Origin: an uncultured Acidobacteriota bacterium
Lineage (GTDB): Bacteria > Acidobacteriota > Thermoanaerobaculia > Gp7-AA8
NCBI GenBank assembly: GCA_963821585.1
Contig: CAWGEI010000005.1
Location: 6,603 to 70,602, forward strand
DNA: 64,000 bases
Direction: 5' to 3'
Shown here one piece after another: positions 1-64,000 of this stretch. Every line of letters starts with the position of its first letter. Positions within the stretch are counted from its first letter, which is position 1. The position numbers were made by a program, and so were the translations under genes. The notes below the pieces were generated by a model. It searched no databases. It had not been told where the DNA came from and was given only the letters and a program-made list of their open reading frames with translations.

Positions 1-348
1 GGCGTCGCGGCGTACCCAGGTCTTGCCGCCGTCGGCCGACATCGCGATCGCGCCGCCGCCCCACAGCCCCCACGCCGCCGCCCAGAGCTGCCCCTTCCCG
101 TCGAGCACGAGGTTGTCGACGACGTAGCCCGGGAAGGGGATGCCGTTCCGTGGCGACGTCCAGCTCTTCGCGCCGTCTCGGGAGACGTACACCTCACCGC
201 CGCTGGTGCCGAGGTAGAGGGTGTCCGGATCGCGCGGATCGACGATCAGCGCGCGGGTGTCCGCACCGTGCAGACCGGCCCTGCGCCATTGCGCCGCGGC
301 GGGAAGGGTGACGAGAAGGATCGCGAGGAGAATGAGGAGTTTACGCAT
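1..348 (-). CDS. BNR/Asp-box repeat (sialidase/Ycf48-like beta-propeller) secreted protein, N-terminal part; the gene runs off the left edge
   Basis: Not in the ORF track because it is truncated. Hand translation of the reverse strand from ATG (rc of 346-348) gives MRKLLILLAILLVTLPAAAQWRRAGLHG...GGEVYVSRDGAKSWTSPRNG...AMSADGGKTWVRRD. It has a signal peptide plus two S-x-D-x-G-x-x-W Asp-box motifs. Confidence 0.75.
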   Translation of the reverse strand, partial: MRKLLILLAILLVTLPAAAQWRRAGLHGADTRALIVDPRDPDTLYLGTSGGEVYVSRDGAKSWTSPRNGIPFPGYVVDNLVLDGKGQLWAAAWGLWGGGAIAMSADGGKTWVRRDA

Positions 349-423
349 GTCGGCCGTGTTCAGGATGTTTTACCACAGGCGGCCTAAGCAAACGGTCGGC
401 CACGCTGTTATTCTTCGCGGCCG

Positions 424-1287
424 ATGAACACCCTCCGGACGTGCGTCTTCCCCTGCGCGGGCTTCGGGACCCGCTTCTTTCCCGCCACGAAGGTCATCCC
501 GAAGGAGATGCTGCCGCTGGTCGACAAGCCGATCCTGCAGTACGGGATCGAGGAGGCGCGCGACTCCGGGCTGGACAAGCTGATCATCGTCACGTCCAAG
601 GGGAAGGACACGATCCTGGACCATTTCGACCGCACCGCGGAGCTCGAGCGCTCGCTGCAGGAGCGGGGGAAGAACGACCTGCTGGCGGAGGTGGACAACG
701 TCAGCCGCATGGTCGACCTCATCTCCGTCCGCCAGAAGGAAGCCCTCGGCCTCGGCCACGCGGTGCTGACCGCGAAGGACGCGGTGGGCGACCACCCGTT
801 CGCGGTCGTGCTGCCGGACGACGTCATCCTGGCCGAGGAGCCGTGCCTGCTGCAGATGCGGCACGTGTTCGAGGAGACCGGGCGTCCCGTCGTGGCGCTG
901 ATGGAAGTGTCGCGCGAGGAGACGTCGCGCTACGGCATCGTCGCCGGAGAGCTGGTCGGCGAGCGGCGGTTCCGGATCACGGACATGGTCGAGAAGCCGA
1001 AGGTCAAGCCACCGTCGCAGTACGCGATCATCGGACGCTACATCCTGCCGCCGGACATCTTCCCGCTGCTGGAGAAGACCGAGCGCGGCGCGGGCGGCGA
1101 GATCCAGCTCACGGACGCGCTGCGCGAGCTGGTGCGCACCGGGGACTTCTACGGCTACGTGTTCAAGGGGCAGCGCTACGACGCCGGCGAGAAGCTCGGC
1201 TACCTGAAAGCGACCGTCGACTACGCGCTGCGGCACCCGAAGCTCGGCAGCGAATTCCGCGAGTACCTGAAGACCGCCGTCTCGTGA
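424..1287 (+). CDS. galU: UTP--glucose-1-phosphate uridylyltransferase
   Basis: 287-aa ORF. The N-terminus CVFPCAGFGTRFFPATKVIPKEMLPLVDKPILQYGIEEA and the motif VLPDD are typical of GalU. Confidence 0.93.
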   Translation: MNTLRTCVFPCAGFGTRFFPATKVIPKEMLPLVDKPILQYGIEEARDSGLDKLIIVTSKGKDTILDHFDRTAELERSLQERGKNDLLAEVDNVSRMVDLISVRQKEALGLGHAVLTAKDAVGDHPFAVVLPDDVILAEEPCLLQMRHVFEETGRPVVALMEVSREETSRYGIVAGELVGERRFRITDMVEKPKVKPPSQYAIIGRYILPPDIFPLLEKTERGAGGEIQLTDALRELVRTGDFYGYVFKGQRYDAGEKLGYLKATVDYALRHPKLGSEFREYLKTAVS

Positions 1288-1742
1288 AAGACCCCGATAA
1301 GCACCTCGACAGGCACCTCGACGTACTGGACCTGCCCGAAGACCTGCGCGACCTGATTCGCGAGTGCGCGGCGAAGGGCACACGCACGGTATTCGAGCGC
1401 AACCGCCGCCCGGTGGCGGCACTGGTCTCGTACGACGAGTACATGGCCCTGCGCGAGACGATCGAGATCGCGAACGACTCCCTGCTCTTCGCCAAGATCG
1501 CCGAAGCGGACGACGAGGAGGTCGAGCAGCGCGGGAAATACGAGCGGTTGCGCTTCGCGAAATCCGCCGCACCGATCTACGACGCCGCGCTGCGCCGCAT
1601 CGAGCTCGACCCCATCGTAGGCGCGCCGCTGTTCGAACCGCTGAAGGGACTGTGGAGTTACCGGACCGAGGAGCTGCGGATCATCTACAAGATCGTCGCG
1701 GAGGCGAAGATCGTGGTGATTCTGCACGTCACGAAAATGTAG
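1284..1742 (+). CDS. Single-polypeptide fusion of a Phd/YefM-like antitoxin and a RelE/ParE-like toxin
   Basis: GTG at 1284 overlaps the galU stop (GTGA). The N-terminal half, RTVFERNRRPVAALVSYDEYMALRETIEIANDS, is Phd/YefM-like. The C-terminal half, RLRFAKSAA...LKGLWSYRTEELRIIYKIVAEAKIVVILHV, is RelE/ParE-like. No stop codon separates the two halves. The TAG stop lies inside the family-1 repeat. Confidence 0.7.
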   Translation: MKDPDKHLDRHLDVLDLPEDLRDLIRECAAKGTRTVFERNRRPVAALVSYDEYMALRETIEIANDSLLFAKIAEADDEEVEQRGKYERLRFAKSAAPIYDAALRRIELDPIVGAPLFEPLKGLWSYRTEELRIIYKIVAEAKIVVILHVTKM

Positions 1743-1800
1743 GGCGTGGCTTCAGCCCGCCCCCCCACGGGAGAGGCGGGCTGAAGCCACGCCCTACGTT
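1737..1800. repeat. Family-1 inverted-doublet (REPIN-like) element, copy 1
   Basis: Arms GTAGGGCGTGGCTTCAGCCCGCC / GGCGGGCTGAAGCCACGCCCTACGTT around a 14-nt loop. Confidence 0.9.
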
Positions 1801-1816
1801 CCTATAAACTCGCGAC

Positions 1817-2404
1817 GTGAAATTCATCCTTGCCTCGGCGTCGCCGCGACGGCGCGAGTTGCTGGCCTCGATCGGGCTCGAGTTCGAGGTCCGGCCGAGT
1901 CATGTGCCCGAGATTTATCGGGAGGGCGAGGCGCCGGCGGAGTATGTGGCGCGGCTGTCGCGGGACAAGGCGAACGCGCTGGCGACGGAGCATCCTTCCC
2001 GCTGGGTGATCGCCGCGGATACCACTGTCCTCCTCGGCGACGAGCTGCTGGAGAAGCCTGTCGATTCCGCCGATGCCGCGCGCATGCTGGGCACGATCGC
2101 GGGGAAGACGCACGTCGTGTACACCGGCGTCACGCTGCAGAACCTGGAGCGCGAGCACCACGACACGCGCGTGGCGGAGTCCGAGGTGCGGATGCTGCCG
2201 CTTTCGGCGGAGGAGATCGAGTGGTACGTTGCCACCGGCGAGCCGCTCGACAAGGCCGGTGCGTACGCCGTCCAGGGTATCGGCGCGATGTTCATCGATT
2301 CCATCCATGGCAGCTACACGAACGTAGTCGGACTGCCGCTTGCTACGCTTTTTCAGATGCTCAGAACAGCGGGCATCGACCCTCTTATGGAGCCTAAACC
2401 ATGA
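1817..2404 (+). CDS. maf: Maf-like nucleoside triphosphate pyrophosphatase (septum formation inhibitor family)
   Basis: 195 aa. ILASASPRRRELL...VIAADTTV...KAGAYAVQG matches Maf family signatures. Confidence 0.9.
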   Translation: MKFILASASPRRRELLASIGLEFEVRPSHVPEIYREGEAPAEYVARLSRDKANALATEHPSRWVIAADTTVLLGDELLEKPVDSADAARMLGTIAGKTHVVYTGVTLQNLEREHHDTRVAESEVRMLPLSAEEIEWYVATGEPLDKAGAYAVQGIGAMFIDSIHGSYTNVVGLPLATLFQMLRTAGIDPLMEPKP

Positions 2405-3948
2405 CGTCTGCAGCAAAAGTCGGCATCGTGATGCTGATCGCCCTGGCCGTTCTCGGATACTTCGTCCTCCGCATCGAGGACATCAGCCTGAGCCGCTCGA
2501 AGACCACGCACGTCGTGAAGGCGGTCTTCGACGACGTCGCCGGTCTCGACGACGAGTCGGCGGTGCGCATCGCCGGCGTCCGCAAAGGGCACGTGACGGA
2601 CATCAAGGTCCTGCCCGACGGCCGCGCGGTGGTGACGATGCAGGTGGACGACGACGTGCCCCTGCACACCAACGCGCAGGCGAAGGTGGCGAACCTCGGC
2701 CTCCTCGGTGAAAAGTACATCGAGCTGGATCCCGGATCAACGCAGGCTCCGGTGCTGAAGACGGACGGCGAGATCGAGCTGCCGGGGACGCAGCCGGCGA
2801 GCTTCGACGACGTGACGGACCAGGTCAAAGCCATCGCGGACGACGTGAAGGCGATCACCGAGTCGCTGCGCGCCGTCGCGGGCGGCCCGACGGGGCAGCA
2901 GCGCCTCGACGAGATCGTGGAGAACGTCCGCGTGATCACGGCGGAGACGCGGGCGCTGATCGCAGCGAACCGCAACAACGTGGACGCGACGCTGGAGAAC
3001 ACCCGCATCATCACCGAGCATCTCCGCAACGAGATCCCGCGCCTGGCGGAATCGATCGACCGCGTCGCGAAGCAGATGGGCGGAACGGTCGGCGAGAACC
3101 GCGAGGATGTACGCGTCGTCGTGCAGAACCTGCGCGGCCTCTCCTCCGACCTGCGCACGACGGCGGACAACCTGAACGCCATCACGGGCAAGGTGAAGAG
3201 CGGCGAAGGGACCGTGGGCAAGCTGTTCTACAGCGACGAAGCGCACGACAAGCTCACCAGCGCGCTGTCGTCCGTCGAAGGCGGCGTGAAGTCGCTGCAG
3301 GAGACCCTCGGCCGCGCCACCCGCATCCAGATGGACCTGGGCATCCGCGCGGATTACTACGCGGGGCTGTCCCAGCAGAAGATCGCGGGCATCGAGCCGA
3401 AGGAGTTCGGCTCGGGCAACTCGCGCAGCGCGGTGGGCCTGCGGCTGATCCCGAACCCGGACATCAACCGTTTCTACAACATCGAGCTGAGCGACGACCC
3501 GCGCGGGAAGCGGCGCGACAAGGTGAACGTCGAGACGCGCACGAACCCGGCCACTGGGCAGAGCGAGACCATCGTCACGGAGACGAGCCGCTACGAGCGC
3601 GACTTCCTGATCTCGGGTCAGGTCGGCTGGCAGCTCGACCCGGCGCTGGCAGTCCGCGTGGGACTGTTCGACAGCACCGGCGGCATGGGCGCGGACTACC
3701 GCCTCAACGACCGGCTCGTGGTGACGGGCGAAGCGTTCGACTTCGGCCAGCGCCGCGACGACAACCCGCACCTGCGCCTCTACGGCGAGTACACGGTCCG
3801 GAAGGAGAAGCCGCGCACGCCGCGCCTCTTCGTCACGAGCGGCATCGACAACGCGCTCAACGACACGGCCTTCACGTTCGGCGGCGGGCTGCGGTGGAAG
3901 GACGAAGACCTGAAGTACTTGCTGGGATCGATTCCCCTCGGAAAGTAG
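2401..3948 (+). CDS. MlaD/MCE-domain protein with a long C-terminal extension
   Basis: 515 aa. There is an N-terminal TM helix, then an MCE fold (VKAVFDDVAGLDDESAVRIAGVRKGHVTDIKV...ANLGLLGEKYIELDPG). The C-terminal half is rich in beta-strand-like segments. Confidence 0.85.
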   Translation: MTSAAKVGIVMLIALAVLGYFVLRIEDISLSRSKTTHVVKAVFDDVAGLDDESAVRIAGVRKGHVTDIKVLPDGRAVVTMQVDDDVPLHTNAQAKVANLGLLGEKYIELDPGSTQAPVLKTDGEIELPGTQPASFDDVTDQVKAIADDVKAITESLRAVAGGPTGQQRLDEIVENVRVITAETRALIAANRNNVDATLENTRIITEHLRNEIPRLAESIDRVAKQMGGTVGENREDVRVVVQNLRGLSSDLRTTADNLNAITGKVKSGEGTVGKLFYSDEAHDKLTSALSSVEGGVKSLQETLGRATRIQMDLGIRADYYAGLSQQKIAGIEPKEFGSGNSRSAVGLRLIPNPDINRFYNIELSDDPRGKRRDKVNVETRTNPATGQSETIVTETSRYERDFLISGQVGWQLDPALAVRVGLFDSTGGMGADYRLNDRLVVTGEAFDFGQRRDDNPHLRLYGEYTVRKEKPRTPRLFVTSGIDNALNDTAFTFGGGLRWKDEDLKYLLGSIPLGK

Positions 3949-5031
3949 ATGATCCAAGTCATCCTCCTCTTTGGCGGAAGGTCCGCCGAGCACGAAGTCT
4001 CGATTCTGTCCGCGCGGTCGGTGGTGAAGGCCGCGCCGGCGGACCGCATCACGTTCACGCCGATGTGCATCGCACGCGACGGGAGGTTCGTCGCGCCGGA
4101 GCGCAGCGCGCGGATTCTGGAAGGCGCGGAGAAGAGCGTCGAAGGCGACGCGGATTTCTCGTTCGAGATCTGGTCCCGTACCGCGACGATCGACCTGGTC
4201 TTTCCGCTGATCCACGGCACGGGCGGCGAGGACGGCGCGCTGCAGGGCTATCTGGAAATCCTCGGGCTGCCGTACGGCGGCAGCAGCGTCACCGCGTCGG
4301 CCGTGGCGATGGACAAGGTCCACATGAAGCAGGCGTTCGCCGCGGCGAAGCTGCCGATGGTGGATTTCGTTCCCGTGCAGGAACACGACTGGCGGAACGA
4401 GCGCGAGCGCGTCGTGCGCGCGGTGACCAACGCGCTGCGGCTGCCGTATTTCGTGAAGCCCGCGAACACCGGCTCGTCGGTGGGTGTCACGAAGGTGAAG
4501 AACGACAAGGACCTTGCGACGGCCATGGACCACGCGTTCCGGTTCGACGAGAAATTGCTGATCGAGCGGGGAGTGGACGCGAGAGAGATCGAGGTCTCGA
4601 TCCTCGGCAACGAGACGCCGCAGGGATCGGTGCCGGGGGAGATCGTCGTGGGCCGGGAGTTCTACGACTACACGGACAAGTACGTGGAGAACAAGTCCTC
4701 CCTGGTCATCCCGGCGAAGCTGGCGAGCGACAAGGCGGCGGAGATCCAGCGACTGGCAATCGCCGCGTTCAAGGCGGTCGGGGCGTCGGGGTTCGCGCGC
4801 GTGGACTTCTTCCTCGAGCGGGGCACGAACCGGCTGTACCTGAACGAGATCAACACCATCCCTGGATTCACGAACATTTCGATGTACCCCAAGCTGTGGG
4901 AAGCGACGGAGCTGAAGTACCCCCGGCTGATCGAGCGCCTCATCACCCTCGGCATCGAGCGCTCCAAGGCGCGCAAGGCGCGCGGGGAGTCGACGATGCG
5001 CTGGTTCGACGAGGTGGCGCCGATTACGTAG
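3949..5031 (+). CDS. ddl: D-alanine--D-alanine ligase
   Basis: 360 aa. LLFGGRSAEHEVSILSA, HGTGGEDGALQG and EINTIPGFT are Ddl motifs. The stop TAG lies in ACGTAGGGCG, a family-1 repeat terminus fragment. Confidence 0.93.
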   Translation: MIQVILLFGGRSAEHEVSILSARSVVKAAPADRITFTPMCIARDGRFVAPERSARILEGAEKSVEGDADFSFEIWSRTATIDLVFPLIHGTGGEDGALQGYLEILGLPYGGSSVTASAVAMDKVHMKQAFAAAKLPMVDFVPVQEHDWRNERERVVRAVTNALRLPYFVKPANTGSSVGVTKVKNDKDLATAMDHAFRFDEKLLIERGVDAREIEVSILGNETPQGSVPGEIVVGREFYDYTDKYVENKSSLVIPAKLASDKAAEIQRLAIAAFKAVGASGFARVDFFLERGTNRLYLNEINTIPGFTNISMYPKLWEATELKYPRLIERLITLGIERSKARKARGESTMRWFDEVAPIT

Positions 5032-5043
5032 GGCGCGTGTGTC

Positions 5044-5213
5044 CTGTCGCCCGCTACGCGGGCTCGTTCCAACGCCCGCTTCGTGTTCCCCCGGCTGAAG
5101 CCGGGGGCTATTTTCTGGCAGCCCGCTACGCGGGCAAGAGGCAATAGACCCCGGCTTCAGCCGGGGGAACGAGCGCGCGACGTTGGATCGAGTCCGCGTA
5201 GCGGGCGGCAGAC
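5044..5213. repeat. Family-2 nested composite palindrome, copy A
   Basis: Layout is CTGTCGCCCGCTACGCGGGCTCG ... CCCCCGGCTGAAGCCGGGGGCTATTTTCT ... GCCCGCTACGCGGGC ... AATAGACCCCGGCTTCAGCCGGGGG ... CGAGTCCGCGTAGCGGGCGGCAGAC. Confidence 0.9.
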
Positions 5214-5294
5214 AACGCGTGTTTGGAGTGCGGATCAGCTACCATCGCGCGATCGTGCCCATCAGCGCAGAATGAAGTCCACCGCCCCCTGATC

Positions 5295-6938
5295 ATGTGG
5301 CCCCTTCGCATCGCCGCTGCGCGGCTTCGTCCCTTCAACGCCTCCACGTTCATCCGCACGGGGATCGTGCTGGTCGTCGTCGCGGCGTTCCTCGTCGGCG
5401 ACTACGCGCTGTTTGCGCGGCTCTTCGGCGCGATCGCGGGCGTCGAGTCGGAGACGCCGCTCTTTGCCCTCGGCCTGCTCCGCAACCTGCTCGGGCTGGT
5501 GTTTCTCGTCGCGACGGTGACGCTGTTGTCCTCCGCGATGGCGGCGGCGATCGCGTCGTACTTCACGGACCTCGATCTCGACATCTACCACGCCGGTCCG
5601 CGGTCGAAGCTGCGCATCGCCCTCTCACGGTGGCTGAAGACGCTGGTGCAGAGCGCGACGGTGGTGTTCCTATTTCTCGTGCCGCTGATCGTCGCCTTCG
5701 CGCGCCAGTACGACAAGCCGTTCGCGTTCTATCCCGCCGTGCTGGTGAACCTCGCGCTGCTGCTGACGATCCCGGTGACGCTGGCCTCGATCGTCATCCT
5801 GATGCTCGTGCGCTGGTTTCCGGTGCGACGGGTCTACCAGATCGTGGCGTCGATCGCCGTACTCGTGCTGACGCTGGTCGTGATCGCGTTCCGCATGAGC
5901 CGGCCGGAGCGCTTCTTCGCCGAGCTCTCGACGATTGACGTGGCCGAGGTGCTGCGGGCGATCGAGCTGCCTTCGATGAGCATCTATCCGAGCACGTCGC
6001 TCGCGGAACTGATGACGCGCAGCGATGCAGCGCCGTTCGCGCCGCGCATCGTGCTGATCGCGCTGATCGCGTTCATGGCATTCGCGGTGCTGGCGCGGGC
6101 GTGGTACTTCCGCGCGTTCGTGCGGGCGCGGGAGAGCATGGCGCCGGCGGCGATCGGGGCGTCGTCCGCGACGCGCATCCTGGACCGGCTCTTCGCGCGC
6201 GCGGACCCGCCGCTGCGGGCGATGATCGGCAAGGAAGTGCGCACGATCGGGCGCGACGTCGCGCAGTGGTCGCAGGTGTTCCTCATGGGCGCGCTGCTGT
6301 TCATCTATCTCTACAACATCCGCATGCTGCCGCTGGGCGGCGACGCGCGCGCGACGCTGGTGGCGTACGCGAACCTCGGCATGTCGGGCTTCGTGATCGC
6401 GGCGATCTGCCTGCGTTTCGCGTATCCGTCGGTGTCGGCGGAGGGGAAGGCGTTCTGGCTGATCCAGAGCGCGCCGATCTCGTACCGCGACTTCCTGCTG
6501 GTGAAGGTCGCGGTCTACGCGGCGCCGCTGACGCTGCTCTCGCTGCTGCTCACCGCGTTCGCGAATTTCATCCTCGGCGCGAACGCGGTGGTGTGGACGT
6601 TCACGCTGGCGGGCGCGCTGCTGCTGGCGGTGACGCTGGTGAGCCTGGGCGTGGGCCTCGGCGCGCTCTCGCCGGACTTCAACGCGGAGAATCCGCTGCA
6701 GGTGGGGCTGTCGCTGGGAGGATTCGGCTACATGGCCATTTCGCTCGCGTACGTCGCGGCGGTGATGGTGCTGATGGCCCGTCCGGTGATGAGCTACTTC
6801 CTGCGCGTGGTGGGCGTGGAGCAGGCCGCGATCTCGGCGACGATCCCGATCGTGATTGCGCTCACGTTGTCCGCGCTGCTATCGGTGATATCTCTGCTGG
6901 CAGCGGAACGCCGCCTCACCCGCTTCAAAAGCGATTAG
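5295..6938 (+). CDS. Polytopic membrane protein (10 or more predicted TM helices; ABC-2/'putative ABC exporter'-like)
   Basis: The ORF is open from 5223, but the upstream part reads through the repeat. The ATG at 5295 (MWPLRIAAARL...) is the more likely start. The sequence is hydrophobic throughout. Confidence 0.75.
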   Translation: MWPLRIAAARLRPFNASTFIRTGIVLVVVAAFLVGDYALFARLFGAIAGVESETPLFALGLLRNLLGLVFLVATVTLLSSAMAAAIASYFTDLDLDIYHAGPRSKLRIALSRWLKTLVQSATVVFLFLVPLIVAFARQYDKPFAFYPAVLVNLALLLTIPVTLASIVILMLVRWFPVRRVYQIVASIAVLVLTLVVIAFRMSRPERFFAELSTIDVAEVLRAIELPSMSIYPSTSLAELMTRSDAAPFAPRIVLIALIAFMAFAVLARAWYFRAFVRARESMAPAAIGASSATRILDRLFARADPPLRAMIGKEVRTIGRDVAQWSQVFLMGALLFIYLYNIRMLPLGGDARATLVAYANLGMSGFVIAAICLRFAYPSVSAEGKAFWLIQSAPISYRDFLLVKVAVYAAPLTLLSLLLTAFANFILGANAVVWTFTLAGALLLAVTLVSLGVGLGALSPDFNAENPLQVGLSLGGFGYMAISLAYVAAVMVLMARPVMSYFLRVVGVEQAAISATIPIVIALTLSALLSVISLLAAERRLTRFKSD

Positions 6939-6976
6939 AATCGAACCGCCTGAAGACAATCCGGCAAGGAGAAGAA

Positions 6977-7408
6977 ATGACCGCTATTCCTCCGCCCACG
7001 GTCCCCCCTGTGACTCCTCCGCCACCGGGAGGCGGGTCGTACACTCCGCCGCCCCCACCGCCACCGGGCGGAGTCAGCCCCAGCTCCGACCGGACGCTGA
7101 TGATCGTGCTCTCATACCTCGGCCTGCTCGCTCTGATTCCGTATCTGACGAAGAAGGAAGACGCCGAGATCCACTGGCACGCGAAGAACGGCGTGGGCCT
7201 GCTAATCCTCGATGTGGTGGTCGGGGTCGCCCTGTTCGTCCTCGGCATGATCATCAATCAGGTAGGCATTCCCTGTGGCTCGTTGGCCGTGAGCTGCATC
7301 GTCTGGATCGGCATCCTCGTCCTGCACGTTTACTGCATCACCCAGGCGGTCGGCGGAAAGCGTCCGCGGATCCCGGTCGTGACCGACTTCGCCGAGAAAT
7401 CGCTCTAA
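6977..7408 (+). CDS. Pro-rich N-terminus plus DUF4870-like 3-TM membrane protein
   Basis: ATG at 6977 is preceded by AAGGAGAAG. Sequence: MTAIPPPTVPPVTPPPPGGGSYTPPPPPPPGG...LMIVLSYLGLLALIPYLTKKEDAEIHWHAKNGVGLLIL. It is embedded in the longer spurious ORF 6101..7408. Confidence 0.8.
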   Translation: MTAIPPPTVPPVTPPPPGGGSYTPPPPPPPGGVSPSSDRTLMIVLSYLGLLALIPYLTKKEDAEIHWHAKNGVGLLILDVVVGVALFVLGMIINQVGIPCGSLAVSCIVWIGILVLHVYCITQAVGGKRPRIPVVTDFAEKSL

Positions 7409-7418
7409 GGTAGATCGG

Positions 7419-7739
7419 ATGTCCGACTCCACGCCACCGTCCCCACCACCCGCCCCCGCCGGTCCCGGCGGGGGTGGTCTCGTCTATCCGGCCAATCCGC
7501 CGAAAGACCCGGTTCTGATTCTCATCCTGAACCTAGTCTTCGGAATCGGGTACATCATGATGGGCCAGAAGACGAAAGGGATCGTCGCCATCGGTGCTTT
7601 CTGGGTGGTGACGTTCGCAACGTGCGGCCCGGGGAGCATCATCGCCGCGTTGTATGCGATCGACGGCTACCTGCAAGCGCAGCAGCTCCAGCAGGGACAC
7701 CCGGTCGGCGAGTGGACGTTCTTCAACGACCATCGGTAG
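7419..7739 (+). CDS. Pro-rich N-terminus plus TM2-like small membrane protein
   Basis: 106 aa: MSDSTPPSPPPAPAGPGGGG...LILNLVFGIGYIMMGQKTKGIVAIGAFW...YAIDGYLQAQ. Confidence 0.75.
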   Translation: MSDSTPPSPPPAPAGPGGGGLVYPANPPKDPVLILILNLVFGIGYIMMGQKTKGIVAIGAFWVVTFATCGPGSIIAALYAIDGYLQAQQLQQGHPVGEWTFFNDHR

Positions 7740-7743
7740 TCTT

Positions 7744-7836
7744 TGGAGTGCGGCGACGACTAGTCGCCGCTTTTCAATCTTTGCACGCTGAGCGCTCGAA
7801 GATAGGAAAGCGGCGACTCGCCGTCGCCGCACTCCA
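7744..7836. repeat. Long hairpin between convergent genes (30-nt arms, about 33-nt spacer)
   Basis: TGGAGTGCGGCGACGACTAGTCGCCGCTTT pairs with AAAGCGGCGACTCGCCGTCGCCGCACTCCA (3 mismatches). Each arm is itself self-complementary (GCGGCGAC/GTCGCCGC). Confidence 0.85.
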
Positions 7837-7838
7837 TA

Positions 7839-8204
7839 TCAGAACGGGTACAGCGGCGTGTTCCGCACGATCCAGTAGCTGGTCAGGACGAAGAACGCCG
7901 CCCACGCGAACCAGGGTTGCATGAGGAAGCGGGGCTGGCGACCTCGGAACAGGCTGGGGAGCGCGCACAGGGTCACGGCCAGCAGCAGGAAGAGCATCGG
8001 ATTGAGGCGGAAGGCCTCTTCGACGCGGCCGTGCAGCAGATGATGGAGCGCGCGCGTGGTGCCGCAGCCGGGGCATTCCAAGCCCGTCATCAGCCGGAAG
8101 GGGCATTGGGGGTAGAAGGCGTACGCCGTCGGCGGGAAGGTGAAGAGCACCCACCCACCGACGGCAGCCACGGCCGCGCTAACCGCGATTCGCCTGAGCT
8201 GCAC
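7839..8204 (-). CDS. DUF2752 family membrane protein
   Basis: 121 aa. CPFRLMTGLECPGCGTTRALHHLLHGRVEEAFRLNP is the DUF2752 signature. The gene overlaps the upstream gene by 26 nt. Confidence 0.85.
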   Translation of the reverse strand: MQLRRIAVSAAVAAVGGWVLFTFPPTAYAFYPQCPFRLMTGLECPGCGTTRALHHLLHGRVEEAFRLNPMLFLLLAVTLCALPSLFRGRQPRFLMQPWFAWAAFFVLTSYWIVRNTPLYPF

Positions 8205-8595
8205 TGATTGCCTGCATCATGTTGGCGCCGAAGACGATTCCCCAGATGATCGTGGCGACCAAGCCAACGCCAACGCCGATGAGCAGGAACATCTTCGCCT
8301 TCTGCGACGCTTCCTGCGCGCCGGCGATGTCGCCCTGCGCGAGCTTGGAATTGACCTGCGCGGAGAAGATGATCGCCACGATGCCGAGCGGGAGGCAGCA
8401 GCAGAGCGTGACCACGATCGACTGCCACAGGTAGTTCGGGATGGTCGCGGCGCCGACCGGCGGCGGCGCACCGAAGTTCGACGGCGGCGGGGGAGGCGTA
8501 TACGACGACGGAGCCCCGGCGCTCAGGGAGCGTCCGCAGTTCACGCAGACCGAGGCGTTATCGAGGTTGGACGTACCGCAATTCGGACAGTTCAA
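8179..8595 (-). CDS. Zinc-ribbon + Pro-rich linker + CD225/dispanin-family membrane protein
   Basis: CPNCGTSNLDNASVCVNCG, then PNYLWQSIVVTLCCCLPLGIVAIIFSAQVNSKLAQGDIAGAQEASQKAK. The likely start is TTG at 8595, 6 nt after AAGGAGG. The ORF track extends it to 8694. Confidence 0.85.
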   Translation of the reverse strand: MNCPNCGTSNLDNASVCVNCGRSLSAGAPSSYTPPPPPSNFGAPPPVGAATIPNYLWQSIVVTLCCCLPLGIVAIIFSAQVNSKLAQGDIAGAQEASQKAKMFLLIGVGVGLVATIIWGIVFGANMMQAISAAQANRG

Positions 8596-8606
8596 ACCAT
8601 TCCTCC

Positions 8607-8942
8607 TTATTTCGACGTGGCGATCGAGTATCCGATGAACGCCGCGTACGCGAGACCGATCAGAGCACCGGCACCGAAGGCGATCCAGCACCACATCTTT
8701 GCCTTCTCGGACGCTTCCTGGGCGCCCCCGACGTCACCGGCGTGCAGCTTCGAGTTTACCTGCGCGGCATAGATGATCGCCACGACTCCGAGGGGCATGC
8801 AGCAGCAGAACGCCGTCAGCACTGCCTGCACGAGGTAGTTGTTGATCTGCGGCAGAGGCGGAAAGCGGCGGATGCGCTCGTTGCAGTTCGTGCAGACGGT
8901 GGCGTTGTCGGCGCGGGCCACGCCGCAGCTCGTGCAGAACAT
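8607..8942 (-). CDS. Zinc-ribbon + CD225/dispanin-family membrane protein (paralog)
   Basis: 111 aa: MFCTSCGVARADNATVCTNCN...NNYLVQAVLTAFCCCMPLGVVAIIYAAQVNSKLHAGDVGGAQEASEKAK. Confidence 0.88.
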   Translation of the reverse strand: MFCTSCGVARADNATVCTNCNERIRRFPPLPQINNYLVQAVLTAFCCCMPLGVVAIIYAAQVNSKLHAGDVGGAQEASEKAKMWCWIAFGAGALIGLAYAAFIGYSIATSK

Positions 8943-9529
8943 TACTGTTGCACTCCTTCCGGATACTGCACGAAGGTCCCCGTCGAGAAGACGATGTCGT
9001 TGTCGAAGTCGGTCGTCTTCGTAAACGGCGTGTACTCCTGCAGCGAGTCGTGCTCGAACGTCTTGTCCGCGCCGGCGCTGCCGATCGCATAGGTCTCACA
9101 TGCGCCCGCCGGCCAGCACTCGTAGCGGAACTGTGTCTCCCAGCCGTCGAGCGTGGGGACGGACTTGACGTATTTCGGCACGAGCGCCGAGGAGAGGTCG
9201 CTCACCGACGAGACTTCGGGGTAGTGGTTCTGATCGGTCGAGTAGGCTTCCACCGCCGTCGCGATCGTTCGCATGTCCGCCATCGAACGCTTCTGCTTCG
9301 ACCGGTTGAGCGCCGTCAGGAAGTTCGGGATGGCGATGGCGGCCAGGATGCCAAGGACCGCGACGAGCACCAGTCCTCCGACGATGACGCCGATGATGAT
9401 GCCCGCGCTCTTCGAGCCCTCGCCGCGGGCCACGCGCTGCGAGCCGTTGCTGGGATTGCCGCAACGCGGACACGCCGCGTAGGAAACGTCGGTGACCTGA
9501 TTGCCGCACCAGGCGCAAAACGCCATCAC
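8942..9529 (-). CDS. Zinc-ribbon + TM + type II secretion GspG-like pseudopilin ectodomain; no prepilin cleavage motif
   Basis: 195 aa. CAWCGNQV...CPRCG, then a TM helix ending AAIAIPNFLTALNRSKQKRSMADMRTIATAVEAYSTD...LDGWETQFRY...YAIGSAGADKTFEHD. A G/FTLIE class-III signal is absent. Confidence 0.85.
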   Translation of the reverse strand: MMAFCAWCGNQVTDVSYAACPRCGNPSNGSQRVARGEGSKSAGIIIGVIVGGLVLVAVLGILAAIAIPNFLTALNRSKQKRSMADMRTIATAVEAYSTDQNHYPEVSSVSDLSSALVPKYVKSVPTLDGWETQFRYECWPAGACETYAIGSAGADKTFEHDSLQEYTPFTKTTDFDNDIVFSTGTFVQYPEGVQQ

Positions 9530-9565
9530 AAGCTCCAGTCGTACCGGGATTGGATGGCGGATTGT

Positions 9566-9648
9566 AACGTAGGGCGTGGCTTCAGCCCGCCTCTCTGGTC
9601 GAAACCCCCGCCCACGAGGGGAGGCGGGCTGAAGCCGCGCCCTACGTT
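9566..9648. repeat. Family-1 inverted-doublet (REPIN-like) element, copy 2
   Basis: AACGTAGGGCGTGGCTTCAGCCCGCC ... GGCGGGCTGAAGCCGCGCCCTACGTT with a 31-nt loop. Confidence 0.9.
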
Positions 9649-9655
9649 TGTGACA

Positions 9656-10204
9656 TCACCACATCATGCCGAGCTGCAGGCGCGCCGCCTCGGACATCAT
9701 GCTGCGATCCCAGACGGGGTCGAACACGACGTCGACTTCGGCGTTCTTCACACCAGGCAGGCTCACGAGCTTGCTCTTCACGTCGCTGGCGAGGACCGGA
9801 CCCATGCCGCAGCCGGGCGCGGTGAGGGTCATCTTGATCTTGACGTTCTTCCCGCCCTCGTCCGACGCCTCCAACTCGCAGAGGTAGACGAGGCCGAGGT
9901 CGACGATGTTCACCGGGATCTCGGGGTCGTAGCAGGTTTTGAGCGCTTCCCAGACCATCTCTTCCAGCTTCTCGGGAGTGAGCTCTTCCGGTTTGACCTC
10001 CGCGGTCTCCAGCGGAGCCTTGCCGATGGCCTCGACTTCAACGCCGGACACCCGGACCATCAGCCCGCGGTCGGTGATCAGCGTGTACGTGCCGCCGAGG
10101 GACTGGGTGATCGTCGCCTGGGCGCCCTTCGGGACGAGGACTTTCTCCCCGCTGGGGATCATGACGGCTTCTGTGTTGCGGCTGAAGGTGATTTCTTCTC
10201 TCAT
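9656..10204 (-). CDS. sufT: SUF Fe-S assembly protein SufT (DUF59/MIP18 domain)
   Basis: 182 aa. CYDPEIPVNIVDLGLVY...LTAPGCGMG is a DUF59 motif. It is the last gene of the suf operon. Confidence 0.85.
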   Translation of the reverse strand: MREEITFSRNTEAVMIPSGEKVLVPKGAQATITQSLGGTYTLITDRGLMVRVSGVEVEAIGKAPLETAEVKPEELTPEKLEEMVWEALKTCYDPEIPVNIVDLGLVYLCELEASDEGGKNVKIKMTLTAPGCGMGPVLASDVKSKLVSLPGVKNAEVDVVFDPVWDRSMMSEAARLQLGMMW

Positions 10205-10220
10205 CGCAGTTCGCTCCCGC

Positions 10221-10670
10221 TCATTCGGTACTCACCTTCTCGTCCCGGCCCTCGAGAGCACTTCGAAGGGTGTGCCAGGCCAGCGTCGCGCACTTGACGC
10301 GGGCAGGAAACTCGCTCACGCCCGAGAACGCCGCCAGGCGGCCGAGGTCCGAGGCGCTGAGACCGCTCGCATCGCCGGTGACCAGACGATGGAACGTATC
10401 GAAGAGGCGCTCGGCTTCCTCTCTGGACTTTCCTTTGATGGTCGAGCTCATCACAGACGCCGACGCCTTCGAAATGGCGCATCCGCTCCCGGTGAAGCTC
10501 ACCTCGGCGATCTTCTCGCCGTCGGTCTTGAGGAAGATCGTGTAGTGATCGCCGCAAAGCGGGTTGTAGCCATCGACACGCGAGGTGGCGTCCGCCATCT
10601 CGTGGAAGTTGCGGGGGTTCTTGTTGTGGTCGAGGATGACCTGCTGGTACAGCTCGCGTAAGTCGGACAT
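10221..10670 (-). CDS. sufU: SUF NifU/IscU-like Fe-S scaffold SufU
   Basis: MSDLRELYQQVILDHNKNPRNFHEM...NPLCGDHYTIFLK...GSGCAISKASAS. Start is at ATG 10670; the ORF track extends to 10715. Confidence 0.88.
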   Translation of the reverse strand: MSDLRELYQQVILDHNKNPRNFHEMADATSRVDGYNPLCGDHYTIFLKTDGEKIAEVSFTGSGCAISKASASVMSSTIKGKSREEAERLFDTFHRLVTGDASGLSASDLGRLAAFSGVSEFPARVKCATLAWHTLRSALEGRDEKVSTE

Positions 10671-10677
10671 TTTAAAT

Positions 10678-11922
10678 TTACCGGAAGACCTCGATGACGT
10701 TGTGCAACGCGGCAACGAGCGCGTCTGCTTCCTCGCGGGTGTTGTAGAGACCGAACGACGCGCGTCCGGTGGCCGGCACGTTGAACCGCATCATCAGCGG
10801 CTGGGCGCAGTGATGGCCGGTGCGCACGGCGATGCCTTCCTGATCGAGGATCGTGCCGATGTCGTGCGGGTGTACGCCTTCGAGCACGAACGAGATCACC
10901 GCCGCCTTCTCCGCGGCCGTGCCGATGATGCGCAGGCCCTCGATCTCGAGCAGGCGATTGGTCGCGTAGACGAGCAGATCGTGCTCGTGCGCGCCGATCG
11001 CGTCGAGTCCGATGGAGTCGACGTACTCCAGCGCCGCGGCCAGGCCGATGACGCCTTCGATGTTCGGCGTGCCCGCCTCGAACTTGTAGGGGAGCGCGTT
11101 GTAGGTCGTCTTCTCGTACGAGACGGAGAGGATCATGTCCCCGCCGCCCTGCCACGGAGGCATGGCCTCGAGCAGCGCCTGGCGTCCGTAGAGCACACCG
11201 ACGCCGGTCGGGCCGTAGACCTTGTGTCCGGAGAACGCGTAGAAGTCAGCGTCGAGGTCCTGGACGTCGACGCGGAGGTGCGGGACGCCCTGCGCGCCGT
11301 CGATCAGCACCACCGAGCCGTTCGCATGCGCGGACGCGACGATGCGCTTCACCGGATTGATGGTGCCGAGGGCGTTCGAGCCGTGGTTGACGGCGACGAG
11401 CTTCACGCGCGGATTGAGCATCCGCTCGAGCTCCTCGACCATCAACTCGCCCGCGTCGTTCACCGGCGCGACGCGGAGCTTGGCGCCCTTCTCCGCGCAG
11501 AGCATCTGCCACGGGACGATGTTCGAGTGGTGCTCGATGGCGGTGATGATGATCTCGTCGCCTTCGCGGACGTTCGTGCGCCCCCACGTCTGGGCGACGA
11601 GGTTGATGGCCTCGGTCGTCCCGCGCGTGAAGACGACTTCCTTGATGTCCCTGGCGTTGATGAAGCGCTGCACGACGCCGCGCGCGTTCTCGAACTCGAT
11701 CGTGGAGATCTCGGAGAGGTAGTGGACGCCGCGGTGGACGTTCGAGTTCTCCTGCGTGTAGTAGCGCACGATGCGGTCGATGACCGCCTGCGGCTTCTGC
11801 GTCGTGGCGGCGTTGTCGAGGTAGACCAGGCGCTTGCCGCGGGCGGCGCGGGCGAGGATCGGAAAGTCGCGTCGGATGCGGTTGACGTCGTAGGTGGTGA
11901 GGACTTCGGCGACGCTCATCAT
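10678..11922 (-). CDS. sufS: Cysteine desulfurase SufS
   Basis: MMSVAEVLTTYDVNRIRRDFPILA...YLDNAATTQKP...FSGHKVYGPTGVGVLYG...RTGHHCAQP. The ATG overlaps the sufD stop (ATGA). Confidence 0.93.
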   Translation of the reverse strand: MMSVAEVLTTYDVNRIRRDFPILARAARGKRLVYLDNAATTQKPQAVIDRIVRYYTQENSNVHRGVHYLSEISTIEFENARGVVQRFINARDIKEVVFTRGTTEAINLVAQTWGRTNVREGDEIIITAIEHHSNIVPWQMLCAEKGAKLRVAPVNDAGELMVEELERMLNPRVKLVAVNHGSNALGTINPVKRIVASAHANGSVVLIDGAQGVPHLRVDVQDLDADFYAFSGHKVYGPTGVGVLYGRQALLEAMPPWQGGGDMILSVSYEKTTYNALPYKFEAGTPNIEGVIGLAAALEYVDSIGLDAIGAHEHDLLVYATNRLLEIEGLRIIGTAAEKAAVISFVLEGVHPHDIGTILDQEGIAVRTGHHCAQPLMMRFNVPATGRASFGLYNTREEADALVAALHNVIEVFR

Positions 11923-13090
11923 GCTTCTCCTATCCGCTCCGGCAGGCGCTGCGGGAGCGACTGGAAGAGCGCCCGGCGGATCTGCTCGCGCACGGGCTCG
12001 ATCTTCATACGGTCCACGAGCTCGCTGGCGAAGGCGTAGACGAGGAGGTTGCGGGCCTCTTCTTCGCCGATGCCGCGCGAGCGCAGGTAAAACAGCGGCT
12101 CCGGCTCGATCTGTCCGATGGTCGAGCCGTGGTTGCACTTGACGTCGTCGTTGTGGATCTCGAGGGTCGGCTTGGAGTCGACCACCGCGGTCTCGCTGAG
12201 CAGGAGATTGCGGTTCACCTGGCGCGAGACGGTCTTCTGCGCGTCGGGACGGACGATGATCTTGCCGTCGAACACGCCGCGCGCGTTCCCGTCGAGGATG
12301 CCCTTGTAAAGCTCGAAGCTCTCGCAGTGCGGCTTGATGTGGTCGATGACCGTGCGGTTGTCGAGATGCTGCGTGCCGGCGCCGACGAAGAGGCCGTCGA
12401 GGACGATGGACGCGCCTTCGCCCGCGAGGGCGACATGAATCTCGGTGCGTGCGATTGCGCCGCCGAGGAGGATGTTGTGCGAGGTGACGTTCGCCGCGCG
12501 CTCCTGGCGGATGAAGATGTTGCCGACGTGGAAGGCCTCGCGCGATTCGCACTCGACCTTGTAGTGGTCCACGACCGCGCTCTCGTCCGCGACGATCTCG
12601 GTGACGGAGTTGGTGAAGTACTTCCCAGAGCCGATGTACGTCTCGACGATCGTCACCTGCGCGTTGCGGCCCACGACGATCGTGTTGCGCGGGTGCGACC
12701 AGATGCCATCACCGCGACCGACGAAGATGAGGTGAATGAAGCCGTCGACGACCTTGCCGTCCGGGATGACGATTTGCGCGCCGTCCTGCTGGTTCGCGGT
12801 GTTGAGCGCGACGAGGGCGTTGCGCTCCCAGTCGGCGATATGGATTTCCGAGTCGCCGCGGTAGGGGTTTTCACCGGAGACGAAGCGGCCGTTGACAAAG
12901 ACGAGCTCCATCGACGCGTGTCCCGCGTGGGAGATTGGGGGATCAACAGCGATGGGCGAGTCATCCACGCGCCAGGCGATCTTCTGCAGCGGCGCGAGGT
13001 TGGTGTAGCGCCACTCCTCGATGCGCGGCGTCGGCCACCCGAGTTTTGCGAATCGCTCGGCGGCCTCGGATCGAAGGTCGGTGACGACGC

Positions 13091-13094
<4 letters not shown>
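11919..13094 (-). CDS. sufD: Fe-S cluster assembly protein SufD
   Basis: 391 aa with a SufB/SufD beta-helix C-terminal region (VDSKPTLEIHNDDVKCNHGSTIGQI...LFYLRSRGI). Confidence 0.9.
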
Positions 13095-13840
<746 letters not shown>

Positions 13841-13863
13841 TTGTTTCCTTTGGCTCAGTTGCT

Positions 13864-13929
13864 ATTCACCACAGAGAGCACAGAGATCACGGAGAGCTCT
13901 CTGTGGTCTCTGTGCCCTCTGTGGTGAAT
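13864..13929. repeat. 66-bp near-perfect palindrome between sufB and sufC (arms built from 9-nt CACAGAGNN sub-repeats)
   Basis: ATTCACCACAGAGAGCACAGAGATCACGGAGAG | CTCTCTGTGGTCTCTGTGCCCTCTGTGGTGAAT. The 33-nt arms have 3 mismatches and no spacer. Confidence 0.9.
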
Positions 13930-13935
13930 CGGTCC

Positions 13936-15368
<1,433 letters not shown>

Positions 15369-15372
<4 letters not shown>

Positions 15373-15827
15373 GAGGCCACCAGTCGTTGCTTGTCGATCA
15401 CGGGGATCGGCATTCCGCCACGCACGAGATCGTCGAGCGTGACCTGTTCAAAAGCTCCTTTGACTGCCCGGTTGATGCCGAACATGAACCGCCGGGACGG
15501 GCAGGCCACGCGGATCGCGCAGGTCGCCTCGCCGTGGTCGTCGAAGGTCTCGCACTCGGTGAGGTCCCATGGCCCCTCGAAGATCTCGATGAGGTGGCCG
15601 AGGGTAACGACCTCGGGGTTGCCGTCGAAGGAGTAGCCGCCCCCGACGCCCCGGTGCGAATGGATCACCGCGCCGTGGTTGAGAGTCTTCAGTACCTTGG
15701 TCACCGCCGGCAGGGGCAGGTGGTAGAACTCGGCAATCTCGCGCGCGGAGGTCACCTCTCCCGCACGGCGGGCGAGGTAAACAACGGCAAGAAGGCCGTA
15801 ATCGGTGAGTCTGGAGATCTTCAACAT
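15369..15827 (-). CDS. Rrf2-family transcriptional regulator (IscR/SufR-like), first gene of the suf operon
   Basis: 152 aa. [20 protein letters not shown]...HRGVGGGY, followed by a Cys cluster (C..C.....C). Confidence 0.88.
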
Positions 15828-15851
15828 GCGGGTCGTTTCCCCTGAAGCGGC

Positions 15852-15878
15852 GAAACCGTACCATGTCGGTACGGTTTC
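15852..15878. promoter_or_regulatory. Candidate Rrf2 operator: 11-bp inverted repeat with a 5-bp spacer upstream of the rrf2-suf operon
   Basis: GAAACCGTACC ATGTC GGTACGGTTTC is a perfect dyad lying 25-51 nt upstream of the rrf2 start codon (15827). Confidence 0.45.
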
Positions 15879-15910
15879 TTACAACCGGATGGATTGATGG
15901 GAGATTCCGC

Positions 15911-16098
15911 CTGCCGCCCGCTACGCAGGCTGGACATCAACGCTCCCTCGCGTCCCCCGGCTGAAGCCGGGGTCTATTCTCTCAAGCCGCCTACGGCGGC
16001 TGGAACCCGAGCCTGCGTAGCAGGCACCAGAAAATAGACCCCGGCTTCAGCCGGGGAGACGGCGGCGCGATGAGATCAGCCCGCGTAGCGGGCGGCAG
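15911..16098. repeat. Family-2 nested composite palindrome, copy B
   Basis: Same module order as copy A. The central hairpins here are GCCGCCTACGGCGGC and GCCTGCGTAGCAGGC. Confidence 0.88.
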
Positions 16099-16140
16099 AA
16101 AAGTGGCACCCTGCTTGCGATTCGTCAGACCAGGACGGCC

Positions 16141-16671
16141 ATGAAAAACAGACTGATGTTCCCGTTGGTATTTGTCGCGGCGTGGGGGGTGGCGTGCAGT
16201 GGCGACGGAGCCCGGCGCGGCGCACAGCAGAACAACTACGAAACCGTTCAGGAAGGCTCGGCCGCGGGCGTGACGTCGACGATTCACGGGCCGGGCGAGG
16301 TGCTTCCGCCGGTCACGGGGACGAACGCGGATACGACCTCAGCCTTCACGATCGACCCGAACACGGCCGCCACGACAGTAGCGGTCGCACCACCCATGCC
16401 GGAGCCAATGCCGGTCACGGCGACAACGCCGGCTCGTTATCCGATTCCTCAGACTTCCGCCGTGCCGGTCCGGCAACCGCCTCCGGAGCGCGCACCCGAA
16501 CCCGCGCCTGCACCGCCTACGGAGACCGCGCCGCCTACCGAGACGGCGCCTCCCACGGAGACCGCACCCCCGACAAAGACGGACACGGTCGCGCAGCCAG
16601 GCGAGCAGGAGCAGGCAGAGCCGCAAGCGGAAGAGCCGCCTCCGACGACGACGGACACAAGGGGACAATAG
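16141..16671 (+). CDS. Secreted (possibly lipidated) Pro/Thr/Ala-rich protein
   Basis: 176 aa. Signal peptide MKNRLMFPLVFVAAWGVAC, then a low-complexity tail with APPTET repeats. The stop TAG falls in the first unit of the downstream hairpin. Confidence 0.7.
   Translation: MKNRLMFPLVFVAAWGVACSGDGARRGAQQNNYETVQEGSAAGVTSTIHGPGEVLPPVTGTNADTTSAFTIDPNTAATTVAVAPPMPEPMPVTATTPARYPIPQTSAVPVRQPPPERAPEPAPAPPTETAPPTETAPPTETAPPTKTDTVAQPGEQEQAEPQAEEPPPTTTDTRGQ
16510..16581 (+). repeat. In-frame 18-bp tandem repeat x4 (APPTET/APPTKT)
   Basis: gcaccgcctacggagacc / gcgccgcctaccgagacg / gcgcctcccacggagacc / gcacccccgacaaagacg. Confidence 0.85.
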
Positions 16672-16768
16672 GACGGATAGGACGAATAGGACCTATAGGA
16701 CAAGCAAGAGTCCACCCACCCGTTTCTCCCTATCCGTCCTATAGGTCCTATCCGTCCTATCGTCCTAT
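16668..16768. repeat. Hairpin with arms built from 9-nt ATAGGACNN sub-repeats
   Basis: ATAGGACGGATAGGACGAATAGGACCTATAGGAC ... CTATCCGTCCTATAGGTCCTATCCGTCCTATCGTCCTAT. Confidence 0.88.
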
Positions 16769-16780
16769 ACTGCGCGCCCT

Positions 16781-17660
<880 letters not shown>

Positions 17661-17668
<8 letters not shown>

Positions 17669-19706
17669 ATACTTTTTCGAGCTGCTGACCGAAGAGATCC
17701 CCGCGTGGATGCACGACGCGGCGGCCGCCACGCTGCGCGAGCGCCTGAGCGCCCTGTCCCTAAACACGGTGTCTAACGACGTGACCGTCAACTCGACGCC
17801 ACGGCGCATCATCTTCCTGCTGAAGAACCTCGCCGTCCGCGAGGAAGACCGCGAGCAGGAAGTGAAAGGGCCGCCGAAGAAGTCGCCCGAGGCCGCGCTG
17901 CAGGGCTTCCTCAAGAAACAGAACGCCACGGCCGACGACATCCTCCCTTCGACCGACGAGTACATCCGCATCAGGAAGAAGATCACCGGCCGCGACACGC
18001 GGGAGATCCTCGCGGAGCGCATTCCGGAGATCGTTCAGTCGATCCGCTGGCCGAAGATGATGCGCTGGGGCAACGGCGAGCATTCGTACATCCGTCCGAT
18101 CCACAGCGTCGTCTCGATCTTCGAAGGCGAGCACCTGCCGATCACGATCTTCGGCACACCGTCCGGCACGACCACCGTCGGCCACCGCACGCTCGCGCCG
18201 AAGGCCTTCAGCGTCGCGTCGTACAACGACTACGTGACGAAGCTCGAACTGGCGCGCGTGTATATCGACGCCGACCGCCGCAGGCACGGGATGGCCGCGG
18301 CGGCGATCTCGCTGTCCAAGGACGTCGAAGGGAAGCCGGCTGACGACGCGTCGATCTGGTCGCAGTGGCAGTACCTCACCGAATATCCGGGCCTCGTGCG
18401 CGCGGAGTTCCGCGGCGAGTACCTGGCGCTGCCCGAGGAAGTGCTCGTGACGGTGATGCGCGTGCATCAGAAGCAGCTCCCGATCCGCGACCGCAACGAC
18501 CGCCTCACCAGCTCGTTCCTGGCGGTGCTCGACAACGAGGGCGATCCGGACGGCAACGCCGCGTACGGCAACTCCTTCGTCACCAACGCGCGCTTCGCCG
18601 ACGCGCAGTTCTTCTACGACACCGACCGGCGCAGGAAGCTCGAGGACCGCCTCGAGCAGCTCACGCACCTGCAGTTCCAGGAGAAGCTCGGCAACTATCT
18701 CGACAAGACGAAGCGCGTGGAGCGCATCGCGCGCGGGATCCTCGATGACGAGGACGTCGCGACGGCCGCGCGTCTCTGCAAGTCCGACCTCGTCACCGAG
18801 ATGGTGAAGGAGTTCACGGACCTGCAGGGCCAGATCGGCGGCATCTACGCGCGCGAGGAAGGGCTGCCGGACAATGTCTGGCAGGCGATCTACGATCACT
18901 ACCAGCCGGTCAGCCTCGACGACGCGCTGCCGCGCCACATCACCGGCGCGGTGGTCTCACTCGCCGATCGCATCGACACGCTCGTCGGCTTCTTCTCCAT
19001 CGGCGCGAAGCCGACCGGTTCGAAGGACCCGTTCGGCCTGCGGCGCGCCGCGCAGGGCGTCGTGCAGATCCTGCTGAACCGGGACAAACGCGAGGTGAAG
19101 ATCGGCATCGACAAGCTGATCGACCTCGGCATGGAAGCCTACGGACAACAGGCAACGGGTAACGGGCAACTCAAAACCGATCTCCTCGCCTTCTTCGCCG
19201 AGCGCGTCCGCACGATTCTCGAAGCCTCGGCGTGGCAATTCGCGTACGACGAGATCGCCGCGGCGATGGAAGCGGGATGGGCGTCATCGCTCACGGACCT
19301 CGTCGACCGCACCGGCGCCGTGAAGGCCGTTCGCAACGAGCCCGACTTTCTCTCCCTGCTCGACTCGGCGAAGCGCATCGCGAACATCACCGAGGGGCAT
19401 GCGTCGAACCGGGTCGATGCGACGCGGCTCGAGCACGCGACCGAGAAGCGGCTCAACGAGCTCGCCGACGCCGTCGTGGTCCAGATCGGGGAGCTGAGCG
19501 CCGAGCGGCAGTACCGCATGGCCCTCGAATCATTCGCGGCGCTGGCGCCCGAGCTGGAGACGTTCTTCAAGGACGTCCTCGTCAACGTGGAGGATCAGGA
19601 CGTGCGTACCAACCGGCTCTCGCTTCTCCGCAAGGTGGGCGGCGCGGCCATGAAGATCGCGGACGTGACGAAGATCGTCGTCGATCGCCGCGATTACCGC
19701 GCGTGA
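17661..19706 (+). CDS. glyS: Glycine--tRNA ligase beta subunit
   Basis: 681 aa. It overlaps the glyQ end and has a typical GlyS N-terminus ([11 protein letters not shown]). Confidence 0.93.
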
Positions 19707-20947
19707 GCCGCCCAGCCGTCGTCCTCCTGCTCTGCTGCACGCTCCTCGCGTGCCGCGAGGACGCGCCTCCTCCCGCCGCCGCCAAAGCACCCGCGCCGCC
19801 CGCGCGCATCGCGGCGACGCCGGACAATGACTCCGACAACTCGTTGAATCTCATGTACGGCGCCGCGGTCGTCTCCCGCACCGGCGAGCTGCACCTCGAA
19901 AACTCTGCCGTCCACACGATCGACGGGTTCGCCGAGACCATCTGGATGTCCGCGCCCGGCGTGCCGGAAGAGATGCTGGTCTATTCGATGCTCGCGCCCA
20001 CGCGCCTGCAGCGCGTCGGCATCAGCACCCACAGCGGCGACGACGCGGTGGACAGCGTCGCCTTCGCCGCGTCGATGGACGGGAAGACGTGGACGGATCT
20101 CGGCACGCTGAAAGCCACGCGCACGGACGAGCGGCAGTTCCTGGACGTGAAGCCGACCGTCGCGCACTACCTCCGCGTCCGCACGATCGATCCCGCGGGG
20201 CGCTACTACGTCCGCCTGCGCGGTGTCCACGCGATCGGCGAGGAGGTAGCGGCGCCGAAGACACCGTCGTTCAGCGGCTGCTGGATGATCAACGGGGAGC
20301 GCGCGCACCTGGAGCAGCACGGTGCGCGCATCACGGGCGTGATCGAGAGCGATCCGCCGGCGTACATCGACGGCGGCACGGACAACCGCGCGGGGATGAT
20401 CATGTGGATGCGCGGTCTGACGTGGGGCTACGCGGTGATCACGCGCTCGCCTAACGGAGAGCATCTCTCGGGGTTGAGCTTCTTCGAGGAAGTAGACAAG
20501 AACATCGGCGAGGGGTGGTTCGGGGAGAGATGTAACGTAGGGCGTGGCTTCAGCCCGCCCTCCCCGGGGGCGGGCGGGCTGAAGCCACGCCCTACGTTGT
20601 TCTTCGCTCGCGCGAAGCGGTATTCGCTGTACGGGCTGGTCTTCGATGCGAACGACCGGCTCGTCGAGGAAGTGAGCGAACCGACGCTCGATGTCCTGGC
20701 CTCGCTGATCGCCTCTGCGTCGCAGCCGATGCGGCTCGTCGCGCGCGAGCTGCGCTACACCCCCGAGCAGAACCGGCAGCACGCGGCGGCGCGGCTGCAG
20801 GCGATCCGCGCCGCACTCGAACGGCGCGGGGTGAACCTCTCCCGGATCGAGTTCGTCAACGCGGGCGGCGACACCGGCGGAATCGTCCTCCGCTCTTCCC
20901 TTCAGCGAGCGCTCCTCAGCCGCGTCGACCTCGTTTCTGGGACATAA
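19703..20947 (+). CDS. Lipoprotein with a discoidin (F5/8 type C)-like domain and a degenerate OmpA-like C-terminal domain; carries an in-frame family-1 repeat
   Basis: GTG at 19703 overlaps the glyS stop. Lipobox LLAC is present. ...[38 protein letters not shown] is discoidin-like. The frame stays open through the repeat ([23 protein letters not shown]). Confidence 0.75.
20534..20598. repeat. Family-1 inverted-doublet (REPIN-like) element, copy 3, located inside the CDS
   Basis: AACGTAGGGCGTGGCTTCAGCCCGCC ctccccgggggcg GGCGGGCTGAAGCCACGCCCTACGTT. Confidence 0.9.
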
Positions 20948-20957
20948 TCCGGGCGCT

Positions 20958-23663
20958 ATGACGACGACGTACGTCTATTACTTCGGTGATGGCCACGCCG
21001 AGGGCAACGCGAAGATGAAAGAGATCCTCGGCGGCAAAGGCGCGGGCCTCGCCGAGATGACGAACATCGGAGTGCCGGTGCCCCCGGGCTTCACGATCTC
21101 CACGGGCGTCTGCACGTACTTCTACGAGCACGACAAGTCGTATCCGCCCGAGCTGAAGCAGGCCGTCGCGGAGAACCTGGCGAGGGTCGAGGAGTCGGTC
21201 GGACGGAAGTTCGGCGATCACGCCCAACCGCTGCTCGTGTCCGTGCGCTCCGGCGCGCGCGCGTCGATGCCCGGGATGATGGACACGATCCTCAACCTCG
21301 GGCTCAACGACGAGACCACGCAGGGACTGGCGACGTCCTCGGGCGACGAGCGCTTCGCGCTGGATTCGTACCGCCGCTTCATCCAGATGTACTCGGACGT
21401 CGTGCTGGAGATCGACCGCGAGCACTTCGAGCACGAGCTCCACGCCTTGCGCGACCGCGTGGGCGTGAAGACCGACGCGGAGATCCCCGCCGAGTCGCTG
21501 CGCGAGCTCGTCGCCACGTACAAGGGCATCGTCCGCGAGCGCGGCGGCCGCGAGTTCCCGCAGGACGTCCACGATCAACTCTGGGGCGCGATCGGTGCCG
21601 TGTTCACGTCGTGGAACAACCAGCGCGCGATCACCTACCGCAAGCTGAACAACATTCCCGACGACTGGGGCACCGCGGTCAACGTGCAGTCGATGGTGTT
21701 CGGCAACATGGGCGACGACTGCGCCACCGGGGTCGCGTTCACACGCAATCCCGCGAACGGCGAGAGGCGATTCTTCGGCGAGTACCTCCCGAACGCGCAG
21801 GGCGAAGACGTGGTCGCGGGCATCCGCACGCCGCTGCCGATCAGCGAGCTCGAGAAGTCGATGCCCGACGCGTACAACCAGCTCGTCGACGTCTACAAGA
21901 AGCTCGAGTCGCACTACCGCGACATGCAGGACATCGAGTTCACGATCCAGTCGCGGAAGCTGTACCTGCTGCAGACGCGCACCGGCAAGCGCACCGGCTT
22001 CGCCTCCGTGAAGATCGCGTGCGACATGGTCGACGAAGGGCTGATCACGAACACCGAGGCCGTCGAGCGCGTCGAGGCCGGGCAGATCACGCAGCTCCTC
22101 GCGCCGGTGTTCGACGCCGCGGAGAAAGAGAAGGCCCTCAAGGGCGGACGCATGCTCGGACGCGGACTGCCCGCCGGACCGGGCGCCGCGGCGGGACAGA
22201 TCGTTTTCAGCGCGGAGAACGCCGTGCGCATGGCGAAGGACGGCCCGGTGATCCTCGTGCGCATCGAGACGTCGCCCGAGGACATCGCCGGTATGCACAG
22301 CGCCGCGGGCATTCTCACGACGCGCGGCGGACTCACGTCGCACGCCGCCGTCGTCGCGCGCGGCATGGGACGCCCGTGCATCGTCGGCGCGGGCGCGCTG
22401 CGAGTCGACTACGGCAAGGGCGAGCTGCGCAGCGAAGGCCACGAGCCGCTCGAAGAGGGCGACTGGGTCTCCATCGACGGCACGACCGGCGAGGTCATCG
22501 GCGGCAAGCTGGCCACGCGCCCCTCGGAAGTCGTGCAGGTCCTGCTCGAAGGCTCGATGAAGGCGGAGGACTCGGAGACGTACCGCAACTTCGACCGCCT
22601 CCTGAAGTGGGCCGACGAGATCCGCACCCTCGGCATCCGCACGAACGCGGACACGCCGAACGACGCGCACGTCGCGCGCCTGTTCGGCGCGCAGGGCATC
22701 GGCCTGTGCCGCACGGAGCACATGTTCTTCGCGGAAGAGCGCATCCTCCGCGTGCGCGAGATGATCCTCGCGCGCGACGAGAAGGGCCGCCGCAAGGCGC
22801 TCGCCGAGATCCTGCCGTATCAGGCCGGCGACTTCGAAGGGATCTTCCGCGAGCTCGCGGGCATGCCCGTCACCGTGCGCCTCCTCGATCCGCCGCTGCA
22901 CGAGTTCCTGCCGCAGACCGAAGCGCAGATCTCGGCCGTGGCGCGCGAGATGAACTGGGGCTTCGTCGAGCTGCGCAACAAAGTGTCGCAACTGCACGAG
23001 CTCAACCCGATGCTCGGCCACCGCGGCTGCCGCCTCGGCATCACCTACCCCGAGATCTACGAGATGCAGGTGCGCGCGATCTTCCAGGCCGCATGCGCCG
23101 TGAAGAAAGACGGCATCGACGTGTTCCCCGAGGTGATGATCCCCCTGGTCGGGACGACCAAGGAACTGCAGCTCACGACCGAAGTCACGCATCGCGTCGC
23201 CACCGAGGTGATGAAGGAGACGGGCATCCAGGTCGACTACCTCGTCGGGACGATGATCGAGATCCCGCGCGCGGCGCTCATCGCCGGCCAGCTCGCGGAG
23301 ATCGCAGAGTTCTTCTCGTTCGGCACGAACGACCTCACCCAGATGACGTTCGGCTACTCACGCGACGACGCGGGCTCGTTCCTCCCCGAGTACGTCGACA
23401 AGAAGATCCTGAAAAAGGACCCGTTCGAGTCGATCGACCAGGAAGGCGTCGGGCAGCTCGTCCGGCGGGGAACGGACGACGGGCGGGCGGCGAACCCGAA
23501 CCTCAAGGTCGGCGTGTGCGGCGAGCACGGCGGCGACCCCGACTCCATCCGCTTCTTCCGGGCGTGCGGCCTGAACTACGTGTCGTGCTCCCCGTACCGC
23601 GTACCGGTCGCCCGTCTGGCGGCCGCGCAGGCGGAGCTTGAACAGAAGGCCTACGAGGGTTGA
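20958..23663 (+). CDS. ppdK: Pyruvate, phosphate dikinase
   Basis: 901 aa. [10 protein letters not shown], the [18 protein letters not shown] phospho-His loop and the GICGE-like CGEHGGDP C-terminus. Confidence 0.96.
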
Positions 23664-23664
23664 G

Positions 23665-24228
23665 TCACTCGTCTTCCTTCTTTTCCTTGTACCGGTGCCA
23701 CACCCAGAACCCGATCGCAATCAGGGCGATGACCGCCAGGCCGTACTTCTCGATGTGCTCGACGCGGCCGAGGAGACTCTCGATGGCGCGGCCGAAGTAG
23801 TAGCCCGCGGCGGTGATGACCGCCGCCCATAGCGCGCAACTGATGGCCTGGTAGAACAGGAACTTCAGCAGCGCGATGCGCGACATGCCGATGATCACCG
23901 CGCAAGTGATCCGCAGCCCGTACACCCACTGCGTGAGGATGATCGCGGTAACGCCGTAGCGCTCGAAGACGCGCACGCCTTTCCCGAAGTGGCGCTTCAT
24001 CCTCGGGAAGCGATCGAGCAGCCTCACACCGTGCGCGCGGCCGAGCCAGAACCAGAAGAGATGCCCGAGGTAGGCGCCGGCGAACGCGACCACACCGACG
24101 GCGAACGGGTCGAGGTAGTTGCGTGACGCAAAGAACCCCGCGGCGACGAGAATGGCCTCGCCTTCGAGGAAGGTCCCGACAAAAACTGCCAGATAGCCGA
24201 AATCCTGCAGCAGTGATTCGGGTGACAT
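23665..24228 (-). CDS. DedA family membrane protein
   Basis: 187 aa: YLAVFVGTFLEGEAILVAAGF...RFPRMKRHFGK. Confidence 0.88.
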   Translation of the reverse strand: MSPESLLQDFGYLAVFVGTFLEGEAILVAAGFFASRNYLDPFAVGVVAFAGAYLGHLFWFWLGRAHGVRLLDRFPRMKRHFGKGVRVFERYGVTAIILTQWVYGLRITCAVIIGMSRIALLKFLFYQAISCALWAAVITAAGYYFGRAIESLLGRVEHIEKYGLAVIALIAIGFWVWHRYKEKKEDE

Positions 24229-24300
24229 TCAGCCCTCTGCCAGTGCAAGATTCGGGGCGCGGAGGAAATTGTGATGGTTCACGGGCACATTAAGGATGTC

Positions 24301-24810
24301 ATGTCCCGCACACTGACGATCAATCTGGTCGTGACTCTGGTCGTGATTCTGGTCGGGGCCCTCCCGGTCCTGGCTGAGGAAAAAAAGGCTGAGAAAAAGA
24401 CGGCGGATGCCGCGGCTACGACCACGGCTGCCGCCGCGAAGCCGCAGGCACAGCCCGACTCCCCGCTCGTCGCCGCGTCCAGGCGCGCGAACCGCCTCGG
24501 CAAGAAGCCCACGAACGTCATCACCAACGCGACGCTCAAGAGCTCCGGCGCGAACGCGCACGTCTCCACCACGGACAAGCCGGCCCTCCCGGTGCTCCAG
24601 CCGCTCGCGCCGTCCAGCGACACGCCCGAGGTGGCAGCCGTGAAAGCGCAGCAGGAGCAGCGCGCGAAGGCCGCCGAGCAGGCGGAAAAGGATCGTAAGA
24701 CGAAGGACGAGGAGCAGCAGAAGGCGCGGAGGGAAGCCGCCGCGGCCGAGGAAGGCCAGGAGGGCGACGCGTCGGAAGTCACCGGGTCCACGCCGCCGCC
24801 GCAATTCTGA
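24301..24810 (+). CDS. Secreted low-complexity Ala/Lys/Glu-rich protein
   Basis: ATG at 24301 follows AAGGA. There is a signal/TM segment (LTINLVVTLVVILVGALPVLA), then a charged low-complexity region. The ORF track starts at 24271. Confidence 0.6.
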   Translation: MSRTLTINLVVTLVVILVGALPVLAEEKKAEKKTADAAATTTAAAAKPQAQPDSPLVAASRRANRLGKKPTNVITNATLKSSGANAHVSTTDKPALPVLQPLAPSSDTPEVAAVKAQQEQRAKAAEQAEKDRKTKDEEQQKARREAAAAEEGQEGDASEVTGSTPPPQF

Positions 24811-24884
24811 TCCCGTGCGCACCGCGGCTAGCGGCGCACTCCTTCCCGTGATTTCTGCAGGTGCATGGACCCAATGCTAACAGC

Positions 24885-24945
24885 AACGTAGGGCGTGGCT
24901 TCAGCCCACCTTTTTGGACGGCACGCTGTAGCCACGCCCTACATT
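24885..24945. repeat. Family-1 element, copy 4 (degenerate right arm)
   Basis: AACGTAGGGCGTGGCTTCAGCCCACC ... GCTGTAGCCACGCCCTACATT. The inner part of the right arm is missing. Confidence 0.7.
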
Positions 24946-24952
24946 CTTTCGC

Positions 24953-25108
24953 TTACGCGTGTCGGTGCTGGCTCCGGCGCCACGCCTTCACTCCGCCGAT
25001 GACGCCGGCGATCATGGCGAGACGGCCGAAGCCGAGCATGCGCGCCGCGCCCCTGGCCGAGGTCTGGCCGAGGCGGAAGGCGACCAGTCGCTTGATGAAG
25101 TTCAGCAT
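24953..25108 (-). CDS. Unannotated 51-aa small basic/hydrophobic protein
   Basis: Below the ORF-track size cutoff. GGAGG lies 7 nt before the ATG (rc of 25106-25108). Sequence: MLNFIKRLVAFRLGQTSARGAARMLGFGRLAMIAGVIGGVKAWRRSQHRHA. Confidence 0.45.
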   Translation of the reverse strand: MLNFIKRLVAFRLGQTSARGAARMLGFGRLAMIAGVIGGVKAWRRSQHRHA

Positions 25109-25186
25109 GTGTTGTCCTCCATTCTCTCCGCTTCTTTTGCAACCGCGAGGCCAGCGCTAACCCTCTGAGGTAAGATCACTTAGCAC

Positions 25187-27208
25187 ATGCGTCGGACGCT
25201 CCTGATCTTCCTCGCCGTGGCCCTCCTTTACACCGGTCTCGGCTTCCTTCCCGGCTACACGTTTGCGCCTCTCGACGTGCCGCTGGACTTCGACGCGTGG
25301 AAGCACGATCCGACGCAGCGCGTGCGCGTCTCCAACTCCCTGCTCACCGACGTCATCGTGCAATTCATCCCCTGGGATCGCGAGATCCTCCGCCTGGCGG
25401 GGGAAGGCCAGTGGCCGTGGACGAATCGCTGGGCGGGCGACGGCGGACCGCTGTTCGCGAATCCGCAGACCGCGCTCTTCTCGCCGTTCACTTGGCCGCG
25501 CATGCTCCTCGGGCTCGACGGCTGGGCGGTGATGGCGTTGCTGAAGCTCCTGGCGGCAATGCTGTGCGCGTATTGGCTCGCACGCGAGCTCGACGTGCCG
25601 CGGCCGCAGGCGATCTTCTCCGGAATCGTGTACGCGACCGCGGGCTACACGATCGTCTGGCTCCTGTATCCGATCACCAGCGTCTTCACGCTCCTCGCGG
25701 GACTGGCCGCGGCGATGCTGCGTCTGATGAAGGTCCCGCGCATGCGCAACGCCGCGCTGGTGATCCTCTTCGCCGCGCTGTGTGCCGCCGGCGGTCATCC
25801 GGAGACGCTCTTCCTCGGCGTCCTCGGCATCGGACTGTTCCTGATCTGGGAAGCGGAGAAGCGCCGCGAATTCGGACTGCTGGCCCTCGTGCCGTCGTTC
25901 GCCGGCGCGGTGCTCGGCTTTCTGCTGATGGCGGTGCAGCTCGCGCCGTTCCTGGCGCTGCTCCGCGACAGCTACGCCGAGGTGCTGCGGCCGCGGATCG
26001 CGCATCCGTTCCGCGCGTGGGGCGTGCTGTCTCAGGTGCTGCCCGGAGTCCTCGGCAGTCCACTGCAGGGCGAGCTCGATCTGACGGCGGTGCCGCTGGC
26101 GGAGAACTTCAACCTGCGCGCGGGCGGCTTCATCGGCGCGATCGTGCTGCTGGCCATCATCCTCGCGTGGCGCGGGCTCACGCCGTCGCTGAAACGCGGG
26201 CTGGCCATCGGTGTCCTCGCGCTCGTCGCCTCGTGGTATCCGCCGGGACTGTGGTCCGTACTGCGGAACGTGCCGGTGCTGCGCGTGCTCACACTCGAGT
26301 ATGGCGTGGCGTTGTTCGTCCTGTTCGGATCGATCGCGGCGGGTCCGGCGCTCTTCATTCTTGCGTCCCGCCGGCGCCGCAAGATCGGCAGCGCGCTCGC
26401 GCTGGCGGGAGTGATCGCGGTGATCGCCGGACTCTTTCCGCTCGTCGCACCCGGCCCGCTGAAGAGCATCGCCCGGACCGGGATCACGGCGCTGCGCGAG
26501 CGCGGCCAGCTGCGTCAGGCGCCGGAAGTCTACGAAGAGCGCCTCGGCTATTACGTCTCCGCCGCGGGACTGACGACGCTGCGCCGGGCCGCGCTGCCGG
26601 GCGCGTGCTGGCTGCTGGCGGGGATCGCGCTCGCGCTGCCGGTGCGGCGCCGGATGGCGATGCTGCTCATCGCCGCGGGGGGTGAGCTGCTCGCGTTCGG
26701 CATCGGCTTCAATCCGGCGGTGAAGATGACGGACGTCCCCCCGGAGCCGGACGTCGTCCGCGAGATCCGCCTGCGCGATCCCGAACGGCAGTTCCTCCTC
26801 GCGGAGCACTTCGAGGTCTTTCCTGCGAATCTCGCGACGCTGTACCAGGTCCGCGACGCAATCTCGTACGACGCACTGAGCCAGAAGCCGCGCGTCGAGG
26901 AGCTGGCACCACGCGGCTACGACCCGCTGATGCACACGTTCAATCCGATCCTGGCGCCCGAGGAGGTGCAGCAGCTCGGAGCGATCGGCGTGCGCTGGGT
27001 GCTGAGCCGTGGCGACGTCGCCGGCGCGACGCGCATCGCGGGCCCGCCTCCGCCCGCGGTCGGCGTGTACGAAGTGCCGAACGCCGTTCCGCAGCCGCTG
27101 CCGGCGAACAACGTCCCGCCGGGCCTGATCCTCGGCGCGGTGATCTCCCTGCTCGCGGCGGCGGCGAGCATCGGATGGCTGCGGCTCTACACGATCGAGC
27201 CAGGTTAA
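25187..27208 (+). CDS. Large polytopic membrane protein, YfhO/GT-C-like
   Basis: 673 aa. The N-terminus LDVPLDFDAWKHDP...DVIVQFIPWD...FANPQTALFSPF resembles the YfhO family. Many TM helices are present. Confidence 0.7.
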   Translation: MRRTLLIFLAVALLYTGLGFLPGYTFAPLDVPLDFDAWKHDPTQRVRVSNSLLTDVIVQFIPWDREILRLAGEGQWPWTNRWAGDGGPLFANPQTALFSPFTWPRMLLGLDGWAVMALLKLLAAMLCAYWLARELDVPRPQAIFSGIVYATAGYTIVWLLYPITSVFTLLAGLAAAMLRLMKVPRMRNAALVILFAALCAAGGHPETLFLGVLGIGLFLIWEAEKRREFGLLALVPSFAGAVLGFLLMAVQLAPFLALLRDSYAEVLRPRIAHPFRAWGVLSQVLPGVLGSPLQGELDLTAVPLAENFNLRAGGFIGAIVLLAIILAWRGLTPSLKRGLAIGVLALVASWYPPGLWSVLRNVPVLRVLTLEYGVALFVLFGSIAAGPALFILASRRRRKIGSALALAGVIAVIAGLFPLVAPGPLKSIARTGITALRERGQLRQAPEVYEERLGYYVSAAGLTTLRRAALPGACWLLAGIALALPVRRRMAMLLIAAGGELLAFGIGFNPAVKMTDVPPEPDVVREIRLRDPERQFLLAEHFEVFPANLATLYQVRDAISYDALSQKPRVEELAPRGYDPLMHTFNPILAPEEVQQLGAIGVRWVLSRGDVAGATRIAGPPPPAVGVYEVPNAVPQPLPANNVPPGLILGAVISLLAAAASIGWLRLYTIEPG

Positions 27209-27237
27209 GTGTGGATGGGGTCAGACCCCAACCATAC

Positions 27238-28236
27238 TTACGCCACCTCGGACTTCAGCGAACGCGTCATGAGCCGCTGGATGGCGCCTCGCGGCGACTC
27301 GCCTTCGTAGAGCACGCGGTGCATCTCGTGCGTGATCGGCATCTCGATGTGATGCCGCTCCGCGAGCGCCTGCGCCGATTTCGAGGTCTTGATCCCCTCG
27401 GCCACGAACTTCGCGTCGCGGAGGATGTCTTCGAGCTTCTGCCCTTTGCCGAGTTGCACGCCGACGGTGCGGTTCCGCGAGAGCGCGCCGGTACACGTGA
27501 GCACGAGATCGCCCATGCCCGCCAGCCCCGCGAACGTCTCCAGGCGTCCGCCGAGGGCGATGCCGAGGCGGGTCATCTCGCGGAGGCCGCGCGTGATCAG
27601 CGCGGCGTTGGTGTTGAAGCCGAGGCCGAGGCCTTCGAGGGTCCCGGCGGCGATGGCGACGACGTTCTTCAGCGACCCCGCCAGCTCGACGCCCACCACG
27701 TCCTCGGAGTGATACAGCCGGAACGTCGGCGACGACATGAAGTGCTGCGCCTGTTGCGCGAACTCGACGTTGCGGGACGCGATCACCGCCGCCGTGGGAT
27801 TGCCGTTCGCGGTCTCGATCGCGAAGGTCGGACCGGAGAGCACGGCGAACGCCGTGAGCTGGTCGCCGAGGACTCCCGCCGTCACCTCGGACATCCGATC
27901 GAGTGATTCGTTCTCGATGCCTTTCGTGCCGGAGATGACCTTCACCGGCCCGAGGAAGTGCTCGCGCAGGTTGGTGAGGACTTCGCGGTAGTGATGGCTG
28001 GGTACGACCATGAAGTGCGTGTCGGAGAACGTCGCCGCCTCGGCGAGATCATTCGTCGCGCGGATCCCCTCGCCGAGCTTCACGCCGCGCAGGTAGTCGG
28101 GATTCTCGCCCGTCTCGGCGATCGTCTGCGCGACCGCGGCGTCGTGCGCCCACAGCACGACCTCGTTGCCCGCGCGCTGCGCGGCCACGGCCATCGCCGT
28201 GCCGAACGCACCCGCGCCGATGACGGAGATCTTCAT
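27238..28236 (-). CDS. gpsA: NAD(P)H-dependent glycerol-3-phosphate dehydrogenase
   Basis: MKISVIGAGAFGTAMA...NPDYLRGVKL...KGIE...GLREM. The ATG at 28236 overlaps the plsY stop (ATGA). The ORF track extends spuriously to 28650. Confidence 0.93.
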   Translation of the reverse strand: MKISVIGAGAFGTAMAVAAQRAGNEVVLWAHDAAVAQTIAETGENPDYLRGVKLGEGIRATNDLAEAATFSDTHFMVVPSHHYREVLTNLREHFLGPVKVISGTKGIENESLDRMSEVTAGVLGDQLTAFAVLSGPTFAIETANGNPTAAVIASRNVEFAQQAQHFMSSPTFRLYHSEDVVGVELAGSLKNVVAIAAGTLEGLGLGFNTNAALITRGLREMTRLGIALGGRLETFAGLAGMGDLVLTCTGALSRNRTVGVQLGKGQKLEDILRDAKFVAEGIKTSKSAQALAERHHIEMPITHEMHRVLYEGESPRGAIQRLMTRSLKSEVA

Positions 28237-28883
28237 TCGTCCTCCTCCTTCTTGCGGCCGAGCCTCCGCTCCGTGCCGCGCGCGAGCCGGGCGATGTTCG
28301 AGTGATGCTTGAGAATCACGGCCAGCGCGATGCCGATGCTGAGGACCGTGCGCCAGTACGGCGCGTCGATCGCGACGAAACGGAACAGCAGCGGAATCGA
28401 CGCGGCGCTGAGGATCGACGCCAGCGAGACCATCCGCGACAGCAGGACGACGATCGCGAACACCAGCACCGACGCCGCGAACACGCGCGGATCGAGCGCG
28501 AGGATGACCCCCGCCGCCGTCGCCACACCCTTGCCTCCATGAAAGCGCAGCCACACCGGAAACATGTGTCCGAGCACGGCCACAAGCCCCGCCAGCGCGA
28601 TCCACATCTCCCGCGACTGCCACGGCTGTGGCCCCGGCCCATACGGCCACTCCGGCCGCCCGACGATCCAGCGCGCGATCAGGATGATGGCCACGCCTTT
28701 CGCGAGATCGCCCAGCAGCGCGAGCACCCCGGCCCCCTTCCCCGCCGTCCGCGCGACATTCGTCGCCCCCACGTTCCCGCTCCCCTCCCGCCGCACGTCC
28801 TTCCCCGCAAACACCCGCGCCACGAGATAGCTGAAGGGAATCGAGCCGACAAAGTACGCGACGAGGAGGAGGGCGGCGGACAT
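28233..28883 (-). CDS. plsY: Glycerol-3-phosphate acyltransferase PlsY
   Basis: 216 aa: YFVGSIPFSYLVAR...GSGNVGATNVAR...HMFPVWLRFHGGKGVAT. Confidence 0.93.
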   Translation of the reverse strand: MSAALLLVAYFVGSIPFSYLVARVFAGKDVRREGSGNVGATNVARTAGKGAGVLALLGDLAKGVAIILIARWIVGRPEWPYGPGPQPWQSREMWIALAGLVAVLGHMFPVWLRFHGGKGVATAAGVILALDPRVFAASVLVFAIVVLLSRMVSLASILSAASIPLLFRFVAIDAPYWRTVLSIGIALAVILKHHSNIARLARGTERRLGRKKEEDE

Positions 28884-28890
28884 GCGGGGG

Positions 28891-29406
28891 CTATTGTAGT
28901 TTGCGCACTCGCTCCGCGAAGCGCGCCAGACTGATCGCGGGATAGCGGTAGAGGTCGGGCTCGATGGCGGTGAAGAACGCGAACAGCTTCGCCGGCTCGA
29001 CGAGCCCGTTGTCGATCATCGCTCGCACATCCTGCCGGTCGATATCATGGTCGCGTTCGATCTTCGCCAGCGCCTGCGCATAGAAGTCGTAGTGATGAAA
29101 GGACAGCTTGCCTTCACGTGCGATGAAACGGCTGCGGTCCTCCCATCCTGGCAGTTGCGGGATGAAGTCATCGGGAGATGCGAGCTCCACGTTGATCTGC
29201 AGGGCTTCCTTCACTTCAGGAATCGCACGCAGCACGCGATCGTGCTCGGGGATGAGCTTGATGTCGATGTCGAGCGTGCTCTCCCGCCATCCCTGCAGCA
29301 CCGCGGTCGCGCCGCCGGTGAGATAGATGCGGCCTTCCACGACCGCTTCGCGCGCCAGTGCGCGCATGAAAGCGCGAAGCCGATCCTGCGTTACTCGCTC
29401 ACGCAT
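28891..29406 (-). CDS. Minimal nucleotidyltransferase-fold protein (DUF6036/AbiEii-like)
   Basis: 171 aa. TGGATAVLQGWRESTLDIDI fits the NTase G[GS]-x(n)-D-x-D motif, followed by a helical C-terminal domain. Confidence 0.6.
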   Translation of the reverse strand: MRERVTQDRLRAFMRALAREAVVEGRIYLTGGATAVLQGWRESTLDIDIKLIPEHDRVLRAIPEVKEALQINVELASPDDFIPQLPGWEDRSRFIAREGKLSFHHYDFYAQALAKIERDHDIDRQDVRAMIDNGLVEPAKLFAFFTAIEPDLYRYPAISLARFAERVRKLQ

Positions 29407-29678
29407 TCGGCGGCGCGCTCGAAACTCACCAGGCGTCGGATCAGTGCGTTGTAACGAGAGTGCGCCTCGTCGGGATCATCTTCGGCGAGAAGATCGTAGA
29501 GGCGATGTTCCGGGTGGCTGCCGTCGGCCGGATCGGCGATGACCAGTCCGAGATCGCGCAACCGCGGCGCCCCTACCAGAACGAGGAACGCCGGAACGGA
29601 TTCAACGCCGTTGGCGAGGTCGCGAAGGCCTTCGCGAATCAGATCCGCGCCGGGGAGCGCATCGGAGATCTCTCGCAT
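29391..29678 (-). CDS. 95-aa acidic protein, translationally coupled partner of the nucleotidyltransferase
   Basis: It overlaps the downstream gene by 16 nt. I recognised no family. Confidence 0.55.
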   Translation of the reverse strand: MREISDALPGADLIREGLRDLANGVESVPAFLVLVGAPRLRDLGLVIADPADGSHPEHRLYDLLAEDDPDEAHSRYNALIRRLVSFERAAECVSE

Positions 29679-29701
29679 CTGGCGCGAGTATAAGGGGATC
29701 T

Positions 29702-29890
29702 CTGTCGCCCGCTACGCGGGCTCGTTCCCAGCGACCGCGCTATTCCCCCGGCTGAAGCCGGGGTCTATTTTCTGTAGCCCGCTACGCGGGCAGAATTTGC
29801 CGCCGTAGGCGGCGACAGAAAATAGCCTCCGGCTTCAGCCGGAGGACTGCGACGGGTTGGGGTTGCGAGCCCGCGTATGCGGGCGGCAGA
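29702..29890. repeat. Family-2 nested composite palindrome, copy C
   Basis: CTGTCGCCCGCTACGCGGGCTCGTTCC ... CCCCCGGCTGAAGCCGGGGTCTATTTTCT ... GCCCGCTACGCGGGC / GCCGCCGTAGGCGGC ... AATAGCCTCCGGCTTCAGCCGGAGG ... CGAGCCCGCGTATGCGGGCGGCAGAG. Confidence 0.9.
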
Positions 29891-29900
29891 GATTTGCCCC

Positions 29901-31040
29901 TCACATCCCGTCGAAGGCGTTCTCGAGATCCGCGATCAGGTCCTCGATGTCCTCGATCCCCACCGAGATGCGCACGAGGCCCGGGGTGATGCCGAGGCGA
30001 GTGCGGGTCTCCAGGGGGACGGACGCGTGCGTCATCGTCTCCGGGTGCGAGATCAGCGTCTCCACGCCGCCGAGGGATTCGGCGAGGGAGCAGAGGCGGA
30101 CGCGGTCGAGGAACTTCTTCGCGTTCTCCAGCGAGCCCAGATCGAACGAGATCATCGAGCCGAAGCCGTTCATCTGGCGCTTCGCCAGCTCGTGCTGCGG
30201 ATGGTCCGAGAGGCCGGGGTAATAGATCTTCTGCACCTTCGCGTGGTGCGAGAGGTAATTCGCCATCGCCATCCCGTTCTCTTCGTGGCGCTTCATCCGC
30301 ACCGCCAGCGTCTTCACGCCGCGCAGCACGAGCCACGAATCGAACGGCGACAGGATCGCGCCGACCGCGTTCTGCAGGAAGCCGATCTGCTCGCCGAGGT
30401 CGTCGCGGTTCGAGATCACCGCGCCACCCACCGAGTCCGAATGACCGTTGAGGAACTTCGTTGTCGAGTGCACGACGATGTCCGCGCCCAGCTCGATCGG
30501 CTTCTGCAGCCAAGGCGAGCAGAACGTGTTGTCGACGACCACCAGCGCGCCCGCCTGGTGCGCGACGTCCGCGCACGCGGCCAGGTCCGTTACCGTCATC
30601 ATCGGATTCGTCGGCGTCTCCAGGAACACGAGCTTCGTGTTCGCCTGCAGCGCGTTGCGCACGTTGTCCACGTTCGACGTATCGACGTACGTGAACTCCA
30701 GCCCGAACTTCCCCAGCACGCGGCTGAACAGGCGGTACGAGCCGCCGTACATGTTCTCGCCCGCAATCACGTGATCGCCCGACTTCAGCAGGCGGAAGAC
30801 CGTGTCCGTCGCCGACATGCCGGACGCGAAGCAGTGTCCGTACTTGCCCTTCTCCAGCGCGGCGAGGTTCGCCTCGAGCGCCGAGCGCGTCGGGTTCTGC
30901 GTGCGCGCGTACTCGTAGCCCTTATGGCGTCCGAGCTCGGGCTGCACGTACGTCGAGGTCTGATAGATCGGGATGGTGACGGCGCCGGTGTGCGGCTCGG
31001 GCTCCTGCCCGGCGTGAATGCAATCGGTGGAAAAACCCAT
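29901..31040 (-). CDS. Cystathionine gamma-synthase/gamma-lyase family PLP enzyme
   Basis: 379 aa: TGAVTIPIYQTSTY...HSTTKFLNGHSD. Confidence 0.9.
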   Translation of the reverse strand: MGFSTDCIHAGQEPEPHTGAVTIPIYQTSTYVQPELGRHKGYEYARTQNPTRSALEANLAALEKGKYGHCFASGMSATDTVFRLLKSGDHVIAGENMYGGSYRLFSRVLGKFGLEFTYVDTSNVDNVRNALQANTKLVFLETPTNPMMTVTDLAACADVAHQAGALVVVDNTFCSPWLQKPIELGADIVVHSTTKFLNGHSDSVGGAVISNRDDLGEQIGFLQNAVGAILSPFDSWLVLRGVKTLAVRMKRHEENGMAMANYLSHHAKVQKIYYPGLSDHPQHELAKRQMNGFGSMISFDLGSLENAKKFLDRVRLCSLAESLGGVETLISHPETMTHASVPLETRTRLGITPGLVRISVGIEDIEDLIADLENAFDGM

Positions 31041-31045
31041 GGTGA

Positions 31046-31993
31046 TCAGGACTCCTTGCGCCAGCGCGAATAGACGCCCTTGGACATGTAGCGTTCCGAG
31101 GCGTCGGGGATGAGGGTCACGACCCGCTTGCCGCGGCCGAGGCGGCGCGCGACTTCCAGCGCGGCGCTGACGTTCGCACCCGCGGAGGACGCGCCGAGGA
31201 TGCCTTCCTCACGAGCCAGCCGCGCGACCATATCGAACGCGGGATCGTCATCGACTTTGATCACGTCCGTCGCCAGCGACATGTCGAGGACGGGAGGGAT
31301 GAACGACGATGCGCCGATGCCTTCCACTTCGTGCGGACCTGCTTCGCCGCCCTTGAGGATCGATCCCTGCGGCTCGACCACATAACACTCGACGTCCGGC
31401 AGGCGTTCGCGCAGGTACTTCGCGACGCCGCTGAACGTACCGCCCGTGCCCGCGCCCGCGAGCCATGCGTCGACGCGGCCTTCCATCTGTTCGAAGATCT
31501 CGGCGCCGGTCGTTTCGTAGTGCGACTCCGCGTTGTACGGATTCGCGAATTGCTGCGGGACGTATGCGCCTTCGATGTCCAGCGCGAGCTCCTGCGCCTT
31601 CGCGATCGCGGCCTTCATGCCCGCGTCCTTCGGCGTGAGGATCACTTCGCCGCCGAGGGCTTTCATGACTTCGCGCTTCTCGATGGAGAAGTTCTCGGGG
31701 ACGCAGAGGATGACGCGATAGCCCTTCTGCACGCCGGCGAGCGCGAGGCCCACGCCGGTGTTGCCGGCGGTCGGCTCGATGATCGTGCCGCCGGGCTTCA
31801 GCAGACCGTCGCGCTCCGCGCGCTCGATCATGCCGATGCCGATGCGGTCTTTCACCGAGAAGCCCGGGTTGAGGAGCTCCATCTTCACGAAGATGTCTGC
31901 GTCGTCGGGGCCGGGGATGCGGTGCAGTCGGACCATCGGCGTGTTGCCGATGAGATCGAGGACGGAGTCAACAGGGAGGGAGGTCTTGCTCAA
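31046..31993 (-). CDS. Cysteine synthase / cystathionine beta-synthase-like PLP enzyme
   Basis: LIGNTPMVRL...NPGFSVKDRIG...GNTGVGLA. The ORF is open to TTG 32017, but that codon lies inside the upstream terminator's U-tract, so TTG 31993 is preferred. Confidence 0.85.
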   Translation of the reverse strand: MSKTSLPVDSVLDLIGNTPMVRLHRIPGPDDADIFVKMELLNPGFSVKDRIGIGMIERAERDGLLKPGGTIIEPTAGNTGVGLALAGVQKGYRVILCVPENFSIEKREVMKALGGEVILTPKDAGMKAAIAKAQELALDIEGAYVPQQFANPYNAESHYETTGAEIFEQMEGRVDAWLAGAGTGGTFSGVAKYLRERLPDVECYVVEPQGSILKGGEAGPHEVEGIGASSFIPPVLDMSLATDVIKVDDDPAFDMVARLAREEGILGASSAGANVSAALEVARRLGRGKRVVTLIPDASERYMSKGVYSRWRKES

Positions 31994-32011
31994 GCGGCGC
32001 GGATGATAGCG

Positions 32012-32043
32012 CAACAAAAAGCCGGCGCGGTTGGCGCCGGCTT
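32012..32043 (-). terminator. Rho-independent terminator of the zinc-ribbon gene
   Basis: Minus strand reads AAGCCGGCGC caacc GCGCCGGCTT TTTGTTG, 27 nt after the stop at 32070. Confidence 0.7.
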
Positions 32044-32069
32044 CGGAAGGGTCGATTGTTCCTGAACTG

Positions 32070-32393
32070 TCAGGCCCAGCTCGAAGGGCGGCTGTTCGAT
32101 CGGCGCTGGTTGTAGCAATCGCGGCAATAGACCGGCTTGCCGCTGACGGGCGTGAACGGAACCTCGGTCGGGATTCCGCAGCTGTCGCAGGTAACGCTCA
32201 CCATCTGGCGCGAGCGGCCGTCGGAACCGCCGTTCCCGTCGCGGGAGGTCTTGCGTTTGTCGCGGCAGTTCTTACAGCGCTTCGGCTCGTTCGTGAATCC
32301 GCGCTCGGCGTAGAACGCCTGTTCGTTGCGGCTGAAAATGAATTCCTGTCCGCAGTCGGCGCAGTTGAGGGATTTGTCGTTGAAAGTGTCCAT
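32070..32393 (-). CDS. Duplicated CxxC zinc-ribbon protein
   Basis: 107 aa. CADCGQEFIFSRNEQAFYAERGFTNEPKRCKNC plus a second CDSCG...CRDC unit. Confidence 0.8.
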   Translation of the reverse strand: MDTFNDKSLNCADCGQEFIFSRNEQAFYAERGFTNEPKRCKNCRDKRKTSRDGNGGSDGRSRQMVSVTCDSCGIPTEVPFTPVSGKPVYCRDCYNQRRSNSRPSSWA

Positions 32394-32683
32394 GAAACCT
32401 TGATCTCCTAACCTGTTGTTACCTGATGAACGACGTTTGCCGCAGCGGATGTCACGTGCGGGGGGCCGCGACCCTGCCCCCGCTTGATGGGTAGATACTA
32501 CGAAGTGCGTTGAGAATCGACCCCCTTCCGAGTCCGCAGGAACAACACGATCCCCTCAACGAACGCCGCTGTCCGACTGGAGGTGTGCATATTGATCCCG
32601 ATGGCATGGGTTTTAGCATAGTTTTCGAAAGGAAGGCAACGCAGAAGGACGTACTCCAAATAAAAGCGTCAAGGTATTGACCA

Positions 32684-33523
32684 TTGAAGGAACCAACCAA
32701 AATCCGCATCGGCCCGGCGGGCTGGAGCTACAAAGATTGGGAAGGCGTCGTCTACCCGTCGCACGGTTCGAAGTTCGACGCACTCGGCTATCTCGCGCAG
32801 TTTTTCGACACCATCGAGATCAACTCGCCGTTCTATCGCATCCCTCCGCCGACACACTCGAAGAGCTGGGTGAAGCGCGTCGCCGTGAACGACAATTTCA
32901 AGTTCACGACGAAGATCTATCGCGGCTTCACGCACGAGACCGAGGCGCTGTCGAAGGATGACGTGCAGGCGTTCCGCAACTACCTCGACCCTCTCATGGA
33001 AGCCGACCGCCTCGGCGCGATCCTCATCCAGTTCCCGTGGAGCTTCAAGAACACGCCCGAGTCCCGCGCGAAGCTCGTCAAGCTCTTCGGCGCCTTCAAG
33101 GACTACCCGCAGTCCCTCGAAGTACGGCACTCGACGTTCCAGGTGCCGGAGCTCTACGAGCTCCTGGACGAGCACGACGTCGCCTGGGTGAACGTCGACC
33201 AGCCGCTGTTCAGCGACTCCGTGAAGCCGGCGGACACGGTGACCGGTCCCGTCGCGTACGCGCGCTTCCACGGACGCAACTACGAGAAGTGGTTCGCGCA
33301 CGACGAATCGTGGGAGCGCTACAACTATCTCTACTCCGAGCGGGAGCTCGCGCCGTGGGTCGAGCGCATCGAGCGGATGGCGAAGAAGCGCGACACGTAC
33401 GTGATCACCAACAACCACTTCCGCGGCCAGGCCATCCTGAACGCGGGCGACCTCAAGGAGTCGCTGGGCCAGGACGCAACGCTGCCTCCGCAGTTGAAGG
33501 AGGCCTACCCCGACCGGACGTAG
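32684..33523 (+). CDS. DUF72 (UPF0759/YecE-like) protein
   Basis: 279 aa. IRIGPAGWSYKDWEGVVYP...FDTIEINSPFYR is the DUF72 signature. The start is TTG. The stop TAG lies inside the family-1 repeat. Confidence 0.88.
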   Translation: MKEPTKIRIGPAGWSYKDWEGVVYPSHGSKFDALGYLAQFFDTIEINSPFYRIPPPTHSKSWVKRVAVNDNFKFTTKIYRGFTHETEALSKDDVQAFRNYLDPLMEADRLGAILIQFPWSFKNTPESRAKLVKLFGAFKDYPQSLEVRHSTFQVPELYELLDEHDVAWVNVDQPLFSDSVKPADTVTGPVAYARFHGRNYEKWFAHDESWERYNYLYSERELAPWVERIERMAKKRDTYVITNNHFRGQAILNAGDLKESLGQDATLPPQLKEAYPDRT

Positions 33524-33580
33524 GGCGTGGCTTTAGCCCGCCTCCCCCGGGGGAGGCGGGCTAAAGCCACGCCCTACGTT
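33518..33580. repeat. Family-1 inverted-doublet (REPIN-like) element, copy 5, with a compensatory arm substitution
   Basis: ACGTAGGGCGTGGCTTTAGCCCGCC tcccccggggga GGCGGGCTAAAGCCACGCCCTACGTT. Confidence 0.9.
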
Positions 33581-33600
33581 GCGAGGTACGATTCGCGCGA

Positions 33601-35475
33601 ATGACTCGCAAGAAACGCGTGGTCGGGACGGCCGGCCACATCGATCACGGGAAGACCTCCCTCGTGCGCGCGCTGACCGGCATCGACACCGATCGCCTTC
33701 CCGAAGAGAAGCGCCGCGGCATCACCATCGACCTCGGATTCGCGAGCTGGTTCACCGACGACTTCCAGATCGGCTTCGTCGACGTGCCCGGCCACGAGCG
33801 CTTCGTCAAGAACATGCTCGCCGGCATCGGCGGCATCGACAGCGTGCTCCTCGTGGTCGCGGCGGACGAATCGATCAAGCCTCAGACCCGCGAGCATTTC
33901 GCGATCTGCAAGCTCCTCGGCATCAGCTCCGGCGTCATCGCCATCACCAAGAGCGATCTCGTGGAGCGCGACATCCTCGAGCTTGTCCGATTGGAGGTGG
34001 AAGAGCTCGTGGCCGGGAGCTTCCTGGAAGGAAAAGCGATCGTGCCGGTGAGCAGCACGACCGGCGCCGGTCTCGACGACCTCCGCGCGGCGATTCTCGA
34101 ATCCGTTTCCGCCATCGGCGACCGCGACGCGAGCACGCGCGTGTTCCGTCTGCCCATCGACCGCGTGTTCACCATGAAAGGCTTCGGCTCGGTGATCACC
34201 GGCACGACGTACTCCGGCCGCGTGAAAGTCGAGGACGAAGTGGAAGTGCTCCCCAGCGCGCGACGCAGCCGCGCGCGTGCGATCCAGGTCCACAGCGAGC
34301 CGCGCGACGAAGCGTCCGCGGGCGAGCGGACGTCGATGAACCTCGCCGACATCGCGCTCGAGGATCTGCACCGCGGACATCAGGTGCTGCACCCAGACAC
34401 GCTGCGGCCGTCGCAGGTGATCACCGTGCGCATCGAGCTCCTTCCCGATGCGAAGCCGCTCAAGGAACAGACCCGCATCCGCTTCCACCACCTGTCCGCC
34501 GAGCTCCTCGGCACGGTTCGATTTGTCGACGTCACGACAGAGCTACGCCCCGGCGAGAGCGCGTTCGCGCAGATCCGTCTCGAATCGCCCATCGTCGCCG
34601 TCGCCGGCGATCGCTTCGTCATACGCCGCTACTCGCCCGCGTTCACCATCGGCGGCGGAGTGATCCTCGACGCGCACCTCTCGAAGCTCAGCCGCAGCAC
34701 GCGTCCGGAGATCCTGGAGACGCTCGCGAGCGGCACGCTGCCGCAGCGCGTGGAACTGATCGCGAAGCTGCAGGGACTCCGCGGCGTATCGCTCGATGAG
34801 CTGCAGGCGCGCACCGGCATCCGCATCGAGTCGCTGACGAAGGAACTGCGCGGCGTCCCGAACGTCGCGAAGACCGGCAATATGTTCGTCCACAACGACG
34901 TGCTCACCGACTTCCGCCGCAAGTCGATGGCCTTCATGGAGCGCTACTTCAAGGACAACAAGATGGCGACGAGCGTGCCGAAGGGAGAGTTCGTGCAGAA
35001 GCTCATCCCCCCGGGCGCGCCGGTGAACTATCTACTCAACGACCTGGCGAAGGAGAACATCGCCACGGTGCAGGGCGACGCTCTCGACATCCCCGGGCGC
35101 TCGAAGACGCTGGGCGGCACGGAAGGCGAGCTCGCGCGCGCCATCGAGCTGAAGTACGCCGATGCGGGATTACAGACGCCCGCGACGTCCGAGCTCATCA
35201 AAGCGATTCCGCAGAGGCCAAAAGTCATCGAAGGCATCATCGCGTACCTCGTGAAACAGGGAACGCTCGTGCGCCTCGCCGACGGCATCTACCTGCACCG
35301 CGACGTCGTCGCATCCGCGCGCGAGAAGCTCGCGACGAAGAAGGGCGAGACGATCGACGTCGGCCAGTTCAAGGACCTCTTCGGCATCTCCCGCAAGGTC
35401 GCGATCCCGCTGCTGGAGCACTTCGATCGCGAGGGAGCGACGAAGCGGATTGGCGACGCGCGGCAGGTGCTGTGA
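33601..35475 (+). CDS. selB: Selenocysteine-specific translation elongation factor
   Basis: 624 aa. [40 protein letters not shown], plus C-terminal winged-helix repeats. Confidence 0.9.
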
Positions 35476-35577
35476 TCACCTGAGCTCCGCGCTCGATAAG
35501 ACCGTCACCGTTTGGTTCTCGAATGGAGACGGCGTGATGATCTCTGACGTGCGTGCAATCTGTACGATCCACTGAAC

Positions 35578-36180
35578 ATGCTTCTACTCGCACTCGCACT
35601 GGCCGCGACCCTGGACGTTCCCCGCGTCTCGGCACCCGTCATCGACGGCACGGTCGCGGCCGGGGAATGGAGATCCGCGAAACGCGTCGAGCTGACGAAC
35701 GGCGGCCACGCGCTGCTGCAGCACGACGGAACGTTTCTGTACATCGCCATCCGCGGCCCGCGCACCGGAATCGCGAGCCTGTGCATGCCGCAGGGGAAAG
35801 ACGTAGCGATTCTCCACGCTTCGGCCGCACTCGGCACCGCGGTGTTCCGGGACGGCCACGCGACGCGCGAGTTCGTCTGGACCAATCGCGACACGACGGA
35901 CACCGCCGCGCGCGACAAGTTCCTCGCCGCCGAGCATTGGTTCGCGAACACCACCCCGCGCGGCCACGTCGATCGCGAGATGCAGATCGCCATCGCGGGG
36001 AGGAAGGAGATCCCGCTCACGATCGCCTTCATGAGCTTCGCGCCGAACGAAGAGCAGCGCATTCACGTGTGGCCGGCAGAGTTGAACGACGCCTGCGCGT
36101 CGATCGACCTCGCCTCGGGGAAGACCGAGGGGACGCTGGTGTTCGATCGCGCCCAATGGGGCGTGCTGCGGCTTCGCTGA
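35578..36180 (+). CDS. Secreted hypothetical protein (CBM9/DOMON-like by pattern)
   Basis: 200 aa. Signal peptide MLLLALALAATL, then PVIDGTVAAGEW. The family assignment is weak. Confidence 0.6.
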   Translation: MLLLALALAATLDVPRVSAPVIDGTVAAGEWRSAKRVELTNGGHALLQHDGTFLYIAIRGPRTGIASLCMPQGKDVAILHASAALGTAVFRDGHATREFVWTNRDTTDTAARDKFLAAEHWFANTTPRGHVDREMQIAIAGRKEIPLTIAFMSFAPNEEQRIHVWPAELNDACASIDLASGKTEGTLVFDRAQWGVLRLR

Positions 36181-36181
36181 C

Positions 36182-36349
36182 CTAGTCGTCCTTGCCGCTG
36201 GTCCAGGACGGCGGGTCGCTCGCGGGGAAGGACTCCGCGATGGCTTCGTCCACGCGGTCGTCGTCGTCGAGCGGGGCCTTCGGGTCCCGCAGCGGATCAA
36301 TTCTTCCGCCGCGCTCCTTTTCCCAGTCCTTCTGCGGTGGCTCTGCCAT
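36182..36349 (-). CDS. Unannotated 55-aa acidic protein with an ESFPASDPP motif
   Basis: Hand translation gives MAEPPQKDWEKERGGRIDPLRDPKAPLDDDDRVDEAIAESFPASDPPSWTSGKDD. It is below the ORF-track cutoff. It overlaps the 3' end of the upstream gene by 53 nt in another frame. Confidence 0.5.
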   Translation of the reverse strand: MAEPPQKDWEKERGGRIDPLRDPKAPLDDDDRVDEAIAESFPASDPPSWTSGKDD

Positions 36350-37043
36350 TGGTCCGGTCCTCGTAGCCTTTCGGAATTGCGACCATACTCTCCGGGACGT
36401 CCCGCTGCGAAATCGCGACCACCGCGCGCTCTACGACCAGCTCGCCTTTGCCGACCGGAACGGTGGTGCGGTCGAGGAGCGGAAAGCCGCGCACGGCGAC
36501 GAGCTCGCGGTCGACGTCGCGCATCATCGGCGCGAGCGGCGACGACGGCGTCTCGCTCGCGTGCATCATGGCAAAGAGCTCGTCCGGGATGGCCGAGTGC
36601 TCCGCGAGCCAGAGCTCGCGTTTGTAGCCGCCGGAGACGATCGTCACCTGCTCCGCGCGGACTCCCTGGAGCTCGCGCCGTTCCTTCGTCCGCGCGAACA
36701 CCGCGCGCGCGTAGTGCGGCGGCAGCGCGGCGGAGTTCACCGCCGTGCGGCGCTCGACGATCGCGGGCAACGCCTCGGTCTTCACCGTACGCGCGACGTC
36801 GTCCACGACCGTGACCGTCTTCGCGCGGGTGTCGAAGAGCCGCCAGACATCGTGCTCGGCCGTGCTGCGGGCCCGGTCTCCGGCGATGACGATGGTGTGA
36901 TCGTGCGGTTTCTTGTCGATCGTCGTCCGGATGGTCACGATCGTCGCGCGCACCTGCGGCCCCGCTGCGGCAGGCTTCGCCGGCTGTGGCGCGGGTTTAC
37001 ACGAGAGGCAAACCGCAATGACGAGGAGGCAGAGACGTCTCAC
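36297..37043 (-). CDS. Hypothetical secreted/lipoprotein
   Basis: 248 aa. MRRLCLLVIAVCLSCKPAP is a signal sequence. No family recognised. Confidence 0.65.
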   Translation of the reverse strand: MRRLCLLVIAVCLSCKPAPQPAKPAAAGPQVRATIVTIRTTIDKKPHDHTIVIAGDRARSTAEHDVWRLFDTRAKTVTVVDDVARTVKTEALPAIVERRTAVNSAALPPHYARAVFARTKERRELQGVRAEQVTIVSGGYKRELWLAEHSAIPDELFAMMHASETPSSPLAPMMRDVDRELVAVRGFPLLDRTTVPVGKGELVVERAVVAISQRDVPESMVAIPKGYEDRTNGRATAEGLGKGARRKN

Positions 37044-39709
37044 TACTCTTTCGCGTCGTACCAGCTCTTCCCCCAGTGCACATCCACGGCGAGAGGGACA
37101 GCCAGCGGGAAAATACCCTCCATGGTCTCTTTCACGATCCCCGCCACGTCGGCCGCGCTCGGCTCCGGCGCCTCGATCACGATCTCGTCATGGACGGTCA
37201 GCAGCATCCGCGCGCCCGCACCGTGCGCGGTGAGGCGATCCTCCAGGGCGATCATGGCCATCTTCAGGATGTCCGCCGCCGTGCCCTGGATCGGCGCGTT
37301 CGTCGCCATCCGCTCGGCGTTGCCGCGTACGGTGAACGAGCGGTTGTGGATCTCCGGGATGTACCGCACGCGGCCGAACAGCGTCGTCACCTTCCCCGTG
37401 CTCCGCGCGTCGGCCAGCGTCCGGTCCAGATACTCCTGGATCTTCGGATAGCGCGAGAAGTACGCCTCGATCCACTCCTTCGCCTGCTGCCCCGAGATCC
37501 CGAGCTCGTTCGCCAGCCGGAAGGCCGACATGCCGTACAGCACGCCGAAGTTGATCGTCTTCGCCGCGCGGCGCTGCTCCACCGTCAGCTCGTCCTCAGG
37601 GATGTTGAACATCTTCGACGCCGTCGCGCGGTGGATGTCGGCGCCGCGGCGGAAGGTCTCGATCAGCGACTCGTCCTGCGAGATGTGCGCGAGGATGCGC
37701 AGCTCGACCTGCGAGTAATCCGCGGAGAGCAGCACCGAGCCCTCGTCCGCGATGAACGCCTTGCGGATCTCCCGGCCGGTCTGCGTACGGATGGGGATGT
37801 TCTGCAGGTTCGGGTCGGACGACGACAGCCGTCCCGTCGCCGCGACGGCCTGGTTGAACGTCGTGTGGACGCGCCCGTCTTTCCCGACGAGCAGCGGCAG
37901 CGCGTCGATGTACGTCCCCTTGAGCTTGTGCAGCTCGCGGTGCTGGAGGATGAGCTGCGGCACGGCGAAGCCGTGGCTGGCCAGCTCTTCGAGCACTTCC
38001 ACGCTCGTCGAGAAGCTCTTCGTGGTCTTGGTCTTCTTGATGACCGGGTAGTTCAGCTTCTCGAAGAGGATGTGGCCGAGCTGGAGCGGGGAGTTGATGT
38101 TGAACTCCGTCCCCGCCTCCTCGTACACGCGGCGCTCGAGGTCCGCGATCTGCTCGCCGAACGTCTTCGACATCGCGCGCAGCAGGCCGGTGTCGATGCG
38201 GATGCCGCGGTCTTCCATCTTGCCGAGGACGGGGAAGAGCGGCATCTCGATCTGCTCGTAGATGCGCGGCAGGGCCTCGTCGCGGCGCAGCTCCGGCCCG
38301 AGCACGTCCTTCAGCGCCACCGTCACCTCGGACTTCTCGCCGAGGTACTGCAGGAGCGGGGTGAGTCTCGAGGAGCCGATCTCGTGGTCGATCTCGAACA
38401 GCGGGGCCGTCTTCTCGACCACCTTGCGCGCGGAAATGTCCTGCTTGAGACGATCGCGGGCGATGTTCCCCAGCGCGTGGCTGGGCAGGCCGGGATTGAT
38501 GACGTACGACATCAGCATCACGTCTTCCCAGCGCGTGGGAACGGGCCAGCCGAGGGCGTGGAGACGGCGGGTCTGCGCCTTCGCGTCGTACGTGACGATG
38601 ACGCGGTCGCTGGCGAGGAGGTCGCGCAGCGCGTCGTGCATCTCGCTCGTGCCGCCGTACTCCTTCGCGATCGGAACGAGCAGCGACTCCGAGGGCTTCA
38701 TGGAGAGCGAGGCGGCGATCGGGGCGTCGAAGCCGTCCGGCGTCTCCGGCTCGAGCCACAACGCGATCGGCTCGCCGGGCCCGGCGAATGTGCGGACGTC
38801 CTCCGCGCTCCCCGCAATCCGCACCTCCTTCTCCACCGGCGGCGCCTCGGGCAGAAACTCCTGCATCAGGGAGGCGAACTCCAGGCGGGAGAAGATGTCG
38901 TGCAGCTTCGGGCGGTCGGGATCGGTGCGCTTGAGCGTCTCGAAGTCGATGGCGAGATCGAGGTCGCACTTGATGCGCGCCAGTTCCTTGGAGAGGTAGG
39001 CCTTGTCCTTGTTGTCCTCCAGCGCTTTGCGCTGCGTCGCCTTCTTGATCTGATCGAGGCTCCCGTACACGCCGTCGAGCGAGCCGAACTGCTGGATCAG
39101 GCCCTTCGCGCCCTTCTCGCCGATGCCGGGGACGCCCGGGATGTTGTCGATGGCGTCGCCCCAGATGGCCATGACGTCGACGACCTTCTCCGGCGGCAGG
39201 CCGAACGCCTCTTCGACGCCCTTGGCGTCGTACATGGTCTCGCGGCCGGTGTGGTAGAGGCGGATGCCGTCGCCGACGAGCTGGAAGAAGTCCTTGTCGC
39301 TGGTGGCGATGACGACGTCATAGCCGCGGTCGCGCGCCGAGCACGCCAGCGAGCCGATGAAGTCGTCCGCCTCCCACTCCGTCGAGCGGATCACCGGGAT
39401 GCGGAAGCCGTCCAGGACTTCATAGACCAGCGGCACCTGCACGACGAGGTCGTCGGGCATCGGCTTGCGGTCTTTCTTGTAGTCGGCGAACTGGCTCGTG
39501 CGCGCCGTCTCCCGGCCATCGTCGAAGGCCACAGCGATGCAATCGGGGTTGTGGTCCTTGAGCAGCTTCTTCAGCGTCGTGACGAAGCCGTAGACGGCGT
39601 TCGTCGAAAACCCGTCCGAGTTCGTCAGATGACGGATCGCGTAGTAGGAGCGGTAGACGTTGTTGGAGCCGTCAATGATGAAGAGGGAGGGGCGCTTCGA
39701 CTTGGGCAC
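37043..39709 (-). CDS. polA: DNA polymerase I
   Basis: 888 aa. 5'-nuclease N-terminus (LFIIDGSNNVYRSYYA) and polymerase motifs (DYSQVELRILAH, QGTAADI, VHDE). Confidence 0.97.
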   Translation of the reverse strand: MPKSKRPSLFIIDGSNNVYRSYYAIRHLTNSDGFSTNAVYGFVTTLKKLLKDHNPDCIAVAFDDGRETARTSQFADYKKDRKPMPDDLVVQVPLVYEVLDGFRIPVIRSTEWEADDFIGSLACSARDRGYDVVIATSDKDFFQLVGDGIRLYHTGRETMYDAKGVEEAFGLPPEKVVDVMAIWGDAIDNIPGVPGIGEKGAKGLIQQFGSLDGVYGSLDQIKKATQRKALEDNKDKAYLSKELARIKCDLDLAIDFETLKRTDPDRPKLHDIFSRLEFASLMQEFLPEAPPVEKEVRIAGSAEDVRTFAGPGEPIALWLEPETPDGFDAPIAASLSMKPSESLLVPIAKEYGGTSEMHDALRDLLASDRVIVTYDAKAQTRRLHALGWPVPTRWEDVMLMSYVINPGLPSHALGNIARDRLKQDISARKVVEKTAPLFEIDHEIGSSRLTPLLQYLGEKSEVTVALKDVLGPELRRDEALPRIYEQIEMPLFPVLGKMEDRGIRIDTGLLRAMSKTFGEQIADLERRVYEEAGTEFNINSPLQLGHILFEKLNYPVIKKTKTTKSFSTSVEVLEELASHGFAVPQLILQHRELHKLKGTYIDALPLLVGKDGRVHTTFNQAVAATGRLSSSDPNLQNIPIRTQTGREIRKAFIADEGSVLLSADYSQVELRILAHISQDESLIETFRRGADIHRATASKMFNIPEDELTVEQRRAAKTINFGVLYGMSAFRLANELGISGQQAKEWIEAYFSRYPKIQEYLDRTLADARSTGKVTTLFGRVRYIPEIHNRSFTVRGNAERMATNAPIQGTAADILKMAMIALEDRLTAHGAGARMLLTVHDEIVIEAPEPSAADVAGIVKETMEGIFPLAVPLAVDVHWGKSWYDAKE

Positions 39710-39726
39710 GGGGGCGGATTATAGGA

Positions 39727-39807
39727 GTGCTGAGTGCTGGGTGCTGAGTGCTGGGTGCTGAGTGCTGGGTCACGCCTGCCGTTCTCTCAGCACCCAGCAC
39801 TCAGCAC
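39727..39807. repeat. Hairpin/tandem repeat built from a 7-nt (14-nt) GTGCTGA/GTGCTGG unit
   Basis: (GTGCTGAGTGCTGG)x3 GT ... CTCAGCACCCAGCACTCAGCAC, followed by TTTT. Confidence 0.88.
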
Positions 39808-39809
39808 TT

Positions 39810-40300
39810 TTCCTCTGAAAGCACTAACGGACCCTTTCGGGTCCGTTGTGGTACATCGGGCTGGACTGCTGCGGCCAGTTGGTGGGGTTCAAGGAAGCTA
39901 AGTGAGTAATCGTCCAAAATCGGTCCAATAGTCAAGGAGGGAGCCCGCAGCAGCCACTTGGCGCAGGCAAGTCAGGTGTGACCCGCGCAAGCGTGGTTTC
40001 GAGGTCCATTTCGAAACCTGATTCATCGTGCTCTCTCCTACTGCATTCGGTAGGCCAACTTCACCGGAAGCGTCCCAATCAGCACAGAAACAGAATGTTT
40101 CAGCGGGCGCAAGCGCAGAAGTTCCAGTAATCAAGAGAGATACGCCCTCCGCTTGTGAAAAAAAGCGCATGCGGGATGACGACAGGATCGGTGGAAAGTT
40201 TTTCCACCCCTCGAAGGGCCGTTGCAATTCTGACCACCCGGCAGGAGGTAAATATTGACCACCCCGCTTCCCCCGGCGCGCGATGCACCAGGGTTGAGCC
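39810..40300. other. About 490-bp low-GC non-coding island with several stable local hairpins; candidate structured RNA locus of unknown class
   Basis: Hand counts give about 48-53% G+C in 60-nt blocks, against much higher flanks. There is no convincing ORF. Hairpins: AACGGACCC-TTTC-GGGTCCGTT (39826-39847), GGTTTCGA-ggtccatt-TCGAAACC (39996-40019) and GGTGGAAA-gtt-TTTCCACC (40190-40208). Confidence 0.4.
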
Positions 40301-40303
40301 GCG

Positions 40304-40522
40304 TCAGCGCGCGGCGGAACCCAGCAACGAGTTCAGATCCCGCAGGAACGACTCCAGCTCGATGCGATACCCCTCCGCGACCTCCGCGAGCGTCTCATCG
40401 TTGGCGCGGCTGCAGCCGTTGCAGCCGCCGAGGTGATACGCCGCGAAGACCCAGCGCGCTTTCGGGTGCTTCTCCAGCGCCTCGGAAACGATGGTCGTGG
40501 GCGTAAACATGCGGCCGAACAT
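40304..40522 (-). CDS. DUF1858 / hybrid-cluster-associated redox disulfide domain protein
   Basis: 72 aa: TIVSEALEKHPKARWVFAAYHLGGCNGCSRANDETLAEVAEGY. Confidence 0.75.
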   Translation of the reverse strand: MFGRMFTPTTIVSEALEKHPKARWVFAAYHLGGCNGCSRANDETLAEVAEGYRIELESFLRDLNSLLGSAAR

Positions 40523-40530
40523 TCTAGATC

Positions 40531-40618
40531 AGAGCGCGGAGCGCAGAGGGCAGAGCGCAGAAGGCCACCGCCCCACCACCGAGTTCTTCTGCCCTCTGCG
40601 CTCTGCCCTCTGCGCTCT
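40531..40618. repeat. Hairpin with arms built from 7-nt AGAGCGC/AGAGGGC sub-repeats; fills the divergent intergenic region
   Basis: AGAGCGCGGAGCGCAGAGGGCAGAGCGCAGAAGG ... TTCTTCTGCCCTCTGCGCTCTGCCCTCTGCGCTCT. Confidence 0.88.
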
Positions 40619-40621
40619 ACA

Positions 40622-40876
40622 ATGCGGACCGTGACCGTGCGCCTCCTCTTCTTTGCCGTCCTCCGCGACATCGCGGGGACCGATTCCCGCGAGCTCGCGC
40701 TGGCGGACGGGACGACGGCGCGCGACGTGTGGCAATCGCTACGCGGGGAGTTCGCGAAGCTGGCCGACTACACCCAGCCGCCGATGATCGCCGTCAACGA
40801 GAGCTACGCCGATCCCGAGACCATCCTTCGCGACGGCGACGAGCTCGCGTTCATCCCCCCCGTGGCCGGCGGTTGA
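40622..40876 (+). CDS. moaD: Molybdopterin synthase sulfur carrier subunit (MoaD/ThiS fold, C-terminal GG)
   Basis: 84 aa: MRTVTVRLLFFAVLRDIAG...DGDELAFIPPVAGG*. Confidence 0.85.
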   Translation: MRTVTVRLLFFAVLRDIAGTDSRELALADGTTARDVWQSLRGEFAKLADYTQPPMIAVNESYADPETILRDGDELAFIPPVAGG

Positions 40877-40878
40877 CG

Positions 40879-41295
40879 ATGCCCTACCTCACCGACGACC
40901 CGATCGATCCCCGCGCGCTCGTCGAGCGCGTCATGCGCCGTTCCGACGGCGCGTACGTCCTCTTCGAAGGCGTCGTGCGCAACCACCACGAAGGCCGGGC
41001 CGTCGAGTCGATCTTCTACGACGCCTACCGTCCCATGGCCGAGAAGGAGATCGATACGATCGTGCGCGAGATCGCCGCTCGCTACCCCGACGTCGCCCTC
41101 GCCATCCTCCACCGCCTCGGCCACCTCATCGTCGGCGACTCCTCGATCGCGATCGTCGCGTCGTCGCCGCACCGCGCCGAGGCGTTCGAGGCCTGCCGGA
41201 TGATGATCGACCGCATCAAAGAGACCGTCCCCATCTGGAAGAAAGAGCGCGGCCCGAATGGCGAGGAGTGGGTCGGATGGCAGGGCCGATGCTGA
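40879..41295 (+). CDS. moaE: Molybdopterin synthase catalytic subunit
   Basis: 138 aa: GAYVLFEGVVRNHHEGRAV...IVASSPHRAEAFEACRMMIDRIKETVPIWKKE. Confidence 0.9.
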   Translation: MPYLTDDPIDPRALVERVMRRSDGAYVLFEGVVRNHHEGRAVESIFYDAYRPMAEKEIDTIVREIAARYPDVALAILHRLGHLIVGDSSIAIVASSPHRAEAFEACRMMIDRIKETVPIWKKERGPNGEEWVGWQGRC

Positions 41296-41924
41296 GCGAC
41301 GAAGTCCCAGCCCTGCCCGCGGCGAGCGCCATCGTCCTCCGCGAGCCATTCGAGATCCTGATGATGCGCCGCCACGCCGGCGCGTCGTTCATGCCCAACG
41401 CCTGGGTCTTTCCCGGCGGCATCGCCGAGGAGCTCGATCACGAGCTCGGCGGACTGAAAGTCACCGCCGTGCGCGAGACCTTCGAAGAGACCGGCGTCTG
41501 GCTCGCCGCGCCGCTCGAAGACCCGGAGCACAAACGCCGGCGCCTCCTCGCCGGCAGCACATCCATCCGGCACCTGCTGGCCGAGGCGCCGTTCGATCCC
41601 GGGACCCTCATCCTCACCTCCCGCTGGATCACGCCCATCGGCGTCCCGAAACGCTTCGACACGTACTTCTACCTGGCCAGGGCCCCCCGCGACACGATCG
41701 CGACCGCCGAGGACCACGAGTCCGTCGACGTCACCTGGATCCATCCCGAAGCAGCGCTCGCGAAACACGCCGCCCGCGAGATGCAGATGGTCTTTCCCAC
41801 CCTGCGCAACCTCGAGGCGCTGTGCGGCTTCGACAGCATCGACGCATTGATCGAGTCGCGCCGCGGCATCACCGTCGAGCCGATCATCCCCGTGCTCGTG
41901 GATGGCAAACCAACGCTGAAGTGA
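41268..41924 (+). CDS. NUDIX hydrolase
   Basis: 218 aa. Nudix box GGIAEELDHELGGLKVTAVRETFEETGV. The start is uncertain; several ATG codons lie within the moaE overlap. Confidence 0.85.
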   Translation: MGRMAGPMLSDEVPALPAASAIVLREPFEILMMRRHAGASFMPNAWVFPGGIAEELDHELGGLKVTAVRETFEETGVWLAAPLEDPEHKRRRLLAGSTSIRHLLAEAPFDPGTLILTSRWITPIGVPKRFDTYFYLARAPRDTIATAEDHESVDVTWIHPEAALAKHAAREMQMVFPTLRNLEALCGFDSIDALIESRRGITVEPIIPVLVDGKPTLK

Positions 41925-41926
41925 CC

Positions 41927-42676
41927 ATGGACATCCGCTCCATCACCGCCCCGAACCCCGGCCCGTTCACCCTCGACGGCACGCGCACCTACCTCCTCGG
42001 CGAGACGGCGGTCCTCGACCCCGGTCCCGCGATCGGCTCGCACATCGATGCGATTCACGCCGCGATGCCGCGTCTCGAGACCATCCTCATCACCCACCGC
42101 CACGGCGATCACGCGCCCGCCGCGGTGCCCCTGAAACAGCGCACCGGCGCGCGGATCATCGCGCCGCGCAACGTCCTCGATAGCGGATTGGACAAGGTCG
42201 ACCAGCGCGTCGAAGGCGGAGAAGTCCTGTCCATCGGCGGCGTCGAGGTCGAAGTGATCGCCACCCCCGGCCACACGAACGAGCACGTGTGCTATCTGAC
42301 GTCCGAGGGCGACCTCTTCACCGGCGACACCATCCTCGGCGCCGGCACCACCGCCATCTTCCCTCCCGACGGCCACATGGGCGACTACCTCCGCTCCCTG
42401 CAGATCCTCCGCGAGCGCAACCCGAAACGGATCCACCCCGCCCACGGTCCCACCCGCGACGACGCCGTCGCGCTCATCGACGAGTACATCACCCACCGTC
42501 TGGCCCGCGAGCGCCAGATCCTCGCCGCAATCGCCGCGGGCGCGCAGACGCTGCAGGACCTGCGCAAGCGCGTCTATCCGGTGCTCAACCCTCAGCTCCA
42601 CGGCGCCGCGGAGATCCAGCTGACCGCGCACCTGATCAAGCTGCGCGAAGAGGGCCGCACCACCCTGTCATTCTGA
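41927..42676 (+). CDS. MBL-fold metallo-hydrolase
   Basis: 249 aa: ILITHRHGDHAPAA...TPGHTNEHVC. The stop TGA lies inside the family-3 repeat. Confidence 0.88.
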   Translation: MDIRSITAPNPGPFTLDGTRTYLLGETAVLDPGPAIGSHIDAIHAAMPRLETILITHRHGDHAPAAVPLKQRTGARIIAPRNVLDSGLDKVDQRVEGGEVLSIGGVEVEVIATPGHTNEHVCYLTSEGDLFTGDTILGAGTTAIFPPDGHMGDYLRSLQILRERNPKRIHPAHGPTRDDAVALIDEYITHRLARERQILAAIAAGAQTLQDLRKRVYPVLNPQLHGAAEIQLTAHLIKLREEGRTTLSF

Positions 42677-42766
42677 GCCGCGTAGACGGCGAAGAATCCC
42701 CCGCCGAAGCATACGACGCGCTCAACGCACGGGATCCTTCGCCGTCTACGCGGCTCAGGATGACAG
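42665..42766. repeat. Family-3 hairpin element (GTCATCCTGAGC...GCGTAGAC...GAAGGATCC type), copy 1
   Basis: CTGTCATTCTGAGCCGCGTAGACGGCGAAGAATCC ... GGATCCTTCGCCGTCTACGCGGCTCAGGATGACAG. Confidence 0.9.
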
Positions 42767-42767
42767 G

Positions 42768-43223
42768 TCAGCGCGGGATTACCGTCCTGATGAAGCTCTT
42801 GTTCACGAAGTACGTGTCGTCCTCGGCGTCGATGCGCACGAACGACTCCGTCTGATCGTTCAGCACGTCCGAGATGCGCGAGGACTCGCGGGGGCGGTCG
42901 CCGATGGGGATCATTCCTTCGATGCGCGTGCCGTCCGCGAGCTCGAGGATGGTCAGCTTCTCGATCATCGTCGAGTCGAGGTCCACGATGTCCGGGAGCT
43001 TCTCGTAGCGTACCCAGAGGACCTGGTCGCGATTGAGCATCTTCGGCACGCCGGCGCAGACCATAGGGAAGAAGCGCCGCCTCCCGTTGAGATAGTCGGC
43101 GACGGACTCCGGGCCGTCGCGCCGCTCCGCGTACGGCGCCAGATAGAGAAAGTGCTCCTCGGGCTCGGCGCGTGCGAGAGCGACGATCACCGCGACCTCG
43201 ATCATCGGGACCTGGTAGGCCAT
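42768..43223 (-). CDS. Hypothetical protein
   Basis: 151 aa with non-repetitive, protein-like composition. No family recognised. Confidence 0.6.
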   Translation of the reverse strand: MAYQVPMIEVAVIVALARAEPEEHFLYLAPYAERRDGPESVADYLNGRRRFFPMVCAGVPKMLNRDQVLWVRYEKLPDIVDLDSTMIEKLTILELADGTRIEGMIPIGDRPRESSRISDVLNDQTESFVRIDAEDDTYFVNKSFIRTVIPR

Positions 43224-43249
43224 TCGTGCGCAATAGAATACGACGCGAC

Positions 43250-44173
43250 ATGAAACACAAAGACTTCATCGAAGTAACCGACTACACCGCGGACGAGGTC
43301 CTGGAGCTCTTCCGCCTCGCCGCGGACATGAAGAAAGACAAGGACCAGTACCGCACCGCGCTGGCGGGGCAGACGCTGGCGATGATCTTCGAGAAATCGT
43401 CGACGCGCACGCGGGTCTCGTTCGAGGTGGGGATGTACCAGCTCGGCGGCCACGCGCTGTTCCTCTCCTCGCGCGACATCCAGCTCGGCCGCGGCGAGCC
43501 GATCACCGACACCGCGCGCGTGCTCTCGCGCTACGTCGACGGCATCATGGCCCGCACTTTCGCGCACAAGACCGTCACCGACCTCGCCGAGTACGCGACC
43601 GTACCCGTGATCAACGGACTCACGGACCTCTCGCACCCCTGCCAGTCGATGACCGACTACTTCACCGCGTGGGAGAGGTTCGGCGGCAATCTCAAGGGCC
43701 GCAAGATGGCGTACGTCGGCGACGGCAACAACATGGCCCACTCGCTCCTCGTCGCCGCGCCGAAGGTGGGCATGGACATCGCTGTAGCCACTCCCGCGGA
43801 CTACGCCCCGAACGCCGAGGTCGTGGCGGAGGCGCAGGCAGCCGCGCGCGAGGCGGGAACGAAAGTGATCCTCACGAACTCGATGGACGAAGCCATCAAA
43901 GACGCCGACATCGTCGAGACCGACGTGTGGGCGTCGATGGGACAGGAAGCCGAGGCCGAGAAGCGCAACCGCGACTTCCACGGCTGGATGGTCGACGCCC
44001 GCCACATGGCCTCGGCGAAGAAGGACGCGATCTTCATGCACTGCCTCCCCGCCCACCGCGGCGAGGAAGTCGCGGCCGAAGTCATCGACAGCCCGGCATC
44101 CGTAATCTACGACGAAGCGGAGAATCGCCTGCACGTGCAGAAGGCGATCATGTATACCTTGATGAAGAAGTAG
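43250..44173 (+). CDS. argF: Ornithine carbamoyltransferase
   Basis: MKHKDFIEVTDYT...FEKSSTRTRVSFE...HPCQ...HCLPAHRGEE. Start is at ATG 43250; the ORF track starts at 43172. Confidence 0.93.
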   Translation: MKHKDFIEVTDYTADEVLELFRLAADMKKDKDQYRTALAGQTLAMIFEKSSTRTRVSFEVGMYQLGGHALFLSSRDIQLGRGEPITDTARVLSRYVDGIMARTFAHKTVTDLAEYATVPVINGLTDLSHPCQSMTDYFTAWERFGGNLKGRKMAYVGDGNNMAHSLLVAAPKVGMDIAVATPADYAPNAEVVAEAQAAAREAGTKVILTNSMDEAIKDADIVETDVWASMGQEAEAEKRNRDFHGWMVDARHMASAKKDAIFMHCLPAHRGEEVAAEVIDSPASVIYDEAENRLHVQKAIMYTLMKK

Positions 44174-44174
44174 G

Positions 44175-44262
44175 CAGTCGACAGTTGGCAGTTGACAGGA
44201 GAGCCCGCACACCCCCGGCGTTCTCCCTCTCCTGCCAACTGCCAACTGCAAACTGTCAACTG
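44175..44262. repeat. Hairpin with arms built from 7-nt CAGTTGG/CAGTTGA sub-repeats
   Basis: CAGTCGACAGTTGGCAGTTGACAGGAGAG ... CTCTCCTGCCAACTGCCAACTGCAAACTGTCAACTG. Confidence 0.88.
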
Positions 44263-44264
44263 AA

Positions 44265-45269
44265 ATGGCAGACGCTCACACACGCCACGGCCGCGGCCTC
44301 GTCGTCGTCATCTTTCTGGCCGTCGTCTTCTTCGCACTCCTCGCCCTGATCATCCTCAGATCGGGCGGAGGAAAGAGCGAGGAAGCGGCGGCGGTCGAGA
44401 CGTTGACGGTGCTGCCGGCGCGCGTCCGCATGCGCACCGAGCCGCAGGCGCGCGCGCCCGTCGTGGCGACGCCGACGAGCGGCGACCGCCTCACGCTGCT
44501 CGAGGACCGCGGCGCGTGGGTCCGCGTGCAGACCGCGGACGGCCTGGTCGGCTGGGCCGAGCGCTCCGCGCTGGAGAAGACGGCCGAGGTGCAACGGCGG
44601 ATGCAGCGGTACGAGGCGATCCGGAAACTGCCGCCGCTGCAGGGCGAAGCCACCGATCGCGTCCAGCTCTACGCCGGCCCGGGCATCTTCTATCCGCTGA
44701 TGGGAGAGATCGCGGCGGGCACGCAGGTCGTCGTCTACACGCGCGATCACGACTTCTACGTCGTCGAGCACGGCAAGGCCATCGCGTACGCGAACGTCGA
44801 CGCGATCGACCTCAGCGCGTCCGGCACGCGCCAGCTCGACGTCCGGACCGCGAGCCTGCCGCAGACCGGGACCGCCGCGACCGAAACGCAGCCGCCCGTC
44901 GCCGACACCGCCGTCGCGGAGCCTCCGCCGATCACCGAAACGCAGCCCGAACCGGAGCCGGTGGAGCGCTCCACGGGCGTCTACAGCGCCGTGCCTCCCG
45001 GCGGAACGCAACCCGAGGAGCTGGATCGCGTCGTGCCGCGCTATCCGCCCGCCGCGCGACGCGCGGGCGTCGCCGGCGCCGTCGTGGTCCGCGGGATCGT
45101 CCGCCGCGACGGTACGATCGACAACGTCGAGATCCTCAAGGACCTCCCCCACGGCCTCGGCGACGAAGCGCGCCGCGCGGTGAGCCGCTGGCGCTTCCGC
45201 CCGGCAACGTTCCGCGGCGAGCCGATCGACGTGTATTACACGGTGACGGTGAATTTCAAACTGCAGTAG
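44265..45269 (+). CDS. TM + tandem SH3-like domains + Pro-rich linker + TonB C-terminal domain protein
   Basis: 334 aa. [46 protein letters not shown] is SH3_3-like. [18 protein letters not shown]...[12 protein letters not shown]...[24 protein letters not shown] is TonB_C-like. Confidence 0.85.
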
Positions 45270-45287
45270 CGCGTTCTGATCGCGCCC

Positions 45288-46226
45288 ATGTCCCGCTTCA
45301 CCTTCCCCCATGCTCCCGGCGATCTCATCGGTGCACACCTCTCGACGCAGGGAGGGCTGCACACGATCTTCGAGCGCGCGTCCGCCATCGGCGCAACCGC
45401 CGCGGCGCTGTTCGCGAAGAACGGAAACCAGTGGCTAGGGAAGACGCTCACGGACGAGCACTGTGCGACGTTCGCGTCGCAGCGCAACGTGGCGCCGCTG
45501 CTCACGCACGCGTCGTATCTGATCAACCTCGCGGGAACAAACGAGGACTTCCACCGCAAGTCGATCGCCGCGCTGATCGACGAGCTCGATCGCGCCGAAC
45601 GCCTCGGCATTCACGCCGTCGTCCTCCACCCCGGTGCGCACCTGGGCGCGGGCTCCGCTGCAGGGGTAGACCGCATCGCCCGCTCGCTGGACCAGGTCCA
45701 TGCGGCAATCCCGCACCATCGCGTCGTCACGCTGCTGGAGACGGGCGCGGGACAGGGCACGTGCGTCGGCTGCACGTTCGAGGAGCTGGGCCGCATGATC
45801 CGGCTCGTCGACGATCCCAAGCGCGTCGGCATCTGCTTCGACACCTGTCACGTGTTCGCCGCCGGCTACGAGATGCGCACGCGCGACGCGTACGAGCGAA
45901 CCATGGACGAGCTGATCCGCCACGTGGGCCTGGACAACGTCGGCGCGTTCCACCTCAACGACTCGAAGAAACTCCTCGGCTCCCGCGTCGACCGCCACAC
46001 CCACATCGGCGAAGGCGAGCTCGGACTGGAGCCGTTCCGCTTCCTGCTCAACGACCCGCGGTTCGCGCGCATCCCGAAGGTGATCGAGACGCCGAAGGAC
46101 GTGGAGACGATTTCGGACCAGCGCAATTTGCGCGTGTTGCGGTCGCTGATCGGGGAGTCTCAAAGTCGGAAAGTCTCAAAGTCTCAAAGAAGAAGACGAA
46201 CGGCTGCTGTCGCAGCATCTCTTTGA
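45288..46226 (+). CDS. nfo: Endonuclease IV (deoxyribonuclease IV)
   Basis: 312 aa: IGAHLS...HASYLINLA...VLHPGAH...LETGAGQG...CFDTCH...HLNDSK. The last about 25 codons ([24 protein letters not shown]) are encoded by the downstream hairpin repeat. Confidence 0.9.
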
Positions 46227-46245
46227 GACTTTGCGACTTTGAGAC
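46155..46245. repeat. Hairpin with arms built from 8-nt GTCTCAAA sub-repeats
   Basis: GAGTCTCAAAGTCGGAAAGTCTCAAAGTCTCAAAGAAG ... CTCTTTGAGACTTTGCGACTTTGAGAC. The loop holds its own mini-hairpin, GCTGC-tgtc-GCAGC. Confidence 0.88.
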
Positions 46246-46291
46246 CCCGTATTGCGAGGGTCGTGACGGTTCAGCTAGAGTGCGGCGCCAA

Positions 46292-47540
<1,249 letters not shown>

Positions 47541-47542
<2 letters not shown>

Positions 47543-47712
47543 GCTGGAATCAGCAAAATGATGCTGGAGCCAGCTCCACGATGCTGTGGCCAGCTCAAAT
47601 GTGCTGGAAACAGCAGGAAAATGCTGGCGCCAGCAAAATAATGCTGCGGCCAACAAAATAATGCTGCGGCCAGCTCCAGAAATGCCGGACCAGCACGAAA
47701 ATGCTGGAATTA
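47541..47712. repeat. Tandem array of about 9 x 20-bp units, each with a GCTGGNNCCAGC dyad
   Basis: Units start at 47541, 47561, 47581, 47601, 47621, 47641, 47661, 47682 and 47701. The consensus is about ATGCTGGNGCCAGCNAAAAT. Confidence 0.88.
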
Positions 47713-47770
47713 ACTCGTTCGACGATTTTTCCAGCTCGCCAGAGCTCCGCGCAGCATTTATGGAGTGCCG

Positions 47771-47857
47771 GTGTCATCCTGAGTCGCGTAGACGCGGAGG
47801 ACCTTCCCCCCTGCCACGTGGAAGGTCCTTCGCTGTCTACGCAGCTCAGGATGACAC
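47771..47857. repeat. Family-3 hairpin element, copy 2
   Basis: GTGTCATCCTGAGTCGCGTAGACGCGGAGGACCTTCC ... GGAAGGTCCTTCGCTGTCTACGCAGCTCAGGATGACAC. Confidence 0.9.
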
Positions 47858-47912
47858 CTTGGATGACACCTGGGCACACGCCTCTGAAACCCCGCGTTGT
47901 GGCAGCCGTAGG

Positions 47913-48068
47913 CCGTACCGGCGAGCCGCCGGTGGACCGGCCGGCCAGCGGCCGGCGCTCCACATGTGCCCTCACCCCGCTCGTCGAGAAGGCGAACGAC
48001 GCACGAGCAGACGCAGGAAGGCGCGCCGGCTGCCAGCCGGCCGGTCCACCGGCGGCTCGCCGGTGCGG
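47913..48068. repeat. Long GC-rich inverted repeat (about 46-nt arms, about 64-nt spacer)
   Basis: CCGTACCGGCGAGCCGCCGGTGGACCGGCCGGCCAGCGGCCGGCGC ... GCGCCGGCTGCCAGCCGGCCGGTCCACCGGCGGCTCGCCGGTGCGG. Confidence 0.85.
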
Positions 48069-48090
48069 GGCCTGTGGTGAATGCAAGACC

Positions 48091-48978
48091 TCACGCGCTG
48101 GCGGCGCGGAATTCGAGGAACCAGGGCTCGCGGCGGCCGAATTTGGTCGCGAGGGCTACGCCGACGCCGAAGATGCTGGACAGGGACCAGAGGATGGTTC
48201 CGACGACGGGGATGAAGCGCAACGAACCGAGAAGCAACACGCCGATCACGACCATGGCCAGGTCGCCGCGGAGCCACTTCCGCTGCTCGAGCTGACCGCG
48301 CGAGCGCGCGCCGGCGATCAGGGTGCCCACCGCGTGGAAGACGGCGATCATGCCGTAGATCTTGGTCAGCAGAGCGAACACGGCCAGCGCGGCGAGCAGC
48401 GGGATGCCGACGACGTACGGCACGAGGTAGCTGAACGCGATCGCGGTGAGGACGAAGCTGGTCAGCGCGACGAGGCCGAGGACGAAGCAGTGCAGCGCGC
48501 TGGTGCGCACTTCGACGGACGACAGGCGGATCTCACGGCCGCTCATGAGCGTCACCACGATCGCCGCGATCAGCCACACCAGCACCAGCGAGGCGATGAT
48601 GGCATTCTTCGTCAGCGCGCCCGCGGCCCCTTCCAGCGACGCCAGCGGGTAGATCCGGCCACCCACGCGCCCTTCCGCACCCATCAGCGTCGCGCCCGCA
48701 TGGATCAGGTTTCCCTGCACGCGTCCGTTCCCCGCGAACGTCACCTTCCCGCCGATGACCAGCAGATCGCCAGCGATCACTTCCCGCAGCAGGAGCGTCC
48801 CGCCGTAGACCTGCACCGTGCCGAGGACCGGCTCGTCGATGGTCGCGTTCTCGTCGACGAAGTGCGTGTCCGAGGTCGTCGTCCGCGACTGCCCCTTCGC
48901 CCCGGTCGGCAGAACGACCGCGAACAGCGCCACCAGCGCCGCAACGACGGTCAGCGGAACGACGAGCCGTCTAAACAT
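48091..48978 (-). CDS. Membrane protein with an N-terminal bactofilin-like (polymer-forming beta-helix) repeat region and 5-6 TM helices
   Basis: 295 aa: GTVQVYGGTLLLREVIAGDLLVIGGKVTFAGNGRVQGNLIHAGATLMGAEGRVGGRIY, then a hydrophobic C-terminal half. It is the third gene of the ECF sigma operon. Confidence 0.65.
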   Translation of the reverse strand: MFRRLVVPLTVVAALVALFAVVLPTGAKGQSRTTTSDTHFVDENATIDEPVLGTVQVYGGTLLLREVIAGDLLVIGGKVTFAGNGRVQGNLIHAGATLMGAEGRVGGRIYPLASLEGAAGALTKNAIIASLVLVWLIAAIVVTLMSGREIRLSSVEVRTSALHCFVLGLVALTSFVLTAIAFSYLVPYVVGIPLLAALAVFALLTKIYGMIAVFHAVGTLIAGARSRGQLEQRKWLRGDLAMVVIGVLLLGSLRFIPVVGTILWSLSSIFGVGVALATKFGRREPWFLEFRAASA

Positions 48979-49387
48979 CGACTCCCTTCGGCGCGCGGCG
49001 CAGCAGGAAGTACAGGATGGTATTGATGGCCACGAACAGCACCGCGACGAGCGGTCCGCCGATCGCGCGCCCGGTCAGCTGCAAGAACGTGAGCAGCGCT
49101 TCGAGCGACGGCATCGACGACGTGACGACCGTGATCGGAGAGATCCCTGCATACGCCGAGAGCACGATCGCCAGCGTCAGCGCCGACACCAGGCCCGCGC
49201 CGACCAGAGGCCACGTGCGGTGCGACGAGCCTTCCCAGGACGCCAGCGGCAGCGCGTCCACACGGATGGGACGATGCTCGATCTCGAGCGGCAGCGCGAA
49301 GTCCTCCTCGAGCGCGCGGCACTCCGCGCACGACTCGAGGTGAGCCGCGTTCGCCTCCGGATCCTGCAGGTATTCCTCACATGTCAT
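48971..49387 (-). CDS. Anti-sigma factor (zf-HC2-like N-terminus, membrane anchored)
   Basis: 138 aa: MTCEEYLQDPEANAAHLESCAECRALEE, then TM helices. It overlaps the sigma gene by 4 nt. Confidence 0.75.
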   Translation of the reverse strand: MTCEEYLQDPEANAAHLESCAECRALEEDFALPLEIEHRPIRVDALPLASWEGSSHRTWPLVGAGLVSALTLAIVLSAYAGISPITVVTSSMPSLEALLTFLQLTGRAIGGPLVAVLFVAINTILYFLLRRAPKGVDV

Positions 49388-49971
49388 AAAGGTTCCACGA
49401 AAGATCCGAGCGATTCCTTCAGCAAATTCCGCGCTCGGAACAGTTTGTTCTTGACCGTGCCGAGGGGGAGCTTCTTCATCGAAGCGATCTCCTCGTACGA
49501 GAGCTCCGCGAAGTGGCGGAGCTGAATGAGCTCGCGATAATCGGACGGCAACTGCTCGACGGCCTTGTCGATCGCGGCGCTGAGCTGCTTGTTCTTGAGC
49601 GCGCGGTACGGAGAAATGCCGTCGTCGGCAAACTCGCGCTCTTTCCCGCTCGGCTCTTCCTCGGTCGGCCGCGCCAGCGGCACCTCGGAGATCGACTTCT
49701 TCCGCAGCGCATCGATGGCGCTGTTCTGCGCGATCCGGAACAGCCAGGTCGAGAACTGATACTTCGGATCGTAGCGATCGAGTGCGAGATAAACCTTCAC
49801 GAAAATTTCCTGCGCCAGATCGTGCGCGTCTTCGTAGCGATGCGTGATCCGGTACACGTAATTGACGAGCCGCTTCTCGTAGCGGCCCACCAGCGTCGTG
49901 AACAGGTCCCTTTCGCCGCCGAGGATCCGCTCCACGAGGGCGCGGTCATCGAGCTGAACACGTTCTGCCAT
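49384..49971 (-). CDS. ECF-type RNA polymerase sigma-70 family factor
   Basis: 195 aa with region 2 (DAHDLAQEIFVKVY...FSTWLFRIAQN) and region 4 (SYEEIASMKKLPLGTVKNKLFRAR). Confidence 0.92.
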   Translation of the reverse strand: MAERVQLDDRALVERILGGERDLFTTLVGRYEKRLVNYVYRITHRYEDAHDLAQEIFVKVYLALDRYDPKYQFSTWLFRIAQNSAIDALRKKSISEVPLARPTEEEPSGKEREFADDGISPYRALKNKQLSAAIDKAVEQLPSDYRELIQLRHFAELSYEEIASMKKLPLGTVKNKLFRARNLLKESLGSFVEPL

Positions 49972-50030
49972 TCGATTCTACGGGCGTCAGGACTGAAGGT
50001 TGCCCGAGGGCGATGATACCCTGCCGCGGG

Positions 50031-50753
50031 ATGATCGAAATCCAAGATCTCACAAAGAGATACGGCGATTTCACGGCCGTGGATGGCCTCAGCCTTACCG
50101 CCGCGGCCGGTGAGATCTTCGGCTTCCTCGGACCGAACGGGGCCGGAAAGACCACCACCATCCGCATCGTGGCGGGCTTATCCCTGCCGTCCAGCGGCTC
50201 CGTGGTGGTCAACGGAGTCGACGTCATCCACGACGCCGTGCGGGCAAAATCGATCATGGGCTACGTGCCCGACCGGCCGTACCTCTACGAGAAGCTCACC
50301 GGCCGCGAGCTGCTGCACTTCGTCGCCGACCTCTACCGGCGGCCATGGAGCGAGTGCGAGCCGCGCGCGGTCGAGATGCTCCGCTACTTCGACCTCGGCG
50401 ACTGGATCGACGCCCGCATCGAGAACCTGTCGCACGGGATGAAGCAGAAGCTCGTGCTCGTCTCGGCGCTGGTCCACGACCCCACGGTGCTGGTGATCGA
50501 TGAGCCGATGGTCGGCCTGGACGCGCTCGCGCAGAAACAGGTGAAGGTGCTGTTCCGCAACCTCGCGAATGCGGGAAAGACCGTGTTCCTGACGACGCAC
50601 ACGCTGTCGGTGGCGGAAGCGGTGTGCGACCGCATCGCCATCATCAACCGCGGCCGGATCGTCGCGAGCGGCACGACCGCGGAGCTGAAGAAGGATGCGG
50701 CGCTGGAGGACGCGTTCCTGGCGCTGACGTATGACACTTCGACGCCTGGATGA
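50031..50753 (+). CDS. ABC transporter ATP-binding protein (ABC-2 type)
   Basis: MIEIQDLTKRYGDF...GPNGAGKTTT...LSHGMKQKL...LVIDEP. The ORF track starts at 50013. Confidence 0.92.
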   Translation: MIEIQDLTKRYGDFTAVDGLSLTAAAGEIFGFLGPNGAGKTTTIRIVAGLSLPSSGSVVVNGVDVIHDAVRAKSIMGYVPDRPYLYEKLTGRELLHFVADLYRRPWSECEPRAVEMLRYFDLGDWIDARIENLSHGMKQKLVLVSALVHDPTVLVIDEPMVGLDALAQKQVKVLFRNLANAGKTVFLTTHTLSVAEAVCDRIAIINRGRIVASGTTAELKKDAALEDAFLALTYDTSTPG

Positions 50754-51567
50754 GCTCCGCGCGCACCGCAGGGACGACGCGCTCCGCCGCGGCATCAATC
50801 CGCGGGATGTGGATCTCCTGCTCTCCGATCTTCTCGACCGGTCGCTCGCGTATCTGTACGCGCACGGCGAGCTGGAAGTGGACTCCACGCAGCTCGACGC
50901 ACGGCTCGCGCGGCGTTACGCGGGCGAGCCGCTGCAGTACATCCGCGGGCACACGGAGTTCTACTCGCGCGACTTCCTGGTCGACGCGCGCGCGCTGATC
51001 CCGCGCCCGGAGACGGAGCTGCTCGTGGAGACGGCGATCGAGCGCGCGCCTGCGCACGGACACGTGGTCGACATCGGCACGGGGACCGGGTGCATCGCGA
51101 TCTCCATCGAGCGCGAGCGCTCGGACCTGCAGGTGCTGAGCGTCGATCGATCGCTCGACGCACTCGCGCTCGCGGCGACGAACAAGGCGCGGCTGGAGTC
51201 CAACGTGATGCTCGCGGCGTCGGACGTGCTCGCGAGCGTCCGCGGCACGTTCGACATCATCGTGTCGAATCCGCCGTACGTGCCGCTCGGGGAGTACCGG
51301 CAGCTCGCGGTCGAGGTGCGCATTCACGAGCCGCGCATGGCGCTGACGCCCGGGCCGGCCGGCACGGAGATCATCGAGCGGATTCTCGACGAGGCGCACG
51401 CGCGCCTGGAGCCGCGCGGCTGCCTGATCCTGGAAGTGGGATACGGGCAGGAGGAAGCGATCCGCACGCTGGCCGCGGCGAAGCGATACGACGTCGAGGA
51501 GTTCCTTCCTGACCTCGCCGGGATTCCGCGCGTCGTCGTATTATCCGCGCATGCCGAGCCACGATAA
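50731..51567 (+). CDS. prmC: Peptide chain release factor N(5)-glutamine methyltransferase
   Basis: 278 aa: VDIGTGTGCIAIS...IIVSNPPYV. Confidence 0.9.
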   Translation: MTLRRLDELRAHRRDDALRRGINPRDVDLLLSDLLDRSLAYLYAHGELEVDSTQLDARLARRYAGEPLQYIRGHTEFYSRDFLVDARALIPRPETELLVETAIERAPAHGHVVDIGTGTGCIAISIERERSDLQVLSVDRSLDALALAATNKARLESNVMLAASDVLASVRGTFDIIVSNPPYVPLGEYRQLAVEVRIHEPRMALTPGPAGTEIIERILDEAHARLEPRGCLILEVGYGQEEAIRTLAAAKRYDVEEFLPDLAGIPRVVVLSAHAEPR

Positions 51568-51904
51568 GTGCCTCTTCTGCCGCATCGCCGCGGGCGAGAT
51601 CCCGGCGAAGAAGGTCCACGAAGACGCCGACGTCGTCGCCTTCCACGACATCAACCCCCAGGCCCCGACGCACGTGCTGGTGATCCCGCGCAAGCACATC
51701 CCGATGCTGAACGACCTCACGGACGCGGACGCCGCGACGATCGGCACGACGCTCGTACGGGCATCGGAGATCGCGCGCGACCTGCGGCTGCACGATGACG
51801 GCTACCGCCTGGTGGTCAACAACGGCGAAGGCGCGGGCCAGACGGTGTTCCACATCCACGTCCACATCCTCGGCGGCCGCAACTTCGGCTGGCCACCCGG
51901 CTGA
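51551..51904 (+). CDS. HIT family (histidine triad) protein
   Basis: 117 aa: CLFCRIAAGEIPAKKVHED...GQTVFHIHVHILGG. Confidence 0.93.
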   Translation: MPSHDKCLFCRIAAGEIPAKKVHEDADVVAFHDINPQAPTHVLVIPRKHIPMLNDLTDADAATIGTTLVRASEIARDLRLHDDGYRLVVNNGEGAGQTVFHIHVHILGGRNFGWPPG

Positions 51905-51910
51905 GGCCGG

Positions 51911-51943
51911 GATTGAGGATGAAGGATTGAGGATTGAGGATTA
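51911..51943. repeat. 7-nt tandem repeat GATTGAG/GATGAAG x about 5
   Basis: gattgag gatgaag gattgag gattgag gatta. A weak complementary segment, CCTCAGATTCATCTCC, lies at about 52124-52139. Confidence 0.75.
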
Positions 51944-51981
51944 GAACCCGTAGCCCAAGACGGTGGCGCTCGGAGGGAAGT

Positions 51982-52107
51982 CCCCTCTCCCCGCGCGTCG
52001 AGCGTGGGGAGAGGGTTAGGGTGAGGGGTCGCTCCTCGCTCGAGGCACGTCCCCTCACCCGGCGCTTCGCGCCACCCTCTCCCCACGCTCACGCGCGGGG
52101 AGAGGGG
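51982..52107. repeat. Inverted pair of CCCCTCTCCCC...GGGGAGAGGG-T-GAGGGTGAGGGG type hairpin repeats
   Basis: CCCCTCTCCCCGCGCGTCGAGCGTGGGGAGAGGGTTAGGGTGAGGGG (51982-52028) and CCCCTCACCC...ACCCTCTCCCCACGCTCACGCGCGGGGAGAGGGG (52051-52107). Confidence 0.8.
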
Positions 52108-52169
52108 ACGGGGGCCGAGAGACCTCAGATTCATCTCCTGCCCCCCGCGCCCTGCCCCCCGCCCCCTGA

Positions 52170-54026
52170 TCAAGCCGGCGGGGGCACGCGGAAGCGCGTG
52201 CCGCTGAAGGTCAGCCGGCCGCTCTTCTTGCGCGCGCCACGGCGCTGGGCGAGGAAGTCTTCCTTCGCTTCCTTGAGCGTCGAGGGCACGTAGCTCGCGC
52301 CGGCCTTGAGGGTCTTCTGGCGGTCGCGCGAGAACGCGGAGCCGCCGGCCACGATGGCCAGCTCGGGGAAGTTCGCGTTCAGGAGCTGCAGCATCGCGTG
52401 GCCCTGGCCGAGGTGGTCGGGGTTCGTGCAGGAGACGAACACGGCTTCCGGCTTCACTTCGTTGATGAACGCGATCAGCTCGGGCTCCGGCAGGTCGGTG
52501 AAGTAATCCGCCGTATACCCCTCGGTCCGCAGCAGCTGGGTGAGCATCAGCGTGCCGAGGGAGAGGCGCTCGCCGGCGACGGAGACGGCGACGATGTGCT
52601 TCGTCGGATCGGGCGTCCCCGCGTTGCGGTCGCCGAAACGGATGATCAGCTCGCGCACGACGTCCTTGATGAAGTGATCGTGCGCCTGGGTGATGCGCTT
52701 GCGGTCGAGCTCTTCCTGCGCGAACGTGAGCGTCGGGATGAAGAGGTCCGTGAACATCTCCTCCATCGTCGAGGCCTCGGCGTACCGGTCGGCGATGGCG
52801 ATCGCGCCCGTTCTGTCGCGCAGGAGCAGGCGGTTGTAGTAGCTGAGGTAGCCCTCCAGCGGGTCCTCGCTGCCGAACATGATCGAGAAGATCCGCAGCG
52901 CGGGGATGAACTCGCCGCCGACGGTGAGACACACGGTGATCGGTGTCGCGAGCAGCAGGCCGACCGGACCCCAGAGCCAGCCCCAGAAAATCGCCGCGAG
53001 TAACAGGGCTATGGGAGATACCCCGACGCGATGTCCGACGACGATCGGCTCGATGAACCCGCCGATCAGCTGGTCGCTGAAGACGAACAGGCCGAGGACG
53101 GCGAGGGAGGAGTACCAGTTCGGAAAGACGGCGAACGCGAGGAACGTCGGCGCCGCGGCACTGAGCACCGCGCCGATGTACGGGATGAAGCGCAGCAATC
53201 CCGCGAGCACACCCCACAGCGCGGCGTGCGGCACGCGCAACATCCACAGGCCGATGCCGATGAGCACACCGAACCCGATGTTCAACAACGCAATCGTGAG
53301 CAGGTAACGGCTGATGCGCTGCGACGTCTCGCCGATGGCCTGGGTCGTCACGGTGAGATGGGCGCGTCCCGCGACGCGCAGCAGTTTGTCCCGCAATTGC
53401 TCGCGGTCGCGGAGGAGGAAGAAGACGACCACGACGACGAGGAACGTCGCGGCGACACCCTCGACGCTCGGCGCCACTTCCTCGTAACGCTCGGCGAGCG
53501 TCTTCCGCTCCGGGATGACGCGCACCTTGAGCTGCTCGCGCTCGCGTGTCTCGCCGACGGCGGCCACGCGCTGCAGCGCGTCTTCGAGCAGGGTGAACTG
53601 GCCGGCGCGCTTGCGGATCGACGCCAGCTTGCGGTCGACGTTGTCGCTGGTCGCCGCGCTGCTCAGCTCTTTTGCGACGGAGTTCAACTGCTGGTAGATC
53701 CACCAGCCGCCGAATCCCAGGGCGATCGTCGTCAGGCCGAGGGAGAGGACGATGGCGCCGGTGCGGCGGATGATGGTGCGCTCCAGGCGGATGACGATCG
53801 GCGTCAGAAGAAATGCGAAGAGCACCGCGAGCGCGACCGGCACGACCACGGGTCGCGCAAAGTGCAGCACGGCGATGACGATGATCGTCCCGACCAGGAT
53901 GCGGGCGTTGCCTTCGCGCCGGTCGACCGTGCGCTTGTCGACGACAGCCTCCGGCTGGGGGCGCGGAGGCATGCGCCGCATGGAGAGCGTGCGGTCAAAC
54001 CGATCTGTGTCTTCTTCGTCGGGCAC
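52170..54026 (-). CDS. AI-2E (PerM/UPF0118) family permease fused to a C-terminal CarH/LitR-type helical bundle and B12-binding-like domain
   Basis: 618 aa. The N-terminal about 380 aa are permease (LLRFIPYIGAVLSAAAP). The C-terminus HIVAVSVAGERLSLGTLMLTQLLRTEGYTADYF...KPEAVFVSCT...LAIVAGGSAF follows the B12-binding Rossmann pattern, with Leu where the DxHxxG His normally sits. Confidence 0.8.
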   Translation of the reverse strand: MPDEEDTDRFDRTLSMRRMPPRPQPEAVVDKRTVDRREGNARILVGTIIVIAVLHFARPVVVPVALAVLFAFLLTPIVIRLERTIIRRTGAIVLSLGLTTIALGFGGWWIYQQLNSVAKELSSAATSDNVDRKLASIRKRAGQFTLLEDALQRVAAVGETREREQLKVRVIPERKTLAERYEEVAPSVEGVAATFLVVVVVFFLLRDREQLRDKLLRVAGRAHLTVTTQAIGETSQRISRYLLTIALLNIGFGVLIGIGLWMLRVPHAALWGVLAGLLRFIPYIGAVLSAAAPTFLAFAVFPNWYSSLAVLGLFVFSDQLIGGFIEPIVVGHRVGVSPIALLLAAIFWGWLWGPVGLLLATPITVCLTVGGEFIPALRIFSIMFGSEDPLEGYLSYYNRLLLRDRTGAIAIADRYAEASTMEEMFTDLFIPTLTFAQEELDRKRITQAHDHFIKDVVRELIIRFGDRNAGTPDPTKHIVAVSVAGERLSLGTLMLTQLLRTEGYTADYFTDLPEPELIAFINEVKPEAVFVSCTNPDHLGQGHAMLQLLNANFPELAIVAGGSAFSRDRQKTLKAGASYVPSTLKEAKEDFLAQRRGARKKSGRLTFSGTRFRVPPPA

Positions 54027-54039
54027 TCGGGTGCTGAGT

Positions 54040-55869
54040 CTACTGCAAGGGCGTGGCCGCCGGCTCGGACCAGGAGATTGCTTCGAGGCTCAACCCGAGC
54101 TCGCGACCGTCATCTTTCGGCCGGATGGGCTGGTCGGTCGCGAGGAGCAGCTGGTTCGCGCCTTCGCGATGGCTCGGCAGGATGTACCGGAGATCCAGCT
54201 TGCCGTTCGGTGGCGCGGTCCGGCGATCGATCACGGTCCCGTTCCACGTCAAGGTGATCACCGGCGGCCTCGGCGTCGCATCCACGGGCGCATGCAGTCT
54301 CAGGCGCAGCTCTCCCTGCCCGTAAAGCGCGGGGGAAAGGAGGATCTCGCCCTCGCGCTGCATCCAGCGCCAGTGGTTCCGGCCGTCGGTCTCGAGCAGG
54401 TGCCAGCCGCGGGACCAGCGAATGATGCGGCGCATCGGGACGACACCGATCTCGAAGAAGCGCGGCCGTGTGATCTCGAAGAGCTGCTCCCGCTTGCGCG
54501 TGAACATGCGGATGCCGGGATGCTGCCGCTCGCCCTCGAAGAGGTAGTAATTCCCGGCCACCAGATCCTCGGCCGGCAACTCTTCGTCATGGCCAACGAT
54601 GCGGTAGTCATAGTCGCCGATGACATACGCCGCGTGGTAGGCGAGATTCACCTGCACGTAGACGCGGGGCCCGGTTTTGGGGACGTTCGTCCGGATCCAT
54701 TGGAATGCAGCGACGGCCGGGGCCGGCTCGGTGCGCGCGAAGCGCAGCGCCGGCCATGTCCATTTGGCAAGCGACCAGGTGACGAACCCCGACAGGACCA
54801 GGAAAAGCGGCAGGCGCGCGCGCGACGGCACGAGCTGCGCGACGGCCTCCGCACCCGCGACGGCGAGGAATGCGTGCAGCGGCAGATAGGCGATCGCGTA
54901 GCGCGCCAGCGCCGACATGTCGAGCATCAGCCAGGTGAGGACCGCCATCGGCAGGAACATGACCAGGAGCACGGCGATGCTCCACCGTCTCCGCACGAGC
55001 GCGTCGAGGAGCGCGACGGCAGCGAGAATCACCACCGCGAACCGCGCTCGCCCGCCTCCCTGCGGATAGAGAAACACGCGCGGCGCCAGTTCGCGCAGCG
55101 GCGTGCGGTACGGATTGCGGAAGGAGTCGGTCTCGCGGAGGTGCTTCTGGATGTAGCGCACTTCCTCGAGGTAGGCGGCAGGAAAGCCGGTGGAGTAGTA
55201 CGCCGCGCCGAGATAAGCGAGGAAGACGACCGCCGCGGCGGCGAGCCACGAGAGAACGAAAGTCTTCATCCGGCGCAACGCGAAGGCGCCGAGGAGCGCG
55301 GGGGGCGCGGCGACGAGGAGGAGTTGCGGGCGGATGCCACACGCCAGGGCGGTGAGGAGCGCGCCGGCCAGGTAGGCACTCGAGCTGCGTCCGCCGCGCA
55401 GCAGCAGAGCCGCCGCGAACAGGATCAGCGCCAGGGCGGGGACGTCGCTCAAGCCGGTACCGCCGTGGTACCAGACGGACGGCAGAAACGCGGTCATCGC
55501 CGCCACGCTGAACGCGAACGGCGTCCGGAAACGCAGCTCGCGGGCCAGGAGGAATGCCGCGGGGAAGACCAGCATCGACGCCAGCGTGGCCACGGCTTGC
55601 AGCGCGTGAAAATCGGTGTCGGTGAAGAGCCGCGCGACCTTCGCCGCGGCGATGAAGAGCGGATAGCCGGGCGGATGGGGGTGGTGCGGCTTGACGTCGT
55701 ATTCGCTCACGCCGAACGCGAACAGGGTCTCGTCCCAGTCGTGAAGCGTCATCGACAGCGCGGGAAAGCGGGTGAGCGCAATCGCGACTGCAAGAATGTT
55801 GAAGAGGATTTTCTGGCCGCGGGTCAAGGAGATGGGAGACTCACGAAGGGCAGCGAGATACGCGAGCAT
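54040..55869 (-). CDS. GT-C-fold membrane glycosyltransferase (DUF2723/PMT-like)
   Basis: 609 aa: DWDETLFAFGVSEYDVKPHHPHPPGYPLFIAAAK, then many TM helices and a soluble C-terminal domain. Confidence 0.75.
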   Translation of the reverse strand: MLAYLAALRESPISLTRGQKILFNILAVAIALTRFPALSMTLHDWDETLFAFGVSEYDVKPHHPHPPGYPLFIAAAKVARLFTDTDFHALQAVATLASMLVFPAAFLLARELRFRTPFAFSVAAMTAFLPSVWYHGGTGLSDVPALALILFAAALLLRGGRSSSAYLAGALLTALACGIRPQLLLVAAPPALLGAFALRRMKTFVLSWLAAAAVVFLAYLGAAYYSTGFPAAYLEEVRYIQKHLRETDSFRNPYRTPLRELAPRVFLYPQGGGRARFAVVILAAVALLDALVRRRWSIAVLLVMFLPMAVLTWLMLDMSALARYAIAYLPLHAFLAVAGAEAVAQLVPSRARLPLFLVLSGFVTWSLAKWTWPALRFARTEPAPAVAAFQWIRTNVPKTGPRVYVQVNLAYHAAYVIGDYDYRIVGHDEELPAEDLVAGNYYLFEGERQHPGIRMFTRKREQLFEITRPRFFEIGVVPMRRIIRWSRGWHLLETDGRNHWRWMQREGEILLSPALYGQGELRLRLHAPVDATPRPPVITLTWNGTVIDRRTAPPNGKLDLRYILPSHREGANQLLLATDQPIRPKDDGRELGLSLEAISWSEPAATPLQ

Positions 55870-55895
55870 GGGACGGCCCGCATTCTGTCATCATT

Positions 55896-57653
55896 ATGTC
55901 CATCACAAACAAGCAGCATCCGGGAGGTCTCGTGTCACGAATTCGCGTGTGGACGCTGTTCGCAGTCGTCGTTCTCTGCTGTACCGCGTCCGCGCAGGAC
56001 ACGCGCATCGGGGAATCGATCGAGGTCTCGATCGTCAACGTCGAGGTTCACGTCACGGACAAGCAGGGGAACCGCGTGACCGGGCTGCGGGCGGAGGACT
56101 TCGAGATCCGGGAGAACGGCAAGGCCCAGCCGATCACGAACTTCTCGGAGTACGTTTCGGCGGGCTCCGCCGGGACGGCGGCGGTCGAAGCGGCGCCCGG
56201 GAGTGCGGCTGTGAGCTCGTCCGTGAAGGCCGAGGCTCCGCCGCGGCTGCGGCGCTCGATCGTGCTGTTCATCGAGCCACTCACCCTCGCCAACTTCCGG
56301 GCGAAGGAGTTTTTCGACTCCCTCCGCACCCTGCTGCGGCGCACGGTCGAGAAAGGCGATCAGGTCTCGATCGTCACCTTCGTGCGCGCGACGCGCATCC
56401 GCCAACCGTTCACGGACGACATGGCCAGCATCGACACCACGCTCGCCGCGCTGGAGAAAGAAATGACCGGCGTCGAGGGCAATACCTACGACGAGAGCAG
56501 GTTCGTGCTCGCCGAGGCGGCGTCGTTCGAGAAGGAGTACGAGGAAGCGCTTACCGAGCTCGGATTCCCCCCGCCGGGCAACAGTACACCCGTGTCCATG
56601 TCCGAGCTGGCTGCGGCACGGCGGGAGCTCTTCCTGATCCGCCAGAAGACCGCGGCGCTGGAGTCGCTCATCCAGAGCATCTCCGGCGCGGACGCACGCA
56701 AGATCCTGATCATGGCCCCGCGCCGCTTCGGGTTGTACGCGGGGGCCCATTACTTCGGCGGAGCCGTTCCGACCCAATACAGGCAGGAACTGGACACGAC
56801 GCAGTATCGGCAGTCGCTCATCGCCAAGGCGAACGCCAACGGCGTGACGATCTACACGCTCCATCCGGAAGGGCTGCTGAACACGAGCAGCAACGATCCG
56901 TCGATCTCGGGCCAGGACCGCATGGTGAGCACGCTCGAGCAGGATCTCGCCCGTGCGAGACTCGGCAACGGGATCCTGATGAATGAGTCCTCGGCGCTGG
57001 ATGAGGTCGCGGTCGCGACCGGCGGTCTCAGCGCATGGGGGAGCACGGGCATCGCGAAGCTGCTCCCCCGGGTCGGCGACGACCTCGAGACCTACTACTC
57101 GCTCGCGTACAGGGCCACGGCGACGGGGAAGGACGCCGCGCGCAAGATCGTCGTCACGACGAAGAATCCGGCCCACGTCGTGCGGGCGCGGAAGCAGTTC
57201 GTCGAAAAGTCCGAGACGACGCAGATCAAGGACCGCGTGCGCTCGAACCTGTTCCAGAAGGTCGAGGGCTCGAGCGCGCAGATTCCGTTCGACGTGGCGG
57301 TGGGGACGGTCAAGAAGACCGGCAGGAACCGCTGGACGGTGCCGCTGAAGATCCGCATCCCGATCGGCAGCCTGACGACCTTGCCGCGCGGCCCCGAGGA
57401 GTCGGGAACGTTCTCCGTCTTCTTCGCCACCGGCGGCGTCCTCGGCGTCATGAGCGAAGTCGAGCAGCGCACACAGTCGTTCACCATCCCCCGCGGCGAC
57501 GTCGCGCGCGCGAAGACGTCGCACTTCACGTACGACCTCGAGCTCTCGATCGACCAGCTCGTGAAGTCCCTGTCGATCGCGGTGATGGACGACGTCGGCA
57601 AGGAGTTCGGCATCAAGCGGTACACGCTGCCGAAGGAATCTGCCGCCCGCTGA
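55896..57653 (+). CDS. VWFA-related (acidobacterial-type) domain protein, secreted
   Basis: 585 aa: IEVSIVNVEVHVTDKQGNRVTGLRAEDFEIRENGKAQPITNF, then a VWA-like region. The last codons and the TGA stop lie in family-2 copy D. Confidence 0.85.
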   Translation: MSITNKQHPGGLVSRIRVWTLFAVVVLCCTASAQDTRIGESIEVSIVNVEVHVTDKQGNRVTGLRAEDFEIRENGKAQPITNFSEYVSAGSAGTAAVEAAPGSAAVSSSVKAEAPPRLRRSIVLFIEPLTLANFRAKEFFDSLRTLLRRTVEKGDQVSIVTFVRATRIRQPFTDDMASIDTTLAALEKEMTGVEGNTYDESRFVLAEAASFEKEYEEALTELGFPPPGNSTPVSMSELAAARRELFLIRQKTAALESLIQSISGADARKILIMAPRRFGLYAGAHYFGGAVPTQYRQELDTTQYRQSLIAKANANGVTIYTLHPEGLLNTSSNDPSISGQDRMVSTLEQDLARARLGNGILMNESSALDEVAVATGGLSAWGSTGIAKLLPRVGDDLETYYSLAYRATATGKDAARKIVVTTKNPAHVVRARKQFVEKSETTQIKDRVRSNLFQKVEGSSAQIPFDVAVGTVKKTGRNRWTVPLKIRIPIGSLTTLPRGPEESGTFSVFFATGGVLGVMSEVEQRTQSFTIPRGDVARAKTSHFTYDLELSIDQLVKSLSIAVMDDVGKEFGIKRYTLPKESAAR

Positions 57654-57834
57654 CGCGGGCTCGTTCTCGCGCCGCCCGCACGGTCCCCCCGGCTGAAGCC
57701 GGGGTCTATTGTCTGGCAGCCCGCTACGCGGGCAAGAGAACAGGCCCGCGTAGCGGGCCCAAGGGAATAGCTCCCGGCTTCAGCCGGGAGACGACGAGGG
57801 GCAACCCAGGAACGAGCCCGCGTAGCGGGCGACA
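57640..57834. repeat. Family-2 nested composite palindrome, copy D
   Basis: CTGCCGCCCGCTGACGCGGGCTCGTTC ... CCCCCGGCTGAAGCCGGGGTCTATTGTCT ... GCCCGCTACGCGGGC / GCCCGCGTAGCGGGC ... AATAGCTCCCGGCTTCAGCCGGGAG ... GAACGAGCCCGCGTAGCGGGCGACAG. Confidence 0.9.
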
Positions 57835-57841
57835 GTTGCCC

Positions 57842-59338
57842 CTACTTCTTCCAGCGCAAAACCGGCTGGCGCGCCGCACGGGCTTCGTCGAGTCTCCGCA
57901 CCGGCGTCGTGTGCGGCGCGCTGCGCACGAGCTCCGGGCGCTCCTCGGTCTCGCGGGCGATGGAGATCATCGCCTCGCAGAACGCGTCCAGCTCTTCCTT
58001 CGGCTCGCTCTCCGTCGGCTCGATCATGAGCGCGCCGGAGACGATCAGCGGGAAGTAGATCGTCGGCGGGTGGAAGCCGTAGTCCATGAGGCGCTTGGCG
58101 ATGTCGAGGGTGTGGACGTCCTTCGGCGTCTGCAGCTTGTCCGAGAAGACCACCTCGTGCAGCGACGGCGCGTCGTAGGGCAGGTGGTAGTGCTTCTTCA
58201 GGCGCGCACGGATGTAGTTGGCGTTCAGCACGGCGAGCTGCGCGATGCGCCGCAGGCCGGTGGGGCCCATCGAGCGCATGTACGTCAGCGCGCGCACGAG
58301 CACGTTGAAGTTGCCGTGGAACGCGCGCATGCGGCCGATGGAGTCCGGGTGCGAGAAGTCGCAGTAGAACGTGCCGTCTTCACGGCGCTCGATCGTCGGC
58401 GTCGGGAGGAACGGCACGAGCGTCTCGCTGACGCCCACCGGACCCGCACCCGGTCCGCCGCCGCCGTGCGGCGTGGAGAACGTCTTGTGCAGGTTCGAGT
58501 GAATGACGTCGATGCCCATGTCGCCGGGCCGGGCGATGCCGACGAAGGAGTTGAGGTTCGCGCCGTCGCAGTAGAGGTACGCACCCTTCGCGTGCAGGAT
58601 GTCCGCCATGGCGCGGATCTCGGACTCGAAGACGCCCAGCGTGTTCGGCACGGTGATCATCAGCGCCGCCACGTCCTCGGTCACCGCGGCCTCGAGGGTC
58701 GACAGATCGACCGTGCCGCGGTTGTTCGACTTCAGCTCCCGGATCTCGTAGCCGGCAAACGCCGCGGACGCGGGATTCGTCCCGTGCGCGGAGTCGGGGA
58801 TGAGGATGTACTTGCGCGGGTTGCCGGTCTTGGCCAGCGCCTTGTGCACCATCAGGATGCCGGTGAGCTCCCCGTGCGCGCCCGCGACCGGCTGCAGCGT
58901 CACGCGCGGCAGGCCGAAGATCTCTTTCAGCGTCTGCTCGAGGTGCCATAGCAGCTCGAGGTTGCCCTGCACCTGATGCTCGGCCTGGAGCGGATGCGAG
59001 TGCGCGAAGCCGGGCGTGCGCGCGATCTCTTCGTTGATGCGCGGGTTGTGCTTCATCGTGCACGAGCCGAGGGGATAGAGGCCGGCGTCGATGGAGAGGT
59101 TCAGCTTCGACAGCCGCGTGAAGTGCCGGATCACGTCGACCTCGGACACCTCGACTTCGTCCACGATCTCGTCGCGCCGGAGCGACGCGGGGAGCAGCGC
59201 GTCGAGCGGCTGCTCCGGGACGTCCAGCGTGGGCAGCTGGTAGCCGCGGCGGCCGGCCTTCGAGCGCTCGAAGATGAGCGGCTCGAGAGACGACTGCTTC
59301 TTCATGGTTTCCTCGTCGACTGCTTCGATGACCGTCAT
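57842..59338 (-). CDS. gcvPB: Glycine dehydrogenase (decarboxylating) subunit 2
   Basis: MTVIEAVDEETMKKQSSLEPLIFERSKAGRRGY...GSCTMKHNP...HSNLHKTFSTPHGGGGPG. The ATG at 59338 overlaps the gcvPA stop. Confidence 0.95.
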   Translation of the reverse strand: MTVIEAVDEETMKKQSSLEPLIFERSKAGRRGYQLPTLDVPEQPLDALLPASLRRDEIVDEVEVSEVDVIRHFTRLSKLNLSIDAGLYPLGSCTMKHNPRINEEIARTPGFAHSHPLQAEHQVQGNLELLWHLEQTLKEIFGLPRVTLQPVAGAHGELTGILMVHKALAKTGNPRKYILIPDSAHGTNPASAAFAGYEIRELKSNNRGTVDLSTLEAAVTEDVAALMITVPNTLGVFESEIRAMADILHAKGAYLYCDGANLNSFVGIARPGDMGIDVIHSNLHKTFSTPHGGGGPGAGPVGVSETLVPFLPTPTIERREDGTFYCDFSHPDSIGRMRAFHGNFNVLVRALTYMRSMGPTGLRRIAQLAVLNANYIRARLKKHYHLPYDAPSLHEVVFSDKLQTPKDVHTLDIAKRLMDYGFHPPTIYFPLIVSGALMIEPTESEPKEELDAFCEAMISIARETEERPELVRSAPHTTPVRRLDEARAARQPVLRWKK

Positions 59339-60726
59339 CGGCGCTCCCGGGAGATCGCAGCGCTCAGCGCGGCCGCGTACGTGTCGAGCTGCTCTCTGGT
59401 GTGCAGCTCGGTGACGGCGACGAGGAAGTCGCGCTCGTGGCCCGCGTAGAACGGCCCGAGCGGAATGCCGCCGAGGATCTTTTCGTGCTCGAGGTCGGCG
59501 AGGATCTGCGTGGCGTCGACGGGCGTCCGCACGACCAGCTCGTTGTAGACCGGGCCGCCGAACGGAAACTCGACCTGCGCAATTGCTTTCAGCTTGTCGC
59601 GCAGGTACGCGGTCTTCTGCAGGCACTGCGTCCCCACCTCGCGCAGGCCTTCCTTGCCCATCAGCGAGAGGTACATGTTCGCAGCGAGCGCGATGAGCGC
59701 CTGGTTCGTGCAGATGTTCGACGTGGCCTTGCCGCGGCGGATGTGCTGTTCGCGCGTGGCCAGCGTCAGGACGTACGCGCGCTTCCCGTCGACATCCACC
59801 GTCTCGCCGACGAGACGTCCCGGCATGTGGCGCTTCAGCGCGTCGCGGACGACCATGAAGCCGACGTACGGGCCGCCGAACTGCGTCGGAATCCCCCACG
59901 CCTGCCCCTCGCCCACGCAGATGTCGAAGCCGTGGTTTCCCGGAGGAGCGAGCACGCCGAGGGACGTGGCTTCGGCGATGACGGCGATCTTGGTGAGACC
60001 ACCCGCCGCCTGCGCGACCGCGTCGTAGTCCTCGATGACGCCGAGAAAGTTCGGCGACTGAATCGCGACCGCGAATGCGCCTTCGCTTGCGGCGCGAAGG
60101 GCATCGAGATCCACGCGGCCGTCCGCGTCCCAGCCGATCTCCACGATCTCGAGACCGAGGTTCTGCACGTACGTGTGGACGGTGTCGAGGTAATGCGGGT
60201 GGATCGACTTCGCGACGACGACCTTCGTCTTCCCTTTGACCAGGCGCTCCGCGAGCAGCACGGCCTCACACAGCGCGGTCGAGCCGTCGTACAGCGACGC
60301 GTTGGCGACGTCGAGTCCCGTCAGCAGGCACTGGTGGGTCTGGTACTCGAAGATCGACTGCAGCGTCCCCTGCGACACCTCGGGCTGATACGGCGTGTAC
60401 GCGGTGAGGAACTCCGCGCGCAGCAGGAGCTGATCGACGCAGGCGGGCTGGTAGTGCGCGTAGGCGCCGCCGCCGAGGAAGGAGATGTGGTCGACGGCGG
60501 TGAGGTTGCGCGCCGCCAGGCCACGGAACCACCGCCGCGTCTCGATCTCGGACCACGGCCCGGGGATGTCGAGCAGGCCCTCGAGCTTGACGTCGTCCGG
60601 GATGGTGTCGAACAGGCGGTCGATGGAGTCGACGCCGATGACATCCAGCATCTCGCGGATGTCTTCACCGGCGTTGGGGATGTAACGGTGGGAAGAAGAG
60701 GAAGCTGTCGGGTCGGGAAGACTCAT
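59335..60726 (-). CDS. gcvPA: Glycine dehydrogenase (decarboxylating) subunit 1
   Basis: 463 aa: HRYIPNAGEDIREML...FLGGGAYAHY...AYTPYQPEVSQG. Confidence 0.95.
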   Translation of the reverse strand: MSLPDPTASSSSHRYIPNAGEDIREMLDVIGVDSIDRLFDTIPDDVKLEGLLDIPGPWSEIETRRWFRGLAARNLTAVDHISFLGGGAYAHYQPACVDQLLLRAEFLTAYTPYQPEVSQGTLQSIFEYQTHQCLLTGLDVANASLYDGSTALCEAVLLAERLVKGKTKVVVAKSIHPHYLDTVHTYVQNLGLEIVEIGWDADGRVDLDALRAASEGAFAVAIQSPNFLGVIEDYDAVAQAAGGLTKIAVIAEATSLGVLAPPGNHGFDICVGEGQAWGIPTQFGGPYVGFMVVRDALKRHMPGRLVGETVDVDGKRAYVLTLATREQHIRRGKATSNICTNQALIALAANMYLSLMGKEGLREVGTQCLQKTAYLRDKLKAIAQVEFPFGGPVYNELVVRTPVDATQILADLEHEKILGGIPLGPFYAGHERDFLVAVTELHTREQLDTYAAALSAAISRERR

Positions 60727-60738
60727 GGAAATGACGGG

Positions 60739-61131
60739 TCAGTGCGCGGATTCTTTTTCGATGTACTCGTCGTACTCTTCGGCGGTCATCAGCTCGTCGA
60801 TCTCGGTCGGGTCGCTGACGCGGATGCGGACCATCCACCCGTCGCCATACGGGTCGGAGTTGATGAGGGCGGGGTTGTCGGCGAGTGCTTCGTTCACTTC
60901 GACGACTTCGCCCGACACGGGCGAGAAAAGCTCCGAGACGGCCTTCACCGACTCGATGCTGCCCAGTTCGTCGACCGCGTCGAGCTGCGAGCCGACCTGC
61001 GGCAGCTCGACGAATACGACGTCGCCGAGCTCTTTCTGCGCGTAGTCGGTGATGCCGATCGTCGCCACGTCGCCTTCGAGGTGAACGTACTCGTGGCTCT
61101 TCGCGTACCGGTTGTCTTCAGGGCTGGCCAT
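60739..61131 (-). CDS. gcvH: Glycine cleavage system H protein
   Basis: 130 aa. SHEYV...GITDYAQKELGDVVFVELP...ESVKAVSELFSP contains the lipoyl-Lys motif. Confidence 0.96.
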   Translation of the reverse strand: MASPEDNRYAKSHEYVHLEGDVATIGITDYAQKELGDVVFVELPQVGSQLDAVDELGSIESVKAVSELFSPVSGEVVEVNEALADNPALINSDPYGDGWMVRIRVSDPTEIDELMTAEEYDEYIEKESAH

Positions 61132-61149
61132 AGCTTGCCTCCAGGTGTG

Positions 61150-62247
61150 CTATTTCGCTCGCTTGTAGAAAGGAGTAGGGATGACGCGGGCCCGGGTTTC
61201 CTTACCGCGGATGAGCACCATGAACTCGCTGCCCTGGGCCGACTTGTCGAGCGGAAGATAAGCGAGTCCGATCGCTTTTTTCAATGTCGGCGAATGGGTA
61301 CCGGACGTAACGACGCCGATCTCCTCGCCGCCTTCGACGACCGGGTAGCCGTGACGGCCGATGCCGCGGTCGACCATCTCGAAGCCGACGAGCTTCCGCC
61401 GCGGCCCTTCGGACTTCTCCCGCGCGATGACGTCGCGCCCGACGAAGTCGCCCTTGTCGAGCTTCACGATCCACCCGAGGTCGGCTTCGATCGGGGTCGT
61501 GGTCTGGTCGATGTCGTTGCCGTAGAGCGCCATCTTCGCTTCGAGCCGGAGCGTGTCCCTCGCGCCGAGGCCGCACGGCTTGACGCCGGCGTCGACGAGC
61601 TTGCGGAGAATGCGCGGCGCGTGCTCGGGCGCGACGTAGATCTCGAAGCCGTCCTCGCCGGTGTAGCCCGTGCGCGAGACGATCGCCGGCACGCCGTCGA
61701 CGTTGCCGGTGGTGAAGCGGTAGTACTTGATGTCCGCGAGGCTCGCATCGGTCATCGGCTGCAGCACGCGCTCGGCCTCGGGGCCCTGGATCGCGAGCTG
61801 GGCGTAATCGGCGCTGACGTTCTGTACCTCGACGTCGAGCCCGCTCGCTGCCTGCCGGAGCCACTCGAAGTCCTTGTCGGTATTCGAGGCGTTGACCACG
61901 ACGAAGAAGTCGCTGGGCGTGTTCTGGTAGATGAGGATGTCGTCGACGAATCCGGCGTCCTGGTAGAGCAGGCCGTTGTAGTGGATGCGGCCCGTGTCGA
62001 GCTTCGCGACGTCGTTGCAGGTAGAGAGCTGCAGGAGCTCGAGCGCCTGCGGACCTTTGACGGTGAGCTCGCCCATGTGCGAGACGTCGAACACGCCGAC
62101 CTTCGTGCGCACCGCCTCGTGCTCTTCGAGGATGCCGCTGAACTGCACCGGCAGCTCCCAGCCGCCGAAGTCGACCATCTTCCCGCCGAGCTCTTTCTCG
62201 ACTTCGTTGAGAGGGGTTTTCTTCAGCGGCTCCGTGGATTCAGACAT
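61150..62247 (-). CDS. gcvT: Glycine cleavage system aminomethyltransferase T
   Basis: 365 aa: MVDFGGWELPVQF...HEAVRTKVGVFDVSHMGE. Confidence 0.96.
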   Translation of the reverse strand: MSESTEPLKKTPLNEVEKELGGKMVDFGGWELPVQFSGILEEHEAVRTKVGVFDVSHMGELTVKGPQALELLQLSTCNDVAKLDTGRIHYNGLLYQDAGFVDDILIYQNTPSDFFVVVNASNTDKDFEWLRQAASGLDVEVQNVSADYAQLAIQGPEAERVLQPMTDASLADIKYYRFTTGNVDGVPAIVSRTGYTGEDGFEIYVAPEHAPRILRKLVDAGVKPCGLGARDTLRLEAKMALYGNDIDQTTTPIEADLGWIVKLDKGDFVGRDVIAREKSEGPRRKLVGFEMVDRGIGRHGYPVVEGGEEIGVVTSGTHSPTLKKAIGLAYLPLDKSAQGSEFMVLIRGKETRARVIPTPFYKRAK

Positions 62248-62254
62248 CTCTGCG

Positions 62255-62270
62255 GCCTCCCGAGGGAGGC
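62255..62270 (-). promoter_or_regulatory. Hairpin that pairs the gcvT Shine-Dalgarno with an adjacent anti-SD
   Basis: The minus-strand mRNA reads GCCUCC-CUCG-GGAGGC cgcagag AUG. The GGAGG sits 8 nt before the start codon and forms the 3' arm of a perfect 6-bp stem. Confidence 0.5.
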
Positions 62271-62412
62271 GTAACGTAGCACAACTGGCGCTGCACGGGA
62301 CCCTTTCACGACTCGATGCCGGCGACTTGCCGCTATGAAGTGCGGCGGCAGCGCGTAGAGTACTTGCTCGCGTGGCTTGCGTTTCCTATGCGGTTGCAAC
62401 ATATTGTTATTC

Positions 62413-63192
62413 ATGCACCGCCTGGCTGCTGTTCTTCTCGCCGTCCTGGCCACGCTATCGCTCCACGCCGCGCTCGGTCCGGGCGCGGAGATGCCGGTCA
62501 CGCCGGCGTCGTACGGGGCCATCTCCGGCTCGCAGCAGACTCTCGCGGTGGCCACGGACGGAACGGACTTTCTGGCGCTGTGGCGTGATGACACTCCGGG
62601 CCGCGACGGCATCTACGCGACCGTCCTGAGCGAAAACGGCGGGACGCGGCCGCTCGCGCCGGTGCCGATCGTCCGCGGAGGACTGATCGACATCAGCGTC
62701 GTGTGGACAGGCCACAGCTATCTCGTCGTGCTGGCGCGCTACCTGGAGCCGGGATTCGTCCTGAGCCTGAATCGCGACGGCGAGATCGTCTCGCCGCTGC
62801 GTGCCCTGGATCTCGGCGGCGATCTGGGCATCACCGAGCTGGCGTGGAACGGCAGCCGGGTGCTGGCCCTGGCCCGCGACGAATCCGGGACCACCGCGGC
62901 GCTGCTGGACGCGGAAGGCAACGTCGTGCGCTCGGGAATCCAGCTGCCCGGCGGAATTCATGATTTCCGCGTGGAGGCGGCCGGCGACGCGTTCCTCGTC
63001 GCGTGGGTCGAGCAGCTCTCTCTGTCGCCCCACACGATGCGCGCCCGCGCGGCAAGAATCTCGGCCACGGGCAAGGTCAGCGCTCCGGTCAACCTGACGG
63101 AGCCGCTGCCGGGATTCGTCGGCATCGAGACCGCGTCCAACGGTACGGAAGTGGGCGTCGTGGCGAGGCGGGCAGCTCGTCCGACACGGTGA
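62413..63192 (+). CDS. Secreted repeat protein (propeller-like ...ASNG...V.W... units), first part
   Basis: ATG at 62413 gives the signal peptide MHRLAAVLLAVLATLSLHA. The ORF track starts at TTG 62377. The ORF ends ...ETASNGTEVGVVARRAARPTR*, in the middle of a repeat unit. Confidence 0.7.
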   Translation: MHRLAAVLLAVLATLSLHAALGPGAEMPVTPASYGAISGSQQTLAVATDGTDFLALWRDDTPGRDGIYATVLSENGGTRPLAPVPIVRGGLIDISVVWTGHSYLVVLARYLEPGFVLSLNRDGEIVSPLRALDLGGDLGITELAWNGSRVLALARDESGTTAALLDAEGNVVRSGIQLPGGIHDFRVEAAGDAFLVAWVEQLSLSPHTMRARAARISATGKVSAPVNLTEPLPGFVGIETASNGTEVGVVARRAARPTR

Positions 63193-64000
63193 TCTACCGC
63201 GCCACCATCGATGCGGAACTCGCGGTAAGCGCGGACGCGCCGCTCGCACTGGAGCCGTACGCGAGCAGCAACGTCGAGGTCAGCGCGACGTCACGCGGCT
63301 TCGTGGCAACGTATTTCGCGATCAATCACGCTCAACTGAAGACGGTCGCCTTCGGATTCACCAGGAAAATCGGCACGATCGATTTGCCGTGGTCGCCGGG
63401 CTACGGCATGACCATCGCCTCGAATGGCCACGCGATCATGGCGTTCTGGGGGATCTATCCAGCGCGCGCCGCGGCGTTCGATGCGTCGCTCACGCGTGTG
63501 ACGAGCGGGATCATCGCCGTCCCTCGTGCTCCGGTGGCGCAGGCGGCCCCGGTCATCGCCAGCGCCGGCGATACGGGCCTGGCCGCATGGCTCGAATCCG
63601 GGACGCTGAAGCTGCGGCGGCTGGACCAGCACGCAAACCCGCTCGACGCGCAGCCGGTCGTGGTCGCGAGCAACGTCGAATACCGCCCGGCCATGGTCTT
63701 CACCGGCCAGCTCTGGCTGATCGCCTTTGTGGATATCACCACGGGGATCCGGGTCCAGCGGATGTCGCCGGAGGGCGTGCTGCTCGGCGAGCCGCTCACC
63801 CTGGACATTCCGACGGGCGACGTCGCCATCGCGTGGAACGGCAAAGTCGCGGCGCTGGTCATGACGTCGAGCTTCCGCCGCATCGGCCTGAGCCTGGTCC
63901 GATTCTCCGCGACCGGCGAGCGCCTGGACGCGTCTCCGATCGTGTTGACGGGCGAGCGATCGGTCGACGATCCGGCCATCGCCTCGAATGGCGACGGGTT
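63189..64000 (+). CDS. Continuation or second gene of the same repeat protein; runs off the right edge
   Basis: Not in the ORF track because it is truncated. Hand translation from GTG 63189 (GTGA overlap) is open to 64000: VIYRATIDAELAVSADAP...MTIASNGHAIMAFWGIYP...GDVAIAWNGKVAALVM...PAIASNGDG. The unit pattern matches the upstream ORF. Confidence 0.7.
   Translation, partial: MIYRATIDAELAVSADAPLALEPYASSNVEVSATSRGFVATYFAINHAQLKTVAFGFTRKIGTIDLPWSPGYGMTIASNGHAIMAFWGIYPARAAAFDASLTRVTSGIIAVPRAPVAQAAPVIASAGDTGLAAWLESGTLKLRRLDQHANPLDAQPVVVASNVEYRPAMVFTGQLWLIAFVDITTGIRVQRMSPEGVLLGEPLTLDIPTGDVAIAWNGKVAALVMTSSFRRIGLSLVRFSATGERLDASPIVLTGERSVDDPAIASNGDG

What the first reader, a model, noticed from the sequence alone, without database searches (positions are those of the whole stretch)
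6977..9529. Tightly coupled operon of zinc-ribbon/Pro-rich small membrane proteins (pseudopilin-like, 2 x CD225/dispanin, DUF2752) facing two more Pro-rich membrane proteins
Four genes on the minus strand are packed with overlaps or 11-nt gaps: 8942-9529, 8607-8942, 8179-8595 and 7839-8204. The first three each begin with a CxxC...CxxC zinc ribbon, followed by a TM segment. The ectodomains are a GspG-like pseudopilin fold in the first gene and a CD225/IFITM-like (dispanin) reentrant domain in the next two. The last gene is DUF2752, which carries its own CPxC...CPGCG motif. Converging on them are a DUF4870-like protein (6977-7408) and a TM2-like protein (7419-7739). Both have N-termini that are almost pure Pro/Gly tracts. 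None of these families has an established bacterial function. The combination of cytoplasmic Zn-ribbons, a membrane-inserted dispanin and an uncleaved pilin-like ectodomain looks like one membrane-associated module rather than a chance cluster. This is my best candidate in the window for an undescribed system.
Basis: partly seen in the sequence, partly recalled or inferred. Interest (0 to 1): 0.8.

Follow-up and report, generated by a model that had tools for sequence, protein, structure and literature searches.

The report
Bacterial dispanin–DUF2752 small membrane-protein operon
A tightly packed operon of small membrane proteins is real, and its core, a bacterial relative of the human antiviral IFITM proteins followed by an uncharacterised three-helix protein (DUF2752), recurs as a gene pair in at least eight bacterial phyla, giving a concrete handle on what bacterial IFITM-like proteins do.

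Summary
Four minus-strand genes overlap or lie 11 nt apart:
- A: Zn-ribbon, TM helix and pseudopilin fold.
- B and C: Zn-ribbon plus CD225/dispanin.
- D: DUF2752.

Facing them are E (DUF4870/HOTT, borderline score) and F (TM2-like, below the Pfam cut-off).

The core is the CD225→DUF2752 pair. In 85 DUF2752-anchored loci, a CD225 gene is the immediate upstream same-strand neighbour in 64. The loci span Acidobacteriota, Cyanobacteria, Verrucomicrobiota, Planctomycetota, Chloroflexota and Bacillota, and four Actinomycetota records were examined in addition. Elsewhere the upstream neighbour is a TM2 or DUF4190 hairpin protein.

Gene A is a Thermoanaerobaculia-specific add-on. It derives from a canonical prepilin that lost the cleavage and assembly residues (G-1, F1, E5 became I, G, G) and gained a cytoplasmic Zn-ribbon.

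An S-Y-T-P-P-P-P-P motif occurs only in the N-terminal tails of the C, E and F families. This ties the convergent genes together.

DUF2752 has no solved structural analogue. It carries an invariant CPGCG..RA..HG / RN cluster, predicted to face the periplasm.

Function remains unknown. I propose a hetero-oligomeric inner-membrane assembly with DUF2752 as a thiol- or metal-dependent partner of CC-motif hairpin proteins. No searchable paper mentions DUF2752.

The parts
8942..9529 (-). Gene A. N-terminal cytoplasmic CxxC...CxxC Zn-ribbon, one uncleaved TM helix (the distal half of a pilin alpha-1 helix) and a periplasmic pseudopilin-fold domain that ends in YPEGVQ. The database gene call starts at 9526.
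   Evidence: - Pfam T2SSG scores 30.9 bits against a cut-off of 21. TIGR01710 scores 46.9, below its cut-off of 88.85.
- The AF2 model has pLDDT 88.9. The best PDB matches are the pseudopilins EpsG, GspG and PulG (E 8e-4, TM-score 0.63 normalised to the target).
- G-1, F1 and E5 are replaced by I46, G47 and G51. G51 is at least 90% conserved.
8607..8942 (-). Gene B. Zn-ribbon, a short 13-aa linker and a CD225/dispanin domain with an FCCC motif. Its start overlaps the stop of A (TAATG).
   Evidence: - Pfam CD225 scores 86.8 bits.
- The junction was read.
- A short-linker copy always follows an A-type gene.
8179..8595 (-). Gene C. Zn-ribbon, a Pro-rich linker carrying S-Y-T-P-P-P-P-P, and a CD225/dispanin domain with an LCCC motif. 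It has a TTG start, with a GGAGG Shine-Dalgarno sequence at 8602-8606.
   Evidence: - Pfam CD225 scores 91.6 bits and Zn_Ribbon_1 30.5 bits.
- The start was read.
7839..8204 (-). Gene D. DUF2752, a three-TM protein. It has an invariant C44-P-G-C47-G, R51, H58, A64 and R114-N115 cluster, predicted to lie on the periplasmic face. It overlaps gene C by 26 nt.
   Evidence: - Pfam DUF2752 scores 71.9 bits.
- The AF2 model has pLDDT 92.9, with helices at 2-22, 70-86 and 97-114.
- Invariant residues were counted across 86 sequences from several phyla.
- Positive-inside counts come from 239 homologues.
- There is no PDB match by fold or by sequence.
7810..7830 (-). Terminator-like hairpin that ends the A-D operon.
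   Evidence: stem of 8 pairs (7 of them G-C) followed by a T-run.
7750..7770 (+). Terminator-like hairpin that ends the E-F unit. Its stem is nearly identical to the hairpin on the opposite strand.
6977..7408 (+). Gene E. Pro/Gly-rich N-tail with GGGSYTPPPPPPP, followed by a DUF4870/HOTT (MamF/Tic20-like) membrane domain.
   Evidence: - Pfam scores 25.4 bits against a cut-off of 25.
- Homologues were precomputed as PF09685.
7419..7739 (+). Gene F. Pro/Gly-rich N-tail followed by a divergent TM2-like two-helix domain.
   Evidence: - Pfam TM2 scores 14.9 bits against a cut-off of 27.9.
- Profile-profile comparison with genuine TM2 neighbours of DUF2752 gives probability 60%, E 8.6e-5.
- 19 of 35 orthologues carry Y[TS]PPP.
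5223..6938 (+). ABC_tran_2 (PF16949) polytopic membrane protein. It is the upstream operon partner of E and F (context, not core).
   Evidence: - Pfam scores 244 bits.
- E and F follow it in all 33 loci that carry it, apart from two loci where the contig ends before them.
9567..9647 (.). REP-like palindromic repeat inserted between sufT and gene A (context).
   Evidence: - Five or more copies occur in the window, against 0.05 expected by chance.
- The hairpin folds at -72 kcal/mol, z -6.7.
- Relatives that lack it have sufT-A gaps of about 20-70 nt.

Best explanation
**Shown**
- A-B-C-D is one translationally coupled operon.
- Its evolutionary core is the gene pair CD225/dispanin → DUF2752, which is conserved across phyla.
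- DUF2752 almost always sits directly downstream of a small hairpin membrane protein. The order of frequency is CD225, then TM2, then DUF4190.
- That hairpin protein has a disordered Pro/Gly/Tyr-rich cytoplasmic N-tail. The tail is often capped by a Zn-ribbon (Acidobacteriota, Chloroflexota, Bacillota) or a GYF_2 domain (Verrucomicrobiota).
- In Thermoanaerobaculia the pair has recruited a membrane-tethered pseudopilin domain that cannot be cleaved or polymerised (A). A always comes with a short-linker CD225 copy (B).

**Inferred**
- The products form a hetero-oligomeric complex in the inner membrane.
- The dispanin hairpins sit in the membrane with their conserved CC(C) tip in mid-bilayer, as proposed for IFITM3.
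- DUF2752 is their dedicated partner. It contributes a CPGC/His/Arg/Asn site at the periplasmic membrane face. This site acts either as a redox-active or metal-binding maturation or stabilisation centre, or as an obligate structural subunit.
- The Zn-ribbons and SYTPPPPP tails are cytoplasmic docking elements. They link B, C, E and F to a common soluble partner.
- The pilin-fold ectodomain of A gives the complex a periplasmic interaction surface.
- The likely output is organisation or remodelling of the cytoplasmic membrane or envelope, which is dispanin-like behaviour. Secretion and enzymatic catalysis in metabolism are less likely outputs.
For: **Operon anatomy**
- The junctions are a 1-nt overlap, an 11-nt gap with a Shine-Dalgarno sequence, and a 26-nt overlap.
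- Each unit has its own terminator-like hairpin.

**Pair conservation**
- CD225 is the immediate upstream neighbour in 64 of 85 DUF2752 loci and is present in 72 of 85.
- All 6 cyanobacterial loci, both Chloroflexota loci and the single Bacillota locus have it, with otherwise unrelated flanks.
- Independent gene calls with precomputed Pfam hits confirm it in Synechocystis PCC 7339 and in two further genomes.
- RefSeq annotates TM2→DUF2752→TM2 in Streptomyces.
- Nonomuraea has DUF4190→CD225→DUF2752.
- GYF_2 fusions are confirmed by Pfam.

**The trio**
- The trio occurs without the suf, E, F and ABC flanks in 11 loci and in at least three contexts.

**Gene A**
- The fold matches pseudopilins.
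- Its nearest relatives are canonical prepilins of the form 'KGFTLIELL...YPEGVQQQ', at 46-48% identity.
- The same ectodomain is fused to other cytoplasmic modules.

**DUF2752**
- The model is confident.
- The motif is invariant across phyla.
- The Cys loop is predicted to face outward.

**Partner proteins**
- A CC motif is present in 87 of 88 partner CD225 domains.
- The SYTPPPPP motif occurs 70 times, all in the C, E and F families, and 0 times in 5046 other ORFs.
Against: - No physical interaction, topology or phenotype has been tested. Complex formation is inferred only from gene order.
- If the CC tip lies in the cytoplasmic leaflet and the DUF2752 Cys loop is periplasmic, direct thiol chemistry between them is geometrically doubtful.
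- C34 is Ser in cyanobacteria, so a fixed four-ligand Cys site is not universal.
- Some DUF2752 genes stand alone: a Rhodococcus plasmid, Nocardia and L162.
- The reverse conditional, how many CD225 genes lack a DUF2752 neighbour, was not measured.
- E and F belong to a different transcription unit, and the trio exists without them.
- In the window itself F lacks the exact motif.
Confidence: 0.4

Rival explanations
1. IFITM-like barrier function. The dispanins, with DUF2752, stiffen or reorganise the inner membrane to block phage genome entry or another membrane-fusion or penetration event. This would be a bacterial counterpart of IFITM antiviral restriction.
For: - B and C share the IFITM signature CC...GD..GA..AS.AK (PMC3282796).
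- Mycobacterial dispanins restrict influenza virus when expressed in human cells (PMC4488726).
Against: - No PADLOC hit for any of the proteins.
- No PHROG hit for B, D, E or F. A hits a pilin PHROG and an unknown-function PHROG, and C has only a weak hit at E 0.006.
- No DUF2752 in 2.9 million viral contigs.
- The locus sits in stable housekeeping synteny (suf, ddl, MlaD) rather than in a variable defence island.
Confidence: 0.15
2. DUF2752 is an enzyme that modifies the mid-membrane CC(C) motif of its neighbour, for example by S-acylation or another thiol modification. This would be a bacterial analogue of the zDHHC-IFITM enzyme-substrate relationship.
For: - The CC motif is kept in 87 of 88 DUF2752-linked CD225 domains. 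It also occurs in 4 of 10 DUF4190-like neighbours and in the DUF5518-like neighbour sequences.
- DUF2752 has an invariant Cys/His/Arg/Asn cluster that looks like an active site.
- PMC3282796 notes that the bacterial CC motif is unexplained, because S-palmitoylation is not known in bacteria.
Against: - The Cys loop is predicted to be periplasmic, whereas acyl donors and the IFITM CC motif are cytoplasmic.
- There is no similarity to DHHC or to any solved enzyme.
- TM2 partners have only a single Cys.
Confidence: 0.12
3. The operon is an accessory of a type II secretion or type IV pilus machine. A would be a minor pilin, pseudopilin or anchor, and B-D would be assembly factors.
For: - A has the T2SSG domain and the pseudopilin fold.
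- Its closest relatives are canonical prepilins.
Against: - A lacks G-1, F1 and E5 and carries a cytoplasmic Zn-ribbon, so it cannot be cleaved or extracted into a filament.
- No other pilin-like ORF was found in the 64-kb window, and no pilus or secretion gene appears among the annotated neighbours.
- The CD225-DUF2752 pair occurs in most phyla without any pilin gene.
Confidence: 0.1
4. The cluster is a Cys- or metal-related appendix of the SUF Fe-S assembly operon, for example delivering or sensing metal at the membrane.
For: - A follows sufT in 31 loci, with a median gap of 67 nt, and in 16 of them the gap is 80 nt or less.
- All four proteins are Cys-rich.
Against: - The trio occurs away from suf in 11 loci.
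- The pair has no suf linkage in other phyla.
- In this window a REP hairpin separates sufT from A.
Confidence: 0.08
5. Chance clustering of unrelated small membrane-protein genes, preserved only by local synteny.
For: Within Thermoanaerobaculia the whole region from suf to MlaD is syntenic, so conservation there is weak evidence taken alone.
Against: - The pair is conserved across phyla with unrelated flanks.
- The trio occurs in several contexts.
- The overlapping junctions are conserved.
- The tail motif is shared exclusively by three families.
Confidence: 0.03

Closest known systems
IFITM / dispanin (CD225, PF04505) proteins of animals; bacterial dispanins noted by Sällman Almén et al. 2012 (PMC3282796) and Melvin et al. 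2015 (PMC4488726)
   Same: - Two hydrophobic segments.
- A CC motif in the first segment.
- A loop with the G-D and A-x6-A motifs.
- A Pro-rich cytoplasmic N-terminus with a Tyr-containing proline motif, comparable to IFITM3 PPNY and the PRRT2 Pro-rich domain (the comparison rests on my own knowledge).
   Different: - An N-terminal Zn-ribbon instead of eukaryotic sorting signals.
- Encoded in an operon with DUF2752, a partner family with no eukaryotic counterpart that I know of.
- The native bacterial function is unstudied.
- S-palmitoylation is not known in bacteria.
Type II secretion major pseudopilin GspG/EpsG/PulG (PF08334, TIGR01710)
   Same: - The fold of the ectodomain (Foldseek E 8e-4).
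- The distal alpha-1 helix sequence GILAAIAIPN.
- Nearest relatives are genuine prepilins.
   Different: - No class III signal peptide: G-1, F1 and E5 are I, G and G.
- An N-terminal cytoplasmic Zn-ribbon.
- No secretion genes nearby.
- It scores below the equivalog cut-off.
- It cannot be processed or polymerised in the canonical way.
HOTT/DUF4870-MamF-Tic20 superfamily (PMC11628618)
   Same: Gene E matches PF09685, and its homologues are precomputed as MamF_MmsF.
   Different: - The score is borderline.
- It carries a Pro-rich SYTPPPPP N-tail.
- There is no magnetosome context.
- The paper calls the HOTT family completely uncharacterised outside magnetotactic bacteria.
TM2 domain proteins (PF05154; human TM2D1-3)
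   Same: - Gene F has the two-helix TM2-like core.
- Genuine TM2 proteins are direct neighbours of DUF2752 in Pyrinomonadales, Verrucomicrobiota, Chloroflexota and Streptomyces.
   Different: - F is below the Pfam cut-off.
- It lies convergent to the DUF2752 operon, not inside it.

Membership tests
CD225/dispanin (PF04505) | Profile HMM score above the curated cut-off | tested here: met
   B scores 86.8 bits and C scores 91.6 bits against a cut-off of 27.1.
CD225/dispanin (PF04505) | CC motif in the first hydrophobic segment, and G-D / A-x6-A motifs in the loop (PMC3282796) | tested here: met
   The consensus of 88 DUF2752-linked domains is cCClP.Givai..aaQVN.KlaaGD.aGA..as..Ak. CC is present in 87 of 88.
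CD225/dispanin (PF04505) | IFITM-type activity (S-palmitoylation, restriction of membrane fusion) | not testable with these tools
   This needs biochemistry. In the literature it has been shown only for mycobacterial homologues expressed in human cells (PMC4488726).
DUF2752 (PF10825) | Profile HMM score above the cut-off, and the CPGCG motif | tested here: met
   The score is 71.9 bits against a cut-off of 27. C44-P-G-C47-G is invariant in 86 sequences from several phyla.
T2SS major pseudopilin GspG (TIGR01710 / PF08334) | Domain-level HMM match and pilin fold | tested here: met
   PF08334 scores 30.9 bits against a cut-off of 21. The best Foldseek matches are EpsG, GspG and PulG (E 8e-4 to 5e-2, TM-score about 0.6 normalised to the target).
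T2SS major pseudopilin GspG (TIGR01710 / PF08334) | Equivalog-level score | tested here: not met
   TIGR01710 scores 46.9 bits against a cut-off of 88.85.
T2SS major pseudopilin GspG (TIGR01710 / PF08334) | Class III signal peptide: G-1 / F+1 cleavage site and E+5 | tested here: not met
   Aligned to canonical relatives (KGFTLIELL...), A has I46, G47 and G51. G51 is at least 90% conserved in the A family.
T2SS major pseudopilin GspG (TIGR01710 / PF08334) | Encoded with secretion or pilus machinery genes | tested here: not met
   The neighbours are suf genes, ABC_tran_2, ddl and MlaD. There is no other pilin-like ORF in the window.
DUF4870 / HOTT (PF09685) | Profile HMM score above the cut-off | tested here: inconclusive
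   E scores 25.4 bits against a cut-off of 25. Orthologues are precomputed as PF09685, some of them marked weak.
TM2 (PF05154) | Profile HMM score above the cut-off | tested here: not met
   F scores 14.9 bits against a cut-off of 27.9. Profile-profile comparison with genuine TM2 proteins gives probability 60%, E 8.6e-5 after overlapping sequences were removed.
Known anti-phage defence systems (PADLOC-DB) | Match to any defence-protein model | tested here: not met
   There were 0 hits for the seven proteins at E up to 0.1.

The most novel reading that the evidence does not exclude
DUF2752 is the missing functional partner of bacterial dispanins. It would be a previously unrecognised small membrane enzyme or chaperone that acts on the conserved mid-membrane CC motif through thiol modification, lipidation or metal insertion. 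CD225, DUF4190 and TM2 hairpins together with DUF2752 would then form a pan-bacterial membrane-organising system, from which animal IFITM/PRRT proteins were drawn. Zn-ribbon, GYF and poly-Pro tails would provide multivalent cytoplasmic scaffolding.
Probability: 0.15. Interest if true: 0.85.

Novelty: new variant of a known kind. Interest (0 to 1): 0.6.

Why it matters
Bacterial dispanins have been catalogued since 2012 as the probable source of animal IFITM and PRRT genes. Their native role is unstudied, and so is the reason they keep the CC motif that is palmitoylated in animals (PMC3282796, PMC4488726).

A partner gene conserved across phyla gives an immediate experimental handle. The pair occurs in culturable cyanobacteria (Synechocystis PCC 7339, Nostoc, Calothrix) and in Streptomyces. 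Pairwise deletion, co-purification and cysteine chemistry are therefore feasible in cultured organisms.

The locus also shows two further things:
- A type IV pilin fold can be converted into a permanently membrane-tethered ectodomain, and that ectodomain is reused in several architectures.
- A poly-proline short linear motif is shared by three unrelated membrane-protein families.

Tried and rejected
- **Defence or phage link.** PADLOC gave no hits. PHROGs gave nothing for B, D, E and F. A scan of viral contigs with the DUF2752 profile found no confirmed relative.
- **Structural analogue of DUF2752.** Foldseek against the PDB gave a best E of 8.3. A profile search of PDB sequences gave nothing at E up to 10.
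- **Homology of CD225 and DUF4190.** hhalign gave only 23% probability over 16 columns. I treat the two as analogous, not shown to be homologous.
- **F as TM2.** A first hhalign run gave 98%, but this was inflated by 5 F-like sequences in the TM2 set. After they were removed the probability fell to 60%.
- **Metagenome scan anchored on A.** The generic pilin-helix pattern swamped the results, and only two new A-type loci came out. The scan did reveal the canonical prepilin relatives.
- **All-vs-all clustering of neighbour ORFs.** Spurious GC-rich ORFs made it too noisy, so I inspected loci individually instead.
- **Rfam.** Only sub-threshold microRNA-family hits fell on the palindromes, and these are artefacts of hairpin shape.
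- **Literature.** No paper holds 'DUF2752', PF10825 or IPR021215. A 'CD225 + operon' hit was a C. difficile locus tag.
- **Resemblance to the prepilin peptidase N-domain.** I noted a resemblance between the DUF2752 'TM1 then CPxCG' layout and the N-terminal domain of prepilin peptidases. This comes from memory only. I could not test it and do not rely on it.

Full report
**1. Is it there?**

All six ORFs exist at the stated coordinates. Reading the minus strand gives these junctions:
- The stop of A and the start of B share TAATG, a 1-nt overlap.
- B is followed 1 nt later by GGAGG, and 6 nt after that by the TTG start of C at 8595. The longer GTG-initiated ORF from 8694 would overlap B by 88 nt.
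- D starts at a GTG 26 nt before the stop of C.

The database gene calls agree on lengths: A 194 aa from the ATG at 9526, B 111 aa, D 121 aa, E 143 aa and F 106 aa. The two convergent units each end in a terminator-like hairpin, at 7750-7770 (+) and 7830-7810 (-).

Pfam supports most of the family calls:

| Gene | Family | Bits | Cut-off |
|---|---|---|---|
| A | T2SSG | 30.9 | 21 |
| B | CD225 | 86.8 | 27.1 |
| C | CD225 | 91.6 | 27.1 |
| D | DUF2752 | 71.9 | 27 |
| E | DUF4870 | 25.4 | 25 (barely met) |
| F | TM2 | 14.9 | 27.9 (not met) |

The flanks are housekeeping genes. On one side lie sufT (TIGR03406, 234 bits) and the rest of the suf operon. On the other lie ABC_tran_2, ddl and an MlaD protein. 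The source is a Thermoanaerobaculia (Acidobacteriota) genome.

**2. Is the neighbourhood conserved?**

Homologues of A at 59-64% identity show the same order: suf | A | CD225 (one or two copies) | DUF2752 | <F | <E | <ABC_tran_2 | <ddl. That is whole-region synteny, so taken alone it is weak evidence.

I therefore anchored a scan of GTDB species representatives on DUF2752. I called ORFs myself and labelled them with iterated HMMs built from the domains in the window.

Of 85 loci (5 from the look-ups of A homologues, plus 80 from the scan), 72 carry a CD225 domain. In 64 it is the immediate upstream same-strand neighbour of DUF2752. By group:
- 46 of 48 Thermoanaerobaculia-like loci
- all 6 cyanobacterial loci (Nostoc, Calothrix, Aulosira)
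- both Chloroflexota loci
- the single Bacillota MAG
- 2 of 3 Planctomycetota loci
- 3 of 5 other Acidobacteriota loci

In these other phyla nothing else in the flanks is shared.

Independent gene calls with precomputed Pfam hits give the same picture:
- Synechocystis sp. PCC 7339 has the pair with a 53-nt gap.
- Two further genomes have Zn-ribbon-CD225→DUF2752.
- In a fourth locus the gene caller missed a clear Zn-ribbon-CD225 ORF directly upstream.

**3. What replaces CD225 when it is not adjacent?**

- *Pyrinomonadales.* The order is [4-TM 'CCC' protein with a Pro-rich C-tail] [CD225] [Zn-ribbon-TM2] [DUF2752].
- *Verrucomicrobiota.* DUF2752 is embedded in arrays of GYF_2-DUF4190, GYF_2-TM2, GYF_2-CD225 and GYF_2-other membrane proteins. 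All of these were confirmed by Pfam.
- *Streptomyces cadmiisoli.* RefSeq annotates TM2 → DUF2752 → TM2, with an 8-nt overlap.
- *Nonomuraea.* The order is DUF4190 → CD225 → DUF2752. Both partners have (GYGQQPPSGG)n N-tails.
- A few DUF2752 genes stand alone.

The general rule is that DUF2752 follows a small hairpin membrane protein. That protein has a disordered Pro/Gly/Tyr-rich cytoplasmic N-tail, with an optional Zn-ribbon or GYF_2 head.

**4. Gene A**

- A-type genes occur in 42 of the DUF2752-anchored loci. All of these are Thermoanaerobaculia-like.
- They lie immediately upstream of a CD225 gene in all but one locus. In L073 the A-type gene abuts DUF2752 directly.
- The trio also occurs without suf, E, F or ABC_tran_2 in 11 loci, in at least three different contexts. 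It is therefore a unit in its own right.
- The AF2 model (pLDDT 88.9) has a 63-residue helix plus a beta-sheet. Its best PDB matches are the T2SS major pseudopilins EpsG, GspG, PulG and XcpT.
- The closest relatives without a Zn-ribbon (46-48% identity over residues 53-195) are textbook prepilins of the form M..K(G/Q/R)GFTLIELLIVVAIIGILAAIAIPNLL...YPEGVQQQ.
- Aligned to them, A has I46, G47 and G51 in place of G-1, F+1 and E+5. G51 is at least 90% conserved in the family.
- The four ribbon cysteines are invariant.
- A therefore descends from a pilin but can no longer be cleaved or polymerised.
- An exhaustive search shows the same ectodomain behind other N-terminal modules: Zn-ribbon plus 4 TM, a MinD/ParA-like ATPase plus TM, and tandem copies.
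- A is always followed by a CD225 copy with a 13-aa linker (B type). The long-linker copy (C type) sits next to DUF2752. The two clearest loci that lack A (L009, L012) keep only the C type.

**5. DUF2752**

- The AF2 model is confident (pLDDT 92.9). It has three TM helices (2-22, 70-86, 97-114). A 47-residue loop between TM1 and TM2 contains three short helices.
- Across 86 sequences from several phyla, C44, P45, G46, C47, G48, R51, A64, R114 and N115 are invariant. H58 is 99% conserved, H54 93% and C34 92% (Ser in cyanobacteria).
- In 239 database-called homologues, the N-terminus (mean 14 aa) carries 2.6 K+R. The TM2-TM3 loop (11 aa) also carries 2.6. The 47-aa Cys loop carries 3.1 K+R against 1.95 acidic residues.
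- By the positive-inside rule, the CPGC loop and the RN pair lie on the periplasmic face. This is an inference.
- Neither Foldseek (best E 8.3) nor a profile search of PDB sequences finds any analogue.

**6. Are E and F linked?**

E and F follow ABC_tran_2 in all 33 loci that carry it, apart from two loci where the contig ends before them. Transcriptionally, then, they belong to that unit. Two observations nevertheless connect them to A-D.

- *A shared tail motif.* The string Y[TS]PPP, usually S-Y-T-P-P-P-P-P, occurs 70 times in the ORF set of the first 85 loci. All 70 lie in the N-tails of E-type (29), C-type CD225 (22) and F-type (19) proteins. There are none in 5046 other ORFs, many of which are spurious Pro-rich reading frames of GC-rich DNA. 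In the window, C and E carry the motif, and F has a degenerate version (LVYPANPP).
- *TM2 neighbours elsewhere.* Genuine TM2 proteins are direct neighbours of DUF2752 in four other lineages. The F family aligns to them at 60% hhalign probability.

E belongs to the HOTT/DUF4870 family. This family was recently tied to MamF and Tic20 but is otherwise uncharacterised (PMC11628618).

**7. Mechanism**

*Shown:*
- operon anatomy
- the pair conserved across phyla
- the lineage-specific trio
- the loss of pilin processing residues
- the invariant DUF2752 motif
- the CC motif in 87 of 88 partner CD225 domains
- the shared tail motif

*Inferred:*
- The proteins assemble in the inner membrane.
- The dispanin hairpins insert with the CC tip in mid-bilayer.
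- DUF2752 is a dedicated redox, metal or structural partner.
- The Zn-ribbons and poly-Pro tails dock a common cytoplasmic factor. Eukaryotic GYF domains bind proline-rich sequences (my own knowledge), and GYF_2 is fused to the same membrane domains in Verrucomicrobiota.
- A adds a periplasmic interaction surface.

I put about 0.4 on this assembly model.

*Rivals:*
- An IFITM-like anti-phage barrier, about 0.15. There is no defence or phage signal, and the synteny is stable and housekeeping.
- DUF2752 as a CC-modifying enzyme, about 0.12. The predicted topology argues against it.
- A T2SS or pilus accessory, about 0.1.
- A SUF or metal appendix, about 0.08. sufT-A gaps are short in half of the suf-linked loci, but the linkage is confined to one lineage.
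- Pure chance, about 0.03.

**8. Novelty**

Every component family is catalogued, and bacterial dispanins were reported in 2012. In the searchable corpus, however:
- No paper mentions DUF2752, PF10825 or IPR021215.
- The two papers on bacterial dispanins do not discuss gene context, and state that the bacterial function is unstudied.
- No paper was found that describes the pair.

I therefore rate this as a new variant of known kinds: dispanins with an obligate-looking partner, and a pilin turned into a tethered ectodomain. It has a modest chance of proving to be something categorically new.

Noticed in passing
window 1742-1794, 9572-9642, 20540-20592, 24891-24910, 33523-33574: A REP-like palindromic repeat with arm GGGCG(C/T)GGCTTCAGCCCGCC gives 9 arm matches, against 0.05 expected by chance. 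The copy between sufT and gene A folds at -72 kcal/mol (z -6.7). It lengthens an intergenic gap that is about 20-70 nt in relatives.
   Followed up: partly
window 7750-7770 (+) and 7810-7830 (-): The two terminator-like hairpins of the convergent units have almost identical stems, GCGGCGAC...GTCGCCGC. Rfam reports them only as sub-threshold miRNA-like hairpins, which is an artefact.
   Followed up: partly
window 8490-8510 (C) and 7035-7060 (E); loci L001-L062: An S-Y-T-P-P-P-P-P short linear motif is shared exclusively by the N-tails of three unrelated membrane-protein families: C-type CD225, DUF4870-like E and TM2-like F. All 70 occurrences are in these families, and none is in 5046 other ORFs.
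   Followed up: yes
P0275, P0326, P0259, P0290, P0248, P0249; L088:27-863: The YPEGVQ-type pilin-like ectodomain also occurs behind a MinD/ParA-like ATPase plus TM, behind a Zn-ribbon plus 4-TM domain, and in tandem arrays. This suggests wider reuse of an uncleaved pilin fold as a periplasmic module in Acidobacteriota.
   Followed up: partly
L004/L005 3741-5903 (-): A 720-aa gene with no Pfam hit is inserted between sufT and the A-type gene in one lineage. It leaves the A-CD225-CD225-DUF2752 block intact.
   Followed up: no
L169 (Nonomuraea gerenzanensis) 1503-2842: The DUF4190 and CD225 proteins upstream of DUF2752 both carry long (GGYGQQPPSGG)n low-complexity N-terminal repeats. This is an actinobacterial version of the Pro/Gly/Tyr-rich tails.
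   Followed up: no
L160 108-707; L161 1-257; L164 1-843: AhpC/TSA-redoxin-thioredoxin-family genes lie within 2-3 kb of the CD225-DUF2752 pair in three loci, two of which are syntenic with each other. This may be coincidence, or a weak hint of a redox context.
   Followed up: no
window 5223-7739 (+): ABC_tran_2 (PF16949), the DUF4870-like gene and the TM2-like gene form a conserved three-gene unit in all 33 loci that carry ABC_tran_2. Its function is unknown.
   Followed up: partly

Follow-up and report, generated by a model that had tools for sequence, protein, structure and literature searches.

Hairpins with tandem-repeat arms in gene gaps of an uncultured Thermoanaerobaculia genome: candidate foldback-type palindromic elements

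How do long hairpins of unrelated sequence, all built from short tandem repeats, come to stand in neighbouring gene gaps of a single bacterial genome? The question is raised by a 64-kb stretch of an uncultured Thermoanaerobaculia (Acidobacteriota) genome, termed the window here, in which an initial annotation had described eight intergenic hairpins with a shared architecture. The sequences are present where they were described, and the observation is largely real, although confirmed in part. Six loci, starting at 13864, 16663, 39726, 40530, 44169 and 46154, have a common construction principle with different sequences, in that their arms are tandem arrays of 7-, 8- or 9-nt units; the locus at 7744 is non-periodic and that at 51910 is one-armed and does not fold. 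The arm sequences are mutually unrelated within the window, as had been proposed, with one exception, which is a further copy of the locus 5 family at 52133-52168. The six periodic hairpins, with the numbers that they have among the original eight, are:

13864..13929, no strand assigned: locus 2, periodic hairpin with a 9-nt period and zero loop
16663..16768, no strand assigned: locus 3, periodic hairpin with 9-nt unit ATAGGACNN, an 18-nt super-period and a loop of ~21-29 nt
39726..39808, no strand assigned: locus 4, periodic hairpin with alternating GTGCTGA/GTGCTGG, 7 nt, and a 14-nt super-period
40530..40618, no strand assigned: locus 5, periodic hairpin with 7-nt units AGAGCGC/AGAGGGC
44169..44262, no strand assigned: locus 6, periodic hairpin with 7-nt units CAGTTGG/CAGTTGA/CAGTCGA
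46154..46248, no strand assigned: locus 7, periodic hairpin with 8-nt units AGTCTCAA/AGTCGGAA

TRF reports paired arrays of period 7, 8 or 9 on either side of a spacer at these six loci, and an inverted-repeat finder pairs their arms with each other. TRF finds 15 arrays in the window that have a period of 7-9 and three or more copies, and 12 of them are halves of the six hairpins. A periodic-hairpin detector (minimum arm length 18 nt, minimum complementarity 80%, maximum loop 80 nt, and an equal period in both arms) finds six cases in the 64-kb window and none in each of 100 dinucleotide-preserving shuffles, a control of the kind that the initial annotation had suggested. Hairpins of that size of any kind number 21 in the window compared to a shuffle mean of 1.1. 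RNA folds of the six periodic loci range from -50 to -61 kcal/mol (z -7.3 to -10.7). Periodic hairpins reach 94 per Mb in the window; the density is 86 per Mb for close relatives and 20 per Mb for distant Thermoanaerobaculia, and 835 kb from other phyla contain none. Other contigs (1.9 Mb) contain 48 unit types with periods of 7 (57), 8 (25) and 9 (10).

The hairpins lie close to neighbouring genes. Locus 2 (-56.1 kcal/mol, z -10.7), in which the arms are ATTCACC + (CACAGAGNN)x3 and the complement, lies in the sufB/sufC intercistronic gap, where both genes are on the minus strand and the flanking products are SufB and an ABC ATPase. Locus 3 (-55.3 kcal/mol, z -7.3) is upstream of glyQ and its right end adjoins a TATACT -10-like box, 9 nt before the ATG. 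Locus 4 (-60.7 kcal/mol, z -7.3), with a left arm of 44 nt and a right arm of 23 nt, adjoins the TATAAT box of the minus-strand gene polA. Locus 5 (-58.6 kcal/mol for the plus strand, -68.1 for the minus strand) is exactly between the -10-like boxes (ATTCTA / TACAAT) of divergent DUF1858 and ThiS/MoaD genes. Locus 6 (-50.2 kcal/mol, z -7.5), with inner stem CAGGAGAG..CTCTCCTG, occupies the whole gap from the OTCase stop codon TAG (44171-44173) to the TonB-like ATG (44265). Locus 7 (-53.5 kcal/mol, z -8.0) is between an nfo-like gene and icd, and the nfo ORF (45288-46226) crosses the left arm and loop and ends inside the right arm.

Comparison of orthologous gaps among ~45 syntenic relatives, which had also been called for, reveals insertion polymorphism and family replacement. 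Each hairpin forms a separate insert of 65-190 nt between genes, directly against a stop codon, a start codon or a -10-like box, and some relatives have nothing in the gap concerned. In the locus 6 gap, stop and start codons are adjacent (TAGATG) in L081, L083, L002 and L003 compared to a 91-nt insert in the window. Locus 4 is a clean ~84-nt insertion relative to L081 (ATTATAG/TTTCGCC), L001, L002 and L007; the locus 5 gap is only 5-27 nt in L001 and L006, and the locus 3 gap is empty in L520, L524 and L525. Families come and go in gene gaps, replace each other and are copied from gap to gap. We consider it about an even chance (probability ~0.5) that the periodic hairpins are small non-coding foldback-type palindromic elements, REP/MITE-like, with arms made of 7-9-nt tandem arrays. 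They would reach new gaps by duplication, with structure or hairpins already present, not particular end sequences, as the guide, and they would persist because a self-folding insert keeps its flanks adjacent and does little harm.

A tentative alternative, raised in the initial annotation, is that each hairpin was generated in its own gap. A gap seed (e.g., a terminator-like inverted repeat) would be lengthened by 7-9-nt slippage, its partner arm would arise by strand switching or hairpin-templated synthesis, breakage and repair would remodel the product, and nearby copies of the same family would be made by template switching or gene conversion. Local generation is consistent with the presence of a separate unit at almost every window locus, with the coexistence of periods 7, 8 and 9, a pattern repeated in the 1.9 Mb of other contigs, and with the lack of a target-site duplication at any filled/empty pair compared, including locus 4 versus L081; this lack also counts against the reading as foldback-type elements. 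The 37 two-armed copies of the locus 2 family also have no target-site duplication; their flanks are inverted-complementary instead. Furthermore, the polymerase footprint has been given as the cause of a heptamer repeat excess in bacteria (Mrazek 2007, cited in PMC4692102). However, gap lengths jump from 0 nt (TAGATG) to ~90 nt and no intermediates were seen among 15 relatives, which speaks against local generation.

Once in place, the arrays change. Slippage had been proposed as a shaping force, and this idea is upheld by orthologous copies that differ in copy number, unit order and block duplications. Sizes at one site are 186 nt versus 94 nt, a 27-nt block is triplicated in L084, and L087 has a 50-nt duplication that includes a gene start. 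Locus 3 is common to L523 (Rrf2 protein 97% identical), in which the left-arm units are reordered and half of the loop is different. Orthologous copies of locus 7 with unit variants occur in L001, L086, L082, L081 and L084, and L081 and L086 also carry the locus 5 family, of which L084 keeps a one-armed relic. Hairpins homologous to locus 6 in L084/L085, L086 and L087 have units that changed in concert across both arms: CAGTTGG/CCAACTG (window, L084), CGGTTGG/CCAACCG (L086) and CAGTCGG/CCGACTG (L087). Substitutions have spread through all units of both arms, so that the arms remain complementary (86-93% in concertedly changed copies). Replication slippage or unequal exchange within arrays would account for change in place, and intra-palindrome template switching or gene conversion for copying from arm to arm. 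Stem pairs are strictly Watson-Crick and G·U pairs are not in excess, as expected if an arm is copied from its partner as DNA, and each arm changes independently by slippage and block duplication; both features agree with local generation, as do loops that are unrelated between loci and may hold a pre-existing terminator hairpin. The Bacteroides copy of the locus 2 family has a terminator hairpin inside. Against a local seed, similarity between units and their native flanks is no better than chance.

The distribution of families bears on whether the hairpins move. The initial annotation held that they are not copies of a mobile element and that membership of ordinary multi-copy families would count against its reading; such membership was found for part of them, and its interpretation is partly supported overall. 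In relatives L086, L225 and L213, families are multi-locus with shared arms, inner stem and loop, which is difficult to reconcile with separate local origins. The L086 copies at 8840, 9900 and 18072 share GGTTGGC arms, inner stem GGGAG(A/C)CC and loop CCCGACCAC; L225 has 12 detected copies whose loop core, AAAGGC(A/C)AAAAC, lies in one orientation or the other, the pattern recurs in L213 and L100, and L012 has one family at two loci. The locus 5 family occurs twice in the window. That five of the six window families are seen there once only counts against a mobile-element reading. The locus 2 family, ATTCACC-(CACAGAGNN)n, is also found at another gap in L087, in 61 IMG/VR viral-metagenome contigs (GC 0.32-0.70, matching 20 specified bases) and in a cultured strain record of Bacteroides finegoldii, so that at least one family crosses phyla. 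Its members share a 13-nt non-repetitive end and 9-mers across viral contigs, Bacteroides and the window acidobacterium, which makes an independent origin impossible for this family and speaks against purely local generation.

Shared heptamers are less informative. A heptamer unit common to different phyla does not imply homology because there are only ~1200 heptamer classes in all and the “scrambled” control heptamer GATGTCV is itself a hairpin family. GTGCTGA also forms arrays in Erwinia, Streptomyces and Legionella plasmids, as plain repeats with a single arm. For heptamer families, a purely local de novo origin may apply. Same-family copies are all within 20 kb of each other in examined stretches of at most 20 kb per relative, so local recombination copying stays an alternative to transposition, and this proximity also suits local generation. 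Neither an autonomous copy nor an associated transposase was found within the 64-kb window and the stretches of relatives examined, and six unrelated unit families in 64 kb are awkward to square with a sequence-specific transposase. Elements are nested inside each other's loops in L104, L112 and at locus 8 of the window, and REP-like palindromes and periodic hairpins interchange in the same gaps of this clade.

Another question is whether the stem itself is selected. The sufB/sufC gap contains a CACAGAG 9-mer hairpin in the window, along with a vestige of an old arm (AGCAAC), and a GTTGCTG 7-mer hairpin in L520, L522, L524 and L525; its length is 90-97 nt in five genomes despite the family swap. 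This agrees with the earlier proposal that what persists is a long stem, whatever its sequence, with unrelated hairpins of similar length in different lineages. In the nfo/icd gap, L087 carries a hairpin of the locus 2 family and L004 a GTCATCCTGAGC palindrome, whereas L002 has no hairpin there, and the OMP/DUF1858 gap has different families in different relatives. Gaps might need a long stem as a 3'-exonuclease barrier, RNase III site, U-tract-independent terminator or DNA cruciform/protein-binding array, with any stem-giving sequence retained and tandem repeats as the fastest route; we regard this as doubtful. Hairpin length is held while families swap at both sufB/sufC and nfo/icd, hairpins lie close behind stop codons, both arms have compensatory changes, and a hairpin occurs in almost every gene gap of the compact L225 contig. 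Among 80 loci, five of the eight periodic hairpins found flank sufB in unrelated metagenome contigs, and most Xanthomonas heptamer repeats are transcribed (PMC4692102). However, the closest relatives lack loci 6, 4 and 3, so that those hairpins are dispensable, and neither gene's mRNA would include locus 5 because it lies between divergent -10-like boxes. Ordinary REP-like palindromes fill the same gaps equally well, no hairpin has an Rfam family match, and sense-strand G·T mismatches are not in excess over A·C mismatches in close relatives (3 vs 7, which are small numbers). Like intrinsic terminators and intercistronic stabilizer stem-loops, the hairpins occur just 3' of stop codons and between cistrons and have G+C-rich stems, but the window stems are 23-44 bp long compared to 5-15 bp for terminators, no T-run follows any of them and a terminator scan calls none. 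If the hairpins act as 3' stem-loops or processing sites at all, that role would be secondary.

The window and all relatives are metagenome assemblies, which could invite an explanation by assembly or sequencing artefact. The probability of this is negligible: homologous hairpins with lineage-specific differences occur in the same gaps in independent assemblies (NCBI MAGs, JGI, ENA, Logan), a recurrence that refutes an artefact for practical purposes, and the cultured B. finegoldii strain record contains them as well.

The foldback-type elements favoured here are a kind of bacterial repeat that has been partly described before, and the view that no described class fits gives way to a partial match with inverted heptamer arrays of Xanthomonas. 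Intergenic GGGAATC arrays in Xanthomonas have 2-26 units, mostly ~4, and in 70-75 cases per genome two arrays are convergent on opposite strands and stem-loop capable; they are close to stop/start codons and their function is unknown (Rehm et al. 2015, PMC4692102). Intergenic heptamer arrays, convergent inverted pairs and stop/start-codon proximity are common to both systems. Xanthomonas has one G-rich unit per genome, read as G-quadruplex potential, whereas the window has at least six unrelated units (periods 7, 8 and 9), none G4-prone, with almost all arrays in hairpin arrangement. Insertion polymorphism, gap replacement, nesting and shared-loop paralogues are observed here but are not in the Xanthomonas account (PMC4692102). 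TAACTGA direct heptamer repeats are known from Beggiatoaceae, cyanobacteria and Bacteroidetes (MacGregor 2015, PMC4679880). Similarities with them include intergenic heptamer arrays that end within a few nt of start codons, absent Shine-Dalgarno sequences and a patchy spread across phyla that suggests transfer; the locus 6 unit on the other strand (TCAACTG) is one base from TAACTGA. TAACTGA repeats and the cyanobacterial STRR heptamers, reportedly described by Mazel and co-workers in 1990, differ in that their arrays are direct, have one arm and are built of a single unit; an inverted case occurs once among 170 sets, and the proposed role is translational.

REPs can be mobilized by RAYTs. REP/BIME/REPIN sequences and bacterial MITEs, e.g., GTAG- and CGTC-tagged palindromes (PMC3733652), resemble the periodic hairpins as small non-coding palindromes in gene gaps only, often just past stop codons, that are multi-copy, presence/absence polymorphic between relatives, and clustered or nested. 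REP arms, however, consist of 20-40 nt of non-repetitive sequence specific to the family and carry a conserved tetranucleotide tag, whereas the periodic hairpins are untagged; in MITEs the terminal inverted repeats are defined and target-site duplications are present, whereas the periodic hairpins lack duplications and their arms turn over by slippage. Foldback (FB) transposons of eukaryotes, such as Drosophila FB, have long inverted arms of short tandem repeats. Variable copy number, heterogeneous or absent central loops and high instability are shared with FB elements, but the latter are kilobase-scale and eukaryotic, transposase genes are carried by some copies, and nothing points to common descent.

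Four further features lie outside the periodic two-armed class:

7744..7836, no strand assigned: locus 1, non-periodic palindrome between convergent genes, family GGAGTGCGGCGAC
51910..51943, plus strand: locus 8, one-armed GGATTGA array with 4.7 copies, just 3' of the HIT gene stop
51980..52108, no strand assigned: non-periodic palindromic element of ~130 nt (inverted-repeat finder)
52133..52168, plus strand: one-armed heptamer array TCTCCTG CCCCCCG CGCCCTG CCCCCCG (TRF)

Locus 1 was rejected as a periodic-arm hairpin. It is a palindrome (-70 kcal/mol) whose arms are not tandem repeats (periodicity 0.33-0.42) and each carry a small inverted repeat, GCGGCGAC..GTCGCCGC; it belongs to an ordinary multi-copy GGAGTGCGGYGRC palindrome family with other members in L006, L082 and L084, and three other palindrome types occupy its gap in L520, L522 and L524. 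The locus 8 array, which has no fold (z +0.3), is most likely the left arm remaining from a former hairpin; L081, an 89% identical relative, has a two-armed version in this gap, GGATTGAGGATGAAGGATTGAGGATT-ccgcccct-CCTCAATCCTCAATCC. The palindrome at 51980..52108 stands where the right arm would be, and 51900-52145 folds as DNA at -87.5 kcal/mol (z -9.2). The array at 52133-52168 is the second locus 5-family copy and consists of the right arm and inner stem, with identities of 24/25 to the right arm of the L081 DUF1858/ThiS hairpin and 26/34 to locus 5 of the window.

Six of the eight loci to which the initial annotation had ascribed one shared architecture do have it. The sequences are present at the places reported, and at loci 2-7 Tandem Repeats Finder recovers arrays of period 7, 8 or 9 that an inverted-repeat finder pairs into two arms. 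These periodic hairpins measure 66-106 nt, with 3-6 unit copies per arm, arms of 23-44 nt that are 86-100% complementary, spacers of 0-40 nt, and RNA fold energies of -50 to -61 kcal/mol (z -7.3 to -10.7). Locus 1 is a very stable palindrome with non-periodic arms and locus 8 has a single arm, so that both lack the architecture. The loci and their gene gaps are, in window coordinates:

Locus 1, 7744-7836: non-periodic palindrome (-70 kcal/mol) of the GGAGTGCGGYGRC family, which recurs in relatives
Locus 2, 13864-13929: periodic hairpin, unit CACAGAGNN, between sufB and sufC
Locus 3, 16663-16768: periodic hairpin, unit ATAGGACNN, between an unknown ORF and glyQ
Locus 4, 39726-39808: periodic hairpin, unit GTGCTGR, upstream of polA
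Locus 5, 40530-40618: periodic hairpin, unit AGAGSGC, between divergent DUF1858 and thiS-like genes
Locus 6, 44169-44262: periodic hairpin, unit CAGTTGR, between the OTCase gene and a tonB-like gene
Locus 7, 46154-46248: periodic hairpin, unit AGTCTCAA, between nfo and icd
Locus 8, 51910-51943: GGATTGA array, one arm, no fold, after the HIT gene

Dinucleotide-preserving shuffling abolishes such structures (six in the window, none in 100 shuffles). The detector used for counting accepts a hairpin only if its ungapped arms reach 18 nt and are 80% or more complementary, its loop does not exceed 80 nt, and one best period (self-match 0.66 or higher) applies to both arms; its calls in the window are at 13864, 16663, 39726, 40531, 44175 and 46157. 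It is ungapped and conservative, and misses, for example, the sufB-sufC hairpins of two syntenic relatives (L520 and L524).

The window has a G+C content of 66%, and its nearest relatives are metagenome-assembled Thermoanaerobaculia (Acidobacteriota). All six periodic hairpins lie in gaps between genes, which they almost fill, and the neighbours are housekeeping genes. Hairpin 6 begins at the OTCase stop codon and finishes 2 nt ahead of the next ATG. Hairpins 3 and 4 adjoin TAnAnT boxes that precede start codons by 7-9 nt, and hairpin 5 is located between two such boxes; since these are divergent and -10-like, hairpin 5 is probably outside both mRNAs. TAnAAT-like boxes (TATAAT, TAGAAT, TACAAT, TATACT, TAGAGT) occur 7-10 nt upstream of starts that have no Shine-Dalgarno sequence (39710-39725, 40508-40640, 16765-16783 and 46270-46294), and at the same sites in the relatives L001, L006, L081-L087, L520 and L524. 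Their spacing and the missing Shine-Dalgarno sequence suggest leaderless or short-leader mRNAs in this clade, and GTG 40630 is a more probable start of the thiS-like gene than ATG 40622. The nfo-like ORF (45288-46226) continues into hairpin 7, crossing its left arm and loop and ending inside its right arm, so that about 24 C-terminal codons are encoded by the hairpin and vary between relatives; a comparable read-through occurs in relative L086 (11027-11971). In practice, such hairpins create spurious ORFs, lengthen real ones (as in the nfo tail), can break assemblies, and occupy the exact places of promoters and translational coupling signals.

Comparison with about 45 related loci, all from metagenome assemblies and with excellent synteny over the 20 kb or less read per relative, reveals how these gaps change. 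Upstream of polA, hairpin 4 is an 84-nt insert relative to the junction ATTATAG-TTTCGCC of L081, with zero bases duplicated. Between the OTCase and TonB genes, stop and start codons are joined as TAGATG in four relatives (L081, L083, L002, L003) and are nearly adjacent in five more (L001, L004-L006, L082). Homologues of hairpin 6 occur there in L084/L085 (186 nt), L086 (106 nt) and L087 (148 nt). They have a common inner stem, CAGGAGA..TCTCCTG, and their units differ (CAGTTGA, CGGTTGG and CAGTCGG, respectively), the change having taken place in all units of both arms. A 27-nt block is triplicated within one arm in L084, and in L087 the opening 12 nt of the gene form part of a 50-nt duplication. 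Hairpin 3 recurs in L523, where the Rrf2 protein is 97% identical; its right arm is almost unchanged there, its left-arm units stand in another order and half of its loop differs. The gap upstream of glyQ is empty in L520, L524 and L525. The DUF1858-ThiS gap, only 5-27 nt in L001 and L006, contains the locus 5 family also in L081 and L086 and a one-armed relic of it in L084.

Other gaps have changed occupants. The sufB-sufC gap is 90-97 nt in every genome compared; it holds a GTTGCTG/GTTCCTG 7-mer hairpin in L520, L522, L524 and L525 (92-95%) and an ATTCACC-(CACAGAGNN) 9-mer hairpin in the window, where a vestige of the old right arm is kept (AGCAAC...AGGAAAcAAATG). Variant units of the 8-nt family of hairpin 7 occupy the nfo-icd gap in L001, L086, L082, L081 and L084; the gap has no hairpin in L002, a hairpin of the family of locus 2 in L087, and in L004 a GTCATCCTGAGC palindrome in place of the periodic hairpin, belonging to a third palindrome family (GTCATCCTGAGCCGCGTAGACGGCGAAG). 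After the HIT gene, L081 has a complete small GGATTGA hairpin, and in the window an unrelated 130-nt palindrome stands where the right arm of locus 8 is expected. The gap of locus 1 holds four palindrome types in four genomes, including the GTCATCCTGAGCCGCGTAGACGGCGAAG family in L522. In sum, the gaps behave as slots, open to interchangeable palindromic elements (periodic or not) that can enter, leave and be succeeded by others. The same gaps can be seen empty, filled, expanded, half-decayed or refilled by another family, which makes the clade a comparative system in which rates of gain, loss and slippage could be measured and a choice made between mobile elements, local generation and selected structure.

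The sequences are not unique to their loci: one family fills several gaps of a single genome in L086, L084, L012 and the window. L086 has GGTTGGC-type hairpins at 6149, 8840, 9900 and 18072, and the copies at 8840 and 9900 are paralogues with arms, an inner stem GGGAG(A/C)CC and a loop (CCCGACCAC) in common. Same-family hairpins occupy two loci each in L084 and L012, and the window has a one-armed second copy of the locus 5 family at 52133-52168, identical at 24 of 25 positions to the L081 arm. Within 7.7 kb of L225, an IMG/VR contig, 12 hairpins of a single family were detected, with nearly every gene gap occupied and a common loop core in either orientation; fetched loci L213 and L100 are similar. 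Several family copies per 20 kb occur in L086, L225 and L213, each with its common loop core.

The clearest case of true homology across taxa is family 2 (ATTCACC plus 9-mer unit repeats), the family of hairpin 2. Its pattern of 20 specified bases is found in 61 viral-metagenome contigs of IMG/VR (GC 0.32-0.70), with a near-exact inverted end CTCTGTGGTGAAT (at most 2 mismatches) within 260 nt at 37 sites; many copies lie directly 3' of a stop codon. Loops are unrelated among family 2 copies, and inverted arms are always present. In L104 and L112, a 9-mer GACGCAAAG hairpin encloses copies in its loop; in Bacteroides finegoldii, a copy between a PPIase gene and rlmN has an intrinsic-terminator hairpin inside its loop. 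Inverted arrays within 4 kb of copies in the 61 contigs include three on the downstream side at distances above 300 nt (614, 3044 and 3528 nt) and eight on the upstream side at 480-2706 nt; at L142, the sole distant-array site looked at, a partner arm is also nearby. Cross-taxon evidence was confined to this family. Raw hit counts (60 IMG/VR loci for GTGCTGR x3 and 86 for CAGTTGV x3) were set aside as proof of widespread families, scrambled controls having given 20 and 31 loci; one scrambled control, GATGTCV, itself proved to be a hairpin family that occurs naturally. Of the 83 IMG/VR loci matched by ATAGGACNN x3, some of them in giant-virus bins, only 4 are hairpins, and most appear to be coding 9-nt repeats, collagen-like by reading of the unit. 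Heptamer units common to phyla were likewise rejected as homology: only about 1200 heptamer classes exist, so unit recurrence across phyla means little, and the GTGCTGA arrays on Erwinia, Streptomyces and Legionella plasmids are ordinary direct repeats. One-armed (GCTGAGT)n arrays adjoin an IS110-family transposase gene on an Erwinia plasmid (L527, 601-644) and a tyrosine recombinase gene on a Legionella plasmid (L529, 601-646), which may be coincidence.

We favour, at roughly even odds (probability about 0.5), the reading that the periodic hairpins are foldback-type palindromic repeat elements working like REP or MITE elements. Such elements would enter gene gaps as discrete units, be copied to other gaps, and be lost or replaced. 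In place, slippage within arrays and copying between arms, perhaps by template switching within the palindrome, would produce periodic arms and concerted, compensatory changes; the means of spread is likewise inferred. The insertion polymorphism, shared-loop paralogues, replacement within gaps, nesting and concerted change described here, and the cross-phylum distribution of family 2, speak for this reading. Against it counts the lack of target-site duplication, none being found at hairpins 4 and 6 (filled versus empty sites) or at the 37 family 2 copies, whose flanks are inverted-complementary and not direct repeats. The main rival is that hairpins are made in place from local seeds with local copying only, which is plausible for the heptamer families and on the whole unlikely. 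Seeding of units from native flanks (AGCACT at locus 4, TGGCAG at locus 6) was considered and dropped; matches of this kind (6 of 7 positions, any rotation, either strand, within 15 nt) are expected about once per site by chance. A loop motif CCG(N)TTCTC common to families was also dropped as a weak signal that overlaps the inner stem (TT[CT]TC in 8 of 30 loops versus 3.3 +/- 1.7 in random segments).

A further process, which we rate as a long shot, would work without sequence-specific ends, either by structure-guided mobilisation to hairpin loops or gene-boundary gaps, or by telomere-like repair. In the latter version, repeated breakage at palindrome centres would be followed by reiterative templated additions of 7-9 nt to both 3' ends. 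Both-end addition alone would leave one unit arrayed in inverted orientation around an arbitrary 'loop' junction, with genome-specific unit variants and no target-site duplication. Loop nesting, family replacement within gaps, the lack of target-site duplications and the match of loop-proximal units to the genome's prevailing variant in L084 and L086 are all compatible with such a process, and none is specific to it.

Rather improbable, and weaker than local generation, is the explanation that the hairpins are selected structures retained in the gaps. In its favour, a hairpin of similar length persists in some gaps, such as sufB-sufC, and periodic hairpins flank sufB in unrelated contigs. However, hairpins 3, 4 and 6 are absent from the closest relatives and are therefore dispensable. 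No T-run follows any hairpin, and a terminator scan of 39000-53000 called none of them, its sole overlap being a 5-bp mini-hairpin in the loop of hairpin 7. At the Rfam gathering score the only match in the window is Acido-Lenti-1 (29798-29845), outside the hairpins, which have sub-threshold miRNA-precursor matches only; 12 family 2 contigs gave no Rfam matches. RNA-level selection through G·U tolerance was rejected, sense-strand G·T pairs numbering 3 versus 7 A·C pairs in close relatives (small numbers) and thus showing no excess; stem mismatches are mostly transversions. The arms were also rejected as promoters: no canonical -35/-10 pair was found in them, and the TTGACA inside unit 6 lacks a -10 partner.

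Periodic hairpins are widespread, yet strongly enriched in this lineage. In 1.9 Mb of fetched viral-metagenome loci there are 93 distinct examples of 48 unit types. Their periods, 7 (57), 8 (25) and 9 (10), are those of the window as well. The clade, at about 90 hairpins per Mb and with many unit families, also allows a search for the responsible enzyme through gene-presence correlation.

Density of periodic hairpins, same detector throughout
Window: 94 per Mb
Nine close relatives: 86 per Mb
31 more distant Thermoanaerobaculia: 20 per Mb
80 unselected sufB loci from soil and sediment metagenomes: 12 per Mb
835 kb of Firmicutes and other phyla: 0

The sufB sample (relatives at 82% identity or less, many taxa) serves as background and is unsuited to orthology. 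Five of the eight periodic hairpins in these 80 unrelated loci directly adjoin sufB, with different units each time (L445 5868-5953; L448 1888-2010; L502 1097-1183; L504 7435-7536; L519 7428-7551); this adjacency is only suggestive because sampling favours sufB-adjacent gaps (about two expected).

Bacterial intergenic DNA has been known since 2007 to be over-rich in tandem repeats of heptamers and of 8-9-nt units, to our knowledge without an explanation so far, and the few detailed studies that we know of each concern one unit in one genus. The initial annotation knew of no described element class that fits, but the architecture is not without precedent: inverted heptamer arrays occur in Xanthomonas (PMC4692102). 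Each genome there has 70-75 pairs of GGGAATC heptamer arrays in convergent, inverted arrangement, conserved in position, variable in length between species and of unknown function (Rehm et al. 2015, PMC4692102). TAACTGA direct arrays lie flush with start codons in several phyla (MacGregor 2015, PMC4679880), and a heptamer excess was noted by Mrazek 2007, according to its citation in PMC4692102. Like the Xanthomonas pairs, the window arrays are tandem arrays of at least two short units in non-coding DNA, and arrays of one unit are convergent, close together and able to form a stem-loop. Unlike the Xanthomonas unit, those of the window are not G-rich quadruplex formers; in a search for units of that type (GGGNATC, four G-tracts), regular G3+ tracts were found in none of the six. 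They also differ from REP elements (20-40 nt, tagged imperfect palindromes) in being 66-106 nt long and in having no GTAG or CGTC tag. Integron attC sites were rejected, the flanks consisting of housekeeping genes whose synteny is conserved (polA, the OTCase gene, icd, sufBC, glyQS) and the arms having no GTTRRRY core. Parallels can also be drawn with cyanobacterial STRRs and eukaryotic Foldback elements. What is new here is that many unrelated units of three period lengths occur together in one genome, that nearly all arrays are arranged as hairpins, that gain, loss, in-gap replacement, nesting and concerted evolution are documented by comparison with relatives, and that one family is common to different phyla.

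The window contains other repeats. A GTAG-tagged, REP-like palindrome family (AACGTAGGGCGTGGCTTCAGCCCGCC), separate from the periodic hairpins, has five copies (1736-1800, 9566-9648, 20534-20598, 24888-24942, 33518-33579) and recurs in the same gene gaps of L087, L520 and L524. A second palindrome family (CCCCGGCTGAAGCCGGGGTCTATT) lies at 29744-29846, 15955-16056, 5044-5211 and 57688-57788; one copy passes the gathering threshold of Acido-Lenti-1 RNA in Rfam, which gives this 'sRNA' family the appearance of a dispersed repeat here. The third family (GTCATCCTGAGCCGCGTAGACGGCGAAG) lies at 42655-42776 and 47770-47858. Between the icd stop codon and ORF 47701-49026, which has no Pfam match, a 20-nt tandem array (47531-47674; 6.6 copies, 60-nt super-period) combines in each unit a mini-palindrome GCTGGnnCCAGC with AAAATAAT after it; the array looks like iterons or operators and is another kind of periodic structure than the hairpins. 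Inside that ORF is a very G+C-rich inverted repeat (47913-48068) with 49-nt arms, 90% complementary, and a 58-nt spacer. An 18-nt tandem repeat CCGCCTACGGAGACCGCG (16513-16565, 2.9 copies) lies a short way upstream of hairpin 3, within the unannotated ORF 16141-16671. Among the fetched loci, L008 has four tandem copies of a unit of about 266 nt (1038-1911), each with a hairpin GGCAAGCGCGAAGCGCGCG and a loop of 32-33 nt, and L112 has similar tandem arrays of about 150 nt (6393-6712, 3671-3998) composed of composite nested hairpins.

Follow-up and report, generated by a model that had tools for sequence, protein, structure and literature searches.

The locus and its four-gene operon

Within the window (the whole 64-kb stretch of DNA analysed here), a pilin-like gene occupies positions 8942..9526 of the minus strand and codes for 194 amino acids between an ATG at 9526 and a TAA stop at 8944-8942. 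In the program-made list of open reading frames it appears as 8942..9529 on the minus strand, with a GTG at 9529 as the 5' end. Because a Shine-Dalgarno-like GGAG lies 6 nt 5' of the ATG and most orthologs start with MAFCAWCG, translation almost certainly begins at the 9526 ATG, and the protein begins MAF rather than MMAF. An internal GTG at Val32 (giving M-ARGEGSKSAG-IIIG) was rejected as a start, since the Cys4 segment upstream of it is invariant at the protein level. The protein has more than 119 close orthologs, and the counts given below refer to a set of 119 full-length sequences (56-89% identity, 187-207 residues).

Four segments, all on the minus strand, make up the protein. Residues 1-28 (MAFCAWCGNQVTDVSYAACPRCGNPSNG; 9443..9526) are a four-cysteine zinc-ribbon knuckle, assigned from the invariant cysteines, the β-hairpins of an AlphaFold2 (AF2) model and sub-threshold Pfam matches. 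Residues 29-41 (9404..9442) form a linker rich in Gly, Ser and Lys (pLDDT 59), which differs in length and sequence among the orthologs (alignments A1 and A3). A single hydrophobic helix, the homologue of the pilin α1-N segment, spans residues 42-68 (9323..9403); it carries a G46-x3-G50-G51 motif, ends in GILAAIAIPN and aligns with PilA, PulG and geopilin from mature position 4-6 onwards. The remainder, residues 69-194 (8945..9322), is a GspG/PulG-type pilin head, recognized by Pfam T2SSG, by Foldseek matches to EpsG and GspG and by a profile alignment with PulG (PDB code 5wda). The head runs from α1-C (KQKRSMADMR...EAY) through the αβ-loop, a DGW strand, the Cys137/Cys143 pair, an S-x-G-x-D motif and FD-x-D-IVF to a YPEG tail. 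Among the orthologs Asp127, Trp129 and Asp177 of the head are invariant and Ser150, Gly152 and Asp154 nearly so, and the cysteine pair is kept in at least 90% of the 31 sequences of alignment A1.

The pilin-like gene is the first of a tight operon of four genes for membrane proteins, all with N-terminal cysteine motifs. Its stop codon overlaps the ATG of the next gene (TAATG), which encodes a 111-residue membrane protein with a zinc ribbon and a CD225/dispanin domain (8607..8942, minus strand; CD225 86.8 and Zn_Ribbon_1 21.3 bits). A second zinc-ribbon-CD225 protein follows (8179..8616, minus strand; CD225 90.8 and Zn_Ribbon_1 30.1 bits); its start is uncertain, the listed GTG being at 8694 and a 138-residue homologue at the orthologous locus L001 (70% identical) implying one at about 8595-8616. 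The third downstream gene (7839..8204, minus strand) encodes a DUF2752 membrane protein (Pfam, 71.9 bits) with a CP...CPGCG motif. A GC-rich hairpin followed by a run of T (7810..7830, minus strand) resembles a terminator and is likely to mark the 3' end of the operon. The adjacency of the first downstream gene and the position of the DUF2752 gene are kept at nine orthologous loci (L001-L008 and L010), where the gaps within the operon run from 0 to no more than about 15 nt. When the operon's four products and a TM2-like neighbour were scanned with PADLOC, no defence system was matched.

In the window and at all nine orthologous loci the cluster lies just downstream of sufU-sufT on the same strand, with 27 bp to more than 1.3 kb between sufT and the pilin-like gene. 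Between the sufT stop (9656) and the start of the pilin-like gene the window holds a palindrome with 28-nt arms (9566..9648), one copy of a dispersed REP-like element, which may insulate or terminate the suf transcript. The link with CD225 and DUF2752 genes was seen in this one orthologous group only, and other subfamilies of zinc-ribbon-pilin proteins are orphan genes in unrelated contexts without such neighbours. Since the wider neighbourhood (glyQS, suf, ddl, mlaD and maf) is also syntenic within the group, the linkage may in part reflect inherited gene order.

Zinc ribbon, pilin head and the absent prepilin signal

The knuckle has the pattern CxxC-x11-CxxC, and Cys4, Cys7, Cys19, Cys22 and Gly28 are invariant in all 119 orthologs. 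With the four cysteines unchanged down to 56% identity, the zinc ribbon is a translated segment under selection. The AF2 model predicts its β-hairpins at pLDDT 84-87. Zinc-ribbon models in Pfam score below their thresholds (Zn_Ribbon_1, PF13240, 16.7 against 25 bits; the DZR type, PF12773, 18.5 against 27.3 bits). The knuckle would bind a metal (zinc, or possibly iron) and lie in the cytoplasm. A zinc-binding anti-sigma factor (ZAS, zf-HC2) was considered and rejected: zf-HC2 is absent from the Pfam scan at E ≤ 1, there is no His before the first CxxC and no HxxxCxxC motif, and no sigma-factor family occurs in the Pfam lists of the called genes at L001 and L003. The initial annotation, which placed a cysteine ribbon and then a transmembrane helix where a class III signal should stand, is strengthened by the conservation of all four cysteines throughout the ortholog set.

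The homology of the rest of the protein with pilins is far beyond chance. Pfam T2SSG (PF08334) matches residues 70-157 at E = 3.1e-7, its 30.9 bits lying above the threshold of 21. A phmmer search of the PDB with the single sequence found Myxococcus xanthus PilA (E = 1.4e-8) and PulG (5wda; 7e-5), and the ortholog profile improved these to 5e-12 for PilA and 1.2e-10 for PulG, the latter over residues 6-120. AF2 gave an unusable model from the single sequence (pLDDT 49); the model taken is the one based on the alignment of 119 sequences, with a mean pLDDT of 89.7, a helix at residues 37-99 and five strands. Its best Foldseek matches in the PDB are the major pseudopilins EpsG and GspG of the type II secretion system (T2SS; PDB codes 4lw9, 3gn9 and 3fu1), found at a probability of 1.00 with target TM-scores of 0.61-0.65 and an r.m.s.d. 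of 3.7 Å over about 120 columns; TcpA and PilA1 are also among the matches. The GspG fold proposed in the initial annotation is therefore borne out by both the model and the structural comparison, and the score against the GspG equivalog TIGR01710 (46.9 bits) stays below that model's cutoff of 88.85. Asp154 (in S-x-G-x-D) and Asp177 (in FD-x-D) are conserved across the wide family and the former motif aligns with the G-P-D-G loop of PulG, which makes a putative GspG-like Ca2+ site in the head plausible.

The class III signal peptide is absent. The prepilin motif model N_methyl (PF07963) does not match the window protein at E ≤ 1 in the Pfam scan, whereas canonical relatives match it with 40-43 bits. 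In alignments with pilins, Gly-1 is replaced by Ile, Phe1 by Gly and Glu5 by Gly in the window protein. Of the 119 orthologs, 118 have Ile, Val or Leu at the residue equivalent to pilin -1 and 106 have Gly at +1; at +5, 113 have Gly and none has an acidic residue (Asp or Glu), and only one sequence has a charged residue within the hydrophobic helix. The earlier claim that there is no Gly-1/Phe+1/Glu+5 site thus holds for the ortholog set as well as for the single protein. An alternative start exposing a G/FTLIE signal, which would have undone this claim, was looked for and not found; a six-frame search of the window for G-[FMLIVY]-[TS]-[LMI]-[IVLT]-E gave no match. These features suggest that prepilin peptidase leaves the protein uncleaved, although an atypical cleavage is compatible with the sequence.

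Family and ancestry

Other zinc-ribbon-pilin fusions, for which the initial annotation suggested a search, prove to be numerous. Among the best 150 representatives at 50% identity, 74 have an N-terminal four-cysteine motif and 14 are canonical prepilins; matches in genomes come almost entirely from Acidobacteriota. The same head also occurs in other settings: fused to multi-transmembrane modules, including variants with both a zinc ribbon and a multi-transmembrane module; in tandem repeats behind Sec-type signal peptides (P0132, P0140 and P0174); behind a ParA/MinD-type ATPase with three hydrophobic segments between (P0190 and P0205); and fused to TPRs. Hydrophobic segments were counted on the Kyte-Doolittle scale, which over-splits the long pilin helix and was relied on for the two ParA-like fusions only. 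In annotation pipelines these proteins go under the name 'type II secretion system protein GspG'. Full-text literature searches returned no description of the architecture, an absence that is no proof that the family is unpublished; we regard the zinc-ribbon/pilin-head family as large and undescribed, and it stands in databases under the label GspG.

The closest canonical prepilins are 40-51% identical to the window protein over helix and head (P0173, P0213 and the genes at L018 and L038), and its α1-C segment, GILAAIAIPNLLTAMQRSKQKRTMADMR, recurs almost unchanged in canonical prepilins from Thermoanaerobaculia. In the two contexts examined, these relatives adjoin genes for a PilT-like ATPase and a PilS-like kinase, or for a T2SSE ATPase. 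Because they have a normal leader and adjoin genes of type IV pilus type, the comparison points to an acidobacterial PilA-like pilin with a T2SSG-type head as the ancestor, rather than specifically a T2SS pseudopilin. A neighbour-joining tree of 145 head domains, calculated without support values, is star-like with the architectures interleaved, and the zinc-ribbon forms do not make up one clean clade in it.

Proposed role and comparison with known systems

A class III signal peptide and Glu5 are the defining features of type IV pilins and pseudopilins, and the pilin fold is seen as a building block of filaments. For the protein described here we favour, with moderate confidence, a different role: a bitopic inner-membrane protein descended from an acidobacterial type IV pilin that is neither cleaved nor polymerized, is anchored with its N-terminus inside and its C-terminus outside, and serves as a static pilin-fold module for binding or scaffolding in the periplasm. 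In such a protein the short basic leader and the Gly-1/Phe+1/Glu+5 site would have given way to a knuckle of about 28 residues with four cysteines, a flexible linker and an uncharged GxxxGG helix. Insertion would proceed as for any pilin, leaving the GspG-type head, probably with one disulfide and a GspG-like Ca2+ site, on the periplasmic face and the zinc ribbon in the cytoplasm. Without a prepilin-peptidase site the protein would not be trimmed, and its N-terminal extension would be unfit for burial in a filament core. Because of this untrimmed extension and the missing Glu5, it should be unable to take a place in a filament, whether at the tip, in the body or at the base; not being a filament subunit, it would then be a static, membrane-tethered module in the periplasm. 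Partners would probably bind through the zinc ribbon and the glycine-rich helix; the most plausible candidates are the products of the genes that follow directly in the operon, namely the zinc-ribbon-CD225 proteins, which are translationally coupled, and the DUF2752 protein.

A charge count from the sequence gives about +4 on each flank of the helix, as in the canonical pilins of the family, and does not set the orientation. The proposed topology accordingly draws on homology and on the architectures of the fusions. The secreted tandem repeats, the fusions, the copies of the head behind canonical prepilin leaders and the conserved cysteine pair suggest that the head is extracytoplasmic and can work without a filament.

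A broader version of this proposal, which we put forward tentatively and would not yet expect to hold, sees the pilin head as a general periplasmic receptor or scaffold in Acidobacteriota that operates without a filament, behind interchangeable modules (a zinc ribbon with or without a multi-transmembrane domain, a ParA-like ATPase, TPRs) or in exported tandem repeats. At the present locus it would belong to an inner-membrane complex with the CD225/dispanin and DUF2752 proteins, perhaps tuned to the adjacent Fe-S assembly system (suf).

The near-identity of α1-C with that of canonical prepilins is a counterpoint to the favoured reading, as it could mean that contact with pilins or the pilus machinery continues. 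On this basis the protein might be a membrane-locked pilin mimic that docks on the assembly platform or on the pool of canonical pilins and, since it cannot be extracted from the membrane, caps, anchors or throttles assembly or, through its zinc ribbon, signals pilin levels to the cytoplasm. The overall similarity of the head to prepilins of the same phylum and the PilT-like, PilS-like or T2SSE genes beside those relatives would fit such a modulator. However, no pilus machinery was found in the 20-kb contexts (±10 kb) read at L001 and L003 (orthologs P0031 and P0106), and neither a T2SSE ATPase nor a PilS-like kinase nor a further pilin head is encoded in the 64-kb window. In the established model of docking an incoming pilin subunit needs Glu5, which is lacking here, and the occurrence of the head in secreted repeats and behind unrelated cytoplasmic modules argues for a function independent of filaments. 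We therefore consider a modulator of the pilus machine unlikely.

It is much less probable still that the protein remains a prepilin, with the zinc ribbon as a long leader that prepilin peptidase or some other protease removes at the Gly of a K-[ST]-A-G motif before assembly. Type IVb prepilins do have long leaders, and the window protein (KSAG/IIIG), like 80 of the 119 orthologs, has a Gly ahead of its hydrophobic helix, four residues before the aligned cleavage position. That Gly is nevertheless shifted by three residues relative to the pilin alignment and is replaced by Ala, Leu, Val, Met, Thr or Ser in 38 of the 119; the +5 position is never acidic, the divergent zinc-ribbon members that were listed show no motif resembling a cleavage site, and the invariance of the four cysteines and Gly28 points to a domain with a function of its own, not to a leader that is discarded.

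We give equally little credence to the suggestion that the Cys4 knuckles bind iron in the manner of rubredoxin and tie the cluster to suf, for instance as membrane-bound clients, or sensors, of Fe-S or iron status. Its attractions are the constant position downstream of sufU-sufT in the window and at nine orthologous loci, the N-terminal cysteine motifs of all four genes and a weak match to a rubrerythrin-like domain in NCBIfam, below the cutoff (E = 0.0086). Adjacency is weak evidence where the whole region is syntenic, though; the distance to sufT varies widely and in the window includes the REP-like palindrome, other zinc-ribbon-pilin subfamilies are not near suf, and the cysteine motif resembles the generic Zn_Ribbon_1 and DZR models. 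Finally, an artefact can be dismissed, whether a wrongly called start, a pseudogene left by a frameshift or an assembly chimera of an unrelated zinc-ribbon reading frame with a pilin gene: nothing was found in its favour, and the same architecture and length recur with invariant cysteines in 119 full-length orthologs, which are independent and come from many assemblies and sources, GGAG precedes the ATG and AF2 is confident for both parts, so that this is a real, conserved gene.

If the static-module reading is correct, a family of 74 or more 50%-identity clusters (counted in the best 150 matches) has put the pilin fold to new use as a fixed periplasmic domain, with a zinc ribbon or other modules in place of the signal. 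The label GspG can suggest functions in secretion or pilus formation that these genes probably lack, and it may mislead inference from Acidobacteriota metagenome-assembled genomes. The coupling to zinc-ribbon-CD225 and DUF2752 genes offers an entry point to the function of the bacterial dispanin family; were a dedicated complex with these proteins to exist, it would provide the first functional handle on bacterial dispanins.

Among known systems, the T2SS major pseudopilins (GspG, PulG and EpsG; PF08334, TIGR01710) share with the window protein the fold of the head and the series of motifs AIPN...EAY...D-x-W...S-x-G-x-D, the conserved Asp presumably standing at the Ca2+-binding site seen in GspG structures. 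Unlike GspG, the window protein has no class III signal peptide and no Glu5, carries an N-terminal zinc ribbon, has about 20 extra residues between S-G-x-D and FD-x-D and is not accompanied by gsp genes. The type IVa major pilins of the Myxococcus PilA type include its best sequence match in the PDB, M. xanthus PilA (8tj2). The acidobacterial PilA-like prepilins, which combine N_methyl and T2SSG, retain a K/R-G|FTLIELLIV signal with its PF07963 match and lie beside PilT-like and PilS-like genes or a T2SSE ATPase in the two contexts; the window protein has neither the signal nor the match, nor these neighbours.

Minor pseudopilins of the GspK type also lack Glu5, keep a prepilin leader, are cleaved and sit at the filament tip. 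A pilin fold without Glu5 is thus common to both, but the 45-residue extension of the window protein, if uncleaved, would bar burial in the filament core. The proposed plan of the protein is that of bitopic membrane proteins with an N-terminal zinc ribbon of the PF13240 type, such as the TcaA architecture and the adjacent zinc-ribbon-CD225 proteins, with a cytoplasmic CxxC...CxxC, a single transmembrane helix and an extracytoplasmic domain; the two downstream genes have the N-terminal module in common with it. It differs from these proteins in that the extracytoplasmic domain is a pilin head and the transmembrane helix is the homologue of pilin α1-N.

Gene layout, cysteine segment and fold

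The minus-strand ORF was found at 8942–9529, where the initial annotation had placed it. Its listed GTG start directly precedes an ATG at 9526; because a GGAG lies 6 nt upstream of this ATG and most orthologs begin with MAFCAWCG, we take the protein (hereafter ZnR-pilin) to start at 9526 and to comprise 194 residues. The conserved gene encodes, in order, a four-cysteine knuckle (CxxC-x11-CxxC, residues 1–28), a short Gly/Ser/Lys linker, a single uncharged, pilin-derived hydrophobic helix ending in GILAAIAIPN and a C-terminal GspG-type head of ∼125 residues.

A database search with ZnR-pilin returned 1585 proteins at E ≤ 0.001. Of the best 120, 119 are 187–207 residues long, cover 97–100% of the query and carry CxxC...CxxC; the remaining one is a partial entry. 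The four cysteines and a following glycine are invariant in these 119 sequences at identities down to 56%, as are the Pro and Asn of a P-x-N-G after the Cys segment in a set of 31 sequences. This conservation indicates that the segment is translated and functional. We infer zinc as its ligand from the motif, since generic zinc-ribbon Pfam models gave sub-threshold matches only.

The pilin part of the protein is real. The Pfam family T2SSG (PF08334) matches residues 70–157 with 30.9 bits (threshold 21 bits), and the GspG equivalog model TIGR01710 scores 46.9 bits, well under its cutoff of 88.85. Against PDB sequences, the single sequence retrieved Myxococcus xanthus PilA (E = 1.4e-8), geopilins and PulG, while a profile of the 119 orthologs gave PilA at 5e-12 and residues 6–120 of PulG (PDB code 5wda) at 1.2e-10. 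The AlphaFold model used was built from the 119-sequence alignment (mean pLDDT 89.7; the single-sequence version reached only 49) and predicts two short β-hairpins within residues 2–25, an unbroken helix spanning residues 37–99 and a five-stranded head. Its best Foldseek matches in the PDB are the T2SS major pseudopilins EpsG/GspG (PDB codes 4lw9, 3gn9 and 3fu1; probability 1.00, target TM-score 0.61–0.65, r.m.s.d. of 3.7 Å over ∼120 columns), with further type IV pilins ranking below them, confirming the pilin/GspG fold proposed in the initial annotation.

The prepilin signal

The class III signal, which had also been reported as missing, is indeed absent. Alignments to mature pilins all begin at pilin positions 4–6, and ZnR-pilin has Ile in place of Gly−1, which precedes the cleavage site in canonical pilins, and Gly in place of both Phe1 and Glu5. 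Column counts over the 119 orthologs give Ile, Val or Leu at position −1 in 118, Gly at +1 in 106 and Gly at +5 in 113, with neither Asp nor Glu at +5 in any; a single ortholog has a charged residue in the hydrophobic helix. Where the Phe1/Glu5 signature would stand, the orthologs have G-x3-G-G, a classic helix–helix packing motif. N_methyl (PF07963) gave no match to ZnR-pilin at E ≤ 1 and scores 40–43 bits on canonical relatives, and the motif G-[FMLIVY]-[TS]-[LMI]-[IVLT]-E is absent from all six frames of the 64 kb window.

Genomic context

Three further membrane proteins with Cys motifs are encoded in the same tight operon as ZnR-pilin. The stop codon of the ZnR-pilin gene and the start codon of the gene behind it overlap (TAATG, 8944–8940); the two genes on its 3′ side each encode a zinc-ribbon–CD225/dispanin fusion protein and the second is followed by a DUF2752 gene (all by Pfam), after which a terminator-like hairpin lies at 7830–7810. 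Two small membrane-protein genes with Pro/Gly-rich N-termini (6740–7408 and 7419–7739) face the operon from the plus strand, one of them DUF4870/MamF_MmsF-like (23.8 bits, just below the cutoff) and the other weakly TM2-like (14.9 bits). Their positions are conserved in the related loci L001–L010, so that the locus forms an island of small membrane proteins.

On the 5′ side and on the same strand lies sufT (Pfam), within what ORF sizes, the Pfam match of SufT and synteny with L001 and L003 indicate to be a complete suf-type Fe–S operon (Rrf2 regulator, sufB, sufC, sufD, sufS, sufU and sufT; 9656–15827, minus strand). The palindrome with 28-nt arms (9566–9648) that separates sufT from the ZnR-pilin gene belongs to a dispersed REP-like element, further copies of which lie at 1742–1794, 20540–20592, 24891–24912 and 33523–33574. 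The arm of this element, GGGCGTGGCTTCAGCCCGCCTC, is mostly found as an intergenic inverted pair ∼10–30 nt apart and has nine matches in the window (≤3 mismatches) versus none expected by shuffling.

The order sufU–sufT–ZnR-pilin–CD225 (one or two copies)–DUF2752, with the TM2-like gene opposite, recurs in all nine orthologous loci examined (L001–L008 and L010) and is kept down to 48–51% identity; the pilin and CD225 genes are ∼15 nt or less apart, and sufT and the pilin gene between 27 bp and >1.3 kb. Since the wider neighbourhood is likewise syntenic, and since five zinc-ribbon-pilin genes from other subfamilies are orphans in unrelated contexts lacking CD225 or DUF2752, the linkage to these genes is suggestive solely for the orthologous group of ZnR-pilin. 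Among the genes listed within ±10 kb in L001 and L003, none belongs to type IV filament machinery, nor does the 64 kb window contain a T2SSE ATPase, a PilS-like kinase or a second pilin head.

Relatives, proposed role and classification

Scanning one genome per species with a degenerate pattern gave 219 relatives. The best 80 come almost entirely from Acidobacteriota (Thermoanaerobaculia, Holophagae, Aminicenantes, Terriglobia and Polarisedimenticolia), and most of these are canonical prepilins, 31–51% identical to ZnR-pilin over helix and head, in which the C-terminal half of the long helix (α1-C) is nearly identical to that of ZnR-pilin (GILAAIAIPNLLTAMQRSKQKRTMADMR). In locus L038, genes for a PilT-like ATPase and a PilS-like histidine kinase come before a canonical prepilin gene and one for a Wzy_C/TPR protein comes after it; another prepilin (L018) adjoins a T2SSE ATPase. 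Such kin and contexts make an acidobacterial type IV pilin that carried a T2SSG-type head the best description of the ancestor. In L038 (133–10876) one ORF separates kinase and pilin, and the 1464-residue Wzy_C/TPR protein may be a pilin glycosylase; in L018 the genes for a Zn_ribbon_4 protein and the T2SSE ATPase are convergent with the pilin gene. An Acido-Lenti-1 sRNA motif (Rfam; 29798–29845, minus strand, 38.9 bits, just over the gathering score of 37) is consistent with the Acidobacteriota origin of the window.

When 1.84 billion representatives at 50% identity were searched with a profile, 354 matched below 1e-30 and 5016 below 1e-10; among the best 150 representatives, 74 have the N-terminal four-Cys motif and 14 a canonical K/R-G↓FTLIELLIV leader. 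The head also follows a zinc ribbon and a multi-TM module of ∼120 residues that matches no Pfam family (P0137, P0147 and P0151) or three hydrophobic segments preceded by a P-loop ATPase of the ParA/MinD type (P0190 and P0205), precedes TPR repeats (P0227, P0254 and P0265) or an extra C-terminal domain (P0136 and P0150), and occurs as two to four tandem copies, lacking the N-terminal half of the pilin helix, behind Sec-type signal peptides (P0132, P0138, P0140 and P0174). These fused and tandem architectures locate the head on the extracytoplasmic side and indicate that no filament is needed for its function. A neighbour-joining tree of 145 head domains is star-like, with the architectures interleaved. 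The conserved multi-TM module, situated between zinc ribbon and pilin helix and also present in L012, L014 and L024, has the pattern …RPG-[VIL]-[VI]-T-[VL]-LA-[VI]-L…G-x-GLW-[KR]-L-[KR]…G-R…. The ATPase fusions are metagenomic proteins of 583–588 residues that, unusually, join an ATPase in the cytoplasm to a pilin fold in the periplasm; the tandem-head proteins, likewise metagenomic (454–868 residues), are secreted or lipoprotein-like, and P0132 matches T2SSG in three stretches with 105 bits.

ZnR-pilin probably inserts N-in/C-out, as its prepilin relatives do, given the fusions to a ParA-like ATPase, the forms with Sec signals and a Cys pair conserved in the head; the charges flanking the helix give no decision. 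Because a conserved Gly−1 is missing, the protein would stay uncleaved. In the accepted docking model Glu5 is needed by body and base subunits, and a GspK-like tip subunit alone can lack it; without Glu5, and with an uncleaved 45-residue extension that could not be buried in the filament core, ZnR-pilin would be incapable of polymerizing. Uncleaved and unpolymerized, it would be a static module that presents a pilin fold in the periplasm and is tethered to a metal knuckle in the cytoplasm, and we regard this uncleaved, non-polymerizing, anchored core as reasonably probable. ZnR-pilin probably works in complex with the CD225 and DUF2752 proteins that are co-translated with it, via its GxxxGG helix and/or the zinc ribbons, an assignment held with far less confidence than the core.

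The shared α1-C would also suit a membrane-locked pilin mimic that modulates a pilus machine, but the lack of linkage between its gene and pilus genes in the loci covered above and the filament-independent architectures of the head make this unlikely. A long-leader prepilin that is still cleaved could draw on the Gly preceding the helix (position −4), which is present in only 80 of the 119 orthologs; with no conserved cleavage site and no Glu5, we give this very little credence. That the Cys knuckles bind iron in a function tied to suf has the adjoining suf genes as its one argument and seems highly improbable. An artefact of gene calling or assembly can practically be dismissed in view of 119 independent orthologs.

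ZnR-pilin departs clearly, and in many relatives, from the accepted picture of how proteins with a pilin fold are made and used; no description of the zinc-ribbon-pilin architecture was found in the full-text literature searched, the coverage of which is incomplete. Public pipelines name its orthologs pilin or GspG, but the protein lacks both the class III signal peptide and Glu5, two features that define type IV filament subunits, and should not be filed as either. It has its fold in common with GspG and PilA but misses the curated equivalog cutoff for GspG (TIGR01710), and its N-terminal layout recurs in the many bitopic 'zinc-ribbon domain' membrane proteins, its operon neighbours among them.
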